Program-made: the position numbers and the translations under genes
Shown: piece by piece, positions 1 through 64,000 of the stretch
Layout: every line of letters begins with the position of its first letter
Numbering within the stretch: position 1 is the stretch's first letter
The notes under the pieces: model-generated
What the model was told of the DNA's origin: nothing
What the model saw: only the letters and a program-made list of their open reading frames with translations
Databases searched by the model: none
Virus record (IMG/VR): IMGVR_UViG_3300020048_006428
Location: 32,001 to 96,000 of that record
Direction: 5' to 3' (one strand)
Length of the DNA: 64,000 nucleotides
Source: a virus
Taxonomy: Duplodnaviria; Heunggongvirae; Uroviricota; Caudoviricetes

Positions 1-280
1 AACAAGTTTCTTTTCTACTATTAACATAACATTCTTTTCTACCACAAGACTTTCTATATCCATTTTTAAAACCAATGAAACTTAAATGTTCACCACAATT
101 ACATAATTGTAATTCCGAATTATTCAATAAATACCATATTTTTTCAGGTATAGTTCTATCAACTATTTCAATTGGAATAGAATTATTAAGATAATCCAAG
201 TATTCCTTGTTTTTATTATTATTTAAGAAAGAAACAAATGATCCTATATTTTTAGATTTATTTAAAAAATAATCATACAT
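1..280 (-). CDS. 5' part of a Hef-like endonuclease family gene (runs off window start)
   Basis: Manual translation from ATG at 280: MYDYFLNK...EKIWYLLNN...LCNCGEHLSFIGFKNGYRKSCGRKEC...RKETC, the same N-terminal Zn-finger pattern as ORFs 17739, 56773 and 61015; not in the ORF track. Confidence 0.7.
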   Translation of the reverse strand, partial: MYDYFLNKSKNIGSFVSFLNNNKNKEYLDYLNNSIPIEIVDRTIPEKIWYLLNNSELQLCNCGEHLSFIGFKNGYRKSCGRKECYVNSRKETC

Positions 281-374
281 AACTATACTTTTATTGTTAT
301 ATATAAAAAGTTGGTGGTTTGTTTTTGAAAATATGTTTTTGAAAATTAATATATAATAAAAATTATACTAAATA

Positions 375-1133
375 ATGTATCAATTATCAATGACAGAATT
401 TATAGATTTTATCCAATCTGATGTTACAGTTGGTGGTGCTTTACCAAAAAATCTACCAGACCAATCAATTCAACAGTTTGTTGAAACAAGAGCAGCTAAA
501 TGGTTTTATCAAAATTATCAATATGCCGTTAGTAAGATGTATTATTTAGTTAATAAAGATGCTTTTAACACAGATGAATATACAAAATATAAACATATTG
601 AATTACCATGTGAAATACAATCAATTAGTTGGATTTATAAAATTATGAATACAAGTTTACTTCAATTGGGAATCAATGTTCCAAACCTTTCTGTTAATAT
701 GGGTGTGACAAATCAACCATATTTATCATCATATGTCACTACAATTGGTGAATTAGGTGTATATAAAACTGTTATAGACTCAATGGCTGATATGTTAAAT
801 CAGATGAATTTATATACAACTAAATTTCATTACAATCAATTGACTCATAGATTAAACATATTAACAAACTCCCAATATAATTTGATTCTAGAAGCATATG
901 TAAATATACCTTTAGAAAATTTATTAGCTGATCATTATTTCATAAAATATGTAACTGGATGGGCTAAGATGCAGCAAGGAAGAATGTTGGGACAATTTAA
1001 TTTCACTCTCCCAGGTGGAATTACCTATAACAGTACTGATTTGATAGCTGATGGTAAAGAAGAAATGCTTAAAGTTGAAGAAGAAATAAAAGCAATGAGT
1101 AATAGTTCATGGTTCATAATGATAAAAAGATAA
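375..1133 (+). CDS. Neck/head-tail connector protein, T4 gp13-like
   Basis: C-terminal KMQQGRMLGQFNFTLPGGITYN...DGKEEMLKVEEEI resembles the gp13 family; preceded by TAATATATA. Confidence 0.7.
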   Translation: MYQLSMTEFIDFIQSDVTVGGALPKNLPDQSIQQFVETRAAKWFYQNYQYAVSKMYYLVNKDAFNTDEYTKYKHIELPCEIQSISWIYKIMNTSLLQLGINVPNLSVNMGVTNQPYLSSYVTTIGELGVYKTVIDSMADMLNQMNLYTTKFHYNQLTHRLNILTNSQYNLILEAYVNIPLENLLADHYFIKYVTGWAKMQQGRMLGQFNFTLPGGITYNSTDLIADGKEEMLKVEEEIKAMSNSSWFIMIKR

Positions 1134-1149
1134 TCAAGTAAATAATAAT

Positions 1150-2322
1150 ATGCCAGCTAAATCAGAAAAACAATTAAAACTTATTTATACTATAAGAAAT
1201 AAGTATAAAAATAAAAAACACACACCTATTAAATGGCAATGGGTTTGGGGTGAAGAATGGGGTCATATGGAAGAAAATAAAATAATAGGATTTACTGATT
1301 ATCTAATTAAAGAAAAGATAAAGGAATTAGTGGATTTATATAGTAGAGTTGATGAATCAAGTAATAATTCTTTTTATAAAAAATTAGCTGATTTAGTTAA
1401 ATCGTTATCTAAGATGGGTAATAATAAGATGATTAATAGATTAAAATCTATTATGTCAATATTAAAATGGAATAAAAAAGTTTCTATTTTTCTATGTGGT
1501 TTATTGATGTTTGGTTGTGGATTTTCATATAATCAGATATCAGATATATTTGGTGATGATACCGAAGAAATTGTCACACAATCTAAAACAGTTGATTATG
1601 AAAAAATGGTTGATGAATATTATGGTAAGGATTTAGAAAAGGATCCAAATTATCATACTTATAAAATGATGTCACATACTGATCAAAATTTAAATGATGT
1701 AATTGAAAAGGATTCAATCTTAGCAAAATCTAAAGAATCTACAAAAAAGATAGATAAAGATGTAAAAGAGTTTAAAAATATTCAATATGATGAAACAAAG
1801 AAACTTGGGAAAAAGATAAAGGGTTTACCTATTAATTTTGATATTGTTCCAAGTAGTGATAATGTGTTTAGGTCAAATCAACCTAAATTAGACCAATTAA
1901 GGAATTTGTTGGAAACATATGATATAGATGTTGTTATAAGAATGAATGCAGAAGAAAAGACTGGTGTTACAATTGAACAAGAAAAGGAATTAGTTGAAAG
2001 TATGGGTAAGAAATTCTTATTTATAAATGCGCATGAAGGTTATGTTAAGGGAAAAGGTTATGTTAAATCATTAGATAAGATACAACCATATTTACGTAAA
2101 GGAAAGGTATTAATTCATTGTACACAAGGTGCAGATAGAACTGGTTATCAGATAGGTAAATTTATTCAAGATAATTTAAAATGGAATAGAAAAAAGTTGT
2201 GGGATTATACAGTAAGGTATAATAGTTGGGAATTATATATCGCTAAGAATAAGAATCCAGAATATATAAAATATATGGAAGCATTTTATCCTTGGGAAAA
2301 ATGGATTAGAGATAATAAATAA
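1150..2322 (+). CDS. Cys-based protein tyrosine/dual-specificity phosphatase-family protein with N-terminal extension and hydrophobic segment
   Basis: P-loop IHCTQGADRTG (HCxxGxxR), upstream FRSNQP; N-terminal MPAKSEKQ motif. Confidence 0.75.
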   Translation: MPAKSEKQLKLIYTIRNKYKNKKHTPIKWQWVWGEEWGHMEENKIIGFTDYLIKEKIKELVDLYSRVDESSNNSFYKKLADLVKSLSKMGNNKMINRLKSIMSILKWNKKVSIFLCGLLMFGCGFSYNQISDIFGDDTEEIVTQSKTVDYEKMVDEYYGKDLEKDPNYHTYKMMSHTDQNLNDVIEKDSILAKSKESTKKIDKDVKEFKNIQYDETKKLGKKIKGLPINFDIVPSSDNVFRSNQPKLDQLRNLLETYDIDVVIRMNAEEKTGVTIEQEKELVESMGKKFLFINAHEGYVKGKGYVKSLDKIQPYLRKGKVLIHCTQGADRTGYQIGKFIQDNLKWNRKKLWDYTVRYNSWELYIAKNKNPEYIKYMEAFYPWEKWIRDNK

Positions 2323-2336
2323 TAAAATAAAAAATT

Positions 2337-2831
2337 ATGAAACACTTAAAACTATTTGAAAACTTCAATAATGAAAAAGATATTATAAAAATAGCAGATT
2401 TAATAAATGGTTTAGATTTGGATTTGGCTATAATTTTATGTGATTCACAAAATATTGATATAAGACAAGCTGTAAGATATTTAATAGAATCAATTAAGAT
2501 TAATGATGTTAATGTTGCTAAAGAATATAGAAATAAAGCAAAATCACTTGGGGAAAATTACGCAGAAGTATTATTCAAAAGAAGAATTTATGATATTGAT
2601 ATTGATGTTTATGTAACTAAGGATATTTCTTATGAGCAAGATGCGAATTATGATGAAGATACAGTAATATATTTTGTTCATTTTGAATATAATGGTGAAG
2701 ATATCAATGGTGAATATGAATTTTCAACTGATGATACTTATGATATTATTATAAATTATAATAAATTTATTGAAAAGTATATATATCCAGATTTTATGTA
2801 TTTTATAGAATACAAAAAAGAAGATTTATAA
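2337..2831 (+). CDS. Hypothetical protein with MKHLKLFENF leader; paralog of 3601
   Basis: First ~40 aa nearly identical to ORF 3601. Confidence 0.7.
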   Translation: MKHLKLFENFNNEKDIIKIADLINGLDLDLAIILCDSQNIDIRQAVRYLIESIKINDVNVAKEYRNKAKSLGENYAEVLFKRRIYDIDIDVYVTKDISYEQDANYDEDTVIYFVHFEYNGEDINGEYEFSTDDTYDIIINYNKFIEKYIYPDFMYFIEYKKEDL

Positions 2832-2836
2832 AATAT

Positions 2837-3604
2837 ATGAAATACTTAAAACTTTTTGAAAACTTTAGTATGTCACATATACGTGAAATATGTGAATATT
2901 ATGATATTACAGACTATTCAATAAATCCTGATGGTTCTATTGATGTAATTGGTAATGTTAATTTTTCAAATGGTAGACTAACTGAAATACCAATAAAATT
3001 TAATAAAGTAGATGGTAATTTTAATTTTTCAAATAATAGATTAACTACTTTGGAAGGTTGTCCAAAAGAAGTTAGTGGCTATTTTAACGTTTTTAAAAAT
3101 AGCTTAACTACTTTAGAAGGTTGTCCAAAATACATTGGAAGTCATTTTTCGTGTAATCATAATAATTTAACATCCTTAGAAAATGGACCAAAATTTGTTG
3201 GTGAAACTTTTAATTGTTCAAATAACAATATTAAAAGTTTAAAAGGATTTGAAACTATTTTAAATGGATCTTTTGTTATTTCTAATAATAACTTAGAAAG
3301 CCTTGTTGATTGTCCAAATATAAGAGGTTCTCTTCATATACAAGAAAATAAACTAACTACGTTAGAAGGACTTCCAGAAGTTCATAAAGGTATACTTTGT
3401 TTTGGAAATCCAATATATGAAATATTTTCTTTGTTTTATAATGATATTAAGATTTATTTAGATTATCAAGAAACATATAATTTTGTTAGAAAGGATTGTA
3501 GAGTAGTTAAATATTTATTAGAAGAAGTTATAAAAGATTATAATGAATATTATAATAAATCAGTAGAATTACCAAAAAAAATTATAGGATATACTTATAT
3601 ATGA
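2837..3604 (+). CDS. Leucine-rich repeat protein with MKYLKLFENF leader
   Basis: ~22-aa repeats GxFxxSxNxLTTLEGCPxxV; N-cap INPDGSIDV and C-cap YLDYQETYNF...GYTYI. Confidence 0.85.
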   Translation: MKYLKLFENFSMSHIREICEYYDITDYSINPDGSIDVIGNVNFSNGRLTEIPIKFNKVDGNFNFSNNRLTTLEGCPKEVSGYFNVFKNSLTTLEGCPKYIGSHFSCNHNNLTSLENGPKFVGETFNCSNNNIKSLKGFETILNGSFVISNNNLESLVDCPNIRGSLHIQENKLTTLEGLPEVHKGILCFGNPIYEIFSLFYNDIKIYLDYQETYNFVRKDCRVVKYLLEEVIKDYNEYYNKSVELPKKIIGYTYI

Positions 3605-4134
3605 AATACTTAAAACTTTTTGAAAACTTCAATCTAAATGAAGATATTATAAAAATAGCTAATCTAATAAATGGTTTAGATTTAGATTTGGCTATAATAC
3701 TAAGCGAAACGCAAAATATTAATATGGATTATGTCATAGACTATTTGATAAGTCTTGTTTTAATACCTGATAGTAAATATCAAGAATTTTGTGATTTTTT
3801 AGAAGAAATTACATATGCAGATGATGCAAAAACTTTATATGAAGCTAAAGTTTATAATTTAGATATAGAAATAACCGCAATTAGAGAATCATATGAAGAT
3901 GATTCATTGGACTTTGATGATGAAGATGATTCATTGGACTTTGATGCAGAAGACTTTTGTATTGAAATAAGAATTAGTTCACCCGAAATATATTATGAAA
4001 CTCTATTATATCCAAGAAATATTTCTACTGGTGTTAAAGATATAATATCTTTATTTAATGAAGTAGTAACTGATATTATTTCACAAACTATGAATGAAAT
4101 CATTGAAAAAAGAAAAGAATCCTTAGAATATTAA
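3601..4134 (+). CDS. Acidic hypothetical protein with MKYLKLFENF leader
   Basis: ATGA overlap with the upstream gene; N-terminus shared with 2337; internal EDDSLDFD duplication. Confidence 0.7.
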   Translation: MKYLKLFENFNLNEDIIKIANLINGLDLDLAIILSETQNINMDYVIDYLISLVLIPDSKYQEFCDFLEEITYADDAKTLYEAKVYNLDIEITAIRESYEDDSLDFDDEDDSLDFDAEDFCIEIRISSPEIYYETLLYPRNISTGVKDIISLFNEVVTDIISQTMNEIIEKRKESLEY

Positions 4135-4149
4135 TCTAAGGATTCTTTT
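4113..4149. terminator. Bidirectional intrinsic terminator
   Basis: AAAAGAATCCTTAGA-n7-TCTAAGGATTCTTTT between convergent genes. Confidence 0.75.
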
Positions 4150-5103
4150 TTATTTAGTTAAAAACCATTCAACACTATTAAGACATTCTAAATCTTTTCC
4201 GCCACCATATGAAATAGAACTCTGTAAACATTCTTCTAAATAAACCAATTCTTCTAAAATTGTTTTATCTTTTAATTCTATTAAATTTCTTTCACCTTCA
4301 ATCCTATTCTTTTTACCGGATTGAAATGCAGAAGCACTGCCCCAATATTCTTTGTATTTTTTACCATCAGAAGCATTTATTACACAACCAGGGGAATCTT
4401 TAAACCCAGATAACATACCACCAACCATAACCATTGAAGCACCTAAAACAATAGATTTTGAAATATCACCTGGTTCTCTTATTCCACCATCTGCTATTAT
4501 TGGCAATTTAGAAGCAATTGCACATTCATATATTGTTGCTGCTTGGCAATTTCTACTACCATATCCAGTTGCCGGATAAGTCGTACAAGAAAATCCTGGA
4601 GCCACACCAACTTTCAGGGCATCTGCTCCCCAATTTGTAAGGTCTTCAACTGCTTCAACTGTTGATATATTACCTGCTATTTTGAATGTATTTGGTAATT
4701 TATCATTTAGATAAGCCAACATCTTTTCCATTTTTATAGAATGTCCGTGAGCAATATCAATAGTTACATAGTCAAGATTAAGATTATTTAATAAAATATC
4801 ATCAATTAATTGATAAGAATCTTCATTTACTCCAATTGATATAGATGATATTAGATTAAGACTATTCATTTTTTTAATAAATTGTAGTTGATCTACATCA
4901 AATCTATGTAATATATAGAAATAACCATTTTTTGCTAATTCAATAGCTAATTCTTCGTTTATAACACATTCCATATTAGCAGGGATGACTGGGATATTAA
5001 ATATGTGTTTTCCAAATTTAGTAGATGTGTTGCATTCTGAACGAGATTCAACAATACATTTTTTTGGTTTTAGATTTATGGTATTAAAATCAAATTTTTT
5101 CAT
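4150..5103 (-). CDS. guaC: GMP reductase
   Basis: PVIPANM, TIDIAHGHS, KVGVAPGFSCTT, PIIADGGIR, LQSSISYGGG; 317 aa without CBS domains. Confidence 0.92.
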   Translation of the reverse strand: MKKFDFNTINLKPKKCIVESRSECNTSTKFGKHIFNIPVIPANMECVINEELAIELAKNGYFYILHRFDVDQLQFIKKMNSLNLISSISIGVNEDSYQLIDDILLNNLNLDYVTIDIAHGHSIKMEKMLAYLNDKLPNTFKIAGNISTVEAVEDLTNWGADALKVGVAPGFSCTTYPATGYGSRNCQAATIYECAIASKLPIIADGGIREPGDISKSIVLGASMVMVGGMLSGFKDSPGCVINASDGKKYKEYWGSASAFQSGKKNRIEGERNLIELKDKTILEELVYLEECLQSSISYGGGKDLECLNSVEWFLTK

Positions 5104-5106
5104 TTT

Positions 5107-5412
5107 TTAGTAGAATGAATATTTTTTATCACTATCAATAATACAATAATTGTTTATTGGATATAAATTAATAACTTCTGAATTTTCATCAACAACACAT
5201 CTCATAGAACCATCTATTAAGTCATTTTGAATTTTAACAGTCATATTATTCAATCCTTTAAATACTGTGAAAAGGGAATCATTTATATCTATTTTAAGAT
5301 ATGATTTCTTTCCAATTAATTTACCATTGTTGTTTTGTTCAAAATAAGATTGAAGAATTACATTTTCCAATTCTTCTGTTTGTTTAAAGTCAATTTTAAG
5401 TTCGTACTTCAT
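5107..5412 (-). CDS. Hypothetical protein
   Basis: ORF co-oriented with guaC, behind an AAAC-N17-TATAAC element. Confidence 0.6.
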   Translation of the reverse strand: MKYELKIDFKQTEELENVILQSYFEQNNNGKLIGKKSYLKIDINDSLFTVFKGLNNMTVKIQNDLIDGSMRCVVDENSEVINLYPINNYCIIDSDKKYSFY

Positions 5413-5486
5413 TTTTTAAAAAGTTTGTTTAATAATTAATTTACTAATGTTATATTTAAGATTTTTATAAAGTTTAATTTTTATGT

Positions 5487-5669
5487 TTATCTTAAAAAGA
5501 TAAACATAAAAACAATCCACAAAATTGGACCAACAATTCTACTATATAACAGTTTTATATTATTTAAATTATTAATATAAAAAATATTTAAATGTATATA
5601 AAACAACAACATCATAAAAACAATTGATAATGCAAAAGAAAAAGCGATTAAGATTAATATGTAAGTCAT
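5487..5669 (-). CDS. Small membrane protein
   Basis: Two hydrophobic stretches in 60 aa. Confidence 0.45.
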   Translation of the reverse strand: MTYILILIAFSFALSIVFMMLLFYIHLNIFYINNLNNIKLLYSRIVGPILWIVFMFIFLR

Positions 5670-5778
5670 ACTTATGTTTAAATTTAGTAAGTGAATAACT
5701 ATATAACTATATAGTTATTCAAAAAGTTCATTTTTTCATTTTTTTCATTTAATATATAAAGAAAAAAGAAAAATAAGT

Positions 5779-6726
5779 ATGAATTACAACAGATTAGTAT
5801 CAAAAATTGAACAAATTACAAATGAAGTTTATTTTTTAAATGAATCATTGGATATGTATGATAGACGTTCTCTTATTATGGGATTTGAAGATGGTATGAA
5901 TGAGGAAAGATCTTGGGCTGAATGGGCAGGTGGTGGTGTAGCTTGGCTACAAAAGAAAGCCGCAAATGTTGTTGGTCAAGTTAAACAAGGCTTGAACTAT
6001 GCTATTGAAAAGGGAAACGAATATTATGAAAGGGGGAAAGAATTAGCTGGTGAAGCTTGGGATTCCATAAAAAAATTTAGTGCTGATGTTTTAAATGGAT
6101 TAACAACCGCATATAAAAGTGCATTAGATACAATACAATCTGGATATAACAAATTTATATCTATGATGTCAAATGCATATACAACTGCATCAGAAGCCAT
6201 TAAATCAGCTTATAATAAACTTAAAGAAAAGGGTGAAGCATTTGTTAATGCATGTAAATCTATTTATCAAAAAGTTATTGAAAATAGCATTTTGGCATAC
6301 CAAGCAACAAAAGAAAAATTTATATCTATGGGTAATGGGTTCACAAAATGGATTAATAATAATGCTGATAGTATAAAAAAACAAGCAGAAGAAGCTAAAA
6401 CATCAACTGTTGCTGGTATTTCTAAATTAGGTGAAATGGTAAGTAATGCTATGACAAAAACTGGCGAGTTTGTAAGTAATGCTATGACAAAAACTGGCGA
6501 AGTTGCTAGTAAAGTAGCAATGATTGCCCTTTTTGTTATTGTTTGGCCAATAAAAACACTTATAAATGGTATAAAATCTATTCCATTAGTATATGATAGT
6601 GCAGTTGATGCTGTTTCTAAATTTGTGGAATCAACTATTAGTGATTTTAAGAAAGGACATACTGATGAAATGGGTAAGAACGAATCTTTAAAATATATTA
6701 TATCTTTTAATAACTTTAACAACTAA
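5779..6726 (+). CDS. Helical repeat protein (apolipoprotein-like 11-mers), probable virion protein
   Basis: Amphipathic 11-aa periodicity, duplicated VSNAMTKTGE, late promoter motif upstream, C-terminal LKYIISFNNF. Confidence 0.6.
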   Translation: MNYNRLVSKIEQITNEVYFLNESLDMYDRRSLIMGFEDGMNEERSWAEWAGGGVAWLQKKAANVVGQVKQGLNYAIEKGNEYYERGKELAGEAWDSIKKFSADVLNGLTTAYKSALDTIQSGYNKFISMMSNAYTTASEAIKSAYNKLKEKGEAFVNACKSIYQKVIENSILAYQATKEKFISMGNGFTKWINNNADSIKKQAEEAKTSTVAGISKLGEMVSNAMTKTGEFVSNAMTKTGEVASKVAMIALFVIVWPIKTLINGIKSIPLVYDSAVDAVSKFVESTISDFKKGHTDEMGKNESLKYIISFNNFNN

Positions 6727-6741
6727 AAGAAAAATAACAAA

Positions 6742-6798
6742 TAACAACTAAAAGAAAAATAACCACTTTAAAAGTGGTTATTTTTCTTTTAGTTGTTA
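6742..6798. terminator. Long perfect inverted repeat / bidirectional terminator
   Basis: 28-bp arms TAACAACTAAAAGAAAAATAACCACTTT-A-reverse complement. Confidence 0.75.
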
Positions 6799-6813
6799 AA
6801 GTTTAAAAAAAAT

Positions 6814-6890
6814 GAAAACTCAGAGTAGCGAATTCTGAGTTTTCTATAGACACCTGTGTTTCGGTGTAACTATAATGGTCCTAAGCCATT
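6814..6890 (-). ncRNA. Candidate structured RNA with complementarity to 23S rRNA H69-H71
   Basis: Three adjacent hairpins; 6866-6885 matches E. coli 23S nt 1910-1929 at 19/20 and 6825-6832 matches nt 1930-1937; last hairpin followed by a U-tract on the minus strand. Confidence 0.6.
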
Positions 6891-7190
6891 TTAATCTTTA
6901 TTTGGTATCCAAAGTTCTTTATCATCTTTATTTGGCATCCAAGTAATATCTTTTTGATATTCTTTTATCAAATTTTTAATCTTATCCTTTTTCCAAAATT
7001 GCCACCATTTTTTATTGGTTATTTTTCCAACTGGTATTATATAAACTATAATATAATTATTTAATTCCGTGAAATCTACTTTTGTTAAGTTATCATTTTC
7101 TATTTTATATAGAAATCCATCTATTATTCTAAAGACCTTATTATCTAATTCATCATAGTATATATTGTCAATACATTTTAATTTTTCCAT
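6891..7190 (-). CDS. Hypothetical protein with KKWWQFWK motif
   Basis: ORF with its own AAAC-N17-TATAAT element; immediately upstream of the candidate ncRNA. Confidence 0.6.
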   Translation of the reverse strand: MEKLKCIDNIYYDELDNKVFRIIDGFLYKIENDNLTKVDFTELNNYIIVYIIPVGKITNKKWWQFWKKDKIKNLIKEYQKDITWMPNKDDKELWIPNKD

Positions 7191-7219
7191 ATTTATTATA
7201 TTTATAAATTTAATAAAGT

Positions 7220-8074
7220 TTATTTTAAAAAATAATTATATTTTTCATATGTCATTATTATAGAACTTAAATTCATTATTACTTTCTTACTTTCTAATTT
7301 ATTTAGTTTATTATCATTTATTTTATTTACAATTAAAGCTGGTCTATATTCTTCAATATCTTCTTTAATTACATCCCTTAATCCATTTTCTGTTTTTGAA
7401 ACCATTACTTCCAAAATAGAATTTAATTCATCAATTACTTTTAATGTATCAAAATCATTATTGTAATAACTTATTTGATCATATCTTGTTATTTCTTCGT
7501 TTATAAATTTATCACCTTGTGATTTATAGCCAACTAAATGCTGAATTAATAATCTTATCTTTTTAAATCTTGTTTGATCTATATCTTGTGCATATAATGT
7601 TTCATTTATATAATAAAAATTTTTAATTAAAATACCATCTTCTTTTAATTTTTCTTTTAATTTTTCGATTATGGTTTCATAATTTCTTTTTGTTTGTTTT
7701 GAACATATAATATAAATATCTTCAACTTTATTTTTTAAGTCTAAAATTGTATTAAGATTTAATTCAAAATCCATTTCATCAATTATACTTTTATTGTAAA
7801 ATTCTTGTAATGATATAGCCAAATTACCAAAGTTAGCTTTATATGTTTTAGCTTTAATTTTAATTTTATTATATAAATCTGTTGGTAGCCAAAATGTCCT
7901 ACCATTAAACTCCATTTTATTATTTTGTTTTCTATAAATTCCATTTTCAATTAAATTGAAATCCGATTTGGATATTTTCATAATAGGTATAGTTGGATTG
8001 TCTTTATCAACAATCCAAGCCTTATTATTAATTTCTATTAAAGAATCTATATCAAAGAAATGTGCTTTATTCAT
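7220..8074 (-). CDS. Hypothetical protein, possibly degenerate HAD-like fold
   Basis: N-terminal HFFDID; late promoter motif upstream. Confidence 0.55.
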   Translation of the reverse strand: MNKAHFFDIDSLIEINNKAWIVDKDNPTIPIMKISKSDFNLIENGIYRKQNNKMEFNGRTFWLPTDLYNKIKIKAKTYKANFGNLAISLQEFYNKSIIDEMDFELNLNTILDLKNKVEDIYIICSKQTKRNYETIIEKLKEKLKEDGILIKNFYYINETLYAQDIDQTRFKKIRLLIQHLVGYKSQGDKFINEEITRYDQISYYNNDFDTLKVIDELNSILEVMVSKTENGLRDVIKEDIEEYRPALIVNKINDNKLNKLESKKVIMNLSSIIMTYEKYNYFLK

Positions 8075-8122
8075 ATTGTATATATTAAAAAAACCAACTA
8101 AATATTAGTTGGTTTTTAATTT

Positions 8123-8986
8123 TTATTTTATATCTGAAACTTTTGCGATTATTTCACTTTTTTTCTTTTTAATATCAGCTTTTCCATCATCAGTTTTTCC
8201 AAAACCATATTCATCACCATTTATTTCTTCAATAGACTTAACTGCTACTGTTTCGCTATCATCTTTTTTATCTTTAGCTATCTTTCTTTTTTCATCATCA
8301 CTTAGTTTATTCCAATCATCTTTAGTCTTATCTTTTCTAAGATAAATAACTTCATCCCCCACTTCATATTTAACTTCTTTCTTAGTAGTTAATACATTGT
8401 TTAATTTTGCTTGTAATTGTTTATTTGCTGTATCTCTTGCCTTAATAACTTGTGGTAATACAGATTTATCACCAGCATCTTCTAATGCCTTAATTTTTGC
8501 GTTTAAAACATCTAAATTAAATTGATCCTTTTTAGTATCTATTAATAATTTTAATTGTGGATTTTTTTCTTCACCGCCAAATTTAACTAATATTCTATCA
8601 AAATCTTTCATTGCCATTTTAAAATAAGTGTCTATTATTTGATCTATTAATTTCTTCTTTTCTTTTAATGTTTCCGCATCAATTTTAGTATCCCCATCTT
8701 CAATCTCATCAGCTTCAACTATTAAAGACTCTTTTAATGAAGATGATGCAAAAAGATTTAATTCTATATTAGCTTTCTTTTTAATTTCTTCTGCTATTTT
8801 CTTTTTCCATTCATTATATTTATTTTCTAATTCTTTAGCACCTTTTATACCAGCTAATTTAGACCACATATTTTTAAAAAACTTTCCGATTCCAAATATT
8901 TCTTCATTCATTGGCTCATAAGTGCGAGATTTGCACTTCCTTTCAGAAAAATATTTGAAATTTTCAAATGTTCTTATATATTTCAT
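8123..8986 (-). CDS. Lys-rich helical protein with MKYIRTFENF leader
   Basis: Leader motif, late promoter motif, downstream hairpin near 8089-8117. Confidence 0.65.
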   Translation of the reverse strand: MKYIRTFENFKYFSERKCKSRTYEPMNEEIFGIGKFFKNMWSKLAGIKGAKELENKYNEWKKKIAEEIKKKANIELNLFASSSLKESLIVEADEIEDGDTKIDAETLKEKKKLIDQIIDTYFKMAMKDFDRILVKFGGEEKNPQLKLLIDTKKDQFNLDVLNAKIKALEDAGDKSVLPQVIKARDTANKQLQAKLNNVLTTKKEVKYEVGDEVIYLRKDKTKDDWNKLSDDEKRKIAKDKKDDSETVAVKSIEEINGDEYGFGKTDDGKADIKKKKSEIIAKVSDIK

Positions 8987-9056
8987 ATTATTTTTTATTT
9001 TTATATATTAAATTATAAAAATAAAAAGCAGTCATTAAAAATGACTGCTTTTAAAA

Positions 9057-9509
9057 TTATCTAATAAAATCTTTACTAAGTGCAAATTCGTATAATGTAG
9101 GTAAATTTAAATATCTAATAAATCCATCTTTTATATCTTTATATGTTTTTGCTTTTTTAATAATTGACATAACCATATATCCAAATTCTTCCTGGTATTC
9201 ATATTCACAATTTGACCAAGATTTGCAATAATTATGTAAAGTTATCCATTCATAATCACCACCTGAAAGCCAATATAATGCCTTTCTTGGCTCTATATTT
9301 TCTATACCATCAGTTATATTCATTTTCCAAATAGAGTCTTCAGAATCCGAAGTTTTCATCATAATAGCTACTGCTTCTGCCAAATCTGTTGTAATAGAAT
9401 TACCGACTTCAAATAAATTCTCACCATTTGGTTGTCTGTTAATTTTAACAATATTATCTTCATTTAATAGTTTAATATTGTTTTGCTTGGTGTTACGTTT
9501 TTTTCCCAT
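9057..9509 (-). CDS. Hypothetical protein
   Basis: ORF followed by hairpin 9024-9052. Confidence 0.6.
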   Translation of the reverse strand: MGKKRNTKQNNIKLLNEDNIVKINRQPNGENLFEVGNSITTDLAEAVAIMMKTSDSEDSIWKMNITDGIENIEPRKALYWLSGGDYEWITLHNYCKSWSNCEYEYQEEFGYMVMSIIKKAKTYKDIKDGFIRYLNLPTLYEFALSKDFIR

Positions 9510-9539
9510 ACGAAGAATAATTAATTTTTTTCAATCTTT

Positions 9540-9824
9540 TTAAATAAGATTTAAACCACTCACAAATTTTCCATGAAATTGACCACCTTCCAAAATGCCA
9601 TTTTCAAAAGTGCCATGGAATTTACCACCTTTAAATATACCATAATGCCAATTACCTAAGTAATAACCATCATACCAAATTAAAGTATTATTCTTTATTT
9701 CTATTTTAGCATCCTCAATTTCTGATTCGAGAAACCAGAACATTTTTTCTTTTTCTAAGATTGCATTTATTTTATTGTTATTAGTAATAATATCACCATT
9801 ATATTTAAGTTCCAAAAATCTCAT
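9540..9824 (-). CDS. Hypothetical protein with G-x-F-x-G pentapeptide-like repeats
   Basis: WHYGIFKGGKFHGTFENGILEGGQFHGKF. Confidence 0.6.
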   Translation of the reverse strand: MRFLELKYNGDIITNNNKINAILEKEKMFWFLESEIEDAKIEIKNNTLIWYDGYYLGNWHYGIFKGGKFHGTFENGILEGGQFHGKFVSGLNLI

Positions 9825-9969
9825 AATTTAAAAATATTTTTCTTATTCATTATATATTTTTTAAATTATACCACTTATATAAAGATTATTTATTTTCTGG
9901 AAATTTTAAAATAAAAAAATAAAAAACCCACCAAATTTATTTGGTGGGTTTTTAAAAAAACTTTTTAGG

Positions 9970-10338
9970 TTATTTTTTAGATTCTGCTTCAAGAAATTCC
10001 TTTTCCTTTTTGTTTAAAGAATTAACACCTTTTTTAGATATTTTTTCAAGGATTATATCAATATCAAGGATAGCATCAACTTCAATTTCTTTTTCGCTGT
10101 TCATTAAGAATGAACTAAACTCATCCAACAAAACAATATTGGATTCAAATTTAGGAACATATGCAAATATATTCAATGTTTTACTATCAAAAAATAGAAT
10201 ATCCGCAGTCTTTTTCATTTCAATTGTTTTCTTAACTGACATATTTGATGGAAAATTCAATGCATCAAATCGTTCTTGAAGTTGTTTAGATGTTTTATAT
10301 AGTCTAAGATCAATTTTAATAATATTAAATGAGTACAT
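9970..10338 (-). CDS. Hypothetical protein with C-terminal DUF6576-like motif
   Basis: IDIILEKISKKGVNSLNKKEKEFL resembles the tail of Bacteroidota rhomboid proteases; TATATTTG upstream. Confidence 0.55.
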   Translation of the reverse strand: MYSFNIIKIDLRLYKTSKQLQERFDALNFPSNMSVKKTIEMKKTADILFFDSKTLNIFAYVPKFESNIVLLDEFSSFLMNSEKEIEVDAILDIDIILEKISKKGVNSLNKKEKEFLEAESKK

Positions 10339-10435
10339 AATGATATAAATTTTTATTTGTTCACAAATATAATAAATACTTTTTATATAGTAAAATTTTA
10401 ATATATATATTTAATAAAAAAAATATTTAAAAAAT

Positions 10436-13108
10436 ATGAAATATATAAAAAGTATAAGTGAGTTCAAATCATATAACGAATCAAATATAAGAAAAGTTCC
10501 ATATAGTAGGGAAATAAAAGTTTATGAAAATGCATTTGAAAATGATATTACTTGGGGTGGGTCTTTATTAGGTAGATTAATAAATTCCACAATTAGATAT
10601 AGCACAGCACAATATAAATCAACAAAAATAAAAGGAATAGTTGCTAAAGTTCAAACATGTTTGGATACATTAGTTGCTAATGTTGCGTTAGATGAAGATA
10701 GTAACAATTCTATTGATAAATTAAAAGTTAAAATGCTTTTAAAAGAAATATATGCTGTTGTTTCAAGTGATTCTGAATTGGATGAAAAATTAACAACATT
10801 ATTGGGTGATAAGACACAAGGGTCAGGTCTTATAGATACAACTATATCATACATAGAAAGTATTGATATTGATAAAAAAGATATATTGATAAAGAAGTTA
10901 GAAGATTTTAAGAAAGCCTTGATGGATATAGACTATAATATAAAAGATGATGATGAAGATGATGAAGATACCAATGATGTTGACCAATCTAATCCAGAAT
11001 TTAAGTTTTTCACTACAAATATAAATCTATTTAAATCAATAATAGGTCTTAATAATGTAATTAAAAATAGAAGAATAAAAATAGAAGGTGAACAAGATAT
11101 TGATAGTGGATATACAACTGCTGACACTTCTGTTGATGATTTTAATGCTTATAATAGAAACCAAAGAAATATTAATAAGAATAAAAAAGTTGATAATAAA
11201 CAGACAACTACAACTAAACCAATTACAACAACCCAAACAAAGAAGCCACCATTTAAGATAACATCAATTGGTAGTAAGGAAGAAGTGGAAGAAGTCAAAG
11301 CTAATGAAAATGTTGAAACCCTAAGAAGTAAAGAAAAACATGCAATAGCTGCTTGGAAAAAAATAATTAAGATATGTAAAGATATTAAAATTGATGATTT
11401 ATCAAAGAAATTAGAAGAAATTATAAATCAAAGTAAATCAGGTGAAAAATTAAATAAAACTGTAGTAATTGCTATTGGTAAGAATATAATATTAAATGAA
11501 GCAACAACTGGTAAACCAATCGGTTATCAAGAATTAATAAAAGAAGAAATGGGTAATATCCCTTCACAATATTCTGATTTACCAAAAAGAATTTCATTTT
11601 TATCTAAAATTTTATTATCATTCAAAGATGATATGGGTTTAATTGGATCACTTGGGGAAGCTATTCAACATATTAAAAATTATATAAAATCATATAACGA
11701 ATTAAAAAATATCTACCCTAAACTTTCTAATAAAAAGTTAGAAAAATTTAATGATTTTAATTTTAAGAAGAATTTAGAAAAATTTAATGATTTTAATTTT
11801 TTAAATGAAAAATTTGATATAAATGATGATTCAACCTATGATAAAGTTCAAGTGGCTTGGTTTAAATTTTTTAATAAAGGTGAAGAAAATTCTTGGAAAT
11901 TAACCAATGAAGATTCTGAATTGAGAGATAAAGTGGAAAATATAGGTGATAAAGAAATACCATTTGATTCCGAATCACATGTAGATAAAATAATGGAAAT
12001 AGTTAATCTATTTGGAAAAGCATATCGATTATATGCTAATAGTAGTATTCCATCTGGTAGACCTGGTGGTAGAGTATCACAAAAAACTTTTAGAGCATAT
12101 ATTTATATTGGAGAACTATCTAGTGGTAGAGGTGGTGATTGGGAAAATGGTGTTGCAAGTGGTGGACCATGGGCATATAAGATAACATTTGAAAAATGGG
12201 AAGATGGTATTACTAAAATATTAGAAGATCCAAAATATAGAAAAGTATTAGCAAACATCAAATTTAAAAATACTGGACCTAATCAAGATCAAGGTTCTGG
12301 TGTTACTGGTAAAGATGGTGGTTATGGTAGTGATGGTGGATCACCAAACAGAAAAATTGTATCCGGTAGATCATTATTTGACTTCATAAATGAAATGATA
12401 AATCCAGAAGGTGGTTTTGCTAAATCAAGACAAAAAATAATGAAAGAATATTTTGGTGGGGTTGATAAACTTACATCAGCAGAAGAAGAAGCAAGAAAAA
12501 AAGAAGAAAGAGAAAGTAAAGAAAATTTACAAGAACCAAAAACTAAAGAAGTTGGTGATAAAAAAGTAATATCATTTGTTAGTGCTGATCGAAATGGATT
12601 ATATAAAGTAGATAATATATCTAAACTAATTGGTAATTTTATTAAAATTAAATATAAAGATAATCATATTATAGCATATGTGATTGGGAAAAAAGAAATT
12701 AATAAAATTGAACATTTGTTAATTAAATTTAATTTTTCTAGTTCCGGTGAAAAACAAAATTTAATATCTAAATATCTATCTAATGATTTAAAAGACAAAT
12801 ATAAAATAACTGAAGAAAGTAAAATAATCGAGGAAAACACTCCATTATATTTTGGTGTTATTCCAGTTTCACAAAAAATATTAAAAAATAAAGATTTGAA
12901 ATTTAAATATGGTAAAGTAACCAATAATAATTTAATAAGTGAGATAAAACTGTTAGATATTAAAAAAATAGAAGAAATTACATTTTTAGCACATTGTCCA
13001 GACCAAGATAAAGTAATATGGAAATTAGTTGAAGTTAAAACCCCACAAAGTAGACTACAATATGACATATCAGATATAGATAAAATAGACTTAACAAAAT
13101 TAATATGA
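10436..13108 (+). CDS. Large hypothetical, probably virion-associated protein
   Basis: 890 aa, late promoter motif, leader-like N-terminus, just upstream of the tail sheath region. Confidence 0.65.
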   Translation: MKYIKSISEFKSYNESNIRKVPYSREIKVYENAFENDITWGGSLLGRLINSTIRYSTAQYKSTKIKGIVAKVQTCLDTLVANVALDEDSNNSIDKLKVKMLLKEIYAVVSSDSELDEKLTTLLGDKTQGSGLIDTTISYIESIDIDKKDILIKKLEDFKKALMDIDYNIKDDDEDDEDTNDVDQSNPEFKFFTTNINLFKSIIGLNNVIKNRRIKIEGEQDIDSGYTTADTSVDDFNAYNRNQRNINKNKKVDNKQTTTTKPITTTQTKKPPFKITSIGSKEEVEEVKANENVETLRSKEKHAIAAWKKIIKICKDIKIDDLSKKLEEIINQSKSGEKLNKTVVIAIGKNIILNEATTGKPIGYQELIKEEMGNIPSQYSDLPKRISFLSKILLSFKDDMGLIGSLGEAIQHIKNYIKSYNELKNIYPKLSNKKLEKFNDFNFKKNLEKFNDFNFLNEKFDINDDSTYDKVQVAWFKFFNKGEENSWKLTNEDSELRDKVENIGDKEIPFDSESHVDKIMEIVNLFGKAYRLYANSSIPSGRPGGRVSQKTFRAYIYIGELSSGRGGDWENGVASGGPWAYKITFEKWEDGITKILEDPKYRKVLANIKFKNTGPNQDQGSGVTGKDGGYGSDGGSPNRKIVSGRSLFDFINEMINPEGGFAKSRQKIMKEYFGGVDKLTSAEEEARKKEERESKENLQEPKTKEVGDKKVISFVSADRNGLYKVDNISKLIGNFIKIKYKDNHIIAYVIGKKEINKIEHLLIKFNFSSSGEKQNLISKYLSNDLKDKYKITEESKIIEENTPLYFGVIPVSQKILKNKDLKFKYGKVTNNNLISEIKLLDIKKIEEITFLAHCPDQDKVIWKLVEVKTPQSRLQYDISDIDKIDLTKLI

Positions 13109-13722
13109 AAATTAAAAAATATTTAGATTTTATTGCAGAAAAGTTTCAGGCGGATCAATCCGATCCACCTGAAATGGCATCTGATATGAACACATATAAT
13201 AGTTTAGAAAAATCAATTTCAGATTTCAATCAAAAAAAAGTTGAATTAAGTAATATTTATATGACTTATAAAGATGAAGCTGATTTAATTAACAAATTAT
13301 CAGCTCGTGGGCATATTGAAAAGAAAACAAATAATAAAAAACAAATTAAATTTAATAATCCTGTTTTAGCCTTATGGTCACAATCTTGTGAATTAAGAAG
13401 AAAGATTAAAGATTTAGAAGATGGTATTAAGAATGAAGAAGAAGGTATTAAAAGTGAACAAACTAATATTACAAACAATCAAGGAAATCAAACTATCCAA
13501 GATTCATCAACTTCTAAAATAGACCAATCTAAAGCTAATGTATTAAATAAAAAAAATGAAGTTACTAAATTAAGAAAAGAAATAATGGATATTGAAAAAA
13601 AGGTTAATGATAAGCTAAAACAAATGAAAAATGATTTAAATATATCTAAAAAAAGAATAGACTATTATAAAATTAATAAAAGGTCAGCTTCAACCACACA
13701 AACTGATATAACAAATCAATAA
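13105..13722 (+). CDS. Coiled-coil protein with MKIKKYLDFIAE leader
   Basis: Heptad-rich; N-terminus close to the T4 CTS MKTYQEFIAE. Confidence 0.65.
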   Translation: MKIKKYLDFIAEKFQADQSDPPEMASDMNTYNSLEKSISDFNQKKVELSNIYMTYKDEADLINKLSARGHIEKKTNNKKQIKFNNPVLALWSQSCELRRKIKDLEDGIKNEEEGIKSEQTNITNNQGNQTIQDSSTSKIDQSKANVLNKKNEVTKLRKEIMDIEKKVNDKLKQMKNDLNISKKRIDYYKINKRSASTTQTDITNQ

Positions 13723-13784
13723 AATGTAAAAAATACATATTTTACATTTTATATATACATTAAATAAAAATTAATGAAATAAAT

Positions 13785-16700
13785 ATGGCAATTCAAATTG
13801 GCAAATACAAAAGACCGGGTATCTTTATAGAAGAATTTGATAATTCTGTTATAGTCAGTCCTACTGTCACAGGAACTACTACTTTTGTTTCTGGTTTTTC
13901 CAAAAAAGGACCAGTTAATACACCTGTATTACTACAAACAGTTAATGACCTTGAAAGAATATTTGGTCCACTTGATAGAAATCTTGAAAGAAAAGGTTCT
14001 TTTTTCCATAGAACAGTAGCTAAATTATTGGAATCTAATCCAGTTTATGCTATGAATCTCTTAATGACATCAGATACATTAGATACATTAGAATACAAAT
14101 CATTATCTACTTCATCTGATAAAGTAAATGATATTATAAGAAATGGTGCTTATAGAAGATTCTTTGATACATCATCTTTTTGGAAAAAAGATACAGATTC
14201 ATTCATTACCTTAACAAGTAACGATTCAGGTGAAGAAGATAGACTTTTATCATTCACTAATATGTCTGATAAATATATATCAGTTTTTATATTTAAAACA
14301 AAATTAACTGGATATAATAGACAATTATTGGAATATTATGGTTCAGCAGATAAAGTACCAACTTATACTAATCAACAAGATTATGCTTCTGATTATATGG
14401 TTGATGTAATCGTAGTCGCTGGTGATTGGTCTAATTATTCACAATTATCAGTTGATAGTAAGTGGTCACAATACTTTACAACAGAAGGTCTTGATAAGAC
14501 TAAAATTAATGATTTCGCTAATGATAGAAATGTAAATCTATTAGCATATTATGAAGGTCTTTCAATGATTCCTTATTTTAGAGATAATAATGGTAGAAAT
14601 ATCTTTATTGAAACTATTATAAATAATGATACTGATAGAACCGGTTTATTCTGTGCTTTTAATTTGGATAAATTTGAAAAAGATTATTCAACTGGAATGG
14701 TTGATCTAATTGGTAATAATTTAGCAATTGCTGATGGTATAGTTAATAATGGACAAACAACAATTGATTTCTTATCTTATAATGCAACATTGGTTGAATT
14801 ATTAGACTATACTGCTACACCATTAGATATAGCAGGTGGTTCTGATGGTCAAAATGTAGTTGCTTTTGGTCCATCTATATCTAATTTAAGACCGGGCTCT
14901 TGGGGTGGAACTAATAGAACTGCTAATTTTTCAGAAGAATTAATTGCTGGTATTGACTATCACCTTGCATCTGAAACAGTTGCAACAATGTCTTTAGTAT
15001 TTGGATATTTACTATCACCCGTTTCAATAGCAACTGGCTTAACATCAAATTCTTATGTTGTTACAAGTGGAAGTAAATTATTGGTTAATTCTGGAACAGC
15101 AGGAACATTTACATTCTCAATAGCACCATCTAATTATACTTTATCAAGTAATACAGCAAGTTATACATCAGTAACTTATATTGATGCAACAACAGGTGAA
15201 TTAAAATTAGCTAGTTCAACAACAAATGATACTGCACCAACAATTGGAACAAATGATTTAGTATTAAATAGCTTTAGTTTTAGTGTTGTTAATCAAACTT
15301 TTGTAACTGCATCATTTACAGTAAATGATATTGGTGTAACCGCTTCTGGATTTAAAGAATTAGCTGTAACAACTGATTATACAGTAACAACTTTGAGTTC
15401 AACTAAAATAAAAGTTACTTTTGAACAGACAGCACAAAATGATACTGTTAGTGACTATGAAACACATAGAAAAATAAGATTGTTTAACTTCTTATTGACA
15501 ATATTGGATTCAGCTAATATTATAAAAGTTACTATGTTGAAAGATATGACAACTAAAGAAAAGATATCATTAGCAAATGCTACTTTATCTAATGTTGTTT
15601 TATCAACAACTTCTAATAAATCATTTGATTTAGATTTTGGAACTACTGTCCCCGCTGATATCTTAGCTGGTAACTTAGTATTCTACAAATTGGATAATGA
15701 ATTGACATTAGGTTCAGTTGGATTGGAAACAAAAACAACTGTTGGTTCAGCAACTGGTTATGGTGTAGCTGCAAAATATTCAGATTTATATACAAATTTT
15801 GTTGATGGTCAAATTAACACAGGTGATTATTTCCATTTAAATTTAATTGATCCAGATCCAATTAGAGTTGTATTCCAAAATGAAGGAACTTATAGCTATG
15901 TCGCATTCAGTGCTACACCAGGATGGTCTGTATTAGGAACCGAACAGATTTTTATTCCTAATTCTACTTTAAATGCAGTGGCTATTACATTAGATGGTAA
16001 TACAAATTATGCTCATTTATTAACTGATCCAGCAAATGGTGCTACATCTGGTGTTACATATTCTGTTGGATATGAAGCTTATAGAGTAACAACTGATGTA
16101 ACAAATGAAGATTTATCTAATGTTACTATGGTTTGGGATTATACAACTAAAGCATATCTTAAAATGTATTTAAATTCATCTGATAATTTAACAGTTCAAT
16201 TTACTGATAGCTTATTACAAACATCAGAACCGATTGATGCTATAAAAGATGCATCTTTTGAAGTGTTTACTAATAAAACCAACTATAAACAAACAATTGA
16301 AATTGAAGAACCAACTGGTTATACAGCATCTGTTAATAAAATATTAGTAAAAGGTTCAAGATATACTGAAATAAAAGTAGGTGATTTCTTAGAAGCTTAT
16401 GTTGATCCAAGTATAGCAATAGAACCTGATCAAATGACTAGAAATTTAACTAGAATTTTAACCAAAAGATTATATGCAGCAGATACTACTTTAGTTGAAA
16501 TCACATGTGATGCAGCAATTGAAAAATATGCAATTGGAACTGATTTACAAACAATGAGATATACAACAATTGAAGATTATGTAACAACATATAAAGCAAT
16601 TACATTAAAAGGATTTAGAGTTAGAGAAGCTTCTATGCCTGATGGTACAGAAACAAGACAAAATGCAATATTAAATTTGGTTGCTAAAGGAACACAATTA

Positions 16701-17636
16701 TTCAAAGCAATTACAAATAAAGAAACTATTGATTTTAGATATGTTATTGACTCATTTGGTTTAGGTTTAGCTGAACGTTCTAAACAACAATTAGTTGATA
16801 TATCTGGACAAAGATTAGATTGTTTTGGATTTATAAATATGCCATCAATGAAATCGTTCAAAAATTCAACTTCACCTAGTTTTGTTGATGGGGAAGGTGT
16901 TTTACAAACTGCATATATTGCAGTTGGTGGTAATCCAGAATCTAGTCCTGCTTTCTTATATTCATTTGGTGATGGTAGAGGTGTTAGCACAGTTGGCTAT
17001 TTCACCCCATACGTAACAGTAAATGATAATGGTAGACCAGCAGAAGTTCCACCAGCTATGTATGTTGCTAATACATATTTAAGAAAATTAAATAGTAATA
17101 ATACTTCAGTTCTTCCATGGACAGTAGCAGCAGGTGTAATAAATGGTAGAGTTACGAATATTGCAGGCACTGAAATGAACTTCACAGAAGTAGATATTGA
17201 AAACCTAAATACAGCTCAAATGAATCCTATTGTATTCAAACGTAATAGAGGTTATGTAATTGAAACTGAAAATACTGCACAAACACTTTATAAGTCAGCT
17301 TTATCTTACATACACGTTAGAGAAGTATTAATTGAACTTGAAAGAGAACTTTCTGCAATGTTATTGGAATTCCAATGGAAATTTAATACACCAGATGTTA
17401 GATCTGAAATTAAACTTAGAGCTGACGTTATTTGCGAAAAATATGTAAATAAAAATGGTCTTTATAACTACTTTAATAAATGTGATGAAGAAAATAATAC
17501 TTCCGAAATTATAGATAATCAGATTGGTGTGCTTGATACTTATGTTGAACCGATAAAAGCGATGTCTGTAATCGTAAACAACATAACAATCCTAAGAACT
17601 GGTGCGATTCAATCAGGTGGATTTTTAACTCAATAA
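13785..17636 (+). CDS. Contractile tail sheath protein (T4 gp18-like), enlarged
   Basis: N-terminal RPGIFIEEFD, GFSKKGPVNTP; C-terminal VPPA, PWTVAAGVINGRV, MNPI, SALSYIHVREVL, FQWKFN, YVEPIKA. Confidence 0.93.
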   Translation: MAIQIGKYKRPGIFIEEFDNSVIVSPTVTGTTTFVSGFSKKGPVNTPVLLQTVNDLERIFGPLDRNLERKGSFFHRTVAKLLESNPVYAMNLLMTSDTLDTLEYKSLSTSSDKVNDIIRNGAYRRFFDTSSFWKKDTDSFITLTSNDSGEEDRLLSFTNMSDKYISVFIFKTKLTGYNRQLLEYYGSADKVPTYTNQQDYASDYMVDVIVVAGDWSNYSQLSVDSKWSQYFTTEGLDKTKINDFANDRNVNLLAYYEGLSMIPYFRDNNGRNIFIETIINNDTDRTGLFCAFNLDKFEKDYSTGMVDLIGNNLAIADGIVNNGQTTIDFLSYNATLVELLDYTATPLDIAGGSDGQNVVAFGPSISNLRPGSWGGTNRTANFSEELIAGIDYHLASETVATMSLVFGYLLSPVSIATGLTSNSYVVTSGSKLLVNSGTAGTFTFSIAPSNYTLSSNTASYTSVTYIDATTGELKLASSTTNDTAPTIGTNDLVLNSFSFSVVNQTFVTASFTVNDIGVTASGFKELAVTTDYTVTTLSSTKIKVTFEQTAQNDTVSDYETHRKIRLFNFLLTILDSANIIKVTMLKDMTTKEKISLANATLSNVVLSTTSNKSFDLDFGTTVPADILAGNLVFYKLDNELTLGSVGLETKTTVGSATGYGVAAKYSDLYTNFVDGQINTGDYFHLNLIDPDPIRVVFQNEGTYSYVAFSATPGWSVLGTEQIFIPNSTLNAVAITLDGNTNYAHLLTDPANGATSGVTYSVGYEAYRVTTDVTNEDLSNVTMVWDYTTKAYLKMYLNSSDNLTVQFTDSLLQTSEPIDAIKDASFEVFTNKTNYKQTIEIEEPTGYTASVNKILVKGSRYTEIKVGDFLEAYVDPSIAIEPDQMTRNLTRILTKRLYAADTTLVEITCDAAIEKYAIGTDLQTMRYTTIEDYVTTYKAITLKGFRVREASMPDGTETRQNAILNLVAKGTQLFKAITNKETIDFRYVIDSFGLGLAERSKQQLVDISGQRLDCFGFINMPSMKSFKNSTSPSFVDGEGVLQTAYIAVGGNPESSPAFLYSFGDGRGVSTVGYFTPYVTVNDNGRPAEVPPAMYVANTYLRKLNSNNTSVLPWTVAAGVINGRVTNIAGTEMNFTEVDIENLNTAQMNPIVFKRNRGYVIETENTAQTLYKSALSYIHVREVLIELERELSAMLLEFQWKFNTPDVRSEIKLRADVICEKYVNKNGLYNYFNKCDEENNTSEIIDNQIGVLDTYVEPIKAMSVIVNNITILRTGAIQSGGFLTQ

Positions 17637-17649
17637 GATATTTAAAAAT

Positions 17650-17687
17650 AAAAAAGTCATATATAGAAATATATATGACTTTTTTTT
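17650..17687 (+). terminator. Intrinsic terminator after tail sheath
   Basis: AAAAAGTCATATATA...TATATGACTTTTTTT. Confidence 0.75.
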
Positions 17688-17738
17688 ATTAAACATAAAT
17701 AGGTATATTAGATATATATGTAAAAGCGCAATGTCAAA

Positions 17739-19457
17739 ATGAATTTAGATATATTTAAAAAACCGGATTCATCTGGTAAATTAGCAAAGGAAAAATATGT
17801 AATTAATAATCACCCAGAAGAATATGATTATATAAATTTATATTGTAAAGAAAACAATATAGATGTAACATTTAAAGAAAAAGTATATTTGTGTATTAAT
17901 GATATTAAACAAGTTCCTAATTGTAAAAACCAAAATTGTAATAATTTAGTTAAGTTTAGAAATACAAATTTAGGATATAGGGAATATTGTAGTAATAAAT
18001 GTATTTCAAGTGATCCAAATATAAAAAATTTAAAAACACAGAAGTCAATAGATAAATATGGAACTAAAACACCCGCTGAATCAAAAATTATAAAAGATAA
18101 GATTGTAAAGACTAATTTAGAGAAATATGGATTTAATTCTGCTATGTGTTTAAAAGAAACACAAGATAAGTCTAAACAAACTTTATTGAACAATTATGGG
18201 ATTGATAATCCAAGCAAAAGTAATATCCTATTGGAAAAAAGAATTAAATCTTTTAAAGAAAATATTGATGTATATAAAGAAAACTATAAAAATACGTCAA
18301 TGACTAAATATGGTGTTGAACATCCTTGGATGGATAAAAATATTCATAATAAAAGTGTTATTTCATCTTTTGATATTAAGAATGAAATAACAGAAAAGTT
18401 AATAAAAGAAAAGCTGAAAAATCATAATTTATATGAATTGATAAAAATTGATTATACAGCATTTAAAAAAAATATTTTTATAAAATGTCCGAGTGAACAT
18501 ATATTTGAAATAAATAGAGAAAATTTATATCAAAGAAATTTAAATGGTAGTGAATTATGCACTGTATGTAATCCAGTTTGTAGAGCAGTTTCTGGATTAG
18601 AAAAAAACCTATTAAGTTTTATAAAAATGAACTATAATGGTGAAATAGTAGAAAATTCAAGAAAGATAATAAAACCATTTGAAATAGATATTTATATACC
18701 TGAATTTAAATTAGCAATAGAATTTAATGGGTTATATTGGCATTCAATATTAAACAAAGAAAAGAATTATCATTTAAATAAATTTAATATGTGTGATGAG
18801 CAAGGTATAAAATTAATTACTATTTGGGAAGATGATTGGATTTTAAAAAGGGATATATGTGAATCTTTTATATTAAATCAATTGGGTAAATCAAACAAAA
18901 TTTATGCAAGGAAATGTACAATAAGAGAAATTGATTACAAAACATCACAATTATTTTTAAATAATAACCATTTTCAGGGTGATTGTAAATCATCTGTTAG
19001 AATAGGATTATTTTATGATAATAAATTAGTAAGCTTGATGACATTTTCAAAATTAAGATTAGCATTAGGTGGCAAACACAAAGATGGATATTTTGAATTA
19101 TTAAGGTTCTGTAATTTGTGTAATTATAGTGTTATAGGTGGTGCATCTAAGATATTTAAATACTTTTTAAATAAGTATAATCCAATTCAAGTAGAATCCT
19201 TTTCAGATAACCTTATTTCTATTGGCGCATTATATGAAAAATTAGGATTTAAATATAAACACACATCTGAACCTGGTTATTGGTATGTTATTGATAATAA
19301 AAGAGAACATAGATTCAATTGGCGAAAAAGCAAGTTGAAAAAATTAGGTGCGGATACAAATAAGACAGAATGGGAAATAATGTTAGATTGGGGTTTTTAT
19401 AGAATATACAATGGTGGTAATAGAAAATGGATTTATATACAAAAACATATAATTTAA
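17739..19457 (+). CDS. Hef-like putative homing endonuclease (Zn finger, KYG repeats, PD-(D/E)XK domain, C-terminal GNAT-like domain)
   Basis: EIDIYIPEFKLAIEFNGLYWHS, IWEDDW, IYARKC, ELLRFCN, GGASKIFKYF, LYEKLGF. Confidence 0.75.
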   Translation: MNLDIFKKPDSSGKLAKEKYVINNHPEEYDYINLYCKENNIDVTFKEKVYLCINDIKQVPNCKNQNCNNLVKFRNTNLGYREYCSNKCISSDPNIKNLKTQKSIDKYGTKTPAESKIIKDKIVKTNLEKYGFNSAMCLKETQDKSKQTLLNNYGIDNPSKSNILLEKRIKSFKENIDVYKENYKNTSMTKYGVEHPWMDKNIHNKSVISSFDIKNEITEKLIKEKLKNHNLYELIKIDYTAFKKNIFIKCPSEHIFEINRENLYQRNLNGSELCTVCNPVCRAVSGLEKNLLSFIKMNYNGEIVENSRKIIKPFEIDIYIPEFKLAIEFNGLYWHSILNKEKNYHLNKFNMCDEQGIKLITIWEDDWILKRDICESFILNQLGKSNKIYARKCTIREIDYKTSQLFLNNNHFQGDCKSSVRIGLFYDNKLVSLMTFSKLRLALGGKHKDGYFELLRFCNLCNYSVIGGASKIFKYFLNKYNPIQVESFSDNLISIGALYEKLGFKYKHTSEPGYWYVIDNKREHRFNWRKSKLKKLGADTNKTEWEIMLDWGFYRIYNGGNRKWIYIQKHII

Positions 19458-19492
19458 TTAAAATATGCTTTTTATTTTTAATATATATTAAT

Positions 19493-19906
19493 ATGAAAAT
19501 TAGAAAAGTATTTGAAGACACAAATGATTATGAACTTTGTGAAGAAATAAGTTATGAGACATACGAATCTCATATCTGGGTGGGTGAATATGGAGATAAA
19601 CTAATAAGCCTAAAGAATAATATAATTCCAATAATTAAAGAGCAAGAAAAGGAAATATTTGATTATTATTATGGTGTTGGTGGAATGCAACATAATAGTA
19701 GAAGCAAAACTGATTTTTATTCTTTTCATGGATATGAAGTTGATGGATTACATATAATAGTAGAAGCAATTGAAGATTATTATTTCTTAGTTACTATAAA
19801 TACAGAAGAATTTGAAATGTATTTCAAATGTGATGGTGTTGATGGTTTAAAAATGTTATCTAAGAAATTCATAGAAAAATATAAAGATATAAACAATGAA
19901 GATTAA
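19493..19906 (+). CDS. Hypothetical protein, tandem paralog 1 (MKIRKVFED)
   Basis: Start moved to ATG 19493 behind TAATATATA; shares CxEISYExY, EDYxx and YFxCxxxGLK motifs with the next two ORFs. Confidence 0.7.
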   Translation: MKIRKVFEDTNDYELCEEISYETYESHIWVGEYGDKLISLKNNIIPIIKEQEKEIFDYYYGVGGMQHNSRSKTDFYSFHGYEVDGLHIIVEAIEDYYFLVTINTEEFEMYFKCDGVDGLKMLSKKFIEKYKDINNED

Positions 19907-20258
19907 AAAAGTTTTTGAAAACATAGATGATGATATTTGTAGAGAAATATCATATGAAGAATATGCAGGGTATTTTGAAAGAGATAAAGTTAAATTATCA
20001 AATAATGATATAGAAACAATAAAATTAGAAAGAAACAAAATATTAGATCTTCTTTTTGAAAATAAAAAGGAAACATATTATTTATTTAGTTGTACAGTAT
20101 ACCATAGTTGTGAAGATTTTTTTCAATTTGAAGTTAATGCTTTAGAAGATTATTTATATTTAGTAAAAATAGAATTGCGTGAAAGATTGTTTACTTATTT
20201 TTTATGTGAAAGAGAAGGTTTAAAAGATATAGCAAGTAGATTTGAATCAAAAGTTTAA
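19896..20258 (+). CDS. Hypothetical protein, tandem paralog 2
   Basis: First ~70 nt identical to ORF 20273. Confidence 0.7.
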   Translation: MKIKKVFENIDDDICREISYEEYAGYFERDKVKLSNNDIETIKLERNKILDLLFENKKETYYLFSCTVYHSCEDFFQFEVNALEDYLYLVKIELRERLFTYFLCEREGLKDIASRFESKV

Positions 20259-20272
20259 AAAAAAAGAAATAT

Positions 20273-20653
20273 ATGAAGATTAAAAAAGTTTTTGAAAACA
20301 TAGATGATGATATTTGTAGAGAAATATCATATGAAGAATATGGAGAGTATTGTGAAAATGCTGAAGATAACGAAGAGTATGGGAAATTATCAAGTAGCGA
20401 TATTGAAGTTATAAAACAACAAAGGGATAAAATTTTAAATCGTTATGAAGAAACTACAAATTATTCTTATCAAATTTTATGTGATGTCACAGAAAGAAAG
20501 ATTGATAGTTTTTTTCAATTTGAAGTTTATGCTTTAGAAGATTATTTATATGTGACCCTTATGTCATTAGAAAACACCTATAAATATTATTTATGTGAAA
20601 GAGAAGGATTAAAAAATATAGCAGATAAATTTTTAAAGGAATATGAAAATTAA
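20273..20653 (+). CDS. Hypothetical protein, tandem paralog 3
   Basis: Shared FFQFEVxALEDYLY and LCEREGLK. Confidence 0.7.
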   Translation: MKIKKVFENIDDDICREISYEEYGEYCENAEDNEEYGKLSSSDIEVIKQQRDKILNRYEETTNYSYQILCDVTERKIDSFFQFEVYALEDYLYVTLMSLENTYKYYLCEREGLKNIADKFLKEYEN

Positions 20654-20671
20654 AGAAATAAAAGATATAAG

Positions 20672-21100
20672 ATGAAAAATATACAAACATTTGAAGGTTT
20701 TTTTACAAATATTAAAAATATTTTTAGAAATCCAAAAACAAAATATACATCAGAGCTAAATAAATATAGCTTAAAATTATCTTATAAAGATAAACATAGT
20801 TTTGATATAAAACATAGTGGTAGATTAGTTGGTGAAATATTACTATCTGATGAAGAATCATCATATCCTATATGGATATTAAATGTTTATTATTATGATA
20901 GTGAAATAAAAAATGTAGACAAAAAACCATCTACAAAAATTGTAGATCAAGATGAACCATATTATGCTAAAAGTTCTAAGAAATATAGAGTTGATTCAGA
21001 TGATGCTTTGAAATCGTTTATTAATTGGTGGTCAAGTAATACTAAATCAGGTAGATTAAAAAATCCTTTATATAAGGCTAAATCAGGAACTAACTTATAA
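20672..21100 (+). CDS. Hypothetical protein with MKNIQTFEGF leader
   Basis: Leader motif; followed by bidirectional hairpin near 21104-21135. Confidence 0.65.
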   Translation: MKNIQTFEGFFTNIKNIFRNPKTKYTSELNKYSLKLSYKDKHSFDIKHSGRLVGEILLSDEESSYPIWILNVYYYDSEIKNVDKKPSTKIVDQDEPYYAKSSKKYRVDSDDALKSFINWWSSNTKSGRLKNPLYKAKSGTNL

Positions 21101-21136
21101 ATAAAAAAATCCAAGAATATTTCTTGGATTTTTTTA

Positions 21137-22165
21137 TTATTTAATTTCATATAGTTTTTCATACAATTCCTTTTCCATTTCAGATATATTTTTAGGTATA
21201 TTTACAGTTATTTTAACATATAAAGAACCTATACCATAATTAGAACCATTTGCAGTTAATACAGGCACACCCTTACCTCTAAATGTGTATATTTTGCCAC
21301 TATCACACCCAGAATCAATTTTTAAATCAATTTTATCATCTAGTATGTCTACTGTTTTATTTGTTCCTAAAACAGCTTCTGGGATAGATATAAATTCTTC
21401 ATAATATAAATCATTTCCTTCTCTATTAATTTTAGGATGTTTTATTTCTTCTATTATAATGTGTAAATCACCTGGTTCACCACTTCTTATACTATTACCA
21501 TAACCAGGCATATTTAAAGCCATTCCTGTTGCTACACCTTTTGGTAATTTGATTTCAACAATTTCCTCTTCAAGTTTAGTACCATTTCCATTACAAGATT
21601 TACAATGATTTATAACCATTTTACCAGTTCCATTACAAGTATTACAAGATATTACTTGTTGCATAATACCAAAAGGTGTTTGTTGAGTTATTTTTTTATG
21701 ACCAGATCCATTACAATTTATACAAGTTTTTAAATCAGAGCCACCTTTTCCACTACAAGTATTACAAGATTTTTGTCTGTTGTATTTAACTTTTCGTTCA
21801 CTTCCTTTTAATACTTCTTCTAATGTAACTTCTAATTTAACCCTTAAATCACCACCTCTTATATGTGGTTTAGCTTGTTGTCTATTTCCAAATATATCAC
21901 CAAAATTATTGAATATATCATTCATATCAAATCCATGTGATTGATAACGATTTTGGTTATTATTATTTGAAGTTGAACCATATCTATCATATTGCATTCT
22001 TTTTTGATCATCTGATAATATATCATATGCTTCTGATATTTCTTTAAATTTAGTTTCATCACCGCCTTTGTCCGGATGGTGGATTTTACATAATTTTCTA
22101 TATGCAGATTTAATATCTGTGGAAGATGCTTTTTTATCAACACCTAATATATTATAATAACTCAT
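21137..22165 (-). CDS. dnaJ: Molecular chaperone DnaJ
   Basis: J domain with HPD, G/F-like region, four CxxCxGxG motifs, C-terminal GDL domain. Confidence 0.95.
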   Translation of the reverse strand: MSYYNILGVDKKASSTDIKSAYRKLCKIHHPDKGGDETKFKEISEAYDILSDDQKRMQYDRYGSTSNNNNQNRYQSHGFDMNDIFNNFGDIFGNRQQAKPHIRGGDLRVKLEVTLEEVLKGSERKVKYNRQKSCNTCSGKGGSDLKTCINCNGSGHKKITQQTPFGIMQQVISCNTCNGTGKMVINHCKSCNGNGTKLEEEIVEIKLPKGVATGMALNMPGYGNSIRSGEPGDLHIIIEEIKHPKINREGNDLYYEEFISIPEAVLGTNKTVDILDDKIDLKIDSGCDSGKIYTFRGKGVPVLTANGSNYGIGSLYVKITVNIPKNISEMEKELYEKLYEIK

Positions 22166-22216
22166 AATTAAACTTATTTTGATTTATTTTATATATACCA
22201 AAAATATAATTTGTTT

Positions 22217-22957
22217 ATGATATACAATAAAATTTATGATTTCTGTAAAGTAAGAAACATAGGTTCAGCTAGAAAAAATGGCTTAGAACCAACACCAAGA
22301 GTAGAATATCTAATTAATTTATTAGATAGTGAAGATATTAAATATGAACTTGATGTGTTTGGTGATGAAACTAAATACTTTAATATTATATTAAGGGGCA
22401 ATTCATCTAAAATGGTTGTTGCACATCATGATATTGTAAATCCTAATATTGATAATGCTAATGATAACTCTGCATCTGTTATAAATTTAATAGCAATTAA
22501 AAAGTTAAGACCAAATATAAATGCAGTTATATTAGATGGTGAAGAAATTGGTGGAATTGGTAGCCAAAGATTATCAGAACAAATAAATGATGGGGATTTT
22601 GGTAAAATAGATTGGGTTCTTAATTTAGAATTAACAGGAAGTGGTGGAAAACATTTCTTTATGGGTAATTATCCAGGTATATTAAGTGATAAGATTATTG
22701 AATTGTTTGAATGTCCTGTTATAAACACACCATTTAATGATTCTGTTATTTTCAGAAAAAATGGAATTGATTCTACTGTTATTAATCCATTACCACCATT
22801 ACCTATTAATGAAAAATCAATTGTTAAATTTAATGATGTTTATTTAAATTATGATTTGTTATATAATTGTCATAGTAGGTATGATACATTAGATACTATA
22901 TCTATCTATGATATGCAGGAATTTGTAGAAGAAATAGTTTTAAAAATAATAGACTAA
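22217..22957 (+). CDS. M28-family metallopeptidase
   Basis: AHHD, NANDNSASV, DGEEIG, LNLE and C-terminal CHSRYD zinc-ligand pattern; ATG at 22217 preferred over TTG at 22211. Confidence 0.8.
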   Translation: MIYNKIYDFCKVRNIGSARKNGLEPTPRVEYLINLLDSEDIKYELDVFGDETKYFNIILRGNSSKMVVAHHDIVNPNIDNANDNSASVINLIAIKKLRPNINAVILDGEEIGGIGSQRLSEQINDGDFGKIDWVLNLELTGSGGKHFFMGNYPGILSDKIIELFECPVINTPFNDSVIFRKNGIDSTVINPLPPLPINEKSIVKFNDVYLNYDLLYNCHSRYDTLDTISIYDMQEFVEEIVLKIID

Positions 22958-23253
22958 TGAATTATATAGTAATTAAAAAAACACTTCGTTTTGAATATAG
23001 ATTATATCTTGATAATGATATAGATGGTAAAGTTATATTTAAAGGACATAAATTAGCACCCGAAGAAAATTTATTAAAAGATATATTGGATATAAAAACA
23101 ATAAATGGTGATTATAGAAAGATGTTTTACCTTTATGATATTAATAAATGGGAAACTATAAATGACTTTTCAGTAGGTATAAGAAAGTCTTGGGAATCAT
23201 TATTAAGTTTAATAAAAACAAATAAAATAACAATTACCGTTTTTAATATATAA
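22957..23253 (+). CDS. Hypothetical protein
   Basis: Coupled by TAATG to the peptidase gene. Confidence 0.55.
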   Translation: MNYIVIKKTLRFEYRLYLDNDIDGKVIFKGHKLAPEENLLKDILDIKTINGDYRKMFYLYDINKWETINDFSVGIRKSWESLLSLIKTNKITITVFNI

Positions 23254-23264
23254 AAATAAAAAAT

Positions 23265-24059
23265 ATGTTATTAAAAATTGGTAGTAATGGTGAAGATGTT
23301 AAAAAGCTTCAAGAAAAACTTGGATTAATAGCTGATGGTGATTTTGGTGCAAATACTGAAACTGCTGTTAAAACTTGGCAGAAGAACAATGGTCTATCTG
23401 CTGATGGTGTTGTTGGTGACATAACTTGGAAGAAGATGTTTTCTGTTGTATTGGTAGAAGAGTTAAACCTATCAAGACTTAAAGGAATTATACCTGATAA
23501 AGTTATAAATGAAATACCTGAAACTGCTAAAAGATTTAATATAACAAATAATCTTAGATTATCACATTTTTTGGCACAATGTTCAGTAGAAAGTGGTAAT
23601 TTTGTTGCCGTTTTAGAAAATCTAAATTATTCATCTGATGGACTTAAAAGGGTATTTCCAAGATATTTCCCTGATAATTTAAGTGAATCATATGCAAGAC
23701 AACCAGAAAAAATAGCTAATAGAGTTTATGGTTCAAGACTTGGAAATGGTGATGAATTAAGTGGCGAAGGTTATAAATATAGGGGTAGAGGTTATCTACA
23801 ACTTACAGGAAAATCAAATTATGAAGCATTTTCTAAATTTATTGGCGAAGATTGTGTTGCTAATCCAGATTTGGTAGCAACTAAATATCCGTTAGCATCT
23901 GTTGGATTTTTCTTTAATACTTATAAAGCTTGGGATATATGTGACTTAGGATCAGATGTAAATACAGTAACACTTGTATCAAAAAGAGTTAATGGTGGAA
24001 CAAATGGATTAGAAGAAAGAATTAAAAAATTTGCATATTTTTATAATATACTAAAATAA
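23265..24059 (+). CDS. Endolysin: peptidoglycan-binding domain plus GH19 glycoside hydrolase
   Basis: LKIGSNGEDVKKLQ...ADGVVGDITW; HFLAQCSVESG, ENLNYS, YRGRGYLQLTGKSNY, VNGGTNGLEER. Confidence 0.92.
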   Translation: MLLKIGSNGEDVKKLQEKLGLIADGDFGANTETAVKTWQKNNGLSADGVVGDITWKKMFSVVLVEELNLSRLKGIIPDKVINEIPETAKRFNITNNLRLSHFLAQCSVESGNFVAVLENLNYSSDGLKRVFPRYFPDNLSESYARQPEKIANRVYGSRLGNGDELSGEGYKYRGRGYLQLTGKSNYEAFSKFIGEDCVANPDLVATKYPLASVGFFFNTYKAWDICDLGSDVNTVTLVSKRVNGGTNGLEERIKKFAYFYNILK

Positions 24060-24070
24060 CTAAAATAACT

Positions 24071-24595
24071 ATGAAATACTTAAAATTATTTGAAAATTTC
24101 TTTGGTGATGAAACTAAAGAAAAAATATTACGCTTTCTTAAATCTGGTGATTTTTCACTTACAATTCAACTTTGCGATGGACAAAATATTGACTTTGATG
24201 AATTTATATATGAATATGCAAAGACTAAAAATCCTGATTTATTAGAAGATGATTACATAAATATTTATGTTAATATATCTAATGATTATATCAAATCTGA
24301 ATATATTTGTATAAGACCAAAAATATTTTGTAATGATGGGTTTAGTTTATCTGTTCAAGGCGCATATGGATCATATTCATGGCCAAGAAAAGATAAAGCT
24401 AATCATTATTCTGAAATGGAAATTGGATTTCCATCTGAAAAAGAACCTATTTTAACTGAATATGGAGAAGACCAATTTGAAGAAGATTCTGATGAATATA
24501 GTGATATTTATCCTTATGTTCCAATTGAACTAATAAATAAAGTGTTATTAAAACATGGTGGAATTGACTATGAAAAAACACTTGGACAAAAATAA
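24071..24595 (+). CDS. Hypothetical protein with MKYLKLFENF leader
   Basis: Leader, short helical module, then a CNDGFSLSVQ...EIGFPS...YPYVP domain. Confidence 0.7.
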   Translation: MKYLKLFENFFGDETKEKILRFLKSGDFSLTIQLCDGQNIDFDEFIYEYAKTKNPDLLEDDYINIYVNISNDYIKSEYICIRPKIFCNDGFSLSVQGAYGSYSWPRKDKANHYSEMEIGFPSEKEPILTEYGEDQFEEDSDEYSDIYPYVPIELINKVLLKHGGIDYEKTLGQK

Positions 24596-24603
24596 ATTAA
24601 TAT

Positions 24604-26112
24604 ATGTTAAAGAAGTATGATGATTTCTTATTAGAATCTTTATTAATGGAATCTATCTTAGTATATTCCGATGATTTTAGAAAAATATTAAAAAATGTTG
24701 AATCACCAATAGCAACTTATTTATTGGATGCAGAAGATGTAGATTTAGAATTATCAAATAATTATATAGATATATCGGATAAACCAAACCAAATATCATT
24801 TATCAGTGATGAAAAAGGACAAAAATTAGCGAATGATAAAAATATTCAATATATCGGAACAAGTATTAACTATTATATAAGTGATTATTTTATAGATGAT
24901 GTTTGTGTTCCACTTGAATTTGATACTAAGGGTAAGTTTCTTATGGAACTACCAGTTAATTCATCAAACGGAACTATTCTAAAAACATTAAATTATGATG
25001 GTAAAATTTATTATAAATGTCAATTTGATGATGATATTTATTTATTAAATAGTGAAAACTCAATGATAATTGGTAAAACACCATTTAATTCAAATAGGCA
25101 GGACATAAAAATAGGAAGAGGAATTAGAGGTATTTTAAACTCTGCTAAAATTAAATATACTGATTCTGAAATAGAAACATTTGTTAATAAATATAAGGCT
25201 GAAATAGATATATTAAATGATCAATTTAATAATTTTGAATTAACAAGTGGTTATGATATAGCATATTGGTATAATAGTAATAGATATTATTCAGATAGTG
25301 GAACATTAGGAAACTCTTGTATGGCTGATGTTAATAGTGGTAGGTTTGATATTTATTGTGATAATCCAGATGTTTGTAAGTTATTGATATTAAAACAAGA
25401 TAAGTCTAAAATAAAAGGTAGGGCATTAGTTTGGAAACTTTCAAATGGTGATACTTTTATGGATAGGGTATATACGAATAATGATAATGATTTTGAACTA
25501 TTCAATAAATATGCTAAATTAAATGGTTGGAAAAGAAAAAAAGCAAATGATAGTTCCACTGATTTTGTGGTGGTTTTACCAAATGGTGAAGAAGTTGATA
25601 GTGGTTCTTTGAAAATTAATATAAAAGGCGGTAGTTTTGATTATTATCCATATTTAGATACATTTTGTTACTATTATTTAAATAATGGAATATTATCAAA
25701 CAGCGATGATTTAAGGGGTGATTATATAACATTATGTGATGCTGATGATGGTAAATGGAATGAATATTGCTATGATTGTGATGAAACAGGCATTACAGAA
25801 TGTGGTAGATGTGAAGGTTATGGAAAAGTAGACTGTGATGAATGTAAAGGTAGCTGTAAAGTAGAATGTTCAGAATGTGAAGGTAGCTGTAAAGTAGAAT
25901 GTTCAGAATGTGAAGGTTTTGGTGAAATAGAAGGAGAAGATGGTGAAATGGTAGAATGTTCAGAATGTGATGGTGATGGTAAAGTAGAATGTTCAGAATG
26001 TGAAGGTGATGGTAAAGTAGAATGTTCAGAATGTGATGGTGAAGGTGAAGTAGAATGTCCAAATTGTGATGGTGATTGTGAAGTAGAATGTCATTGTAGA
26101 GAATCATTATAA
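24604..26112 (+). CDS. Conserved phage protein (SCM / GRALVW / MDRVY domain) with C-terminal CxxCxGxG zinc-finger repeats
   Basis: Paralog of 29401; nine CxxC units at 11-aa spacing. Confidence 0.7.
   Translation: MLKKYDDFLLESLLMESILVYSDDFRKILKNVESPIATYLLDAEDVDLELSNNYIDISDKPNQISFISDEKGQKLANDKNIQYIGTSINYYISDYFIDDVCVPLEFDTKGKFLMELPVNSSNGTILKTLNYDGKIYYKCQFDDDIYLLNSENSMIIGKTPFNSNRQDIKIGRGIRGILNSAKIKYTDSEIETFVNKYKAEIDILNDQFNNFELTSGYDIAYWYNSNRYYSDSGTLGNSCMADVNSGRFDIYCDNPDVCKLLILKQDKSKIKGRALVWKLSNGDTFMDRVYTNNDNDFELFNKYAKLNGWKRKKANDSSTDFVVVLPNGEEVDSGSLKINIKGGSFDYYPYLDTFCYYYLNNGILSNSDDLRGDYITLCDADDGKWNEYCYDCDETGITECGRCEGYGKVDCDECKGSCKVECSECEGSCKVECSECEGFGEIEGEDGEMVECSECDGDGKVECSECEGDGKVECSECDGEGEVECPNCDGDCEVECHCRESL
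25861..26095 (+). repeat. 33-bp coding tandem repeat (VECSECEGxGK)
   Basis: Repeated GTAGAATGTTCAGAATGTGA. Confidence 0.85.
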
Positions 26113-26170
26113 CTGAGTTCTACCAAATCCAAAAGATTTGATTCGATGATCAGGTCTGTTTTTAGCAATT

Positions 26171-26212
26171 AAAAATTAGTCTGATATATTAAATTATATC
26201 AGACTAATTTTT
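26171..26212. terminator. Bidirectional terminator
   Basis: AAAAATTAGTCTGATATA...TATATCAGACTAATTTTT between convergent genes. Confidence 0.75.
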
Positions 26213-27105
26213 TATATACCTTTAAAAATATGGCTTATTACATCAACTGTCCAACCATTACCTAACATTCTATATCTTTGTGTATCACTTAAACCTTTTG
26301 TGTATTGTTCAGGAACAGTTTGTAATCTTTCACATTCTAATGGTGTAAGTCTTCTAAATCCACTTTCGCTTTCTTCACAAATTATATATGGGCAATGTGG
26401 TGGTTGTTTATAATAAGATGCTAATAATGGTTTTGATTTTTCATTTAAAGTATTATGTTTCCATTTATAACTTTTTAAGAAGGCTAAATGATGTTTAAAT
26501 GATAAATGATATTTTTTATCAACTGAATCTTCAATAATATCTTTTAAAGTTTCTTTATTAGTAGGTAGTTCTTTTATTGGTATATTAGTCCAATATAAAC
26601 GTTGTCTATTTTGTGCAGAAAATAAATTGCTATTTATTAATATAGGTTCTATATTTAGAATACTTGATATTAATTTTTTCCATTTATTTTCCATCTTAAC
26701 ATTTTCTAAAAGGAAATATTTTGGTTTAACTTCATTTAATATTCTTATATATTCCCAAAATAAATAAGATTGTCCATCAAATTCAAATCCTGTATTTTTT
26801 AAATCTAAATATTGTTTTAATGATGTTATATCTATACTATCCTTAGTTACCATTCCTTGTCTTTTACCTGCAAACGTGAAATTTTGACAAGGACTACCAC
26901 CAAACATTAAATCTATTTTTGGTAATTCAAATCCGTTTACTTTAGAAACATCACCTAATTGTATAGTATTTGGATAATTATTTTTAGTGACTTGAGTAGC
27001 ATATTTATCTATTTCAGATGCAAAATAATTATCGTATTTTATACCTAATTTATTTAAAGCTATCTGTCCACAGGACATACCATCAAAAAGACTTAATATA
27101 TTCAT
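26212..27105 (-). CDS. dcm: DNA (cytosine-5) methyltransferase
   Basis: LSLFDG, GGSPCQ, LLENV, QNRQRLYW, RLQT, LGNGW. Confidence 0.93.
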   Translation of the reverse strand: MNILSLFDGMSCGQIALNKLGIKYDNYFASEIDKYATQVTKNNYPNTIQLGDVSKVNGFELPKIDLMFGGSPCQNFTFAGKRQGMVTKDSIDITSLKQYLDLKNTGFEFDGQSYLFWEYIRILNEVKPKYFLLENVKMENKWKKLISSILNIEPILINSNLFSAQNRQRLYWTNIPIKELPTNKETLKDIIEDSVDKKYHLSFKHHLAFLKSYKWKHNTLNEKSKPLLASYYKQPPHCPYIICEESESGFRRLTPLECERLQTVPEQYTKGLSDTQRYRMLGNGWTVDVISHIFKGI

Positions 27106-27542
27106 TGTACACCTAATATTATTTTTGGATATCTAACTATTTTACCATTTATACTATACCCTTTACTTACAACATCTATAATCTTTTGTTCACCAACATT
27201 TAAAATAGAAATAACTTCGTGTATATCTGAATCATAATTTTCAGTTTGAATACATTCTACATTTTGATTTTGTAAGAACTTATCTATTTTAGACATAATC
27301 AATTTAATACCATCATCAATTGTTATGTTTTTTAATGCTAATGATAAATCAGAATCTAAATCTAAGATAGAATTTAAAACATCATTTTTAACTGATGTTT
27401 TAATATCTTCTTTTTCTTTTAAAGTTCTTTTTTTATAATTATCAAACTCTGCTAATAATCTAAGATATTTATCATCTGCTTCTTTTTTTATTAAATCAAC
27501 TTCTTCTATTGAATAAGTTTTAATATCTAAATTTTCTTCCAT
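27102..27542 (-). CDS. grpE: Nucleotide exchange factor GrpE
   Basis: YLRLLAEFDNYKKR, HEVIS, VSKGY...VRYPKI. Confidence 0.9.
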   Translation of the reverse strand: MEENLDIKTYSIEEVDLIKKEADDKYLRLLAEFDNYKKRTLKEKEDIKTSVKNDVLNSILDLDSDLSLALKNITIDDGIKLIMSKIDKFLQNQNVECIQTENYDSDIHEVISILNVGEQKIIDVVSKGYSINGKIVRYPKIILGVQ

Positions 27543-27547
27543 ATATA

Positions 27548-28036
27548 TTAATAGTTGTTAAATTTTAATAGTTTTTTTACTGCATTTGAATTATAGAATT
27601 CATAGCTTATATTTTGAATTGTAGCTTTTGTTATTTCTAATTGCTCAAGGTTTGTTTTTAGTTTATCAACATATTGCTTTAAATCTATCAAAGAATTTGA
27701 ATATTGAATTGTTGGTTCCCAACATTCTGGGAATTTGTCTAAAAACTTTTGAATGCTTATTTCTATGGTCTTCTTTTTTATTAATAGAACATCCTTTTCT
27801 TTCACAGATCTAATTGTTAAGAAATGAATTAGATAATCATTAAATCTATGTATTAGATTATCAGTTTCCATAACTTTTAATAATCCAATTACTATTGCAT
27901 CTCGTTCACTTAATTCAAATTCTTCATTTTCTTTTAATAGTTTTTCAGCTTCTTTATCTGATCCAACTATATAATACGCATATGAATCCCACAAACATCT
28001 TTTTACTATATCTTCTGGCGTTACAAATATTTTCAT
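27548..28036 (-). CDS. Hypothetical protein
   Basis: First gene of the grpE-dcm run, behind AAAC-N17-TATAAT. Confidence 0.65.
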   Translation of the reverse strand: MKIFVTPEDIVKRCLWDSYAYYIVGSDKEAEKLLKENEEFELSERDAIVIGLLKVMETDNLIHRFNDYLIHFLTIRSVKEKDVLLIKKKTIEISIQKFLDKFPECWEPTIQYSNSLIDLKQYVDKLKTNLEQLEITKATIQNISYEFYNSNAVKKLLKFNNY

Positions 28037-28092
28037 TTAAATAATTATTTTTTAGTAAAAATTATATGGTTAATTTTAAATTTGTTTAAAAA

Positions 28093-28305
28093 TTAACCAC
28101 AATTACATTTGTTTTTTACAAATAATATAAAATTACATGAATATTTATTCTCTAAATCTTCTATAAAAATTTCATTTGAATTTCTTATTATTTCTTCGTA
28201 TATTCTAAATTTCTTATTAAATAAAAAAGACTTAGCTATTAACTGTTGTCTTGAATTTAGATTGTTTATAAGATTATTTAACTTGATAATTAATTCTGCT
28301 GTCAT
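28093..28305 (-). CDS. Small hypothetical protein
   Basis: ATGA-coupled to ORF 28302. Confidence 0.5.
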   Translation of the reverse strand: MTAELIIKLNNLINNLNSRQQLIAKSFLFNKKFRIYEEIIRNSNEIFIEDLENKYSCNFILFVKNKCNCG

Positions 28306-28721
28306 AAAGTAAATCCTTTTTGTAGATATAATAGAAATCTTTCCGGTAAATATACATTTTCTAATTTTAATGCCTTTCTAAATAATGGTGCAATTTCATC
28401 AACATTAAACCCAGCTAAATGACATCCAATTTCAGTGACATAAAATATCAAATCTTTATTCACTTTAGCAAATTCAATAAATTTATCAACACCATCTTTT
28501 ACTTCTTGTAAAGTGACTGGTAAATAATCTTTTCTTAATTCTTTTGTTATTATTGCATAAGAATTACCCATTAATCCTTCTGATTGCCCATATATTGCCC
28601 AAAATTTTTTCATAGCAATTAAAGCAGCACCTTTTCCGTGTCTGCCTTGTCGATTTGACCCAAAAACAAATATTTCATTATTTTTTAGATTACTAATATT
28701 ATTTGGTGTTAATCTTTTCAA
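28302..28721 (-). CDS. A1S_2505-like phage protein (possibly macrodomain-like)
   Basis: IFVFGSNRQGRHGKGAA, SYAIIT, FYVTEIGCHLAG. Confidence 0.75.
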   Translation of the reverse strand: MKRLTPNNISNLKNNEIFVFGSNRQGRHGKGAALIAMKKFWAIYGQSEGLMGNSYAIITKELRKDYLPVTLQEVKDGVDKFIEFAKVNKDLIFYVTEIGCHLAGFNVDEIAPLFRKALKLENVYLPERFLLYLQKGFTL

Positions 28722-28983
28722 GTATATTTAAAATTTTAATTTTTCTATCAAAATTTTTCGGAATAAACATTTCTTGTAAAGCTTTAACTGAAAATATTTT
28801 TGTAGATTCACTTATAGTTTTACAAAAATCTATTTTTTTATCAATTTCTTTCAATCTATTTTCTTCTTCAATTTTATACAAAATATTATAAATATAGTAT
28901 TTTCTTTTAATATCATTTGAATCATAATTATTTCCAAATTTACCATAAATTGAATTAATCATTTTCTTCCCTTTATAACACAT
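28699..28983 (-). CDS. Hypothetical protein
   Basis: In-operon ORF; contains NSIYGKFG. Confidence 0.5.
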   Translation of the reverse strand: MCYKGKKMINSIYGKFGNNYDSNDIKRKYYIYNILYKIEEENRLKEIDKKIDFCKTISESTKIFSVKALQEMFIPKNFDRKIKILNILEKINTK

Positions 28984-29386
28984 TTCTTATATCCATTAAA
29001 ATTTTACCTAAATAATTTTTACCAATTCCATTACAAACACCCCAATAATTATCATTCCAGGTGTTTGTTTCTTCTAAATAAGAATCTGTTGTTTCTAACA
29101 ACAGATTCCCTAATAATTCGTTTCTTGTGAATTTATCATAAACAATATTATACATTATATTCAATTTAACTAAATCCCAATCTTTTCTTTTATCTATAAT
29201 TTTACCCAATCTTTTAGATTCTTTTGCTGATATATCTAAAAATATATGTCTATCAGAACTATTTATTAATTTTGCTGATTGATAAGCATTTTCAGAAGAA
29301 TTAAACACCAATCCATCATAATATACTTTACAAGTATAAAAATTAGATAGAAATCTATATTTTCCAAAAAATCCACTTATTTTCAT
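28973..29386 (-). CDS. NADAR (YbiA-like) family protein
   Basis: FLSNFY, SSENAYQSAK, KFTRN, LLLETT, WNDNYWG, GKNYLGKILM. Confidence 0.9.
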   Translation of the reverse strand: MKISGFFGKYRFLSNFYTCKVYYDGLVFNSSENAYQSAKLINSSDRHIFLDISAKESKRLGKIIDKRKDWDLVKLNIMYNIVYDKFTRNELLGNLLLETTDSYLEETNTWNDNYWGVCNGIGKNYLGKILMDIRNVL

Positions 29387-29400
29387 AAATTTTATATTAT

Positions 29401-31110
29401 CTATACTTTATTAAGTTTATATCTATAGTAAATAAATATTGATAACATTTCTTTATTGTTTGCTAATGATGTTTCAACTATATTTAATAATTCTTCTACT
29501 GACCAAGTCATAATTCCAAACCAATCAAGTAATTCTAAATAACCTACATCTCCTATTAAACTAACAATAAAATTCTTATATGGTGTGATGTCAAATCTAT
29601 TCCTACAATTTCTTAGGTTTAAATAAACATTTACCATTGCTATATTTTTAATACCTACTGTTTTTTGAACTATGTAACCATTATAAATATTTTCAATTCT
29701 TGAAAGAACATTATTAGAAAATCTATATTTCAAAAGATATTCTGCTAATTTTTCAAGTCCATCAATATCCATAGATTGTTCAAATTGTTTTACATTTTCC
29801 TTTGTTTTCAAAATCCATTTGTCTAAATATACATTAAAAAATAATTGTGATTTATGACATAAATATTCTGTTCCATTTATATTAATATTTATTAATAATT
29901 TTATTTCATCTTTATGTGTGTAATCACTATTAAATTCATTATCAATCTTGTCATATAATTCAAATTCTATTGCTTCATCTGCTGGTAAAGAACAACTATG
30001 TATATCTGAATGAACTGATTTATTATAAAGTATATATGTATCCAAATAATCAGAATAAACTATTTGATATGATGTTGAAAGATAGTATTCACCTTCGGAT
30101 TCAACAAAAACTGCTTCACCATCAGGCACCCAAGATTGAACATCAACACAATAAACTGCATCATTTGAATCTACTTTTAGATCAAATTCATTTGAGTAAA
30201 CTTGACCTGAGCTTGATAGCCCATTTGTCTGTCTTAATCTATTTTGTCTATTTTCTTCATTTGTTATTTCATATGTTTTTGGATAATATGCTTCAAAAGT
30301 GTCCATATATGGAAACATTTTATAATCATATTTTTTTAATACAACTTTCATATATTCCCTATTATCAGAATCATAAATTTTCATATTATTTTCTTTTGCA
30401 TATTCCAAAAATAAATTTGCATCAGAATCATAATTACAATATATCCTATCCATATAATACTCACCTGTTGATAATTTCCAAATCAATGCTCTTCCAACAA
30501 TCTTATTTGGATTATCTCTTTTTAAGATTAAAAGACTACAAACTTCTGGATTTTTTGTATAAATGTCAAAAAACATTTGACATTTTTTATATCGCATACA
30601 AGAATTACTTAAATCACCTGTTTTTTCTTGGTAATTATCTACCAAATACCATTTTTTAATTTCATCACCCTTAACCAATTCAAATGATGATGAACTATAT
30701 ATTTTATTAAATGTAGATTTATATAAATTTACAAAAATAGGCAATTCCTTACTTGGAAAATCTGTTAATACTTTATTTACAAATCTACCTATTGCAATTT
30801 CAGATCTTTGTTTTTTCCATAAAGTATGATTTGAATCACTCGTAACAACTTCTAAATTCTTATCTATATCTTCTTCCCCTAATGTATTTACAATCCTATT
30901 TACTTGTATAAAAGATACTGAATTATCCTTATCTGTTATATCAATTAATGTAAAGTCTTTTTTATTATCCACATCATTTTCTATATCCAATAACTTATTA
31001 GTTATTGGATTATCAATCATTTTGAATAATTCTTTTAATTTAGTGGAATAAATTAATGGTAATGTTTTTATACTTTCTAAAAACAACTCGTAATTTTTAA
31101 TATTTTTCAT
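29401..31110 (-). CDS. Conserved phage protein, paralog of 24604
   Basis: NSCM, FDIYTKNPEVC, GRALIWKLS, MDRIY, FPYMDTF; leader MKNIKNYELFLES. Confidence 0.7.
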   Translation of the reverse strand: MKNIKNYELFLESIKTLPLIYSTKLKELFKMIDNPITNKLLDIENDVDNKKDFTLIDITDKDNSVSFIQVNRIVNTLGEEDIDKNLEVVTSDSNHTLWKKQRSEIAIGRFVNKVLTDFPSKELPIFVNLYKSTFNKIYSSSSFELVKGDEIKKWYLVDNYQEKTGDLSNSCMRYKKCQMFFDIYTKNPEVCSLLILKRDNPNKIVGRALIWKLSTGEYYMDRIYCNYDSDANLFLEYAKENNMKIYDSDNREYMKVVLKKYDYKMFPYMDTFEAYYPKTYEITNEENRQNRLRQTNGLSSSGQVYSNEFDLKVDSNDAVYCVDVQSWVPDGEAVFVESEGEYYLSTSYQIVYSDYLDTYILYNKSVHSDIHSCSLPADEAIEFELYDKIDNEFNSDYTHKDEIKLLINININGTEYLCHKSQLFFNVYLDKWILKTKENVKQFEQSMDIDGLEKLAEYLLKYRFSNNVLSRIENIYNGYIVQKTVGIKNIAMVNVYLNLRNCRNRFDITPYKNFIVSLIGDVGYLELLDWFGIMTWSVEELLNIVETSLANNKEMLSIFIYYRYKLNKV

Positions 31111-31128
31111 ATATTATATATTAATATT

Positions 31129-33342
31129 TTAATACCAATTTCGACCATTCAAATTCTTCATCTCCTTAGCATATTTCCTTTGCTTATTTATTTTTATAAT
31201 ACTTGAATAGTCAATTCCTTCAACATAATCAACCTGTTTTATATAACTATTCCACAATAATAATTTATCATTAGAAATGTTTTTATTTGCATAATCTTCA
31301 ACCATTTCCCTAAATTCATATTTAGAAAATACACTAGCCCCATTTATAAGAGTCATTACTGTATCATCATTTCCAATATCAGCAGCATATCTTATGTTTC
31401 CTGATGGGGTTATGTGTTTAACAAATGTTGTTATTTCATTTATATTTTCTTCATTTGAAATAATAAAATTCTTTTTACCCATTGCTTCTTGGTAATCCTT
31501 AACCAACATGTTTTTATTGTCACCTATCTTTATACCAATTTTTTCTTCTAAAGCATCTGCTCTATGTTTATATCTAAAAAATATATTTGAACCATAATTA
31601 TTTCTACCTTCAAATAAATGTGGTAAATGCGCCAATAATTCATTTCCATATGTGTTTATTTCTAAAACAACCTTGAAATTTTCATTATTGAAATATTCAA
31701 ATGCTAAAACATAAAATAATTCAGCTAACTGTTTAACAGAAACTAAATTGGATCTATATATACCAATCTGTTGCAAACAAAAGAAATCTGATAAATGTGT
31801 ATATGTTGATTTTTGCATTTCTATCAACTCATCTGATTTTTCTTTTATCTTAAATATATTCATAATTGAATAATCCTGTCCTAAACCTTCTGATAAGTCA
31901 ATAGATATTATACCACTAACACTATTACGCATTAATGGACTAAATACATCATCATCTTGGATCCATTTTAAATCTTTATACGAAAATTTTAATCTATTAC
32001 TAAATTCAGTCAATTCTTCATATTCATAATGCTTCTTATTGTTTATCAAATTATCTATTATAGCTTCACTTAATAACGATCTTGTTGCATTAACAAATCT
32101 TAATCCATATTCTTGATTAAAAGCATCTTCCCCACCAATATCCTTAATAGCTTCTTCTTTCCAAGTTGTTACTTCTGCAACCGCTCTAATTGGAATTAAC
32201 ATACCATCTTCCCTTGTAATTTGGAATTGTTTAGCTAATTCATCAGTACAAAATTCATTGTTATATATGTATATAACATCTTTCATTAAATCCGGTATAT
32301 ATTTAACTTCAACCTTAGTTAACTCACCAAACGCTTCTTTTACCTGTTCAAATATCGTATCTTTATCTAAATTATTTTCATACATTAAATGTGGATTTAA
32401 TCTGAAATATGTAACAAATCTACCCTTAACCTGATACCAATAAACACGCATTGCTTTATAGTTATTCTTTGATGGATCACCATATGGTCTTTCAGCATCA
32501 CTTAATAATTTATGAAATAAATTCATACCATTTGGGGTGGATGTAATTACAATCTTTGAATTGTTAATAGCAGATACAGTTGGGAATGCTGCTGTATAAT
32601 AAGGTTCTATAATATTACTTGGAATATGCGCAAATTCATCCAGATACAAAAAGTCAATAGTAAAACCAATTGCTGGTGTCTTACTTCTTGCTGATGATTT
32701 TATTCTGCACCCATTCTCAAAAATCATTGTTCTTTGATTCCAGTTCTTTATACCAGATTTTAAGAAAAAAGGTAATAATGAATAGATAGACTTAATCTTA
32801 TCAATAATTTCAATAGTAGTACCCGCTACATTCGCTACAATCATTATATTCTTATCATTGTTGAATATAACGAAATGTAACATTGTTATGGCAGCATTTA
32901 CTGTATTATGGCTTAATATACCATTTGTGTAAAATCTATGATCTTTGTGGTCTATACTTAAATCAAACATAGAAACACTATTACTCTTCTTTATTATATT
33001 TTTAATTGATATTAAACCATCATCAGTTTGTATAACATCACCAATCTTTAAATCTTTACAAAATACTTGATTATAATCTTTATCAAATAATATATGATTA
33101 TCTGCACATTCAATATTATATCCATTTTCTAACTCTATTAAATAAATCTTATAAGGTTGTGTTATATGAATATCTGTTGCTTTAACATAGCCATCATCAG
33201 ATTTTACTAATAAGGTTAAATTAGATATAGTATTTAATATTTTTTTTGAAATATCATCTTCATCCAACTTTAAGTTTCTATATTCATATCTTTCAATTAA
33301 TTGAATTATATAATATATTATTTTAATAATAATTTTAAACAT
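31129..33342 (-). CDS. terL: Terminase large subunit, C-terminal precursor (IntC 146 aa plus C-extein)
   Basis: Intein motifs ECADNH, FDLSI, SHN|T; then LYLDEFAHI (Walker B), ITSTPNG, FNQEY, IDLSEGLGQDYS, NDDTVM. Confidence 0.92.
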   Translation of the reverse strand: MFKIIIKIIYYIIQLIERYEYRNLKLDEDDISKKILNTISNLTLLVKSDDGYVKATDIHITQPYKIYLIELENGYNIECADNHILFDKDYNQVFCKDLKIGDVIQTDDGLISIKNIIKKSNSVSMFDLSIDHKDHRFYTNGILSHNTVNAAITMLHFVIFNNDKNIMIVANVAGTTIEIIDKIKSIYSLLPFFLKSGIKNWNQRTMIFENGCRIKSSARSKTPAIGFTIDFLYLDEFAHIPSNIIEPYYTAAFPTVSAINNSKIVITSTPNGMNLFHKLLSDAERPYGDPSKNNYKAMRVYWYQVKGRFVTYFRLNPHLMYENNLDKDTIFEQVKEAFGELTKVEVKYIPDLMKDVIYIYNNEFCTDELAKQFQITREDGMLIPIRAVAEVTTWKEEAIKDIGGEDAFNQEYGLRFVNATRSLLSEAIIDNLINNKKHYEYEELTEFSNRLKFSYKDLKWIQDDDVFSPLMRNSVSGIISIDLSEGLGQDYSIMNIFKIKEKSDELIEMQKSTYTHLSDFFCLQQIGIYRSNLVSVKQLAELFYVLAFEYFNNENFKVVLEINTYGNELLAHLPHLFEGRNNYGSNIFFRYKHRADALEEKIGIKIGDNKNMLVKDYQEAMGKKNFIISNEENINEITTFVKHITPSGNIRYAADIGNDDTVMTLINGASVFSKYEFREMVEDYANKNISNDKLLLWNSYIKQVDYVEGIDYSSIIKINKQRKYAKEMKNLNGRNWY
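32905..33342 (-). mobile_element. Split intein C-fragment
   Basis: Blocks B, F and G ending His-Asn; +1 residue Thr. Confidence 0.88.
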
Positions 33343-33367
33343 TATTTATTCTTTTTTTTAATAAAAA

Positions 33368-34366
33368 TTATGATAGAAATTCTATGCATTTTTTTATTGT
33401 TTCTTTTTTGTTCTTCCTATATTCACTATCCCAAATAACCAAAACATCAAACCCTTTATTTTTGGCTACACTTAATTTATCAGAATCCTTATCCCATGTT
33501 TCTTTTGCACTTGGACCATTTTCTTTATAAAAAGGGTGTGGATAATCATTTTCGTTGTATATATTTGGATTTGCGTGATATACATCACCATTGTATTCAA
33601 TTATTCTTTTAGAATTTAAATCAACATAATCATAAATATAAAATGAACCTTTAACTGATATGTAATATTCTTTGTTTTTTGTTGCAAAATATATATTTTC
33701 TAATTTACTTGATTTTAATCTTGTGTTAAACAATATTTCTGAAAATAGTTCTTGACTTATAGCAGAATATCCACATTTTATATTACCATTTTCCAATAAA
33801 CTCTTTTGCCATTTTCGTTGTCTTTCCTTCCATTTATCTAAACCTTTTTCTTCACCATATTTTTCTATACATTTATCTAATGAAAAAGTCTTTTGTCTTT
33901 CAGATACCATTTTAATAGATTCTTCTTCTGAATATCCTTTTACCATATAATATTCCTTTTGATTTGGTGATATTCTATCTTTAATAGCTTCTTTTGCAAA
34001 ATTACTTATGTGTTCTTCTTTGTTTTCAATTTCTTCATATTTACTGAAATTTTTAGAAAATGGACTCCTTGATTTTCTTTCTTCTTCTGTTGTCTTATTT
34101 TTATGATTAGGATTGTTTTCACCTTTAAATTTTTCACTAAACATAGTCTTATACTTTTCTTCCTTCATATGCTTACCACTATTGATAGTGGTGTTTTTTA
34201 AGTCACTTGTAGCCATTAGTGGCGCACCCGGAAACATAGATTTATATTCATCAGATGTAATCTTATGTTCGTTTTTTAAATGGGCACCATATATTCTTTT
34301 TTTGTTAATTCCACAAATTCTACACGTTACCATTTCTTCATTGTCCGTAATTATAATATTTTCCAT
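33368..34366 (-). CDS. Free-standing homing endonuclease (C2H2 finger, NUMOD-like, Vsr/DUF559-like nuclease)
   Basis: CRICG...HLKNEH, GENNP, YDY...IIEYNGDVYHANP...VLVIWDSE; lies between the terL halves. Confidence 0.8.
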   Translation of the reverse strand: MENIIITDNEEMVTCRICGINKKRIYGAHLKNEHKITSDEYKSMFPGAPLMATSDLKNTTINSGKHMKEEKYKTMFSEKFKGENNPNHKNKTTEEERKSRSPFSKNFSKYEEIENKEEHISNFAKEAIKDRISPNQKEYYMVKGYSEEESIKMVSERQKTFSLDKCIEKYGEEKGLDKWKERQRKWQKSLLENGNIKCGYSAISQELFSEILFNTRLKSSKLENIYFATKNKEYYISVKGSFYIYDYVDLNSKRIIEYNGDVYHANPNIYNENDYPHPFYKENGPSAKETWDKDSDKLSVAKNKGFDVLVIWDSEYRKNKKETIKKCIEFLS

Positions 34367-34417
34367 AATGTTTAATATTTTTTAATTATATTAAATTTAT
34401 TGTATATTGTTTATGTA

Positions 34418-34933
34418 TTAAGATAAATAGTATATTATGTCATATAGAAACATTTTAAACCTTTCAACAAATTTTAATTTTCTTTCCTTAGATAATAGCA
34501 AATAATATATTTTTCCTACCCTATACTCAAATTCTAAATCTTCTAAAACTATTGATATTTCTGTGTTGTATGAAAAGCACTTACCAATTTGCCTACTCGC
34601 CATTAATATACTAAATCTATTTTTTGTATATAGGTCAAGGATATCTTTTTGATAATCTCTGAGTGTCATATTAGTTACTGTACCATCTTCTGTTTTAACT
34701 TTACAGTATTTTTCTGCAAAGTAGTGTATATCAAGTTTACATTTTATATATTCTTGAATTTCATCTTCTGTCATCATGAATGTTATACCAGCTCTTCTAA
34801 CACCTATTTCATTTTTAAACCATGGATTTTGGTATCTTTTAACAACAACACCATCATTTATTTTTTCTGTAATTTCATCTATATTTTTGCTGGTAAATAT
34901 GAATTTCTTTTCTGCTTCTACCTTTTTGGCCAT
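34418..34933 (-). CDS. terL: Terminase large subunit, N-terminal precursor (N-extein plus IntN 53 aa)
   Basis: EYIKCKLDIHYFAEKY, LRDYQ, Walker A SRQIGK directly followed by intein block A CFSYNTEI. Confidence 0.92.
   Translation of the reverse strand: MAKKVEAEKKFIFTSKNIDEITEKINDGVVVKRYQNPWFKNEIGVRRAGITFMMTEDEIQEYIKCKLDIHYFAEKYCKVKTEDGTVTNMTLRDYQKDILDLYTKNRFSILMASRQIGKCFSYNTEISIVLEDLEFEYRVGKIYYLLLSKERKLKFVERFKMFLYDIIYYLS
34421..34579 (-). mobile_element. Split intein N-fragment
   Basis: Cys1 codon at 34579-34577 immediately after Walker A GK. Confidence 0.85.
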
Positions 34934-34986
34934 AAATTGGGGGAAAATTAATTTTATTTATATATATAATAAAATTAATTATTCTT

Positions 34987-35613
34987 ATGAGTAAAAAGGA
35001 AGAAAAGATGAATAGCTTACAGAATGAGTTTAACCGAATTCAAGAAGAAAATAAAGATTTGGATGTAAGCAAGTATTTAGCAAAAAGAGAAGATTTACCA
35101 GATTTGGGTGAAATACAGATATATGATTATGATGCAGACACAGTAGAATCACAAGAACAAGCAATAGATATATTAGAATCATTGGTTGATATGTATTTAG
35201 GTGATAATCCATCAATTTTAAAACATAAGTATATACAGAAAAAAATGATGGAAGATGCCCAAGTGTATGCTGATACTATTTTCTTACAGAAGATGACTAA
35301 GAAGAACTTTCTTACACAATTAAGACAGGTTGATAATGGTGATAGTTCTGCAAGGATGCACGAAGTAATAAATCAATCTATATCACAAATAAGGGATAAT
35401 ATAAAATTTTCTCAAAATCAAAGAACTGATTTAGAGAAATTTTATAGAGATATGAGAAAGGATTTGGGTTTGAACGAAATATCAGAATCTATGGAACAAA
35501 AAAACATGCAAGATCATGATATAAATAATAATACTAATAAGGAAGAAGGTAAAATTATGGATACTAGAAATTTAAACAATATGATTGATAATTATTTGAA
35601 GAATAAAGAATAA
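34987..35613 (+). CDS. Helical hypothetical protein, possible terminase small subunit
   Basis: Divergent from terL with a shared TATATATA; SARMHEV resembles the gp16 PRxxEV motif only weakly. Confidence 0.4.
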   Translation: MSKKEEKMNSLQNEFNRIQEENKDLDVSKYLAKREDLPDLGEIQIYDYDADTVESQEQAIDILESLVDMYLGDNPSILKHKYIQKKMMEDAQVYADTIFLQKMTKKNFLTQLRQVDNGDSSARMHEVINQSISQIRDNIKFSQNQRTDLEKFYRDMRKDLGLNEISESMEQKNMQDHDINNNTNKEEGKIMDTRNLNNMIDNYLKNKE

Positions 35614-35874
35614 TTAATATTCATCATATTCATCATATTCATCATCTGGAAATTTATCTTTAATAAATTGTGGGGTGTTTTCAACAAATTCTACATTTAC
35701 ACCAAAATGGTTTAATATTATATTAAAATATTCTTCTCTATAATCACCATCATTTTCGTGTATAGATGTAATTATGTTATTATCTTGATCATAAAAAACT
35801 TGACCGTTATTCCAATAGGTATAGAATAATGTTTTACCTATTGACATTTCATTTATTGACATTAAGTGTTTCAT
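35614..35874 (-). CDS. Small acidic protein with MKHLMSINEM leader
   Basis: Leader variant; palindromic promoter upstream. Confidence 0.6.
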   Translation of the reverse strand: MKHLMSINEMSIGKTLFYTYWNNGQVFYDQDNNIITSIHENDGDYREEYFNIILNHFGVNVEFVENTPQFIKDKFPDDEYDEYDEY

Positions 35875-35922
35875 TTTATAATATTTATTTTTTAATATAT
35901 ATTAAAATTATAAAATTATAAA

Positions 35923-36708
35923 ATGAAACACTTAAAAACATTTGAATCTTTTAACTATTCACCTTATAGGTTGATTAATGAAAATGGTGAATATATTAAG
36001 CAGATTAAGGAATTGATTCTAAGTTTTGATGAAGATAATATTAAATTAGCATTTCAGATTGCGAAAGGATTAAAGATTAAACAAATAGATATTTTGGAAG
36101 AATACAGAGATTTGTTTACTGCTTTTGGATATAAACCATCAGTAACCAGTTTATTAAAAATAATTGGAACATATAATTTGGATTGTAAATCAGCTACTGT
36201 TCCTGATATTTTATTTAAGTTACCAAATTTAGAAAAAATAACATTTTATAAAATTGTTAATTTGGATAATTTAGTTGAGTTTGATGGTGATATCAATATT
36301 TGGACAACTTATGGTGGTGGTGGACAGGGAACTATAACAAGTTTACCATCATTGAAAAAAATAGGGGGTTCATTAGATATATTATTTAGTTTAATTAATT
36401 CAATACCACAATTAGAATATGTTGGTGGTAGTTTGAACTTAATGGGGAAAACAATTAAATCATTTAGTAAACTAACAGCAGTTGGTGGAAATTTGTATAT
36501 GAGTAATGCTAAAATTGAGTCATTGGGTAGTTTAACTACTGTTGGTGGAAATTTGAGTTTAAGTCACGCTAAAATTGATTCATTGGGTAGTTTAACTACT
36601 GTTGGTGGAGATTTGAGTTTAAGAAATACACCATTATCAGAAACAGCAGAAGAGGAAATAAGAAATAAAGTTGATGTAAAAGGTAAGATTTTCCTATATG
36701 GATACTAG
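35923..36708 (+). CDS. LRR-type protein (LxxVGGxLxL repeats) with MKHLKTFESF leader
   Basis: About five 22-aa repeats such as SLGSLTTVGGNLSLSHAKI. Confidence 0.8.
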   Translation: MKHLKTFESFNYSPYRLINENGEYIKQIKELILSFDEDNIKLAFQIAKGLKIKQIDILEEYRDLFTAFGYKPSVTSLLKIIGTYNLDCKSATVPDILFKLPNLEKITFYKIVNLDNLVEFDGDINIWTTYGGGGQGTITSLPSLKKIGGSLDILFSLINSIPQLEYVGGSLNLMGKTIKSFSKLTAVGGNLYMSNAKIESLGSLTTVGGNLSLSHAKIDSLGSLTTVGGDLSLRNTPLSETAEEEIRNKVDVKGKIFLYGY

Positions 36709-36772
36709 AAGTTTAAATAATATAAAAAATAATAAATTGAATTTTATATATAATAAAAAATAAAACTATAAA

Positions 36773-37075
36773 ATGAAACATTTAAAAACATTTGAAGCTT
36801 TTGATGATAATTTTAGAAAGGATTCAGCAAGACCTTATTCAAGAGAAGAATATAGTGGAAAAGTAGATACATCTAAATTTATGATGAACAGAAAAAGGGA
36901 TTCAAGAGAATTGGGTTTAGATCCAGAAGACGAATTTGATGATAATTATACAGAAGATGAAATTGACATCGAAGATGATTTATATCCAACTGAATTAGAA
37001 GATGACGAAGATTTTGGTGATGATGATGATTACGAAGATTACGAAAACTTCGGTTATGGTGATGATGAATTCTAA
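36773..37075 (+). CDS. Very acidic small protein with MKHLKTFEAF leader
   Basis: D/E/Y/F-rich C-terminal half. Confidence 0.65.
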   Translation: MKHLKTFEAFDDNFRKDSARPYSREEYSGKVDTSKFMMNRKRDSRELGLDPEDEFDDNYTEDEIDIEDDLYPTELEDDEDFGDDDDYEDYENFGYGDDEF

Positions 37076-37084
37076 AAATTGTTT

Positions 37085-37678
37085 ATGAAATATTTAAAAT
37101 TATTTGAAAACTTCAATCAATCTGAAATTGTTGATATTTGTAAAAGATATGGAATAAAAAATTACACAATAAATCCAGATGGATCTATTGATGTAGATGG
37201 TGATGTTTGGTTGGTTGGTAATGAATTAAAAGAACTTCCACTTAAATTTAATAGAATAATTGGTGATTTTAATTGCATTGCTAACAGATTAAATAATCTA
37301 AAAGGATGCCCTAATTATGTTGGTGGTTTCTTTGATTGTTCTAATAATAACTTAACAAGTTTAATAGGGTGTCCTAAAGAAATAGGTGAAGAATTTAGTT
37401 TTTCTAATAATGACTTAACAACATTAGAAGGGTATGCTTTAGAAACATATATTATAAACCATGATATTATATATCATAGTAATCCAATTGCGGAAATTAT
37501 AGATTTGTTTAATGAAAGTGTTGAAATATATTTAGACTATCAAGAAACATTTAATTTTGTTAGAAATGATTGTAAAGTAGTTAAACATTTATTAGAAGCA
37601 GCCTTTGAAGATTTCAATGAATATACTGAACAAAATATAAAAATACCAAAAGAAATAAAAGGATATACTTATATCTAA
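37085..37678 (+). CDS. LRR protein, paralog of 2837
   Basis: Same leader, N-cap and C-cap; start moved to ATG 37085. Confidence 0.85.
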   Translation: MKYLKLFENFNQSEIVDICKRYGIKNYTINPDGSIDVDGDVWLVGNELKELPLKFNRIIGDFNCIANRLNNLKGCPNYVGGFFDCSNNNLTSLIGCPKEIGEEFSFSNNDLTTLEGYALETYIINHDIIYHSNPIAEIIDLFNESVEIYLDYQETFNFVRNDCKVVKHLLEAAFEDFNEYTEQNIKIPKEIKGYTYI

Positions 37679-37711
37679 ATAAGAAGCCAATCAATTTGAT
37701 TGGCTTCTTAT

Positions 37712-37993
37712 TTATGCTAATTCCATAGTAACTGTTAGTCCAGCTGATTTTAGAATATCATATAGTTTTTTGATAGTTTCTTGATTACCTCTTTTAACAT
37801 CACATTTTCCTGTATAATGAACTAAAAAAGCACATTGGGTAGCTTGTTCATATTCGTGTTTTACATATTTTATAAGACACTCTATTACGAAATCAAATGT
37901 TGATACATCATCATTGTGTAATATTAATATATATGGTTTTGATAAAATTTCTTCTAATTTACTATCGGTTTGTTCTCTTGTAATTGTTGCCAT
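37712..37993 (-). CDS. clpS: Clp protease adaptor ClpS (Bacteroidota-type)
   Basis: LILHNDDVSTFDFVI, EQATQCAFLVHYTGKCDVK. Confidence 0.9.
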   Translation of the reverse strand: MATITREQTDSKLEEILSKPYILILHNDDVSTFDFVIECLIKYVKHEYEQATQCAFLVHYTGKCDVKRGNQETIKKLYDILKSAGLTVTMELA

Positions 37994-38015
37994 TTTTTTT
38001 TGTTTTATTTATATA

Positions 38016-38519
38016 TTAAAAAATTATTTCATTGGTTTTGCTATCATAGATAGTTATTTTTACTTTTTGTTTTTTTGCCCAAATTTTAAATTGTTCAAGA
38101 TGTTCATCTCTGTCATCAAACATAATAAGTTCGTCAGCTTTTGGATTTTTTTGGATTAGTGTTTCAAAAAGATTAGTTTTGAAAGAAAAAGTATCACCAC
38201 CGGTATTACAGTATAAGTCGTTATCTATGTTATAGATACCAAGAACATTTTTAACGTGTTTTTCTAATCTTTTTATTCTACCTGTTGCAATAAATACATA
38301 ATGGTCTGAATTAATTGAATAGTTAATAAAATGGTCATAAATATGTTCAATAAGTTCAGGTTTAAATACATTAGTATTTAAAGATTCTGAATTAGCCCAC
38401 CAACCTTTTCCTGGCCATTTTGATCCAATTTCTTTTTCCCAGATTGGGATTCCGACATCGGGTGTTGGTGTATCTATTAATGTACCATCAAAATCGAATG
38501 ATATTAATTTTTTATACAT
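38016..38519 (-). CDS. HAD-superfamily phosphatase (Swiss-army-knife RNA-repair-like)
   Basis: FDFDGTLIDTP, ATGR, FK, MFDDR. Confidence 0.75.
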   Translation of the reverse strand: MYKKLISFDFDGTLIDTPTPDVGIPIWEKEIGSKWPGKGWWANSESLNTNVFKPELIEHIYDHFINYSINSDHYVFIATGRIKRLEKHVKNVLGIYNIDNDLYCNTGGDTFSFKTNLFETLIQKNPKADELIMFDDRDEHLEQFKIWAKKQKVKITIYDSKTNEIIF

Positions 38520-38564
38520 AGGGATTATATTTTTTGATATATATTATAAATAATAATAAATTTT

Positions 38565-38978
38565 ATGAAAATAGATATAAAAAGTTTAATTATAATTATT
38601 TTACTTATAATGAGTATATTTTTTTTATTTAAATGGCTTAATTCAAATGATAGACATATAAAGAATGAAAATAAGTTATTAAAGGTAGAAATAAAAGATT
38701 TGCAGTTAAAAAGAGATTCTTTATCTAAAGAAAGAATTAGATTAGAATCTAATTATAAGACAATAGAACTAAAGGTAAATGAATATGATATTAAAATAAT
38801 AGCTTTAAATACTGAATTAAAAAAAGTTAAGTCTGAATTAGAAAAATCAAAATTTGATTTGGGTAATCAGAAGATAAAATTTGATGATATTAATAGACAG
38901 ATTGAAATATTAAAAGGTAAACCTTTTGATAAAAATGGTGAAGATTTAATAAATTCAATTTTAAAAAAAATAAATTAA
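38565..38978 (+). CDS. N-terminal TM plus coiled coil, possible i-spanin
   Basis: Hydrophobic N-terminus followed by heptad repeats. Confidence 0.45.
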   Translation: MKIDIKSLIIIILLIMSIFFLFKWLNSNDRHIKNENKLLKVEIKDLQLKRDSLSKERIRLESNYKTIELKVNEYDIKIIALNTELKKVKSELEKSKFDLGNQKIKFDDINRQIEILKGKPFDKNGEDLINSILKKIN

Positions 38979-38982
38979 TAAG

Positions 38983-39489
38983 ATGAAAAAAATATTATTT
39001 ATAATAATGTTGTTCATATACAACAATGTTAGTTCACAAATAGTTCCAACATTACCACAATATTTTATTGTTGATGGTGATACAATTGGTATAACATTTA
39101 GTATAAAGCAGGTTCAGCAGATTGATAATGATTTGGAATTATTGCAATTATTGGAATATAAATCATTGAGTTGTGATACAATGGTTAAAAATTATATAAG
39201 AGTAATAGATAATTATGGTAGGGAAGTAGCATTATTGGAAATTAAAATAGATAATTTAGAAAAAAAAGATGTAGAAAGTGATAATTTAATAAAGAATCTA
39301 AATAATCAAATAGATAATTATAAGAAAGAATTAATATTGGCTAAAGAACAAGAAGATAATTATAAGAAAATTGTTTCAAATAATGAAAAAAGAATTAGAA
39401 ATTTAAAGCTACAAAGGGGTTTGATATTTGGTGGTGGTATAGTTGGAACAGTTGGTGGAATATTAATAGGTGTATTTTTAATAAAATAG
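38983..39489 (+). CDS. Signal peptide, coiled coil and C-terminal TM; possible spanin partner
   Basis: MKKILFIIMLF N-terminus, GIVGTVGGILIGVFLIK C-terminus. Confidence 0.45.
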   Translation: MKKILFIIMLFIYNNVSSQIVPTLPQYFIVDGDTIGITFSIKQVQQIDNDLELLQLLEYKSLSCDTMVKNYIRVIDNYGREVALLEIKIDNLEKKDVESDNLIKNLNNQIDNYKKELILAKEQEDNYKKIVSNNEKRIRNLKLQRGLIFGGGIVGTVGGILIGVFLIK

Positions 39490-39546
39490 TATAAAAAGTG
39501 TTTTTAAAAAATAATATATATAATTAGAAAAAATAATTTTTAAAAG

Positions 39547-40122
39547 ATGAAACACATTAGAAAATTTGAATCTTATGTAACAAGAAAGAAAAGAGATGAA
39601 ATTATAAAAGAATCTGTTCTTCAGGTTAATGACATTTACAAAGTTAGAACTATGGTTGATATTCCACAATCTTTAATAAATGCTTATGTTAAAAAAGTAA
39701 AAGATACAAGTGGTAAAAACTTAAGACAATTTTTTGGTGATGTTGATATTGCAGAAGAAATTGTAAAGTTCATAACTCTAACTGGTATGGATGTAGAAAA
39801 GATTCCTGGTAATGCACTTATGGGTGGTCCACAAGGTCAGGGTCAGGGTCAAATGCAAGGACAAGGTCAAATGCAAGGACAAGGTCAAATGCAAGGTCAA
39901 CCACAAGCACAGACCCAAGGTCAAATGCAAGGACAAGGTCAAATGCAAGGTCAAGAAGGTGATTTTGAAGATGTTCAACCACAAGGCCAAGGACAGCCAC
40001 AAGTACAAGTTCAAGGACAAGGTCAAGGACAAACACAAGGTCAAGGACAACCACAAGGACAAGGTCAAGGACAAGGACAGGGTCAAGTACAAGGACAAGA
40101 TGAAGAAGAATTACCAATCTAA
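39547..40122 (+). CDS. Protein with MKHIRKFESY leader and Gln/Gly low-complexity tail
   Basis: QGQGQM repeats over about 39830-40098. Confidence 0.75.
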   Translation: MKHIRKFESYVTRKKRDEIIKESVLQVNDIYKVRTMVDIPQSLINAYVKKVKDTSGKNLRQFFGDVDIAEEIVKFITLTGMDVEKIPGNALMGGPQGQGQGQMQGQGQMQGQGQMQGQPQAQTQGQMQGQGQMQGQEGDFEDVQPQGQGQPQVQVQGQGQGQTQGQGQPQGQGQGQGQGQVQGQDEEELPI

Positions 40123-40180
40123 TAATTAAAAATTAAGCAATAATATAAATTATTGCTTAATTTTTTTAATATATATATTT

Positions 40181-40810
40181 ATGAAATATATAAAATTATT
40201 TGAAAACTTTGAAAAGACTAACCCCAATGATAATATTTTAATAATTGTGGATATACAGAAGAGTTTTAAGAAATTCTTTACTGAAATTTACCTCCACAAG
40301 GTAAAGGAATATTGTAATCAATTTAAACAAGTATATCAAATTTGGGATAATCATATTGATGGTAAAAATGTAGATAAGGATTATTTATATGATGAAGATC
40401 CAACAATACCTGTTCATAGTGATTTATATGATTTTCCAAATCAAAAAGATATAATAGAAAAACGTTATAACTATAATGTTAATGTTGATTTCTATAAAAA
40501 GATTTTAGATAGTAAAACATATAAATTAATAAAATCCAAAGAAGAAAATAAGCAATTAAAAAGAGGTGACTTCTTTTATACAAAAGAAGACACTATTATT
40601 GTTTATATTGGTAATAATCATATTTGGCATCATCTTCCAAAGAAATTATATGAATTATTTAAAGATTTAAAAGGTAAAGAAGTTGTTATGATTGGTGGTG
40701 CAGATCATGAATGTTTTCTTGATATTGAAGTTGCTGCTAAATCATTAGGTGTTAAAGTTAAGAGGGATTTTAGGTTTATTTATTCTGCAACTAATTGTCC
40801 TATTAAATAA
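40181..40810 (+). CDS. Isochorismatase/cysteine-hydrolase-like protein with MKYIKLFENF leader
   Basis: LIIVDIQ, EKRY and MIGGADHECF give a D-K-C triad pattern. Confidence 0.65.
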   Translation: MKYIKLFENFEKTNPNDNILIIVDIQKSFKKFFTEIYLHKVKEYCNQFKQVYQIWDNHIDGKNVDKDYLYDEDPTIPVHSDLYDFPNQKDIIEKRYNYNVNVDFYKKILDSKTYKLIKSKEENKQLKRGDFFYTKEDTIIVYIGNNHIWHHLPKKLYELFKDLKGKEVVMIGGADHECFLDIEVAAKSLGVKVKRDFRFIYSATNCPIK

Positions 40811-41189
40811 ATCTTCCAATTTGCGCATATACTTCATAGTCAGCTATTTTTAAATATATAAACATAATATCTTGATATCTTTGTGGATCTTGTGTAAACA
40901 CAACATCTAAGTTATAATTAATATCAATTAATTCTGGTATATACAATGCAATTTGTTCGTTTATTATTGATTTTACATAAGTATCAGAAACTTTAGTTTG
41001 ATGTAACAATTCTAATAGATTAGCACCAAAATTTGGATCACCTAATACTTCACCTTTATTGGTAAATAAAACCATTTCATATTTTTGTAGGATAACACTT
41101 AATATGTCATCTTCAATTAATTCGTTTATCATATATCTTGGGTGACCTTGATATAAAATATAAAAATCTGTAAAATCTAAAGCAGCCAT
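40803..41189 (-). CDS. Baseplate wedge protein, gp25-like
   Basis: LFTNKGEVLGDPNFGANL...IALYIPE. Confidence 0.8.
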   Translation of the reverse strand: MAALDFTDFYILYQGHPRYMINELIEDDILSVILQKYEMVLFTNKGEVLGDPNFGANLLELLHQTKVSDTYVKSIINEQIALYIPELIDINYNLDVVFTQDPQRYQDIMFIYLKIADYEVYAQIGRFI

Positions 41190-41235
41190 AATTAAAAAGT
41201 TATTTTTAATATATATTAAAAAAATAGTTATTTAA

Positions 41236-41778
41236 ATGAAATATTTAAAAACTTTTAATGAATCTAAAACAGATACTTGGTTAGATAATTATACACCAGA
41301 ACAACTTGCTAAATCTATTGATCAATACTTTAATCAATTTGATGAATATAATGATAATTTAGAATCTTTATTAAAATCATATAATGATGATGATGATGAA
41401 TATGATAATCCATATGAATTTATACTTACAAGTGTTAAGAATATATTGAAAGATAGTAATTATATAGAAAATTTTCTTGATTGTATGGCATCTGTTTATG
41501 AAATTGTTCCTGATCCAAATGATGAAGTTACGGATATGGATGATATAGAAGAACATTTCCTTGATTATGAATTTAATATCACAAGATTGAAAGATGATGG
41601 TTTTAGTATATTATTATCTAATGTTAAAGTAGATGAAGTTCATAAAATATTGAAATATATATGGTATAGTGTTTTCCAAAGACTAAGAAAACATAAAATA
41701 AAAGAAGTAACTGCTATAAATTTTGATAGATATGCCACTATTAAGATAATTTTAGAACTTAAAAAAATGGTAGAATAA
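41236..41778 (+). CDS. Acidic hypothetical protein with MKYLKTFNES leader
   Basis: Leader; palindromic promoter shared with the gp25-like gene. Confidence 0.65.
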   Translation: MKYLKTFNESKTDTWLDNYTPEQLAKSIDQYFNQFDEYNDNLESLLKSYNDDDDEYDNPYEFILTSVKNILKDSNYIENFLDCMASVYEIVPDPNDEVTDMDDIEEHFLDYEFNITRLKDDGFSILLSNVKVDEVHKILKYIWYSVFQRLRKHKIKEVTAINFDRYATIKIILELKKMVE

Positions 41779-41802
41779 AAAAAGGGTAGAAATATTACAT
41801 TT

Positions 41803-42606
41803 CTATCCTTTTTTATTTATAAATGATAATATATGAGAAATTATATCAACAGTCCAACCATTACCAATATGTTTTATGGATTTTGATTTTGATAAAATTT
41901 TTGTATATCCTATTGGTAAAGTTTGTATTTTTTCACATATTTCTGGTGTGAATGATTCTTTTGTTCCATTTCTAAATATAAAGAAATTGTGTTCCCAACC
42001 ACTAGTTGTTATTGTTGGTGACTTTCCTTTATATTTTTGTACACCACCTTTATTATATCCTCTTGGATATACCCATATTCCATCATATTCGCCAATTATG
42101 TCTTTCAACATTATGTTTCTATCTTTTGGTATTTCAACATTTGGTATATTTGTCCAATAAAGTCTTTCTCTATTTTGCGCACTAACCAAACTACTGTTTA
42201 TTTTAATTGGTTCAACATCCAAATGTTGGGAAATTATATCTTGATATTCTTTTTTCATTTTATTATTTTCTAAAAGAAAATATGTTGGTTTACATTCATT
42301 TTTTATTCTAACGAATTCAAAAAATAATTTACTTCGTGGATCATCAAAATTTAATTGTTTTCCCGCAAAGCTAAAACCATGACAAGGAGATCCACCAATT
42401 AATAAATCTATCTTTGGTAATGTATTTACATTTACGTTTATAACATCACCAATCTGTATAGTATTTGGATAATTATCCTGGGTTACTTTAATTGCATATT
42501 TATCTATTTCAGAAGCAAAGTAATTATTTACTTTTATTCCTATACGTTCCAATGCTATTTGTCCACAACTAATGCCATCAAATAAACTTAATACATTTAT
42601 TCCCAT
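41803..42606 (-). CDS. dcm: DNA (cytosine-5) methyltransferase, second copy
   Basis: LSLFDG, GGSPCH, LLENN, QNRERLYW, IGNGW. Confidence 0.9.
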   Translation of the reverse strand: MGINVLSLFDGISCGQIALERIGIKVNNYFASEIDKYAIKVTQDNYPNTIQIGDVINVNVNTLPKIDLLIGGSPCHGFSFAGKQLNFDDPRSKLFFEFVRIKNECKPTYFLLENNKMKKEYQDIISQHLDVEPIKINSSLVSAQNRERLYWTNIPNVEIPKDRNIMLKDIIGEYDGIWVYPRGYNKGGVQKYKGKSPTITTSGWEHNFFIFRNGTKESFTPEICEKIQTLPIGYTKILSKSKSIKHIGNGWTVDIISHILSFINKKG

Positions 42607-43581
42607 TTAAAATAATTCTTTTATTTTACCTATTACTGTTAATCCTAATATTATTGGATCAGTATCTGTTTCTAATAACTTTTTGTGTTCTGTTATTATG
42701 CTTGCTACTTTAAATAAATTTTCTACATTTTCTTTTTTCTCAATAGAAAAATCTATAAATGGTCTTCCTAATAAATCAATCATTTCGCCTATATTATCAC
42801 CACCAAAATTATCCATTAGGAAATGATATATTTCTTCAAATGTTTTCTTTTTATCAAAAACACAATTAAATAATTCATTTTTTAATTTAATATCAACTGT
42901 TTTAGTTGAATTGTTTAAATCACCTGTTTGTTTAAAATGTTCTAATTCAATAAGAATTGCCCTAAAATCAGGAAATTTCTTATTTATTATATTTATGACA
43001 TTTTCTTTTGGTATTTCTATATTTTCAACTGGACAAATTTTATTTATTATCTTTTTGGCAATTTCTGTTTTTAAATACTTTTCTTCATCAATAGATAAGC
43101 AATCAAAATTTACTTCTGTTAATCTTGATCTTATACCATCTTCTACATCATTAATATGATTAGTTGTTAATATAAATCTTACATTTTTCTTTGAGTATTC
43201 TTCTATATATGCTTTTAGTCCATCTTGATAATTTTTTGATGTTCTTTCAAATTCATCCAAAAATACATATTTCATAGTATCTTTTGATACATCAACATTT
43301 AAATCAAGACCCATATAAACCTTAGAACAGAAATCATCAATTTTTGTTCTAAGTACATCTATTGATGTGTGAAAAGAGCTATTTATTTCTAAATATGGTG
43401 CATTCTTTAGATATTTTCCTATTAATATTCTGGCTAATGTGGTTTTGCCTGTTCCAAAATTTCCATAAAGTATAACATTTTGTGTTAAACCATTTTCAAA
43501 TATTTTCTTGATTCTTGGCAATAGTATTACGTCCTCTAAGTTTTTAGGTCGCCATCTTTCTGTTAGTAGTAGTTGTTTCAT
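42607..43581 (-). CDS. Sliding-clamp loader AAA+ subunit (T4 gp44/RFC-like)
   Basis: ERWRPK, GNFGTGKTT, LDEFE, FILTTN, IRSRL, FPDFR. Confidence 0.88.
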   Translation of the reverse strand: MKQLLLTERWRPKNLEDVILLPRIKKIFENGLTQNVILYGNFGTGKTTLARILIGKYLKNAPYLEINSSFHTSIDVLRTKIDDFCSKVYMGLDLNVDVSKDTMKYVFLDEFERTSKNYQDGLKAYIEEYSKKNVRFILTTNHINDVEDGIRSRLTEVNFDCLSIDEEKYLKTEIAKKIINKICPVENIEIPKENVINIINKKFPDFRAILIELEHFKQTGDLNNSTKTVDIKLKNELFNCVFDKKKTFEEIYHFLMDNFGGDNIGEMIDLLGRPFIDFSIEKKENVENLFKVASIITEHKKLLETDTDPIILGLTVIGKIKELF

Positions 43582-43730
43582 ATAAATTATAATAAGTATT
43601 AATCAAAAAGTTCATCTAATTTTTTGATTTTAATTTTTTATAGATGTTTGTTTAAAAAAATTTAGATTTTATATATAGATTTAATAAAAGCGAAGTGAAA
43701 AATAATATATAGATAAATTATATTTTAATA

Positions 43731-44534
43731 ATGATAGGTGAAAAATTTAATATGAACGATGTTTTCTTTAGGGATTTAACAGTTTGTTTGTTAGATACTT
43801 TAGAGGGCGAAATAAGATGGGTTAATAGATTTTCATCTGGTGATAGAGAAGTAAATGTTCCTTTCTACTATTCTATGACAGGTGATGAAAGATTTTTGAT
43901 GGATTCGTTCAGTGATGATATTGTTTCAAATAATAGATTTGTTGAAGTTAATACAGATATGATACCAAGAGGTCATTTGACTATGACTGGTTTTGATATA
44001 AGATCAGATGAATTTGCAAATCCAAATGTTTGGTTGAAAATGGTTATTGAAAATAAGGAAGAAATAAGAAAAATTTTAACAAAAATTAGAGCAATTCCAA
44101 TAACAGCAAAATATGATTTAGTTATATTACTATCATCGGAAATAGATATTTTTAAATGTAGTCAAGCAATAATGAATACTATATGGTTATATAGATTTAT
44201 GTATTTTGAATATAATTTTATGAATATAGATGCTGTTATGTTAGTTCCTGATAGTAATAGTGTTGAAATAAACAGAGAGATAAGTTTAACATCAGAAAAT
44301 ACAATAAAATTAACATTATCTTTTGAAGTTCAAACTTATTATCCAGCGTTCAGACAACCAAGATTTGATGATTCATTAACACCAGATGATAAAAATACAA
44401 CTTGGGCAAATGCATATAATTCAAATACCTATGCAATTGATCCAAATTCACCAGATGTAATAGTTTATCCAAGGAAAACTAAATGGTATAATAATATATT
44501 GGAAGCCAGGGAAAGAAATGCAACAAATGATTAA
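43731..44534 (+). CDS. Tail terminator/sheath stabiliser, T4 gp15-like
   Basis: VPFYY, PRGHLTMTG, IPITAKYDL, LSFEVQTYYP. Confidence 0.7.
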   Translation: MIGEKFNMNDVFFRDLTVCLLDTLEGEIRWVNRFSSGDREVNVPFYYSMTGDERFLMDSFSDDIVSNNRFVEVNTDMIPRGHLTMTGFDIRSDEFANPNVWLKMVIENKEEIRKILTKIRAIPITAKYDLVILLSSEIDIFKCSQAIMNTIWLYRFMYFEYNFMNIDAVMLVPDSNSVEINREISLTSENTIKLTLSFEVQTYYPAFRQPRFDDSLTPDDKNTTWANAYNSNTYAIDPNSPDVIVYPRKTKWYNNILEARERNATND

Positions 44535-44604
44535 TATCAAAAAGTGAAAAAAATGACTTTTTGTATATAATATATACATTAAAGAAAATAAAAATAATAA
44601 TTAT

Positions 44605-45888
44605 ATGAAGGATATTAAATTAGAGTTATTCAACTTTAGAAAACAACTATCTATTGATCAAGACGAAGTTTCTACAATTATTGAAGGACATATAAATGTT
44701 TGTAATGATTTGTCAGGAAAGACAATTATAAAGTCTTTGAACGAAAAATTAAAAATTTATACTTTTGATAAAGAAATTAAGGGCTTTTTAGAAAACTTAA
44801 ATAGCGATTTGTCTAAATATGAATTGTTATATGAATTAAAACATTTATATAATGTTTTAAATTCTAAAAATCAAGGTGAACTTTATAGACAGCCAATTAA
44901 TGTCTTATTACAAACTATTAATTTAGATGGTGATCAAGATAGAATGTCTAAAATATTAAATGAATTGGCTATTTATGATTGGGTTCCCGAAATTAAATTA
45001 TTTTGTTATAATTTAACAAAATCACCTGTTCAAAAACAAAATCTTTTATCAGGCGGTAAATCTGATTCAGTTTATACAATCGTTGAACAAGTTGAAGCTG
45101 GATATTTATGTCATATTAAGGATTCTTGGTTCTTATTATCTGAAAATAATATTGAAAAGACATTACTTGAAACACATGTTACAGATGATACTAAACTAAG
45201 ATCTATAAGAATGTTAGAAACTGGTTTGAGATATGCTAACATTAATAATAATAGAATTGATTTTAGAATATCTGAAAATCTAATAATTGGATTAGCTGTT
45301 AATAAAAAAGGCATCATTTATATAAACGATGATGAAATGAATAAAGAAACTACATTAGAAAGTTTATTTAGTTCCCCAATTATTCCAATTGTAAATAAGA
45401 ATTTCTTCCCAATATTATTAGAAACATCTAATAATTTAAATAAATTTGTTGAATTGGATGTTGTTAGAAAAGTAACTAATTTAATTAATCCGTTCCTTGA
45501 AACTTATGCATTCAATTATAAAAATTCAAACTATGTTTATAGATGTGATGAAAGATTCGGTACTAATTTTTTCAGATATGAATCAGCACTTGAATTAGTC
45601 AATGAAACTAAAAATGAATTGAATTATGATTTAACTTTCTTTTTTGAAAATAAATTAAGTAAAGAATTAATTTCTAAACGTAAATTAGAAGATAAAGAAA
45701 GAGAAATAACATTGAAATTAGAAGATGTTAGTTTTAATATTGATAAAGTTAAACATTCAATAAAATATATAGGTGAATCTAAAACATTATCAATTGCTTT
45801 GGAAAATCTAAACAAAAGAAAATCAAATTTAGATTCCGAACTTCTAATTATTAAAGAACTCCAATATAAGGAAAGAATTAGAAAATAA
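44605..45888 (+). CDS. Hypothetical late protein
   Basis: 427-aa ORF with late promoter motif and terminator near 45898-45930. Confidence 0.65.
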   Translation: MKDIKLELFNFRKQLSIDQDEVSTIIEGHINVCNDLSGKTIIKSLNEKLKIYTFDKEIKGFLENLNSDLSKYELLYELKHLYNVLNSKNQGELYRQPINVLLQTINLDGDQDRMSKILNELAIYDWVPEIKLFCYNLTKSPVQKQNLLSGGKSDSVYTIVEQVEAGYLCHIKDSWFLLSENNIEKTLLETHVTDDTKLRSIRMLETGLRYANINNNRIDFRISENLIIGLAVNKKGIIYINDDEMNKETTLESLFSSPIIPIVNKNFFPILLETSNNLNKFVELDVVRKVTNLINPFLETYAFNYKNSNYVYRCDERFGTNFFRYESALELVNETKNELNYDLTFFFENKLSKELISKRKLEDKEREITLKLEDVSFNIDKVKHSIKYIGESKTLSIALENLNKRKSNLDSELLIIKELQYKERIRK

Positions 45889-45971
45889 AAAATATAGAAA
45901 ATCCAAAATCATTTGATTTTGGATTTTTTTTCTTTAATATATAAGTATATAAAAAATAGAAGGATATATTT

Positions 45972-46619
45972 ATGAAATACTTAAAATTATTTGAAAACTT
46001 TAATCAATCAGAAATTGATGATATTTGTGAAAAATACAACATTAAAAACTATACCATAAATCCAGATGGATCTATTGATGTAGATGGTAATGTTGAGTTA
46101 TCTTATAGAAATTTAACTAAATTACCAATTAAATTCAATAAAATAACTGGTCATTTTAATTTATTTAGTAATAATTTAAACAACTTAGAAGGTTGTCCAA
46201 ATTATGTTGGTGGTGAGTTTGATTGTAGATATAATAAATTAACTAATTTAATAGAAAGTCCTAATTATGTTGGTGGTAAATTTAATTGTTCTTTTAATCA
46301 ATTAACCAATTTAGAAGGTTGTCCTAACCATATTGGTGAATGTTTTAATTTTTCTTCTAATCAATTGACTAGTTTAGATGGGTGTCTTAATGTTGGCAAT
46401 TATTTTAATTATTATTATACAACAAATCCAATATCACCAATAGTAGATTTATTTAATAGTATTAAGATATATTTAGATTATCAAGAAACATATAATTTTC
46501 TAAGATCTGATTCTAAAATTGTTAAACATCTTTTAGAAGAAGCTATAAAAGATTATAATGAATATTATAATAAAAAAGTAGAATTACCGGAAGAAATAAA
46601 AGAATATACTTACATATGA
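45972..46619 (+). CDS. LRR protein, paralog of 2837
   Basis: Same leader, caps and LEGCPNYVGG repeats. Confidence 0.85.
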   Translation: MKYLKLFENFNQSEIDDICEKYNIKNYTINPDGSIDVDGNVELSYRNLTKLPIKFNKITGHFNLFSNNLNNLEGCPNYVGGEFDCRYNKLTNLIESPNYVGGKFNCSFNQLTNLEGCPNHIGECFNFSSNQLTSLDGCLNVGNYFNYYYTTNPISPIVDLFNSIKIYLDYQETYNFLRSDSKIVKHLLEEAIKDYNEYYNKKVELPEEIKEYTYI

Positions 46620-47167
46620 AATACTTAAAATTATTTGAAAATTTTGATCAATCAGAAATTGATAAAATTTGTAAAAAATATAACATAAAAAACTATACCA
46701 TAAATCCAGATGGTTCTATTGATGTTGATGGTCATGTTTGGTTGGTTAATAAGGATTTAACCAAACTACCACTTAAATTTAATAGAATTTCTATGGCTTT
46801 TAATTGTTCTGGTAATAGACTAACCAGTTTAGAAGGTGTGCCTAAAGAAGTTGGTGGGTTATTTGATTGTTCTGATAATAATTTAACCAGTTTAGAAGGT
46901 TGTCCTAACTATGTTGGTGGTAGTTTTGATTATTCTTATAACCCAATATCTATAATAATAGATTTATTTAATATCGATGGTGATTATTATTCAGTTAATA
47001 ATTATTTAGATTACCAAGAAACATATAATTTTTTAAGAAAAGATGGTAAAATTGTTAAACACTTATTGGAAGAGGCATTAAAAGATTTTAATGAATATTA
47101 TCATAAAAATGTAAAATTTCCAAATGAAATAGAAGAAATAGAATCATTTGGATATACTTATATTTAA
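46616..47167 (+). CDS. LRR protein, shortest paralog
   Basis: Same leader and caps with fewer repeats; ATGA coupling. Confidence 0.85.
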   Translation: MKYLKLFENFDQSEIDKICKKYNIKNYTINPDGSIDVDGHVWLVNKDLTKLPLKFNRISMAFNCSGNRLTSLEGVPKEVGGLFDCSDNNLTSLEGCPNYVGGSFDYSYNPISIIIDLFNIDGDYYSVNNYLDYQETYNFLRKDGKIVKHLLEEALKDFNEYYHKNVKFPNEIEEIESFGYTYI

Positions 47168-47267
47168 AAAATAAACAATTTGTATAATAAATGTATAATA
47201 TCTGAAAGCATTTTCAGATATTTCTGATTTTGGAAAGACATACGTCTTAGAAAAAAAATATGCTTAT

Positions 47268-47633
47268 ATGTATTTACACAATAAAGATTTATTTATAGAA
47301 ATAATTGTCAGTAAGGCAAAAGGTAAACTTACTAATCCTGCAAAATTAATGTTGGAAATTCTTGCTAAAAGAACTATTAAAAAAATGAGATATTATAATG
47401 ATGATGATAGAAAAGATTGCTATCAATCAGGATTATTAGATATGTTTTCTAATTGGCACAATTTTAATGAAGAAAAATCTGATAACGCTTTTGCTTATTT
47501 TACAGAAATTTTCAAACGTGGATTAGCAAAAGGTTTTAACGAGATTTACAAGAAAAAAGGTGATGCGGATCATCAAATAAGATTAATATCCATTGAAAGT
47601 TCAAATGATGGAATGGGTTTACATTCAATTTAA
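47268..47633 (+). CDS. Late-transcription sigma factor, T4 gp55-like
   Basis: YLHNKDL, DCYQSGLL, NFNEEKSDNAFAYFTEI. Confidence 0.8.
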   Translation: MYLHNKDLFIEIIVSKAKGKLTNPAKLMLEILAKRTIKKMRYYNDDDRKDCYQSGLLDMFSNWHNFNEEKSDNAFAYFTEIFKRGLAKGFNEIYKKKGDADHQIRLISIESSNDGMGLHSI

Positions 47634-47666
47634 TTATATAAAAATATTTTATAACTTTTTTAAATC

Positions 47667-49175
47667 ATGATTAAGGAACAATTTATAGAAATAAAGGGAC
47701 ATAGAACCAATTTTGATTATTTTGTAAAGTTAGGTTATCCTATACAATATAAAAGACCAATATTGGTTAAAGTTGTTGATTTAATGTCGGGTTCTACTTG
47801 TGCTATTACATCAGTGTGTGATAATTGTAATAAAGAAAAGAAAACTGCATTTAGGGATTATTATGAATATACTTATGGATTAAAAGAAAAATATTATTGT
47901 AATAAATGTAATAATATTAAAAGAAAAGAAACTTGTATTGAAAAATATGGAGTTGATAATCCGATGCAAGTTGATGATATTAAAAATAAATTAAAGGATT
48001 CTTTACTCGATAAGTATGGTGTTAATCATTATTCAAAGACTGATGAATATAAAGAAAAATATAAAGAAACTTGTATTGAAAAATATGGGGTTGACAATGC
48101 TTCTAAATATCAAGATGTAAAAGAACTTATTTCTGATATTAAATTAAAATATCACAATAGTTTGGATAAATATAAAGAACTTATTTCTGATGAATATGAT
48201 ATTATTGAATATAATAAGGATAGAAATTTTACTATAAGTCATAAAAGATGTTCTTCAAATTTTGATATATTTATTGTTACATTATCAGATAGAATAAAAA
48301 ACAAAAACATAATTTGTACTAATTGTAATCCAATTGATAATTTTAATTCAAGTTCTGAAATAGAATTAAAATTATTTTTAAAAGATTGTGGGGTAGATTT
48401 CATTGAAAATTCTTATAAAATTATTCCGCCATTATCATTGGATATATTTATACCAGATCTTAACTTAGCTATTGAATTTAATGGTGTATATTGGCATTCT
48501 GAAATTTACAAAGATAAAAAGTATCATTATAATAAAACGATAAGTTGTAATAAATTAGGAATTGAATTAATACATATATGGGAAGATGATTGGAACAATA
48601 AACAAGAAATTGTTAAATCAATCTTACTGAATAAGATTAAAAAGTCAAAAAGTATTTATGCAAGAAATTGTATATTAAAAGAAGTTGAAGATGTAAAACT
48701 TATTAAGAATTTCTTGGATAAAAATCATATACAAGGATATGTAAATTCATCAATAAAAATTGGTTTATTTTATAAAGATGAATTGGTTAGTTTGATGTGT
48801 TTTGGAAAGAAAAAGAAAAATATGGAATTAGTTAGATTCTGTAATATATTAGGATTTAATATAGTAGGTGCTGCTTCTAAATTATTTAAATACTTTATTA
48901 AGAATTATAATTTCAATTATATAGAATCGTTTAGTGATAATGCGATGTTTAATGGTAATTTATATACCAATTTAGGATTTAAATTTGTCTATAATACACC
49001 AATAAATTATTGGTGGGTTGTTGGAAGCATTAGAAAACACAGATTCAATTTTAATAAAAAAACATTAGTTAAAAATGGTTTTGATGAAAATAAGAGCGAA
49101 AGTGAAATAATGAATGAACGTGGATATTATAGAATATGGGGGTGTGGATTAAAAAAATGGGTATACTTAAAATAA
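47667..49175 (+). CDS. Hef-like putative homing endonuclease
   Basis: Zn ribbon, KYGVDN repeats, LDIFIPDLNLAIEFNGVYWHS, WEDDW, ELVRFCN, RIWGCG. Confidence 0.75.
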   Translation: MIKEQFIEIKGHRTNFDYFVKLGYPIQYKRPILVKVVDLMSGSTCAITSVCDNCNKEKKTAFRDYYEYTYGLKEKYYCNKCNNIKRKETCIEKYGVDNPMQVDDIKNKLKDSLLDKYGVNHYSKTDEYKEKYKETCIEKYGVDNASKYQDVKELISDIKLKYHNSLDKYKELISDEYDIIEYNKDRNFTISHKRCSSNFDIFIVTLSDRIKNKNIICTNCNPIDNFNSSSEIELKLFLKDCGVDFIENSYKIIPPLSLDIFIPDLNLAIEFNGVYWHSEIYKDKKYHYNKTISCNKLGIELIHIWEDDWNNKQEIVKSILLNKIKKSKSIYARNCILKEVEDVKLIKNFLDKNHIQGYVNSSIKIGLFYKDELVSLMCFGKKKKNMELVRFCNILGFNIVGAASKLFKYFIKNYNFNYIESFSDNAMFNGNLYTNLGFKFVYNTPINYWWVVGSIRKHRFNFNKKTLVKNGFDENKSESEIMNERGYYRIWGCGLKKWVYLK

Positions 49176-49325
49176 GTATATATTTTTCTAAATTACCTAG
49201 CTACATAGATACATATTTAAATAGGTTAAAGGAAATGGCAAAGGATATTGATATTAAAGGTGATATTACAATTGAAAAAATATAATTTCTTTTTAATATA
49301 TACATAAAAATAAATAATTAATTAT

Positions 49326-49634
49326 ATGAAAAACGTAAGAAGATTTAATGAAGAATGGTCAGATGGTTATGATGATGACCAAAAAAGATATGTTCCAGAT
49401 GGGGTTTGGGATTTAGAAGACATTTTAGTATTTGAAGATGAAGATGAAATTTCAGAATATCCCGATTATGCTATTGCTGCACCATATGATACAGATGCAA
49501 GAATATATTTATCAAGAAAACCAACAAAAAGTGTAAATTTTACAGATTTTGCATTGAGTTTTGAAGGACATGGAACTTGTGCTATGATAGAAAACTGTCC
49601 TAAAAGAATTTTAATTTTGGGTGGAAATGATTAA
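49326..49634 (+). CDS. Acidic hypothetical protein with MKNVRRFNEE leader
   Basis: Leader variant; late promoter motif. Confidence 0.6.
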   Translation: MKNVRRFNEEWSDGYDDDQKRYVPDGVWDLEDILVFEDEDEISEYPDYAIAAPYDTDARIYLSRKPTKSVNFTDFALSFEGHGTCAMIENCPKRILILGGND

Positions 49635-49688
49635 ACTTTTTTAAAATTACTAATACAAACCATATTAATAATTTTAAAAATATATAAT

Positions 49689-49994
49689 ATGAAAGCATTT
49701 ATTCAATTTTGGGAAGAATCTGAACTAGGTTGTGGTGTTAGACCAGATGGTTGTTCACTTCATTTAGAAGAAATCCATTATAAAAAATTTATAAAATCTG
49801 TATATTCAAAACGGGATAATGTAGTTCCAAATGAATATGATAGAATAAAAGGTGATTTATTAGAAGTTGAAATATCAAAAAGTCTTTTTGATGAATTGTT
49901 ATTAAATGATGGTTCATTAAGATTACCACAACATTCAACCAATAATCTTATAAATTTTGGTGAAATAAAATTAGAAAATGAATTAAATGATTAG
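49689..49994 (+). CDS. Hypothetical protein
   Basis: WEESELGCGVRPDGCSLH motif. Confidence 0.6.
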   Translation: MKAFIQFWEESELGCGVRPDGCSLHLEEIHYKKFIKSVYSKRDNVVPNEYDRIKGDLLEVEISKSLFDELLLNDGSLRLPQHSTNNLINFGEIKLENELND

Positions 49995-50337
49995 TTTATT
50001 TTATATTAGTTCTATTTTATTCATATATGTTGAAATCTTTCAAATTATAAATAGAAATACCATATATAAAAGATTTAGTGATATATCAAATATATCACTA
50101 AATCCTTTTTTGCTTATATCATTTTATATTTTAAAGTTATACTACTTTATATGGATTCCAATTGGTTTACTAACCAATAACTGGATTTATTTCGCAATTT
50201 TAATAGGTCTTGGTTTATTTAAATATCCAATCTTATTAACTAAGAATAATTTTTGTATAAATTTATATGATTTGATGAATACAATTATTAGTTGTGTTAT
50301 ATTGATTACTATCCTAGTAACTTTTCTGTTATTATAA
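49987..50337 (+). CDS. Small multi-pass membrane protein
   Basis: Three to four hydrophobic segments. Confidence 0.55.
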   Translation: MISLFYISSILFIYVEIFQIINRNTIYKRFSDISNISLNPFLLISFYILKLYYFIWIPIGLLTNNWIYFAILIGLGLFKYPILLTKNNFCINLYDLMNTIISCVILITILVTFLLL

Positions 50338-50812
50338 TAAATTCAAAATCCTTTCTTTGACAATAATCAATCATATATGTCCATTTAGCTAAGTTTTTAT
50401 TATACATTTTCAAAGCATATTCAAAATTCTTTAATTGTTTCGCAGTTGGTTTTGGATTTAATTTAGGTTCGACTGTTTCTGAATAAGGCTTTACTTCTGC
50501 TACTACTTTTGATACACTACCATCACTTCTTTTTAATTCATAATAAAAATCGGGATAATAAGTATGTGATGTAGTTTTATAGTCTTGTGTATCATTAGAC
50601 CATTCAGTTTTTTGATAAGGGATCTTAAGTCCTTCGCTCATATATGAAGATATTTTATCACTATGATCTAACCACAATAAAAATTTTTTTTCAAGTCCAC
50701 TTCTGTAGAAAATCCCACCTTGTGAATTTAATTTAATTACTTTATCTTTATTTACTGGTATATAAAGTCCTTGGTGGTATTTAGTTGGTTGTCTTGGTGC
50801 TGAATTTAACAT
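50309..50812 (-). CDS. Head completion nuclease, T4 gp4-like (TnsA-type)
   Basis: FYRSGLEKKF, SEGLKIPY, HTYYPDF, EVKP, NLAKW, FIIITE. Confidence 0.85.
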   Translation of the reverse strand: MLNSAPRQPTKYHQGLYIPVNKDKVIKLNSQGGIFYRSGLEKKFLLWLDHSDKISSYMSEGLKIPYQKTEWSNDTQDYKTTSHTYYPDFYYELKRSDGSVSKVVAEVKPYSETVEPKLNPKPTAKQLKNFEYALKMYNKNLAKWTYMIDYCQRKDFEFIIITEKLLG

Positions 50813-50816
50813 TATA

Positions 50817-50850
50817 ATTTCCTTTTTTAATATATATTAAAAAAGGAAAT
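50817..50850. promoter_or_regulatory. Perfect 34-bp palindrome: bidirectional late promoter
   Basis: ATTTCCTTTTTTAATATATATTAAAAAAGGAAAT between divergent gp4-like and gp2-like genes. Confidence 0.7.
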
Positions 50851-50855
50851 CTTTT

Positions 50856-51545
50856 ATGTCAGAATTATTAGAAAGAGTTAAATTAAATGCATTAGTATAT
50901 GGAAATGGTATAGCTGAAAATTTTAAAAATAATTCATTATATTTTTATAATAAATTTAGTCAATCAGATAAAGAAGTTACTTCTATTTCAGTAGGTCAAA
51001 TGAAATTAGGTGGTTTTTATCATCTACATTATTTAGATGATTCTAATTGGATGAAATATTCACCAATATTTACTGTTGATTTTAAAAAATTAGAAAATTT
51101 AATAATAATAATTGGTGTTAATTTAAATTTTATACCAATAGAACTAAGAGTTGCCATTTTTGATAAATTCATAAAAGAAGATGATTTTGAAAATGATAGA
51201 TTGTTAGCAGTTTCATTTGAAGGTGTATATAATGAATTATTGAAATATGGATTTGAATATTCAATTGTTGAATATAATGCTGCACAAATAAAACTAGTTC
51301 ATAAAATAAATATGGATAGTGTTCCGAGATTCATATATTCAGGTCATCCAAAAAATAAATATGATCCAAATAAATTATATGAAATTTGGACTGCTAAATT
51401 AGGTGGTAGATCCAAAAGAGATTCGGAAATGAATAAATTATTAATGGATGATTTCACAAAAGCATCTGATGAAATAAGTGAAAATTTCAAAATGCTTAAA
51501 AACCACATTCAAAGAGTTAAGAAAAGTATAGATAAATATGGATAG
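50856..51545 (+). CDS. DNA end protector protein, T4 gp2-like
   Basis: GGFYHLHY...SPIF...GVNLNFIPIELR; adjacent to the gp4-like gene. Confidence 0.6.
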   Translation: MSELLERVKLNALVYGNGIAENFKNNSLYFYNKFSQSDKEVTSISVGQMKLGGFYHLHYLDDSNWMKYSPIFTVDFKKLENLIIIIGVNLNFIPIELRVAIFDKFIKEDDFENDRLLAVSFEGVYNELLKYGFEYSIVEYNAAQIKLVHKINMDSVPRFIYSGHPKNKYDPNKLYEIWTAKLGGRSKRDSEMNKLLMDDFTKASDEISENFKMLKNHIQRVKKSIDKYG

Positions 51546-51587
51546 GATTATATTTTTTTAATATATAAATAAAAATTAAAAAAAAAT

Positions 51588-53300
51588 ATGTCTTCATATA
51601 ATCCATTAAATAATCAAGGTCAAAGTTCAGGTTATATATCATCCGCAATAGAAAATAAAGGTTTGTTCAATAGACTACTTAGAAGCCTAAGTAGTTTTGG
51701 TATGAAATATGATGATATGATAATGCGAAATACTGTTGGTGTTGGTGTTAATGAAGATCCTTATGCTCAGAAAAATTCAATGTATGATTTTTTCAGTCAA
51801 AGGGCAGTTGCATCTGTTTTAAATAAAAAATCAATACCTTACTTAGATAGATCATATCCAGATAAAAGAAGAATATTAAGAGAATATTCAATTAAAGATG
51901 AGTTGAGGGATTTTATTTCTTCAATTGCTGATGAATGTATTATATACAATGATGAAAAGGATTTTTGCTCACCTAAACCATTATCAAATGAATATGCACA
52001 AGATATAAAAGATAAATATCAAGAATATTTTGAAAAATTATATAATCGTTATGGATTTGGTGATAATATAACCGCTTGGAATATGATGAAAGATTTCTTA
52101 ATTGATGGTTATGTTGCAATAGAAATAGTTTGGGATGATAAAAAGAAAAATATAGTTTATTTTAATAGATTAAGACCAGAAACATTAGTTCCTGCTTATG
52201 AACCTGCTATTGGTAATTTATGGTTGCAATATCCAGAAGACCCACAATTAAGAAGAATTTTCTTAGATTCGCAAATTGTATTTGTATCATATTCAACACA
52301 AAATGATTATAGCGAAACATCATATCTTGAAGGTCTTATTAAGCCTTATAACCAATTAAAGATATTGGAACAAACAAGAATAATGTTTAATATTATTAAT
52401 GCAACTGTATATCAAAAATTTACAATTCCTATTAAAGGATTGCCAAGACAAAGGGCAGAAGAACAAATAGGTCAATTAATAGCCGATTATTCAGAAGAAA
52501 TTGAATGGGATGATACATTGGGAACTGTTACAGTAAATGGTAGAAAACACCTACCATATAATAAACAAGTTTGGTTTCCTGAAGGTGATGCTGGAACACC
52601 TGCAATGGAACTTGTTTCACCAGAAGGTCATAATCTAAATGAAAGTGATATGCTAACTTGGTTCTTTAATATACTTAAAAGGGCTACTAAAATACCTTTT
52701 CAAAGATTTGATAAAGAAAGTGGCGGTGGTAATATTGTTAGTGATGCTGCTGAAATGACAAGGGATGAGGTTCAATTTCATAATTTTATAAATAGAATAA
52801 GAGCAAATTATAAAGAATTGATTGTTAAGCCATTGAAATTGCAAATGTGTATGGAATTTCCTGAACTTAAAGATGATGAAATTTTCTTAAATCAAGTTGA
52901 TATTGTTTTTAATTCAAATCAAATATTTGAAGAATGGAAAAAATTAGCTAATTTGGAAAAAAGATCTACTATATTAAGTACTTTATTAGGTATTCAAACA
53001 GCAGATGGACAACCATACTTTCATATTGATTATCTTATTGATAAAATAATGAAATTAACCCCAGAAGAAATAGAAGAAAATAAAGCATATTGGATAAAAG
53101 CTGCACAAGGCGGTGGTGCTGCTGAAGGTGCGCAAGGTGGTGAAATGGGTGGTGAAATGGGTGCTCAAGGTCAAGGAGCACAAATGGGCGCACAAACCGG
53201 AATGGAAACTGGCGCACAAGGTGGCGCACAAGGTGGCGCACAGACAGGAACAGAAACCCCACCTGCTGATGAAGGTGGTGGATCAGAATTTGAATTTTGA
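51588..53300 (+). CDS. Portal protein, T4 gp20-like
   Basis: LREYS, IADECI, FLIDG, SYLEGLIKPYNQLKILE, LPRQRAEE, KIPFQRF, MTRDEVQF. Confidence 0.92.
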   Translation: MSSYNPLNNQGQSSGYISSAIENKGLFNRLLRSLSSFGMKYDDMIMRNTVGVGVNEDPYAQKNSMYDFFSQRAVASVLNKKSIPYLDRSYPDKRRILREYSIKDELRDFISSIADECIIYNDEKDFCSPKPLSNEYAQDIKDKYQEYFEKLYNRYGFGDNITAWNMMKDFLIDGYVAIEIVWDDKKKNIVYFNRLRPETLVPAYEPAIGNLWLQYPEDPQLRRIFLDSQIVFVSYSTQNDYSETSYLEGLIKPYNQLKILEQTRIMFNIINATVYQKFTIPIKGLPRQRAEEQIGQLIADYSEEIEWDDTLGTVTVNGRKHLPYNKQVWFPEGDAGTPAMELVSPEGHNLNESDMLTWFFNILKRATKIPFQRFDKESGGGNIVSDAAEMTRDEVQFHNFINRIRANYKELIVKPLKLQMCMEFPELKDDEIFLNQVDIVFNSNQIFEEWKKLANLEKRSTILSTLLGIQTADGQPYFHIDYLIDKIMKLTPEEIEENKAYWIKAAQGGGAAEGAQGGEMGGEMGAQGQGAQMGAQTGMETGAQGGAQGGAQTGTETPPADEGGGSEFEF

Positions 53301-53332
53301 TAAAATGGATCAAGCTAACTTGATCCATTTTT
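53301..53332. terminator. Bidirectional terminator
   Basis: TAAAATGGATCAAG-CTAA-CTTGATCCATTTTA. Confidence 0.75.
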
Positions 53333-53734
53333 ATTTTTCTTTTTTTCAATAATTTCTTTTGATTTAGATGGATTATCAACGCCAAATTTTTCAATCATAG
53401 TATTTTTAATCCTTTCTTTTATTAATTTATTTTGAATTGGATATTCAACACCATGATTTTCTAATAATGTTTTCTTTCTTTTCTTTTCTGAACACTTTCT
53501 ACAATAATATTCCCCCCAATTATTGTCATATTTAACATAGTTTTTAAATATTACTTCCTTTATAATACCACAACCATCACATTTACAATCTATTTTATAA
53601 TGACTACCAACTGATAATAGTTCAATTGGTATTATAATAGTTTCACCTATTATAACATCATCATAACCCAATTCTGTCCAGTATGAAAAATTAGATTCGT
53701 TTATTTTTATTATTATTTCTCTTGTTAATATCAT
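53315..53734 (-). CDS. Zn-ribbon/KYGV-repeat protein lacking the nuclease domain
   Basis: Aligns by eye with the N-terminus of ORF 47667; ends after two repeats. Confidence 0.65.
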   Translation of the reverse strand: MILTREIIIKINESNFSYWTELGYDDVIIGETIIIPIELLSVGSHYKIDCKCDGCGIIKEVIFKNYVKYDNNWGEYYCRKCSEKKRKKTLLENHGVEYPIQNKLIKERIKNTMIEKFGVDNPSKSKEIIEKKKNKNGSS

Positions 53735-53771
53735 AATTCTTTTCTTTTAAAAGTTATATGAAAATAATTAA

Positions 53772-55217
53772 TTAAACTTTTTCATATTTTATTTTTCCAC
53801 AATCCCATATTTTTGGAATTGTTAATGTTTTTTCGTTTTTCTTGAAATTTGATTTATGTATTCTTTTTCCATCTATTACATATTTATAATCTGGATTTGA
53901 TTCCTTAATCTTTATAAATCCTAACTTTTCATAAAGATTCCCATTTGACCAATCTCTGTCCGCATAACTTATTATTCTAACCACCTTATTGTTGTTTATA
54001 AAATATTTTAATAGTTTTGAAGCACCACCAACAACAGTATAGCCAATCTTATTACAAAATCTTGAAAGATTCCATTCATCATCACTCATTCTATTCCTAC
54101 CCTCAAGATGATCAAATATCATCATACTTACCAATTCATCATTCAAATATAAACCAATCTTTATATTTGAATTCACAAAACCTTGTATATGATTATTATT
54201 TAGAAAATTTCTAACAACATTTATATCTGAAATAAGTCTAATGTCACAATTTCTTGCATAAATACGATTGCTTAATTTTAAAATGTTTTTAATTTGACTT
54301 TTTATTATATCCGATTTATAATTCCAATCATCTTCCCATATATGAAAAATATGTATTCCTTTTTCATTGAAAAACTTAGTCTTAATTAAATGTGCATCCT
54401 TTTCTTTATATTTTTCTGAATGCCAATATATTCCATTAAATTCAAAGCCTAAATTCAATTCAGGTAAATATATATCTATTTCATACTTATTTCTATAAGA
54501 TTGCTTAATTTCACCATTATAAATAGATTTTATAAAATTAAATAACATAATTTCTTGACCTGATTGATGTCTGTCTACTGGATTGCAAATAGTGCATAAT
54601 ATTGTTTGGTATTTTATTCTTTTAGAATAATTTTCAATATTTATTTCAAAACTATGTTCTTTTCCTTGGTCACAACTAAATGAAGAATTCCCTTTTTCTA
54701 AATAATTTAGATAGTTTTTATTCTTAGCTATTTTGAAATATAATTTTCTAAAGTCTTCATTTTGTCTATTATTTTCAGTTTTCCAATTTGATAAGAATCT
54801 ATCCACTTTTTTCTTTTTTACATCATCGCATTTAGATATATTATCAACACCATACTTTTCTAAATTAGTATTTGTTCTCTTTTCCTTTATAGATTCCTTA
54901 TCTAACTTTGATAAGGAATCTTTTACTTTTATATTTATATCAATGGATTGTGATATAAATTCAACACCATACTTTTCCTTATTGGTCTTTTTAGTCTTTT
55001 CTTTTGTAGAATCTAATTGAAATACATTTTCAACACCATACTTTTCTAAATTATTCTTTTTTAACTTGCATTTTCTACATAAATAATCACCATTTGAATA
55101 TCCATATGATGTATATAATTTATACTTCATATTTTTTGGTGAATTACAAGAATCACATAACAAATCTATTTCTACATTAGACCATTTACTAAGGTTGGTT
55201 ATATCTGATATTATCAT
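53772..55217 (-). CDS. Hef-like putative homing endonuclease
   Basis: EIDIYLPELNLGFEFNGIYWHS, WEDDW, LSRFCN, ISYADR, IWDCG. Confidence 0.75.
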   Translation of the reverse strand: MIISDITNLSKWSNVEIDLLCDSCNSPKNMKYKLYTSYGYSNGDYLCRKCKLKKNNLEKYGVENVFQLDSTKEKTKKTNKEKYGVEFISQSIDINIKVKDSLSKLDKESIKEKRTNTNLEKYGVDNISKCDDVKKKKVDRFLSNWKTENNRQNEDFRKLYFKIAKNKNYLNYLEKGNSSFSCDQGKEHSFEINIENYSKRIKYQTILCTICNPVDRHQSGQEIMLFNFIKSIYNGEIKQSYRNKYEIDIYLPELNLGFEFNGIYWHSEKYKEKDAHLIKTKFFNEKGIHIFHIWEDDWNYKSDIIKSQIKNILKLSNRIYARNCDIRLISDINVVRNFLNNNHIQGFVNSNIKIGLYLNDELVSMMIFDHLEGRNRMSDDEWNLSRFCNKIGYTVVGGASKLLKYFINNNKVVRIISYADRDWSNGNLYEKLGFIKIKESNPDYKYVIDGKRIHKSNFKKNEKTLTIPKIWDCGKIKYEKV

Positions 55218-56773
55218 AGTATAATTTCATATAAATTTGAACCACAATCAAAAATTCTTAAATATCCAAGACTGTGCATTATTTCAATTTCAGTTTTATT
55301 TTTATCATATCCCATTTTAACTAAAATGTCTTTTCTATACTTCCATCTATTTTCTTTCAAACATGTGTTTTTATTAAACCAGTGGTAATTTGGTTTCTTT
55401 TTCTTTTCTATTAATTTAAATCCTGCTTTAATATAAGAGTCACCCCTATTGAAAGAACGATCGCAATAACTTATTATCCTTTCGGTGTTATAATTCTTTT
55501 TTAAATAACTTATTGTTTTTGATAAACCACCAATTATATTTAAATCCTTTTTACTACAAAATCTCAATAATTCATACTCATTTTCATTAATATTTTTATG
55601 TCCAAGATTTCTTCTTAAATTTCCAAATGTTGCCAATCCTATTAATTCATCATTATTAAATATACCCAATTTTATTTTGGATTGACACCAACCTTGTATA
55701 TGGTTTTCATCTAAAAACAATCTTGATGAAGAATTATCAATTGGTTTTATAATACACTTTCTACCATATACAACATTTTTATTTAAATTTAATTTATTTA
55801 TTAATCTGTGTTTAATTATATCTTGTTTATATTTCCAATCATCTTCCCATATATTTATAATATTTATTCCCAATTCATCAAAAAATGCTAATTTATCAAG
55901 ATGATAGTTTTTATCTTTATAAATTTCAGAATGCCAATATAACCCATTACATTCTATTCCAATATTAAGCTCTGGCAAATATATATCTATTTCATACTTT
56001 TTAAATTTCTTATGATTCGATATTATATCGCCATTATAGATTGATTTTACATAATCAAATACCTTTTTTTCAAAATTAGATGATCCGTTTATTGGATTGC
56101 ATTTGGTGCATATATCTATTTCAAATCTTTTTCTTTGACTGAATAATGTTGATTTTATAATGAAATCCTTATTACAAGTATCACAATATAATTCAAAGTT
56201 ACCATTTTCAATGTTAATAATATTAAATCCATTTGATTCTATATTATTGATAGTTTTTTTCCTATTTGTTTCTTTTCTACCAACTTTAGAATTTTCAACT
56301 ATTTTTTTAATAATATCAATGTTTTTTGAAACAATATCAACACCATATTTTTCTAAATTTGTTTCATTTCTTTTATTGTTTATCTCTTCTTTTCGTTCAT
56401 CAGAAAATTGACCCTTTGTTATATTTGCACGTTCAGTCATTTCTTTTCTTAGTTCAACATCATTGTTAGATTTAGTTAGTGCTTCAACTCTTTTAGCCTT
56501 TATTTCTACATTTTTATGTGTGTCTAATGCTGCACATTTTCTTGAACAGTATTTTCTATAACCCTTATAGAACTTAGTAAAATTAACCTTTTCTATTTTA
56601 CAATTTTCACATTTTGGTCTTTCTGTTAAACCATTTTGATAAAGATAAATTCTTTCAGATAAAGATATATTTTCTTCTGTTACTATATAATTTATAATAT
56701 CATAGTATTCTTTGTGGTTATTTTTCAACCACTTTTCACTTATTCCATTTGTTGTATTAAAATGTAAATCCAT
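55214..56773 (-). CDS. Hef-like putative homing endonuclease
   Basis: EIDIYLPELNIGIECNGLYWHS, WEDDW, ELLRFCS, ISYCDR, RIFDCG. Confidence 0.75.
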   Translation of the reverse strand: MDLHFNTTNGISEKWLKNNHKEYYDIINYIVTEENISLSERIYLYQNGLTERPKCENCKIEKVNFTKFYKGYRKYCSRKCAALDTHKNVEIKAKRVEALTKSNNDVELRKEMTERANITKGQFSDERKEEINNKRNETNLEKYGVDIVSKNIDIIKKIVENSKVGRKETNRKKTINNIESNGFNIINIENGNFELYCDTCNKDFIIKSTLFSQRKRFEIDICTKCNPINGSSNFEKKVFDYVKSIYNGDIISNHKKFKKYEIDIYLPELNIGIECNGLYWHSEIYKDKNYHLDKLAFFDELGINIINIWEDDWKYKQDIIKHRLINKLNLNKNVVYGRKCIIKPIDNSSSRLFLDENHIQGWCQSKIKLGIFNNDELIGLATFGNLRRNLGHKNINENEYELLRFCSKKDLNIIGGLSKTISYLKKNYNTERIISYCDRSFNRGDSYIKAGFKLIEKKKKPNYHWFNKNTCLKENRWKYRKDILVKMGYDKNKTEIEIMHSLGYLRIFDCGSNLYEIIL

Positions 56774-56883
56774 ATAATATATATTATTTTATTGGTCTTT
56801 TGTTGTCTTCTATAAAAAATCCGCCTGGAAAAAATTACAATTTGGACGCTCTATATATATCTTATAAAAATAAATTGTAATAA

Positions 56884-59040
56884 ATGAAACCAATCCTTAT
56901 TGTTGAAAACAATGCTAATCCTTTAAGGGAAAGTGTTATTGGTTCGGGTAGTAAAAAAGAATATTTATTAGGTGGTATATTTACCGAGTTTAACGTGAAA
57001 AATCGAAATGAACGTATCTACACAGCCGATAAATTCTTGCCTTGCTTACAAGAACTAAATGAACGTATTGTTAATATGGGTGTCGTGTATGGTGAGTTTG
57101 ATCACCCCGACGTCTTCGACACCTCGTTGTCAAGGGCATCACACATTATAACAAAAGCTTCTTTTGTTAAAGAATCAAATCGTGTTGATGGTCAGATTAA
57201 ATTATTAAATACTTATTGGGGTAAAGAAGCTAAATCATTGGTAGAAGATGGTTGTCCAGTTTTTGTATCTTCAAGAGCTGCTGGTGTAACTGAATCTGAT
57301 GGTACAGTAACATTGAAAAAACTATTCACATATGATATAGTTGCTGATCCTGGCTTTGCATCAGCTAAAATGAGTTCCATTAATGAATCTTTTGGATTCA
57401 CAAATAAAGCTAACTTTAGGATATACGAAATGTCCGACGAGTCAAAAATAAATAACCTTTTCGACATGAACAAAAATGACTATGTTACAAAACAGCAGTT
57501 GTCAGACTATTCTAAGTATTTAGTTACTGAAATAGCTTCTACTAAGAAAGTTGCAAACAATGCTATTAAGACCGGTAATCTTTCACCAAGAAAATTGGAT
57601 GAATTACTTGGTTACTATGAAGAATTAAATAAAACAAATACTCAAATGGTTAAATATTTGGATTATTTGGCTGAAAAAGTTCAAGTAGTAGTAAATGAAA
57701 ATAAATCATTGAAGAATACAACTAAGAAGTTGATTGATCACAATGATTATTTGGCTGAAAGTTTAGAAAAATCTATTAACTATACTGAATATTTAGCAGA
57801 AACAGTTGATAAGAACATTTCTTATTCAGAATACTTAGCAGAAACAGTTGATAAGAACATTTCTTATACTAAGTATATTGCTGAAAATGTTGATAAGAAC
57901 ATTTCTTATTCAGAATACTTAGCAGAAACAGTTGATAAGAATATTGCTTATTCAGAATACTTAGCAGAATCAGTTGATAAGAATATTGCTTATTCAGAAT
58001 ACTTAGCAGAAAGTCTTGATAAGAATATTGCTTATGCTGAATATATTGCTGAAAATCTTGATAAGAATATTGCTTATTCAGAATACTTAGCTGAAAATTT
58101 AGATGGTTCAATTGCTTATTCAGAATACTTAGCAGAAAACGTTGATGGTAACATTGCTTATTCAGAATATATTGCTGAAAATTTAGATGATAATATCGCT
58201 TATTCAGAATATATTGCAGAAAGTCTTGATAAAACAGTTTCTTATGCTGGTATGATTTCTGAAAAATTGAATGGTGGTAAATTAAATGAAAGTTTTGGAA
58301 AAAGCAAATTCCCAACATTAGAAAACGCTGGTTTTGAAATGGTTGAAGAAGAAGAAGAAGATAATCATTATGATGATGATATGAATTATGGTGATAATAA
58401 TATGCCACAATTGAATGCTCAAACAAGAAATCATGAATATACACAAGATGGTGAATTTGATGATGAATATTTTGATGAAGAAGAATGTGATACATGTGAT
58501 GATGAAGAAGAATTCGGTGGTGAATCTGATTCTGCATTATCTCAGCAAATAGACACATTAATTGAAGAAGCTAGAAAACGTAAGGTTTCTGAAACTAATG
58601 ATTTACACTTTTTAAAATTTTTGAATAAATCCCAAGTTAATAGTTTTTACGAATTAACAAATGAGGAACAAGAACAAGTTAAACTTCATATAAACGAAAG
58701 AAGCTATTTTACAAGTTCAGAAGTATTAACAATGATTCAAGAATCATTATCAACTAAAAATGAATCTTTGGAAGAAAGATTGATCAGATTGATGCCTGAT
58801 AACATTAAGCCAATCTGGTTACAAATGAATGAATCTTCTAAAAGATCTATCTTGTCACAAGCTAGACTTTACACAGACTTAACAACTGAAGCAAAAGTTG
58901 ATCATTTCTGGGCAACAAGAGAAATCAAAAAGAATCAATCAGTAACAAAAAAATTGATTACACACGAACCAATTATCCAAGAAGATAAAATATCAAATTC
59001 TGATATGCATGCTATCTTAGAAAGATTCAAAAGTATTTAA
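56884..59040 (+). CDS. Prohead protease (gp21-like) fused to scaffold-like region
   Basis: NRNERIY, GEFDHP, SHII, VSSRAAG, TYDIVADPGF; then coiled coil and 14-aa repeats. Confidence 0.9.
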   Translation: MKPILIVENNANPLRESVIGSGSKKEYLLGGIFTEFNVKNRNERIYTADKFLPCLQELNERIVNMGVVYGEFDHPDVFDTSLSRASHIITKASFVKESNRVDGQIKLLNTYWGKEAKSLVEDGCPVFVSSRAAGVTESDGTVTLKKLFTYDIVADPGFASAKMSSINESFGFTNKANFRIYEMSDESKINNLFDMNKNDYVTKQQLSDYSKYLVTEIASTKKVANNAIKTGNLSPRKLDELLGYYEELNKTNTQMVKYLDYLAEKVQVVVNENKSLKNTTKKLIDHNDYLAESLEKSINYTEYLAETVDKNISYSEYLAETVDKNISYTKYIAENVDKNISYSEYLAETVDKNIAYSEYLAESVDKNIAYSEYLAESLDKNIAYAEYIAENLDKNIAYSEYLAENLDGSIAYSEYLAENVDGNIAYSEYIAENLDDNIAYSEYIAESLDKTVSYAGMISEKLNGGKLNESFGKSKFPTLENAGFEMVEEEEEDNHYDDDMNYGDNNMPQLNAQTRNHEYTQDGEFDDEYFDEEECDTCDDEEEFGGESDSALSQQIDTLIEEARKRKVSETNDLHFLKFLNKSQVNSFYELTNEEQEQVKLHINERSYFTSSEVLTMIQESLSTKNESLEERLIRLMPDNIKPIWLQMNESSKRSILSQARLYTDLTTEAKVDHFWATREIKKNQSVTKKLITHEPIIQEDKISNSDMHAILERFKSI
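57742..58245 (+). repeat. 42-bp coding tandem repeat, 12 copies (AYSEYLAExxDKNI)
   Basis: Repeated TATTCAGAATACTTAGCAGAA...GATAAGAA. Confidence 0.9.
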
Positions 59041-59132
59041 TCTATAAAAAATCCACCCTTTAAAAAATTGATATTTAGGTGGTCAATATATACAGTATAG
59101 ATTAAACAAACAAAAAAAAATTATTTAAAATT

Positions 59133-60911
59133 ATGTCAAACATTAGAATAGACAAACAAAAAGCTTTAAAGAAATGGGCTCCAGTTTTAGAAAATATGGG
59201 CGTTGCAGGAGATGAAAGACTCGACTGGATGTCAGAACTAGCTGAATACCATTCAATTAACGAAAACGCATATGTAAACGCAGCTAACGCTGGTATGGGT
59301 AGTGTAGTAGGTGCTCAACCATCAGTTTATGCAGGTTCAACAAACTTTACTGCTAATGCAGTTAATCAAACTAACCAATATGCTAGTGCATTAGGTAACT
59401 TAGGTTCAGGTGATGTTGGTCAAAACATGTTGCCAGTTGCAATGAAAATTGCTGCTCAGACAATCGGTCTTGATTTAGTATCAGTTAAACCAACACCAGG
59501 TCCAAAATTAGACTTGCTTTATATTGACTTCCAATATGATGATGTTGATACAACACAAGCTAATCCAGTTGTATTTAAATACACAGATGTACAACTTCTT
59601 TCATATAGAGCTTCTATCCGTGCTTTTATGGTAGCTAATAGCATTGTTGAAACAACAGGTGGTCTTGCATTCGGTTCAACAACAGGTGCATCAGCTAGAA
59701 TATTTGTTAATATTGCAACTGGTGTTCCAACAATAACTGCTCCTGTTGCTACTGGTGACAAACAAAACATTGTAGAATTCTTAGGTTTCTCACGTATTGA
59801 TGGTCAATTGATGTTTAGAGCTTACAGACAAGCTAACGCTGTTGGTAATTTTAGTTTATCATCAAGTTCACCTTATGCTGCACCTTATGCTTGGGATCAA
59901 ACACAGAATACGTTCTCACCAACAAATTCTATGGTTTCTCAAATTGATTTCTTACCATTTGCTACAACTGGCTTTACTGCTTCTGGTGCTACTGCTACAA
60001 CAGCAACTGATCAAGCAATCAACTTGATTTCTGCTTTAGAAGACCACTTACCTGGTTTTTCAACTAACTTCTCTGCAAACTCTAAAGGTGGATTGTATCC
60101 AATGTCAAGAGCTGAAGATGATTTATCTTATGCAGGTGTAATCGGACCAAAAGTATCTACTAAGTCAATTGCAGTTGGTACTATCGAAGTTTCTTCTGTT
60201 CTTAGAAGAACTGAAATTGAAGACATCAAAGCTAACACAGGTATGGATATCGTTCAAAAAATGGAATCAATCCTTGTTAATGAATTGTCACAAACAATTT
60301 CTAAACAAATCGTAGCTAAAATCTTTGAAATGGGTGATCTTAACAGAACTTCTGCACCTACATTCGGTGGAACTGCTACAATTACAGGTCATACAGTATT
60401 TGACTTAGATACAAATTATGCAGCAGCCGGTCCTGGTGGTGAAACTACACATTCTATCCAACGTAAACTTATTACTAAGATGGTTCATGCGTCTAACTTC
60501 ATTGCAACAGAAGGTCGTGTTGGTCCAGCACAATTCGCTGTAACTAACGGAGCATTGGCAGCAACTTTGATGGATATTTCAGGTTATACAATTAATCCTG
60601 TTAAATCTAAAATGAATGCAGCAGGTCAATTATATCCAGTAGGTCAAATCGGTGATATGCAAGTATATGTTGATCCATATATGAAATATAATGACAACCG
60701 TATCGTTATCGGTAGAAAGAACAATCCCGACCAACCTGGTATCTTGTTTGTTCCTTACTTAATGGCACAGTCAATAAGCATTATATCTGAAGCGACATTC
60801 GCACCAAGAATGTTATTGCGTTCAAGATACGCAGTCGCAGAAGTTGGTTGGTATCCACAAAAACAATTTATGACAATTGTTGTTAAAGATACTAATAGCT
60901 ATCTTAACTAA
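59133..60911 (+). CDS. Major capsid protein, T4 gp23-like
   Basis: KKWAPVLE, IGLDLVSVKPTPGP, ELSQTISKQI, VYVDPY, FVPY, PRMLLRSRYAV; highly expressed codon usage. Confidence 0.93.
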   Translation: MSNIRIDKQKALKKWAPVLENMGVAGDERLDWMSELAEYHSINENAYVNAANAGMGSVVGAQPSVYAGSTNFTANAVNQTNQYASALGNLGSGDVGQNMLPVAMKIAAQTIGLDLVSVKPTPGPKLDLLYIDFQYDDVDTTQANPVVFKYTDVQLLSYRASIRAFMVANSIVETTGGLAFGSTTGASARIFVNIATGVPTITAPVATGDKQNIVEFLGFSRIDGQLMFRAYRQANAVGNFSLSSSSPYAAPYAWDQTQNTFSPTNSMVSQIDFLPFATTGFTASGATATTATDQAINLISALEDHLPGFSTNFSANSKGGLYPMSRAEDDLSYAGVIGPKVSTKSIAVGTIEVSSVLRRTEIEDIKANTGMDIVQKMESILVNELSQTISKQIVAKIFEMGDLNRTSAPTFGGTATITGHTVFDLDTNYAAAGPGGETTHSIQRKLITKMVHASNFIATEGRVGPAQFAVTNGALAATLMDISGYTINPVKSKMNAAGQLYPVGQIGDMQVYVDPYMKYNDNRIVIGRKNNPDQPGILFVPYLMAQSISIISEATFAPRMLLRSRYAVAEVGWYPQKQFMTIVVKDTNSYLN

Positions 60912-60930
60912 TCGTAAAGATGAATATATA

Positions 60931-60967
60931 AAAAATAGAAGGTTTAATCACCTTCTATTTTTTTTTT
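60931..60967 (+). terminator. Terminator after major capsid gene
   Basis: AAAAATAGAAGGT-TTAATC-ACCTTCTATTTTTTTTTT. Confidence 0.8.
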
Positions 60968-61014
60968 GTATCTATCGTCAAGCGAACATTTCTTCTATTT
61001 TATATATAATTAAT

Positions 61015-62907
61015 ATGGAAAAATTAGAAATTATAAATAAAATATTAAATGGTTCTGCAACCAAATTAAGGGAATCTTATTTTATAAATAAACATAATGA
61101 TATTTATGATGAAATAATACAATATTGTATTAACATAAATGATTTACCATTTAAACATAAATTATGGCATTGGGTGAATGATAATCCTAATTACTTCACA
61201 TGTAAGTGTGGGAAATATACTACTTTTAATAAAAATTGGTTAAATGGTTATAGAAAATTTTGCACACCAAAATGCGCACAAACTGAAACATCTACAAAGG
61301 AAAAACGCAAAAAGACAACATTAGAAAAATATGGTGTTGAAAACATAGCTATGTCTGAAACATCAAAGAAGAAACAAGAAGAAACTAATTTACTTAAATA
61401 TGGTTCAAAATCTTCCTTTCAAAATAAAGAAGTTAAAGAAAAATGGAAAAAAACCATAAATGATAAATATGGTGTTGATCATTATTTCCAAACAGATGAA
61501 TTTAAAATTAAATCTATTGAAACAAACAATATTAAATATGGTGCTGATTATTATGTTCAGACTGATGATTATATAAATAAAACTATAAATACCAATATAG
61601 AAAAATATGGTAAAAATTGGTATACACAAACTTTTGAATATAAAGAAAAAGCAAAGAAAACAAATATAGAAAAGTATGGTGTTGAACATTTAAGTAAAGA
61701 CTTAAAATATAAGGAATCTATTAAGAATAAAAATAATGGGGTTTATTATTTTCAAACGGATAAATTTAAAAATAAATCTATTGAAACAAATAATATTAAA
61801 TATGGTGTTAATCACTATACAAAATCTAAGGAATATAAAGAATATATAAATACTAATTTATATAAAGAAAAAAGATTTAATGAAAGTATAGATTTTTATA
61901 AAAAAAGAAATTTAAATTTTATTGAAAAAATAGATAAAAATGTATCATTATATAGTGATGTGTGTAATCATACATTTGAAATACATCCAACTAATTTAAC
62001 AAGAAGACAAGAAGTTGGTGTAATTGTATGCACAAAATGTAATCCAATAGATAGTGGTCAATCAGGTCAAGAATTAAATTTAATATCTTGGTTATTGTCA
62101 CTTGATTTAGAAATACATTGTAAAAGAAGAGATATAATATCACCATTGGAATTGGATGTTTATATACCATCAAAAAAAGTAGCTATTGAATTTAATGGAT
62201 TATATTGGCATTCTGAAAAATATAAGGATAAAAAATATCACTTAGATAAGTCATTAAAATGTAGCGAACAAGGGATAGATTTAATACATGTTTGGGAAGA
62301 TGATTGGATGAATAGAAGAAATATTATTAAATCAATAATATTATCAAGATTAGGACTTATTGAAAATAAGATATATGGTAGAAAATGTCAAATTAAAATA
62401 GTAGATAATAGGGAATTGGTTAATAATTTTTTCAATGATAATCATATTCAGGGTAAAACAAAATACAAAACTGCAATTGGGTTATATTATAATAATGAAA
62501 TGGTTTCTTGTATGTTATTTAACAAACCAAAGAAAAGTTTGGAATTGGTTAGATTCGCTAATAAAAAAGACTATTCAGTTATTGGTGCTGCATCAAAGTT
62601 ATTTAAATATTATGTTAATAATAATGATTTTGAAGAAATTGTTTCTTTTGCTGATAGGTCAATATTCAATGGTAATTTATATAAAACATTGGGATTTGAA
62701 TTTGTTTGGAAAACCGATGTTAATTATTGGTGGGTAGTTAATCATGTTAGAAGGCATAGGTTTAATTATAGCAAATCAAAGTTGATTAAAAATGGTGGTG
62801 ATCCTAATAAAACAGAAGTTCAGATTATGTTGGAATTGGGACATTTTAGGGTATGGGGTTGTGGATTAGATAAGTGGGTTTGGAAAAAAAATGGTTTTGA
62901 AATTTAA
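61015..62907 (+). CDS. Hef-like putative homing endonuclease with expanded KYG repeats
   Basis: Start moved to ATG 61015; about eight KYG repeats, ELDVYIP...IEFNGLYWHS, WEDDW, ELVRFAN, VSFADR. Confidence 0.75.
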   Translation: MEKLEIINKILNGSATKLRESYFINKHNDIYDEIIQYCININDLPFKHKLWHWVNDNPNYFTCKCGKYTTFNKNWLNGYRKFCTPKCAQTETSTKEKRKKTTLEKYGVENIAMSETSKKKQEETNLLKYGSKSSFQNKEVKEKWKKTINDKYGVDHYFQTDEFKIKSIETNNIKYGADYYVQTDDYINKTINTNIEKYGKNWYTQTFEYKEKAKKTNIEKYGVEHLSKDLKYKESIKNKNNGVYYFQTDKFKNKSIETNNIKYGVNHYTKSKEYKEYINTNLYKEKRFNESIDFYKKRNLNFIEKIDKNVSLYSDVCNHTFEIHPTNLTRRQEVGVIVCTKCNPIDSGQSGQELNLISWLLSLDLEIHCKRRDIISPLELDVYIPSKKVAIEFNGLYWHSEKYKDKKYHLDKSLKCSEQGIDLIHVWEDDWMNRRNIIKSIILSRLGLIENKIYGRKCQIKIVDNRELVNNFFNDNHIQGKTKYKTAIGLYYNNEMVSCMLFNKPKKSLELVRFANKKDYSVIGAASKLFKYYVNNNDFEEIVSFADRSIFNGNLYKTLGFEFVWKTDVNYWWVVNHVRRHRFNYSKSKLIKNGGDPNKTEVQIMLELGHFRVWGCGLDKWVWKKNGFEI

Positions 62908-62930
62908 TATATAAATAAAAACTAAAAACT

Positions 62931-63596
62931 ATGTCTAAACCGTATATTAAAATTAATTCGGCTTCTCATTCAGGTGGTGTTTTGGGTATTGATTATACAT
63001 TCCTTAAATTGAGGGGTAATATGAGTGGTGGTGGTGATATCACTATTCTTGGATTATCTGATTCAATTTCATTCTATCAGCCCGATAGTTACACTTATAA
63101 TGAAGTAGCTACTTTTTCAGTGCCAACTGTTGCCCCAGGTGCAGGTGCTGCTTATTCTGATCCAAGTGCAATTACTTGGACGTTTGCTGGTGTTCCTAAT
63201 GGAATAGGTACAACTGCTACAAATGCTAAGTATACTTTAGCAGGTGTTGAATTATCAAATTATACAGCATCAACTGCTACTTTATCTGTATTTTTGACAG
63301 GATTAGTAAGTTCATTTGTATTTGGTGGTACTGCTACTGGATTTTCAGCATTAGCTGGTTCTAATACTGTTACATTTAATGTTCCTGCTAATAGTGGAAA
63401 TACTTATAATTCGACAGGTATTTTGTTAAATTTAACACAAGGAACTGCATCAATTGTTGGAACTGCATCAAGTGGATTAGCAACTGCTGCTACATTCTCT
63501 GGTGGTTCAACAACTATTAATTTAGTTATGTCAACTACTGTTGGTGGTTATATGGAAGGTGTTTCAAGCACATCTTTTACTGCATCTGTTCTTTAA
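62931..63596 (+). CDS. Ser/Thr/Gly/Ala-rich probable virion surface protein
   Basis: Beta-rich composition like the sheath insertions; late promoter motif; terminator near 63612-63647. Confidence 0.55.
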   Translation: MSKPYIKINSASHSGGVLGIDYTFLKLRGNMSGGGDITILGLSDSISFYQPDSYTYNEVATFSVPTVAPGAGAAYSDPSAITWTFAGVPNGIGTTATNAKYTLAGVELSNYTASTATLSVFLTGLVSSFVFGGTATGFSALAGSNTVTFNVPANSGNTYNSTGILLNLTQGTASIVGTASSGLATAATFSGGSTTINLVMSTTVGGYMEGVSSTSFTASVL

Positions 63597-63651
63597 AAAT
63601 AAAATCAAATTAAAAAAAAGCCAATTCAAATTTGAATTGGCTTTTTTATAT

Positions 63652-64000
63652 TCAACTATACTCATAGTTTTCGAATTTCTTACTATTTAATCTTCCTTTG
63701 ATTGTTGTTTGGTGAATTCCTAATATATCAGATGCTTCTTTAAGTGTTCTATATTCTACACCATCTATCTTGAATGGTTTATTGTGTTTACACTTTTTAC
63801 CTATTTGTGGCTTTGATAACCTTTCAGATTGTTCATCTTCCGAATAAGAAATTTTAATTTCATTCTTATATGAATATTTTTTGTATTTTGGATTTTTACT
63901 CAATATTCTCCATCTTATTGTTGTAATCGGAATGCCAAGTTCTTTATTAGCTTTACCCAAAGATTCATATTCTACACCATCTATTAAAATGGGAATATTT
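63652..64000 (-). CDS. 3' end of a NUMOD1-like repeat protein, probably a homing endonuclease (starts beyond window)
   Basis: Two IDGVEYxxLxxAxxxLGI repeats; frame is open to the window edge. Confidence 0.6.
   Translation of the reverse strand, partial: NIPILIDGVEYESLGKANKELGIPITTIRWRILSKNPKYKKYSYKNEIKISYSEDEQSERLSKPQIGKKCKHNKPFKIDGVEYRTLKEASDILGIHQTTIKGRLNSKKFENYEYS

Follow-up and report, generated by a model that had tools for sequence, protein, structure and literature searches.

In a huge phage of the Mahaphage type, a short N-terminal leader carried by many otherwise unrelated proteins is probably a T4-type packaging propeptide whose use has been extended to at least dozens of proteins, as judged from sequence and from analogy with cultured phages. 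The window analyzed here, a stretch of 64,000 nucleotides, sits inside a 276-kb fragment (contig) of this uncultured phage; its complete 635-kb relative, LR745206, was used for comparison. Within the contig, 76 of 336 ORFs, representing 54 unrelated body families, are tagged (a count that takes in 9 genes added and 3 dropped by eye), and LR745206 contains ∼170–190 tagged genes. A literature search, with subscription papers outside its scope, found no paper describing such a tag at comparable scale.

The initial annotation had listed 23 leaders in the window, and the start codons and leaders of all 23 were found. The genes, called from the sequence, are as follows.

2337..2831, + strand: tagged ORF, 164 aa, strict leader, paralogue of 3601
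2837..3604, + strand: tagged LRR-like repeat protein, 255 aa; its stop codon and the 3601 start overlap
3601..4134, + strand: tagged ORF, 177 aa
8123..8986, − strand: tagged ORF, 287 aa, own promoter motif
10436..13108, + strand: tagged ORF, 890 aa; start of the LR745206 orthologue is tag-like
13105..13722, + strand: tagged ORF, 205 aa, long-form tag (Tyr-x-x-Phe-Ile-x-Glu), immediately before the tail sheath gene
19493..19906, + strand: tagged ORF, 137 aa, first of three paralogues
19896..20258, + strand: tagged ORF, 120 aa, paralogue (19493 group)
20273..20653, + strand: tagged ORF, 126 aa, paralogue (19493 group)
20672..21100, + strand: tagged ORF, 142 aa; lacks hydrophobic-x-Glu in residues 1–25
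24071..24595, + strand: tagged ORF, 174 aa
24604..26112, + strand: tagged ORF, 502 aa, long-form tag, seven-member family
29401..31110, − strand: tagged ORF, 569 aa, 24604 family
35614..35874, − strand: tagged ORF, 86 aa, weak variant ending Ile-Asn-Glu
35923..36708, + strand: tagged ORF, 261 aa, repeat-containing C terminus
36773..37075, + strand: tagged, very acidic ORF, 100 aa
37085..37678, + strand: tagged LRR-like paralogue, 197 aa
39547..40122, + strand: tagged Gln/Gly-rich ORF, 191 aa
40181..40810, + strand: tagged ORF, 209 aa, putative isochorismatase fold (cysteine hydrolase-like)
41236..41778, + strand: tagged acidic ORF, 180 aa
45972..46619, + strand: tagged LRR-like paralogue, 215 aa
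46616..47167, + strand: tagged LRR-like paralogue, 183 aa
49326..49634, + strand: tagged acidic ORF, 102 aa

The leader spans 8–20 residues and reads Met-Lys-x-hydrophobic-Lys/Arg-x-aromatic-x-x-aromatic, followed by a hydrophobic-x-Glu end, with a spacing between its two blocks that differs by whole codons. Because its strict pattern is confined to N termini (19 ORFs in the contig versus 0 matches in 72,085 internal residues), the tag is not a product of chance. The leader-profile scan proposed in the initial annotation bore this out: with a two-block profile trained on LR745206 alone, 62 of 341 contig ORF starts scored 3 or more, when 1.7 were expected. Label-blind clustering of contig N termini recovered 66 genes in 46 body families, and the core of the null was empty. 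In comparisons that are partly circular, the aromatic pair three residues apart occurs in 58 of 76 tagged versus 34 of 260 untagged genes, and a hydrophobic-x-Glu site within the first 25 residues in 71 of 76 versus 105 of 260. The aromatic pair is found in 17 of the 23 window genes and in 96/170 tagged genes of LR745206, the second aromatic being missing from short Phe-Asn-Glu variants; the Glu site is absent from two window leaders (20672 and 36773). Enrichment of the hydrophobic-x-Glu site is limited to residues 5–15 and is over by about residue 25, and the bodies are not enriched. A secretion or membrane signal was rejected as a reading, as just 2 of 76 tagged proteins contain a hydrophobic segment.

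All eight strict leaders originally reported are present but head only four bodies, because four of them belong to LRR paralogues and 2337 and 3601 are also paralogous. The bodies had been described as largely unrelated; the 23 window genes group into 16 families.

Judged from orthologue sequences, conservation of the tag acts at the amino-acid level. Tags of LR745206 use synonymous codons at roughly genome frequency. The 39547 protein has 894 homologues, the best 120 of which conserve the residues of the tag as well as a further Ile-x-Glu site (residues 20–22); across its orthologues (n = 120), positions 7 and 10 are aromatic throughout, bar one His at 10, and position 6 varies. An alternative explanation is that the tag is a nucleotide-level cassette, either an A/T-rich translation enhancer or a recombination hot spot beside the late promoter, with the peptide as a by-product. 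The strict tags of the contig do share rare codons (TAC for 18 of 26 Tyr versus 9% genome-wide), a near-identical 30-nt start precedes unrelated bodies, and LRR genes sit at start codons as insertions that overlap by 4 nt. This explanation is nevertheless very improbable given the free synonymous codon use in LR745206, the conservative substitutions at the protein level, the whole-codon changes in spacing between blocks, and the lack of a leader on the late genes most needed (capsid, sheath, and portal). Conservation of the nucleotide sequence alone, which the initial annotation had named as a refutation, fails for old orthologues, whereas recent DNA-level copying of the 30-nt start cassette explains part of the spread of the tag.

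One 30-nt pattern heads 16 body families in 24 viral stretches, with zero occurrences across 185,579 prokaryote genomes. The LRR family, for which a single-sequence structure model had low confidence (mean pLDDT 54), has 13 tagged and 2 untagged paralogues, and an LR745206 orthologue lacks the tag; together with the 16 families behind one pattern, these paralogues display natural portability of the leader. The LRR pair 45972/46616 is missing from the syntenic position in LR745206; a clean empty-site joint for this pair was sought in a comparison of contigs and not found, the joints falling among paralogues. New cargo would be gained by copying ∼30 nt across the promoter-start junction, and spread of the LRR genes through the lineage in this way is partly shown by synteny. 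In T4-like phages, promoter-proximal cassettes are shuffled (ip loci and PeSL modules), and short repeated start elements are exchange points for variable genes. In contrast, the exchange point here would be a coding tag plus a late promoter, with ∼13 uses by one LRR family.

The tag is also associated with a putative late promoter. Structural genes of this phage have the promoter motif A-T-A-T-A-T-A, and units with this motif, directly or by operon, include 72 of 76 tagged versus 94 of 260 untagged genes (p = 1e-21); in LR745206 the corresponding values are 139 of 170 and 190 of 690. Most of the 23 window genes had been placed behind the late motif or in an operon that is, and this holds for 13 directly and 9 downstream, the exception being 2337, which is neither. 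This association suggests that tagged genes may be transcribed together with head and tail genes. As the initial annotation had also noted, the core structural genes (neck, sheath, head-closure, portal, terminase, protease, and major capsid) lack an N-terminal tag, and no recognizable shell or tail protein of the contig is tagged.

In T4, the capsid-targeting sequence (CTS) is found on IPI, IPII, IPIII, and Alt and is removed by gp21 (Mullaney and Black 1996, reviewed in PMC9026906 and PMC5694885). Targeting depends on its residues 4 and 7, and cleavage on residues 8 and 10 (PMC9026906). The leader resembles it in being a short N-terminal sequence on unrelated bodies, with a Met-Lys start, aromatics three apart, a hydrophobic-x-Glu end, a cognate gp21 protease, and T4-type head genes. 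The candidate processing and assembly features are as follows.

56884..59040, + strand: gp21-type prohead protease fused to a scaffold-like region, inferred processing enzyme
57379..57390, + strand: predicted protease self-cleavage site Ile-Asn-Glu-Ser, residues 166–169
57772..58224, + strand: eleven 14-residue scaffold repeats, each Tyr-x-x-Tyr-(Leu/Ile)-Ala-Glu
59166..59192, + strand: major capsid protein N-arm, residues 12–20, matching the long-form tag pattern
59256..59267, + strand: predicted major capsid propeptide cut site Ile-Asn-Glu-Asn, residues 42–45

The protease has a Pfam S77/S80 match and intact His, Ser, and Asp motifs that align with those of Atu_ph07 gp204 and RaK2 gp092. Its predicted self-cut position is (I/L/V)-N-E-S in 119 of 120 homologues and shares the hydrophobic-x-Glu form of the leader; the capsid cut site has Asn-Glu-Asn conserved in three huge phages. 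The scaffold repeat, with a twelfth pattern match at residue 258, is built like the T4 CTS and the long-form tags, and the capsid N-arm is the one place in the contig, tags aside, where the long-form tag pattern matches; both patterns were written after the resemblance was noticed. The leader would join the prohead core, plausibly by imitating the scaffold repeat and the capsid N-arm, and the gp21-type protease would then cut after the leader Glu and release intact bodies within the head. Packaging and cleavage of the tagged proteins in this phage are inferred in this way from its genes.

Virion proteomes of two cultured T4-superfamily phages, Atu_ph07 and IBB_35, support this model. The virion list of Atu_ph07, a jumbo phage of Agrobacterium (PMC6102473, Table S5), was mapped to genes by mass, and 22 of 25 members of a label-blind N-terminal cluster of similar build were in the virion proteome (p = 6e-14), a cluster recovered with 7- and 8-residue windows only. 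With paralogues collapsed, 11 of 14 were in virions (p = 3e-6), as were 9 of 10 whose genes lie away from the structural clusters (p = 3e-8). The tag was absent from all 15 shell, neck, tail, and fiber proteins. A 9-residue window yielded a different, non-virion cluster, and a blind two-block EM converged on noise without recovering the virion cluster of Atu_ph07. The Atu_ph07 leader is like the tag in being short, beginning Met-Lys/Arg-aromatic, ending hydrophobic-x-Glu, heading ∼11 unrelated body families, and being absent from tail and shell proteins, but it has a shorter, different consensus (Met-Arg-Trp-x-Gln-Leu-x-Glu type) on ∼25 genes. The Mahaphage leader profile scores poorly on Atu_ph07 and does not transfer to IBB_35, and no Atu_ph07 homologues of the tagged contig proteins were found. 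Because the tag differs and no homologous cargo is shared, the support from Atu_ph07 is by analogy. The Atu_ph07 paper does not mention a leader family or use the term “N-terminal” (PMC6102473). In IBB_35, both strict T4-type matches, called before the virion list was read, are virion proteins; they count as one independent case because the two starts are near-identical. RaK2 has the same protease but showed no tag family and no enrichment, and N-terminal clusters of Atu_ph07 and RaK2 that lack a Glu site are not virion proteins. A loose DNA pattern tried on five cultured phages was too unspecific.

These proteomes bear on another possible explanation, that the tag is a non-virion signal, such as a switch that a protease activates, a tag for degradation or chaperones, or a signal directing proteins to an intracellular assembly site. 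The scale is seemingly too large for one head, the phage encodes a putative ClpS-like adaptor (window 37712–37993, by sequence appearance) and DnaJ-like genes, and the tagged RNA ligase and tRNA nucleotidyltransferase of LR745206 could work in the cytoplasm late in infection. We consider this distinctly unlikely, as the analogous tags of Atu_ph07 and IBB_35 are carried by virion proteins, the sole motifs of matching form in the genome belong to head-assembly parts, and the T4 protease works inside the prohead (PMC5694885). A portable packaging tag, as first suggested, is the best reading, from amino-acid conservation, the late-promoter link, a cognate protease with a matching self-cut site, and two cultured virion proteomes.

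Most window bodies have no Pfam or PHROG family, and no PHROG or Pfam matches to the T4 IPI, IPII, or IPIII families were found among 75 tagged proteins. The cysteine hydrolase call for 40181, which has a tagged LR745206 orthologue (64% identical), is supported by structure modeling at the level of a predicted isochorismatase fold only (TM 0.57/0.64), and the 24604 protein has a weak Cys-rich Zn-finger match close to its C terminus. Other recognizable tagged bodies are GNAT, ferritin, and ankyrin proteins, and tagged cargo of LR745206 includes NUDIX, SMODS-associated NUDIX, tRNA nucleotidyltransferase, RNA ligase, cyclase, and 2H phosphoesterase families. Behind the tag the bodies are acidic, with a median net charge of −0.045 versus −0.005, and many are small and of low complexity. 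The tag could recruit to the prohead proteins that are core fillers or surface or decoration parts (T4 gp67/gp68-like, or external plugs) and that are mostly undelivered. Acidic bodies of this kind recall T4 gp67 (net charge −0.34), ∼20 tagged genes are conserved syntenic orthologues in LR745206, the tag resembles the scaffold repeat, and the Atu_ph07 virions were PEG-purified, so that inside and outside locations are indistinguishable. Set against this are the recognizable enzymes of nucleotide and tRNA metabolism and the GNAT, ferritin, and ankyrin bodies, the absence of an LR745206 match for about half of the tagged genes (37 of 76 have one), and the lack of cut-site enrichment in the bodies, which argues that they are not built for degradation and led us to reject a degradable scaffold. 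Overall we regard this reading as unlikely, although some tagged bodies may be core fillers.

The proposal that packaged cargo is injected as effectors at infection fared less well than packaging itself, since most bodies lack a known family and are acidic, unlike the basic T4 IPII and IPIII (net charge +0.055), to which they are not homologous. Injection is possible, if slightly doubtful; at least some cargo would exit the head with the DNA and act before phage gene expression, which is the least supported step. Further differences from T4 are the variable two-block spacing, the fusion of the protease to a repeat-bearing scaffold, and scale, with 76 genes in the fragment and 170–190 in the complete relative versus about four. 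We know of no precedent for 170–190 kinds of cargo in one head.

The phiKZ-type giant phages SPN3US, phiKZ, and 201phi2-1 have ejection or inner-body proteins with protease-removed propeptides (PMC5694885, PMC9026906). They would share with the present system many different head proteins and cleavage after Glu, and there a large protein cargo is delivered with the DNA. They form a separate phage lineage with about 50 head proteins, and their propeptides are mostly long (several >100 residues) with no single shared short motif. Long, multi-cut propeptides of this type were rejected here, the site enrichment being over by about residue 25.

If the packaging interpretation is right, ten residues give a location (the head interior) and a timing (the start of infection) for about a fifth of the genes, nearly all unannotated, of the largest known phages. 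It would provide a shortlist for anti-defense discovery and suggest that part of a huge genome is devoted to cargo packed in advance. The old question of the CTS binding partner gains a testable answer from the match of the tag to the scaffold repeat and capsid arm, and with Atu_ph07 in culture the general claim is testable now. More tentatively, and with doubt prevailing, Mahaphage-type phages might load 100–200 proteins, per head or across the virion population, by a scaffold-mimicking tag and inject a swappable arsenal before gene expression; in uncultured phages, injected counter-defense proteins would then be recognizable directly by this sequence. Such an arsenal would comprise nucleotide-signal hydrolases, tRNA repair enzymes, acetyltransferases, and repeat-protein binders.

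Every one of the 23 leaders that the initial annotation had listed in the window was found at its position, and the shared tag is a real feature of this contig. It consists of a first block, (His/Tyr)-(Leu/Ile)-(Lys/Arg)-x-aromatic, and a second block, hydrophobic-(Asn/Phe)-Glu-(Ser/Ala/Asn/Gly), at a variable distance from the first. The strict pattern (the MK(Y/H)(L/I)KLFENF type) heads 19 protein starts in the contig and has 0 matches within 72,085 internal residues. The leader model and genome scan that had been proposed were run as a profile trained only on LR745206, a complete 635-kb uncultured relative; applied to the starts of the contig, this profile found 62 of 341, with 1.7 expected. 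Label-blind clustering of N termini recovered 66 genes in the contig; for LR745206 the yield was 189 of 904 ORFs, and the null cores were empty. The working set, after 9 additions and 3 removals by eye, holds 76 of 336 contig ORFs. Behind the tag are 54 body families in this set and 16 among the 23 window genes. The initial annotation had thus understated the total, and had overstated diversity for the eight strict leaders, as these head only four bodies.

The contig is a single piece of 276,400 bases with 25% G+C. The major capsid protein shares 64% identity with its counterparts in LR745206 and LR756502 (uncultured, 635 and 642 kb), and genomes of such sizes belong to the Mahaphage clade, for which Bacteroidetes hosts are predicted (Al-Shayeb et al., PMC7162821). 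Because of this capsid identity and placement, the contig probably covers under half of a huge genome of the T4 superfamily. The window contains neck, sheath, terminase, head-closure, portal and capsid genes. It also encodes a gp21-type protease in fusion with a scaffold-like region, a protein with 3,915 homologues at an E value of 1e-50 or better.

Genes considered here
56884-59040, prohead protease-scaffold fusion, with 14-residue tandem repeats in the scaffold region
2837-3604, 37085-37678 and 45972-47167, LRR-like genes, with 11 more paralogues on the contig

In the capsid targeting sequence (CTS) of T4 internal proteins, residues 4 and 7 are required for targeting and residues 8 and 10 for cutting (PMC9026906). 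In the sequences of IPII and IPIII, positions 4, 7, 8 and 10 are Tyr, Phe, Ile and Glu. Of the 76 tagged starts, 58 have two aromatic residues three positions apart and 71 have a hydrophobic-x-Glu site; of the 260 untagged starts, 34 and 105 do. Both comparisons are partly circular, as the profile uses the tag blocks. Enrichment of the hydrophobic-x-Glu site is confined to residues 5-15 of tagged proteins, so their bodies are not built for shredding. The tag has every sequence feature expected of a CTS. A short helical segment behind the tag looks common to the otherwise different bodies of 2337, 3601, 24071 and 35923, and is possibly a second module.

The promoter motif of the structural genes, which we infer to be a late promoter because of the kinds of genes behind it, lies upstream or heads the operon of 72 of 76 tagged genes versus 94 of 260 others. 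In the contig and in LR745206 alike, its distances from the start codon fall into two groups, about 4-7 and 16-29 nt, suggesting leaderless and leadered late transcripts. The protease retains its His, Ser and Asp motifs, and directly behind its domain (Ile/Leu/Val)-Asn-Glu-Ser is found in 119 of 120 homologues. Residues 42-45 of the capsid protein are Ile-Asn-Glu-Asn; the second tag block has the same form as both sites. Across about 240,000 residues of two genomes, the capsid N-arm is the one place outside the tags where the long-form pattern (Tyr-x-x-Phe-Ile-x-Glu type) occurs. The scaffold repeats carry Tyr-x-x-Tyr-(Leu/Ile)-Ala-Glu (twelve pattern matches in all), a pattern also present in the T4 CTS and at the end of the T4 gp23 propeptide. 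The scaffold and capsid-arm matches serve only as leads, since their patterns were written after the likeness had been noticed; on this basis the tag may mimic a motif of core assembly, or may simply be a preferred protease substrate. We consider it likely that the tag works like the T4 CTS, by recruitment to the prohead core and trimming by the gp21-type protease. The notable point relative to known CTSs is scale. Also in the window are an ORF resembling a ClpS adaptor behind the late motif (37712-37993, minus strand) and a peptidoglycan-binding and glycoside hydrolase 19 gene (23265-24059), a probable endolysin, which is first in the operon of tagged 24071 and 24604.

The initial annotation had named conservation of the nucleotide sequence alone as a finding that would refute a packaging tag. 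The tag signal is under selection as protein, because synonymous codons within LR745206 tags are used at about genome frequency and because an alignment of gene 39547 with 120 orthologues keeps the aromatic positions while the residue between them varies, and a second Ile-x-Glu site is invariant. Recent DNA copying is also seen: the strict tags in the contig have rare codons in common and a near-identical 30-nt start before unrelated bodies. This 30-nt pattern precedes 16 body families across 24 viral stretches and was found in none of 185,579 prokaryotic genomes. Such copying forms a younger layer in the spread of the tag. At position 12443 of a 676-kb viral contig, the gene behind the 30-nt start encodes a small protein; its Tyr-His-Gly-Thr motif is one typical of ADP-ribosyltransferase-like enzymes.

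The LRR-like family (15 members, 13 tagged) behaves like a mobile cassette. Its members sit at start codons of other genes, and their 3' end, which resembles the promoter-start junction, has a 4-nt overlap with the start codon that follows. At three checked sites the flanking orthologues adjoin in LR745206 and the LRR-like gene is absent; the LR745206 orthologue of the family lacks the tag. This pattern of insertion and tagging shows that the tag is portable in nature. Where a tagged LRR-like gene has a same-strand downstream neighbor, that neighbor is tagged in 9 of 11 cases. In Vibrio phage VB_VaC_SRILMA, another cultured test system, three consecutive hypothetical genes with T4-CTS-like leaders (3522-4818) adjoin an untagged LRR homologue.

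As this clade has no cultured members, the cultured phages Atu_ph07, IBB_35 and RaK2 served as test cases. In the Atu_ph07 virion table (PMC6102473), 138 of 140 proteins were assigned to ORFs by mass and order. Label-free N-terminal clustering gave one cluster of 25 proteins, 22 of them virion proteins (p 6e-14), a cluster not recovered under two earlier settings. With paralogues collapsed, 11 of 14 were virion proteins, and 9 of 10 outside structural gene clusters; 0 of 15 shell, neck, tail or fiber proteins carried the leader. It differs from the tag described here in sequence, and the two share no cargo. The two strict T4-type matches in Campylobacter phage IBB_35, both predicted beforehand, are in the virion list and count as one case. 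RaK2 yielded no such leader family by the same clustering, so the system appears patchy. Where clusters of N termini in Atu_ph07 and RaK2 lacked the Glu site, their members were not virion proteins. The Atu_ph07 leader, on at least 22 published virion proteins from gp43-gp63 and scattered genes, has apparently not yet been described. A search of literature available without subscription found no publication on such a tag at this scale.

No tagged protein matched a structural PHROG family, and the tagged proteins fall outside the T4 IP families. Recognizable bodies in the contig are ferritin-like, GNAT, ankyrin and isochorismatase-fold proteins. Those recognized in LR745206 include NUDIX, SMODS-associated NUDIX, tRNA nucleotidyltransferase, RNA ligase, cyclase, 2H phosphoesterase, phosphatase, exonuclease and methyltransferase families. 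These are enzyme types familiar from counter-defense (cf. PMC7824862), but they account for only a small part of the 218 scanned proteins, and tagged bodies are acidic whereas T4 IPII and IPIII are basic. For these reasons an effector role is unproven for most bodies, and the reading in which most cargo is delivered as effectors is tentative, somewhat short of an even chance. LR745206 has two genes with a tRNA nucleotidyltransferase-type motif (516201 and 571551), of which one is tagged and the other not, a pairing to be expected if one copy is packaged.

Follow-up and report, generated by a model that had tools for sequence, protein, structure and literature searches.

A conserved structured RNA of large phages with invariant bases complementary to 23S rRNA nucleotides 1921 to 1940

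Antisense RNAs that present their recognition bases in loops are exemplified by the CopA/CopT pair of plasmid R1 and the RNA I/RNA II pair of ColE1. Viral RNA can also pair with rRNA, as in the TURBS of caliciviruses, elements that lie before a stop-start overlap and pair with small-subunit rRNA. In eukaryotes, some H/ACA and C/D guide RNAs target H69. SprF1 of Staphylococcus aureus is a ribosome-associated noncoding RNA that binds through its purine-rich 5' end, according to a review of such RNAs that mentions neither 23S rRNA nor phages (PMC8938821). A synthetic PNA against H69 inhibits growth of E. coli (Kulik 2017, as cited in PMC7038079).

We analyzed a 64,000-nucleotide stretch (the window) of a 276-kb phage record that has 25% GC, is 47% complete, and has a tail sheath closest to those of 634- to 735-kb uncultured huge phages. 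It contains an RNA element of about 85 nucleotides (Table 1), which is single copy in the record; a model built with the window sequence itself matched only there. Like CopA and RNA I, the element carries its recognition bases in hairpin loops and has a terminator-like 3' end, and a YUNR-type UUCG is present in its loop 2, which sits on a covarying stem (21 of 31 unselected loops). CopA and RNA I are encoded opposite their own targets, whereas the proposed target here is rRNA, and the 23S target junction is absent from the element's own record and from five phage genomes carrying the RNA, two of them near complete. Therefore, the partner should be a host RNA. Like SprF1, it is small and has a proposed site of action at the subunit interface, where it would damp translation, and it would count as a ribosome-associated RNA if binding holds, although recognition would be by loops and not by a purine-rich 5' end. 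It shares with snoRNA guides the short, split antisense segments directed at a conserved large-subunit rRNA site. However, it lacks the H/ACA and C/D boxes and belongs to a bacterial host, and, unlike in H/ACA guides, its segments sit in two separate loops in swapped order and cover 1921 to 1937 contiguously, with no unpaired target base between them. TURBS are likewise viral elements near a stop codon with rRNA complementarity, but the phage RNA follows the stop, has its complement in 23S rRNA, and can stand alone. It differs from the bridge RNA or seekRNA of IS110 and IS1111 in having no conserved neighbor and in that both segments complement the same strand, and from a LAGLIDADG homing site or rRNA intron remnant in having no intact contiguous site and no linked endonuclease in the 47%-complete record. 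The H69 PNA has the same target region and, in the account cited above, shows that this region is open to antisense attack; it is artificial, and we found no natural counterpart in the literature.

Table 1. Coordinates of the RNA element and its neighbors in the window
Feature	Position	Strand	Basis
Whole RNA element, three hairpins and U-run	6805-6890	-	Fold and single-copy searches
P1 stem, 6889-6886 with 6878-6875	6875-6889	-	Alignment of relatives
Loop 1, CUUAGGA, complement of 23S 1923-1929	6879-6885	-	Complementarity
20-nt complement of 23S 1910-1929, one mismatch facing C1920	6866-6885	-	Sequence match
P2 hairpin, length and sequence variable among relatives	6845-6874	-	Fold and alignment
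Terminal hairpin, 11 bp, free sequence, pairing kept	6814-6844	-	Covariation
Loop 2, AUUCGCUAC, 8 nt complementary to 23S 1930-1937	6825-6833	-	Complementarity
U8 run after terminal hairpin, terminator-like 3' end	6805-6812	-	Sequence
ORF of 99 aa, no Pfam family, upstream of RNA	6891-7190	-	Stop abuts RNA
Separate near-perfect 20-bp palindrome, probable terminator	6747-6793		Between element and convergent gene 5779-6726

A first-pass annotation of the window had noticed two rRNA-like pieces and three abutting hairpins. Both pieces are where it placed them, at 6866-6885 and 6825-6835 of the plus strand, and folding of 6814-6890 recovered the three hairpins on either strand (z of -5.2 for minus and -6.0 for plus). 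The U-run that it described after the last hairpin is present, but one A separates the stem from U8. A terminator scan did not call this hairpin, the 9-nt loop of which is outside the scan's definition; the intrinsic-terminator form (stem and then U-run) is present in the short subfamily, and many pseudoknotted members have no long U-run. A sigma-70-like promoter with 11 of 12 matches lies inside the element on the plus strand (6847-6876), antisense into ORF 6891-7190. Its TATAAT arises from the compensatory change in P1, and relatives do not retain it.

Two real rRNA contigs supplied the 23S target sequence, and its positions are given in E. coli numbering. A search of the window that allowed up to 3 mismatches recovered the 20-mer alone, where 0.01 matches were expected. 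In a 276-kb genome of 25% GC, chance would yield the 20-mer at an estimated 2e-5 and the 20-mer with the 8-mer nearby at about 6e-9. The rRNA complementarity is far beyond chance. Sequence comparison agreed with the earlier claim that the two loops are complementary to contiguous 23S sequence in swapped order. Two C residues after loop 1 extend the complement to G1921, so that the loops together complement 1921 to 1937, and purines flanking loop 2 could pair with U1939 and U1940 with one A bulged. Complementarity fades at 1940-1941 and leaves 1941-1943 open; of the H69-H71 target proposed before, H69, H70, and loop 70 are covered, but the complement stops short of H71. The mismatch at C1920 is real, but it is not the single departure that had been described, because one A of the A1936-1938 run is also missing from the second piece. 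The mismatch does keep the local stem, through a compensatory change in P1, which is AUGG/CCAU in the window, ACGG/CCGU in most relatives, and ACGA/UCGU in LR756501. P1 and P2 engage the 3' half of the 20-nt complement, and the long H69 complement characterizes a subfamily and is outside the family core. Computed pairing of naked RNA with the rRNA segment gave -28 kcal/mol for the window's 5' arm and -16 and -14 kcal/mol for the loops.

Two other sources of the complementarity were considered and rejected. The two rRNA contigs (L279 and L371) carry real 23S genes, and helix 68 of these genes holds a second copy of GUAGCGAA, which is a rare variant. Capture in natural order from such an H68 variant was rejected because the variant is rare and was absent from a GTDB scan. 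There is also a divergent phage tmRNA (G000:C1:106369-106724, 46.8 bits against a cutoff of 47) with an 11-nt match to 23S 1927-1937 in its tag region. This tmRNA was rejected as the target because five other carriers lack the match.

When viral and metagenome contigs were scanned with sequence patterns, many relatives turned up that share the swapped order. These patterns required the H69 segment; further scans left out each part of the pattern in turn. By a permissive count over all fetched loci, the family comprises at least about 180 distinct sequences in at least 289 loci. With the loops as the only pattern, 104 of 109 distinct scorable matches were true members, and none of the 104 had the full H69 complement. 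The element occurs in LR756501, LR756502, LR756504, and LR745206, which makes 4 of 5 checked huge phages of 460 to 735 kb; under stricter filters, there was no model match in LR756500, Lak-A1, PTm1, or pT24. BLAST against deposited phages returned only uncultured huge phages and rRNA contaminants. Among 185,579 bacterial and archaeal genomes in GTDB, an H69-type pattern, which would miss other subfamilies, gave four matches, none with the hairpin. Neither the window element nor any of ten member loci reached the gathering score of an Rfam 15 family; the only Rfam match was a tRNA elsewhere in L547. We found no published description of this RNA in a literature search that mostly covered nonsubscription papers. 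In the L506 phage, a weak second model match (E of 0.03, G003:C1:18823-18898) lies at a distance of 4.5 kb from the main copy, and in L537 the terminal loop is inverted (sense orientation), by either stem-mediated inversion or assembly error.

The first-pass annotation had looked to conserved loops on covarying stems for support, and this is what the relatives have. In the window's subfamily, 85% of terminal-stem cells are paired, and 11 of 11 pairs have two-sided changes, while the loops are fixed. The covariation score was reached by 0 of 500 shuffles, and slid controls were far lower. The invariant columns of alignment A1 are rRNA-complementary bases only. Flanks that the loops-only pattern did not select follow the rRNA as well: C faces G1921 in 101 of the 104 members, G faces C1920 in 86, and the two positions before loop 2 are purines in 103 and 102. 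The stem pair next to these purines takes all forms in the same 104. In a scan that did not use loop 2 (31 loops), the bases facing 1932-1935 were invariant and the base opposite G1930 was always C (19) or U (12), a variation limited to G.U wobble; edge mismatches were tolerated (1937 paired in 68%). Free variation of the base facing m3-pseudouridine 1915 is suggestive at most, with GUU in 66 of 104 members, against 33 by chance. These comparisons point to a real, conserved RNA, with invariant bases that complement 23S 1921-1940.

The family displays its complement in more than one way. In a large subfamily, a pseudoknot surrounds loop 2, and its triplets covary in 71 of 73, 6 of 6, and 2 of 2 cases; the window copy does not have it. 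L547-type phages carry a contiguous, unpermuted complement with U facing G1930, and the L504 type has three changes, all wobble compatible. These unpermuted versions, which are followed by long terminator hairpins, were seen in L547, L539, L533, L530, L566, and L544 and in L504, L531, L521, and L526, and possibly have separate origins. Because some phages carry the same complement unpermuted, the swapped order would be only a way of displaying it. Docking by two loops, as suggested earlier, fits the two conserved complementary loops, but the contiguous versions indicate that two loops are not essential. Selection appears to act on complementarity to 23S 1921-1940, for which the family has at least three modes of display.

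The minus strand had been proposed as the RNA, and three observations agree. Internal mismatches of the terminal stem, read antisense, are 14 G.U against 1 A.C (in relatives that are not independent); the U-run sits 3' on the antisense strand; and promoters in relatives point the same way. The promoter motif of the clade, AATATATA, is 17-fold enriched before genes and lies 18 to 22 nucleotides upstream, in the element's direction, in 7 close relatives, several with a divergent upstream gene. The LR745206 element has this motif upstream as well. These strand tests, all made on sequence, favor the antisense (minus) strand. No AATATATA motif adjoins the RNA in the window, and therefore the window RNA probably forms the 3' end of the ORF 6891-7190 transcript. 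A genome-wide promoter-like motif, TTTAATATATA, was also seen (for example, upstream of 5779, 8074, and 8986); it is 17-fold enriched before ORFs and has two spacings, 11 to 14 and 21 to 35 nucleotides before the ATG.

Most members begin within about 14 nucleotides of a stop codon; in the pseudoknotted subfamily the RNA usually begins at the stop, and in 13 members the stop is a UAG inside loop 1. This proximity suits a role in cis or else calls for processing. Readthrough or peptide coding was rejected because there are stop codons in all frames. Comparison of relatives indicated that the 99-aa ORF is not a conserved partner, and upstream proteins fall into 48 clusters with no fixed neighbor. 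The C terminus of this ORF has a short internal repeat, W-x-P-N-K-D twice (6894-6941, minus strand). In other loci, the next gene is 26 to 606 nucleotides away. In some clades, nrdA, nrdB, or guaC adjoins the element, which is weak evidence because these genes are common in large phages.

By complementarity and conservation, the RNA very probably pairs with host 23S rRNA. In 23S secondary structure, the target includes the 3' strand of the H69 stem plus H70, and in the mature 50S it is folded and partly packed. However, H67-71 is disordered in 45S (late 50S) precursors (PMC3737534). This disorder, together with the PNA effect, suggests that free or immature subunits, at least, leave the site accessible. 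Decay of 23S begins with an RNase E cut after 1942 (PMC4931109). The complement ends just before this cut and overlaps the MazF-mt3/-mt6 site in loop 70. Given an accessible site, these positions favor an inhibitory clamp on free or immature 50S, possibly feeding 23S turnover, to which we assign a probability of about 0.45. The phage-encoded antisense RNA, supplied by the upstream mRNA as its 3' end in the window and by its own promoter in close relatives, would recognize host 23S nucleotides 1921-1940 in 50S subunits that are free or still late precursors, in which H68-H71 is loose. Its two loops would pair with adjacent halves of the target to form two stacked helices of 8 to 9 bp meeting at G1929/G1930. 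This pairing would take the 3' strand from the H69 stem and open H70. Bridge B2a would be prevented, so that subunits could not join and the 50S would be kept from the translating pool. With 1941-1943 left open, RNase E could make the cut that starts 23S turnover, and the host ribosome supply would be shut down, with nucleotides freed for a very large genome. Several points speak against such a clamp, among them the stop codons close to most members, the tolerated edge mismatches, and the inverted loop of L537. Inactive 50S would also hurt phage translation, unless the RNA acts late or selectively. Moreover, half of the window's long complement is sequestered in P1/P2, and at C1920 structure won over complementarity.

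We rank the clamp above the alternatives. Pairing might instead protect or chaperone, by holding H69-H70 of assembling or idle 50S, like snoRNAs in eukaryotes, or by masking loop 70 from nucleases, with later release. Loop 70 is indeed cut by MazF-mt3, MazF-mt6, and RNase E (PMC5408214, PMC4191395, and PMC4931109). The purines before loop 2 could cover U1939-U1940, and more active ribosomes would be a gain for a large phage. However, the fading complement leaves 1941-1943 uncovered, and a duplex of 17 to 20 bp would need a release factor, whereas no linked helicase or other gene was seen. We therefore regard protection as unlikely. Slightly less likely still is a cis-acting 3' untranslated region that refolds after termination and tethers the freshly split 50S to the phage mRNA, aiding recycling or reinitiation, much as a TURBS would but with the large subunit. 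The window RNA abuts a stop codon, and 97 of 99 upstream ORFs are co-oriented, most ending 4 to 14 nucleotides before loop 1, but 89% of ORFs in those loci are on that strand anyway. The upstream genes are also unrelated and occupy all three frames, several relatives combine a divergent upstream gene with their own promoter, and the next gene in the window is convergent.

The remaining explanations fare worse. A role in guiding or splinting an enzyme that would modify, cleave, or ligate at G1929/G1930, with its gene elsewhere in the phage or in the host, is improbable. The segments do meet at one junction, each can extend one base across it (C in 89 and pyrimidine in 102 of 104), and the pseudoknot of the large subfamily covaries, yet contiguous versions leave no junction pocket, the three architectures share no conserved box or catalytic core, and no enzyme is linked. 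The sense-strand decoy for H69-binding enzymes or toxins that the first-pass annotation offered as its alternative, or a target in DNA for a recombinase or a homing endonuclease of the I-CeuI type, is very improbable. In the window, folding is slightly stronger for the plus strand, which could also close loop 2 by a G.U pair and has the promoter-like sequence within the element; however, the strand tests point the opposite way, and H69 itself is missing from 104 of 104 loops-only members. The contiguous DNA site is also absent, and there is no LAGLIDADG_1 gene in the record, which is 47% complete. Least credible of all is the outcome that the same annotation had named as its refutation, an rRNA fragment captured by chance and reused as a terminator. 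The short subfamily does end in a terminator-like hairpin, but loop bases fixed across hundreds of phages, fully covarying stems, and retention of the same complement by three architectures contradict it.

More broadly, we think it likely that large phages widely encode antisense RNAs, in at least three architectures, that pair with the universally conserved H69-H70 junction and control the fate of host 50S, whether its joining, maturation, or turnover. The target is where RRF binds and where RNase E and MazF cut. We found no description of a natural bacterial or phage RNA that pairs with the functional core of 23S rRNA, and this kind of RNA regulator, which is not known from bacteria or phages, would be new only if binding holds. 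If so, phages would control ribosomes directly by RNA, and the RNA would be a natural tool for the study of late 50S assembly and rRNA turnover. Because the target is near universal, E. coli ribosomes would serve to test the proposal, although none of the carrier phages is in culture.

The surroundings of the element gave some further observations. The palindrome downstream is outside the RNA family and probably terminates transcription in both directions; part of its flanking sequence recurs at 6720-6745. A near-identical phage contig, L285, lacks this palindrome and the window genes of 5487-6800, and in it a homolog of ORF 5107-5412 directly follows the element. Window positions 5487-6800 are therefore likely to be an insertion relative to L285. 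Finally, many proteins encoded in 1150-13722 have in common an N-terminal MKxLKLFENF-type motif, a possible virion-targeting peptide.

Follow-up and report, generated by a model that had tools for sequence, protein, structure and literature searches.

Organization of the terL locus

The locus consists of three minus-strand ORFs at 34933..34418 (171 aa), 34366..33368 (332 aa), and 33342..31129 (737 aa) in the ORF list of the window, which is the whole 64,000-nt stretch of viral DNA that was analysed. The C-terminal part of the 171-aa ORF reads ...SRQIGK, then CFSYNTEI..., and then a stop, and the 737-aa ORF contains ...ECADNH... and ...GILSHN/TVNAAI (the slash marks the splice junction). When we calculated the lengths of the parts by script, the N-extein comprised 118 aa, the N-terminal intein half (IntN) 53 aa, the C-terminal intein half (IntC) 146 aa, and the C-extein 591 aa. 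The features are as follows.

34580..34933, minus strand: TerL N-extein, 118 aa, to ...SRQIGK (first half of Walker A); T4 gp17, PHROG 5989
34418..34579, minus strand: IntN, 53 aa and stop, with Cys1, block A CFSYNTEI, the GKIYY helix, and a basic amphipathic tail helix up to the break
34367..34417, minus strand: 51-nt spacer with the sigma-70-like match TAAACA-17-TATAAT (34413..34385); sequence
33368..34366, minus strand: predicted free-standing homing-endonuclease gene, 332 aa; PHROG 22677 (4e-25, 912 homologues), AF2 model with pLDDT 88
34178..34366, minus strand: endonuclease residues 1-63, Ros/MucR-type C2H2 zinc finger; PF05443, 2jsp, conservation
33371..33781, minus strand: endonuclease residues 196-332, Vsr-like nuclease domain with motif IIEYNGDVYHAN; VIA-align, conservation
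33343..33367, minus strand: 25-nt spacer, endonuclease stop to IntC start; sequence
32905..33342, minus strand: IntC, 146 aa, with a hydrophobic head helix (residues 1 to about 22) and blocks B, F, and G; PDB, Pfam, conservation
31129..32904, minus strand: TerL C-extein, 591 aa and stop, from Thr+1 on (remaining ATPase part and nuclease domain); T4 gp17, Terminase_6N

The ORF anatomy given in the original prediction, with both terminase halves, the endonuclease between them, and spacers of 25 and 51 nt, was confirmed to the base. The endonuclease had also been assigned its own promoter-like element. The match in the 51-nt spacer is present, but it does not rise above chance in this DNA of 75% A+T, and the promoter-like sites in the region numbered 31, compared with 38.1 (sd 4.6) in shuffled sequences. 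The T4 late-promoter word TATAAATA occurred 39 times versus 34 expected, and since this count is near expectation, the copy located 22 nt upstream of terL-N carries no meaning.

The terminase halves meet in the Walker A loop

T4 gp17 (PDB 2o0h and 3cpe) matches the N half as far as ...SRQLGK (E 2e-12; residues 117-191 of 2o0h) and matches the C half beginning with the next residue, the Walker Thr (E 1e-24). Since the alignments of both halves meet at GK/T, joining them rebuilds Walker A exactly, which bears out the claim that ligation restores RQIGKT. The N-extein corresponds to PHROG 5989, terminase large subunit (8e-21), and the C-extein matches Pfam Terminase_6N (3e-13). In addition, 43 related viral contigs read the same N-extein in frame directly into the same C-extein across the same junction, indicating that the junction is not due to chance. 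The C-extein is 61-72% identical to most of these intein-free alleles and 43-72% identical over all of them. Kelley et al. [quoted passage not shown]

Identity and conservation of the intein

When the PDB was searched with the IntC sequence, CatC (6dsl_B, 2e-6), VidaL (6vgv, 4e-6), and gp41-1 (6qaz, 2e-5) were matched, and Pfam Intein_splicing was matched at 6e-4. All sequence hallmarks of class 1 inteins are present, namely Cys1, the block B His, the block F Asp, and a His-Asn end followed by a Thr nucleophile. The first intein residue (Cys119 of the N ORF) follows ...SRQIGK immediately, and Cys1 is found in 17 of 17 distinct IntN sequences. IntC carries block B CADNH (His83), block F SMFD...HKDHRFYTNG, and block G SHN. 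His83 aligns with block B of CatC, VidaL, and gp41-1, and this His is kept in 118 of 125 alignment rows and is essentially invariant across 88 IntC-bearing proteins; none of the 88 intein-carrying rows lacks the block F Asp, the terminal His-Asn, or Thr+1. More than 1,100 IntC-TerL-C homologues were found, nearly all of the best 120 of which start at the IntC head. Position B7 is Ala rather than Thr, likewise in VidaL, and the supposedly non-canonical ADNH of block B proved to be the family norm (CSDNH in CatC, CAFNH in VidaL, and VADEH in Klebsiella phage May).

Three contiguous homologues, P0029 (919 aa), P0051, and P0052 (both 909 aa), tile IntN and IntC with nothing missing. The split allele of contig L001 covers residues 1-173 and 173-919 of P0029, with identities of 90% in the N part and 88% in the C part. 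The HINT fold is supported by the AF2 model of P0029, in which the beta-rich region 208-304 has pLDDT 78-91. The best PDB match of the modelled intein was VidaL (Foldseek E 6.5e-5, rmsd 3.7, 94 columns), and gp41-1, Cat, and the RadA intein were also matched. The N-terminal third of the intein and both splice junctions are poorly modelled (pLDDT 41-69), partly because the MAFFT input alignment placed TerL-N rows in intein columns, which probably affects intein residues 1-55.

Based on these observations, we consider it highly probable that the locus is a fractured large-terminase gene with a class-1 intein in its Walker A loop, the coding sequence of the intein being interrupted by a gene for a free-standing homing endonuclease. 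The core of the original prediction, a fractured terL with an intein split before block B and a free-standing Vsr/DUF559-like endonuclease between the halves, is supported by sequence, fold, and population evidence, and the same evidence supports the reading that packaging would depend on protein trans-splicing.

The break site lies in a helix-loop-helix insert

The N ORF stops after 53 intein residues, and block B is located in the downstream ORF. The intein is broken in the loop of a helix-loop-helix insert, after the first intein helix (alpha1) and before block B, and the position is the same in 26 of 26 fractured alleles. The insert comprises about 50-60 extra residues with one helix on each side of the break, and in the AF2 model of P0029 the IntN tail is represented by helix 152-166. 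Owing to this conserved insert, IntN (52-56 aa in 24 of the 26 fractured alleles, 52-73 aa across relatives) is longer than in known atypically split inteins; natural ones have an IntN of 15-37 aa (PMC13014065), and the 53 aa found here depart from the short IntN of S2-split inteins. The proposal of a new ligation tool is weakened by this length, which makes the locus less attractive for that use, not more.

The IntN tail carries a charge of +2 to +9 in 15 of 16 alleles, and the IntC head is hydrophobic with an invariant Ile and two invariant Glu. Charge complementarity of the two helices was considered and rejected, since the basic IntN tail is not matched by an acidic IntC head and a clear electrostatic pairing is thus absent. 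A target-site duplication, with MFLYDIIYY in the IntN tail and MFKIIIKIIYY in the IntC head as its copies, was also rejected, since these are two distinct helices, each conserved in every allele and also in the contiguous homologues. We raise, as a tentative and somewhat doubtful idea, that the insert might serve as a heterodimerisation zipper for low-affinity halves made from separate or distant genes, with its loop as a tolerated landing pad that unrelated endonuclease genes could enter and leave while splicing stays intact. If this tentative idea holds, the insert would be an add-on of a kind that has not been described for any split intein, and the helix pair, provided that it raises fragment affinity, could be transplanted onto weak split inteins.

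The endonuclease in the gap

The N-terminal region of the endonuclease matched Pfam PF05443 at 1e-3 (below the cut-off) and the Ros structure 2jsp with a Z-score of 5.3 over 62 aligned residues, and C15, C18, H29, and H34 are each at least 90% conserved. This Ros/MucR-type zinc finger is likely the DNA-binding part of the enzyme. It is followed by helical repeats and then by the nuclease domain (residues 196-332), which VIA-align superposed on Vsr (1cw0; Z 11.1, 117 aligned, rmsd 3.1), 3hrl (Z 10.0), and I-Bth0305I (3r3p; Z 9.9, 93 of 97 residues aligned). D246, E257, H264, and N266 are invariant in 99 endonuclease sequences, and D261 and D294 are at least 90% conserved. PDB sequence searches with the single sequence and with an 11-sequence profile matched neither I-Bth0305I nor Vsr, and the Vsr-like assignment was therefore made by fold comparison.

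The protein thus shares the C-terminal fold of I-Bth0305I and the other Vsr-like (EDxHD) endonucleases, a homing endonuclease family first seen in fractured genes (PMC2677866, PMC3239194), and it has a conserved E...D..H...D pattern that may correspond to their catalytic residues. It differs from I-Bth0305I in having no sequence-level match to 3r3p and in its N-terminal zinc finger and helical repeats. The endonuclease is most likely a selfish passenger, predicted to cut alleles that lack the endonuclease gene, whether intein-less terL or the contiguous intein, and to spread by repair.

Alleles of the locus in related phages

In a set of 69 related viral contigs, intein-free alleles were found in 43 and fractured ones in 26, all 26 with the same break point. 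The layout with a same-strand endonuclease between the halves was observed in L001-3, L010-12, L027, L028, L031-33, L044, L057, L061, L062, and L068, and in L001 (by 28 nt) and L027 the endonuclease gene extends at its 3' end into the start of IntC. The gap contents fall into four kinds, on either strand. Some gaps hold the same Vsr-like gene or a degenerate version of it; others hold a DUF7487-type ORF, which occurs in both orientations, a GIY-YIG gene that runs opposite to terL, or 2.1 kb of unrelated ORFs. In the 735-kb genome LR756501, the terL halves are unlinked genes 12.4 kb apart, suggesting that gene expression in this phage relies on trans-splicing as a fixed step. In the homologue from LR756501, the penultimate His is replaced by Leu, so that some alleles may splice less efficiently.

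The source is a huge aquatic phage, kin to uncultured genomes of 635-735 kb, in which the fractured-terL arrangement is common. It is not an ordinary T4-like phage, and T4-type applies only to its TerL. Separately, run X3 contains a read joint from 32859 to 34599 (23-nt side), which may come from an intein-free relative but is too imprecise to serve as evidence.

Alternative explanations

We considered joining of the halves in the RNA, with the 1.7-kb insert as a self-splicing intron that carries an endonuclease ORF. Such joining is known from other huge phages, since terL of the Jug gut phages is split by group I introns carrying endonuclease ORFs, with support from RNA reads (PMC12880540). 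However, no Rfam intron family was detected between positions 30500 and 35500 at E-values up to 10, and the edges of the insert are block A after the Lys and ...SHN before the Thr, with both flanks homologous to solved and contiguous inteins. Even after excision of an intron at the ORF ends, 199 foreign residues would remain within the P-loop, and opposite-strand genes or 2.1-2.5 kb of other ORFs in the gaps of relatives, as well as the 12.4-kb distance in LR756501, also argue against this explanation, which we regard as very improbable. Even harder to credit is a chimaeric contig of two strains: the source record is metagenome-assembled, but both the TerL-N/endonuclease and the endonuclease/IntC junctions are also spanned by contigs of about 98-99% identity from three further studies, and 26 independent viral contigs have the same architecture.

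A somewhat more serious alternative, although still an unlikely one, is that the halves do not splice, being either a decaying pseudogene backed by an unsampled terminase or subunits that associate non-covalently, as in the NrdA of phage Aeh1, which is split by an endonuclease gene. In the 276-kb record, the sole other terL match was a 245-aa ATPase-like paralogue without Walker A; since the record is only about 47% complete, a second terL may lie in the unsampled half. Non-covalent rescue of a fractured phage gene has a known precedent (PMC3045599), and among the strain variants listed, IntC has four synonymous to four non-synonymous changes, which is relaxed relative to the exteins. The C-extein, however, has 12 synonymous to two non-synonymous changes among the same variants, the catalytic residues are kept in the 88 examined of more than 1,100 IntC-TerL-C homologues, and a search of the full 735-kb LR756501 record with the N half found as the sole other TerL-like gene one without the Walker Lys and without a nuclease domain. 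Moreover, the break lies inside the Walker A loop, and association without ligation cannot rebuild GKT. We therefore favour trans-splicing of a fractured terminase.

Proposed mechanism

TerL-N, the endonuclease gene, and terL-C share a strand downstream of a divergent intergenic region and are probably co-transcribed, and two TerL precursors of 171 and 737 aa would be translated separately. IntN, with Cys1, block A, and the basic tail helix, would dock on the larger and partly folded IntC, with its head helix and blocks B, F, and G. Reconstitution of the HINT domain would allow trans-splicing through the Cys1 thioester, attack by Thr+1, and cyclisation of Asn146, and the product would be a 709-aa TerL with an intact P-loop SRQIGKT. 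If splicing failed, there would be no ATPase and no packaging.

Comparison with known systems

Cyanobacterial DnaE is split at the canonical endonuclease-insertion site, with an IntN of about 100 aa and an IntC of about 35 aa. The terminase resembles DnaE in that its halves are unlinked genes in the relative LR756501, and differs in that they are still adjacent at the present locus and in that the split site of DnaE is canonical.

The arrangement itself was already described by Dassa et al. 2009, including a terminase broken before block B (PMC2677866). Their loci likewise have two host-gene ORFs, split-intein halves at the fracture, and a same-strand free-standing GIY-YIG or Vsr-like endonuclease between them, and their gp17-like terminase intein from GOS Lake Gatun was "fractured at an unusual point", with all motifs but N1 in the C part (PMC2677866). 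That terminase differs in an IntC of 122 aa, compared with 146 aa here, and in being a single incomplete read assembly without an allele series. At 15 of their loci, the endonuclease gene runs at its 3' end into the start of IntC, a frequent but not defining feature (PMC2677866), whereas a 25-nt spacer is found here. What is new is the placement in a huge phage, the counts of intein-free and fractured alleles, the break conserved across fractured alleles and its position in the helix-loop-helix insert, the varied gap content, the contiguous alleles of 909-919 aa, and the halves 12.4 kb apart.

Among split TerL inteins, AceL-TerL, GOS-TerL, and Cat (6dsl) share the S2 break, which lies between the first helix and block B and leaves a small IntN and a large IntC; block B of the present IntC resembles that of CatC (C[SA]DNH). 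These inteins have an IntN of 25-37 aa, an IntC of 104-115 aa, and Cys at +1 (PMC11766414), whereas the present halves are 53 and 146 aa with Thr+1 in Walker A; from the different +1 residues (theirs taken from a review table), the insertion site may differ. VidaL, the best structural match and also with Ala at B7, is split after strand beta2 (S1) and has a 16-aa IntN (PMC13014065). The insertion between the Walker Lys and Thr is shared with the inteins of Klebsiella phage May (NC_047900, Ackermannviridae) and mycobacteriophage TerL1-a (PMC5050341). The cultured phage May carries a contiguous 159-aa mini-intein homologous to IntC, with block B VADEH and ...FLSHN/T. Unlike the present intein, the May and TerL1-a inteins are not split, and they lack both an internal endonuclease gene and the helix-loop-helix insert.

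Implications

The general phenomenon is textbook knowledge for intein specialists, and for ligation purposes the 53-aa IntN is a drawback. The intein-free, contiguous mini-intein, fractured, and unlinked forms may be the most extensive natural series of alleles for a single fractured gene, and they set out the gene-breaking model of Dassa et al. within one phage clade and make it testable. We suggest that huge phages of the 635-735 kb group would routinely depend on protein trans-splicing for packaging, and annotation is affected as well, since terL is a marker gene for huge-phage phylogeny.

The terL gene is broken inside the Walker A motif

The terL locus in the window consists of three ORFs arranged head to tail, with spacers of 51 nt between the first and the second and 25 nt between the second and the third.

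Features of the terL locus in the window
34933..34418, minus strand: TerL-N followed by the N intein part (IntN), 171 aa
34366..33368, minus strand: endonuclease, 332 aa
33342..31129, minus strand: the C intein part (IntC) followed by TerL-C, 737 aa
34987, plus strand: start of a divergent gene on the upstream side of terL-N

The 171-aa ORF comprises 118 aa of TerL up to ...SRQIGK and then 53 aa opening with the intein block A CFSYNTEI, and the 737-aa ORF comprises 146 aa up to ...GILSHN and then 591 aa of TerL opening with TVNAAI. When T4 gp17 was aligned with the 171-aa ORF, the alignment reached ...SRQLGK (E 2e-12), and that with the 737-aa ORF picked up immediately afterwards, at the Thr of Walker A (E 1e-24). 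Since the two alignments meet at adjoining residues, the observed fracture is exact, and the feature of the original prediction is real and was correctly recognised. The genes for TerL-N, the endonuclease and TerL-C appear to form a single transcription unit with a minus-strand ORF of 569 aa, because the gene at 34987 diverges on the plus strand and the 569-aa ORF begins 18 nt past terL-C. The terL-flanking ORFs at 29401-31110 (minus), 35614-35874 (minus) and 35923-36708 (plus) open with an MK(H/N)(L/I)K..(F/Y)E-type leader, and the 569-aa ORF directly 3' of terL-C is among the ORFs with this leader.

Identity of the intein and structure of the break

IntC matched the CatC consensus atypical intein 6dsl_B (2e-6), VidaL 6vgv (4e-6) and gp41-1 6qaz (2e-5), and blocks B, F and G align; the element is an intein broken ahead of block B. 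A database search with IntC and the start of TerL-C returned 1,121 proteins, most of which are split forms, since they are about 740 aa long and start at the IntC head. In the homologues P0029 (919 aa), P0051 and P0052 (909 aa), TerL is whole and encloses a contiguous intein, some 200 aa long and colinear with IntN plus IntC. The split allele of a related viral locus, L001, matches P0029 over residues 1-173 at 90% identity and 173-919 at 88% with no part missing, and therefore the endonuclease gene was recently gained or lost in that lineage. The AF2 model of P0029 (mean pLDDT 75) has a beta-rich HINT core at pLDDT 78-91, and its intein region matches VidaL, gp41-1, Cat and further inteins in the PDB.

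In this model the break corresponds to a low-confidence loop (166-173) flanked by helix 152-166 from the IntN tail and helix 173-193 from the IntC head. All alleles conserve the two helices, and the one in the IntC head contains one Ile and two Glu that are invariant in 88 sequences. The helices are not present in the contiguous 159-aa intein of Klebsiella phage May, which occupies the same site between the Walker A Lys and Thr (K|T), nor in Cat or gp41-1. In known natural inteins of the atypical kind, the split follows beta2 or alpha1 and leaves an IntN of 15-37 aa (PMC13014065). The break described here is likewise at the alpha1 position but within an added helix-loop-helix, resulting in the 53-aa IntN. 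This helix-loop-helix is a variant feature that may be functional.

The endonuclease in the gap

By sequence alone, the endonuclease gave only weak matches to DUF559 (6e-3), REase_MTES_1575 (3e-3) and ROS_MUCR (1e-3), all below their own cut-offs. In an AF2 model built on a 99-sequence alignment (pLDDT 88), residues 196-332 superpose on Vsr (Z 11.1), DUF559-like 3hrl (Z 10.0) and the catalytic domain of I-Bth0305I (Z 9.9, 93/97 residues), and residues 1-63 are similar to the zinc finger of Ros (Z 5.3). D246, E257, H264 and N266 are invariant in the alignment. The protein belongs to the Vsr-like family defined from fractured genes by Dassa et al. (PMC2677866).

Alleles in related phages

Among 69 viral contigs encoding a TerL-N relative, terL is intein-free in 43, where the N-extein continues in frame into T(V/I)(N/S)AAI..., thereby confirming the predicted ligation product. 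In the other 26, terL is fractured at one identical point, with an IntN of 52-56 aa in 24 alleles and 70-73 aa in two.

Content of the gap between the terL halves
Most alleles: Vsr-like gene as in the window
L054: decayed Vsr-like copy and other ORFs
L041 (same strand) and L049 (opposite strand): DUF7487/Mom-like ORF with FEFNG.YWH motif
L051 (opposite strand): GIY-YIG gene (Pfam 2e-6)
L043 and L069: 2.1 kb of unrelated ORFs

In L054 (6628-9021), the Vsr-like gene has decayed to pieces of 52 and 140 aa, and about 1.4 kb of further ORFs lie in the gap; this fractured allele captures endonuclease loss under way after fixation. The two halves are further apart in LR756501 (735 kb), in which TerL-N with IntN (181 aa; 623877-624422, L074) lies 12.4 kb upstream of IntC-TerL-C (609226-611493, L072) on the same strand; the interval contains radical-SAM genes and others. 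In this phage IntC terminates in NLN|T, with Leu where the penultimate His is expected. The terL of LR756502 (642 kb) is intein-free.

Both gene junctions are also spanned by contigs from three further studies, with about 98-99% identity to the window. Among the listed strain variants of these contigs, synonymous to non-synonymous changes numbered 12:2 in the C-extein, 4:4 in IntC and 10:7 in the endonuclease, which is no more than indicative, as it covers 40 of 164 variants.

The TerL nuclease domain of many relatives contains a second intein, which is contiguous, about 350 aa long and located near C-extein residues 514-528; examples are L010/L011 (10055-11118), L030 (5751-6841), L048 (7935-8983) and the proteins P0020, P0028, P0048 and P0065 (about 1100 aa). 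Its precomputed Pfam matches include LAGLIDADG_3 and Hint_2. The terL of the window lacks it.

Host genome

The window covers bases 32001-96000 of an IMG/VR virus record of 276,400 bp, which is rated about 47% complete. The G+C content is about 25%. The nearest phage records are the uncultured genomes LR745206, LR756502, LR756504 and LR756501 (635-735 kb), which we take to be the biggest of the "huge phages" in Al-Shayeb et al. 2020. In this incomplete record a single full terL was found; the other match, a weak one, is an ATPase-like paralogue of 245 aa outside the window (G000:C1:182994-183386; L071 1363..2100, minus), which is 35% identical to C-extein residues 6-137, has HSLESGVNT as a degenerate Walker A in place of SRQIGKT, and lacks a nuclease domain. 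A comparable paralogue of 390 aa in LR756501 (L075) reads SRQMGIT, in which the Walker Lys is missing.

Joining of the TerL halves

The best explanation of the locus is that the two TerL precursors are translated separately and then, very probably, joined by protein trans-splicing. Association of the halves without ligation would give no ATPase, because the break lies inside the P-loop. Joining at the RNA level is highly improbable: no Rfam intron family matches positions 30500-35500, intein motifs bound the insert exactly, and in some relatives the gap contains genes on the opposite strand or the halves are unlinked. That the fractured intein is a remnant no longer capable of splicing is somewhat less remote but still unlikely, given that every catalytic residue is conserved over the 88 split alleles examined of the >1,100 homologues found.

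Relation to known systems

The original prediction also presented the intein as a candidate new ligation tool with a Thr +1 nucleophile and a non-canonical block B ADNH, and these points of novelty do not hold. Dassa et al. 2009 described fractured genes and the Vsr-like endonucleases; in one of those genes, for a gp17-like terminase "fractured at an unusual point", the C part is 122 aa long and has all motifs but N1 (PMC2677866). The characterised inteins with an atypical split include AceL-TerL, GOS-TerL, Cat and VidaL (PMC11766414, PMC13014065), and the P-loop K|T is the "classic" intein site, used by mycobacteriophage TerL1-a (Kelley et al. 2016, PMC5050341). An "ADxH" block B together with Thr+1 occurs in cultured Ackermannviridae phages. 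The new elements are an allele series of this scale and completeness, the host group of huge phages and the helix-loop-helix where the intein is broken.

The annotated "terminase large subunit" of phage May, a cultured member of the Ackermannviridae (NC_047900.1 48657-50867; L076 2503-4713), contains its 159-aa mini-intein in contiguous and unannotated form. Like the intein of the window, it sits at the Walker A GK|T, and it is homologous to IntC. The same match is obtained with about a dozen phages of Klebsiella and Escherichia, in which this intein family could be studied in the laboratory.
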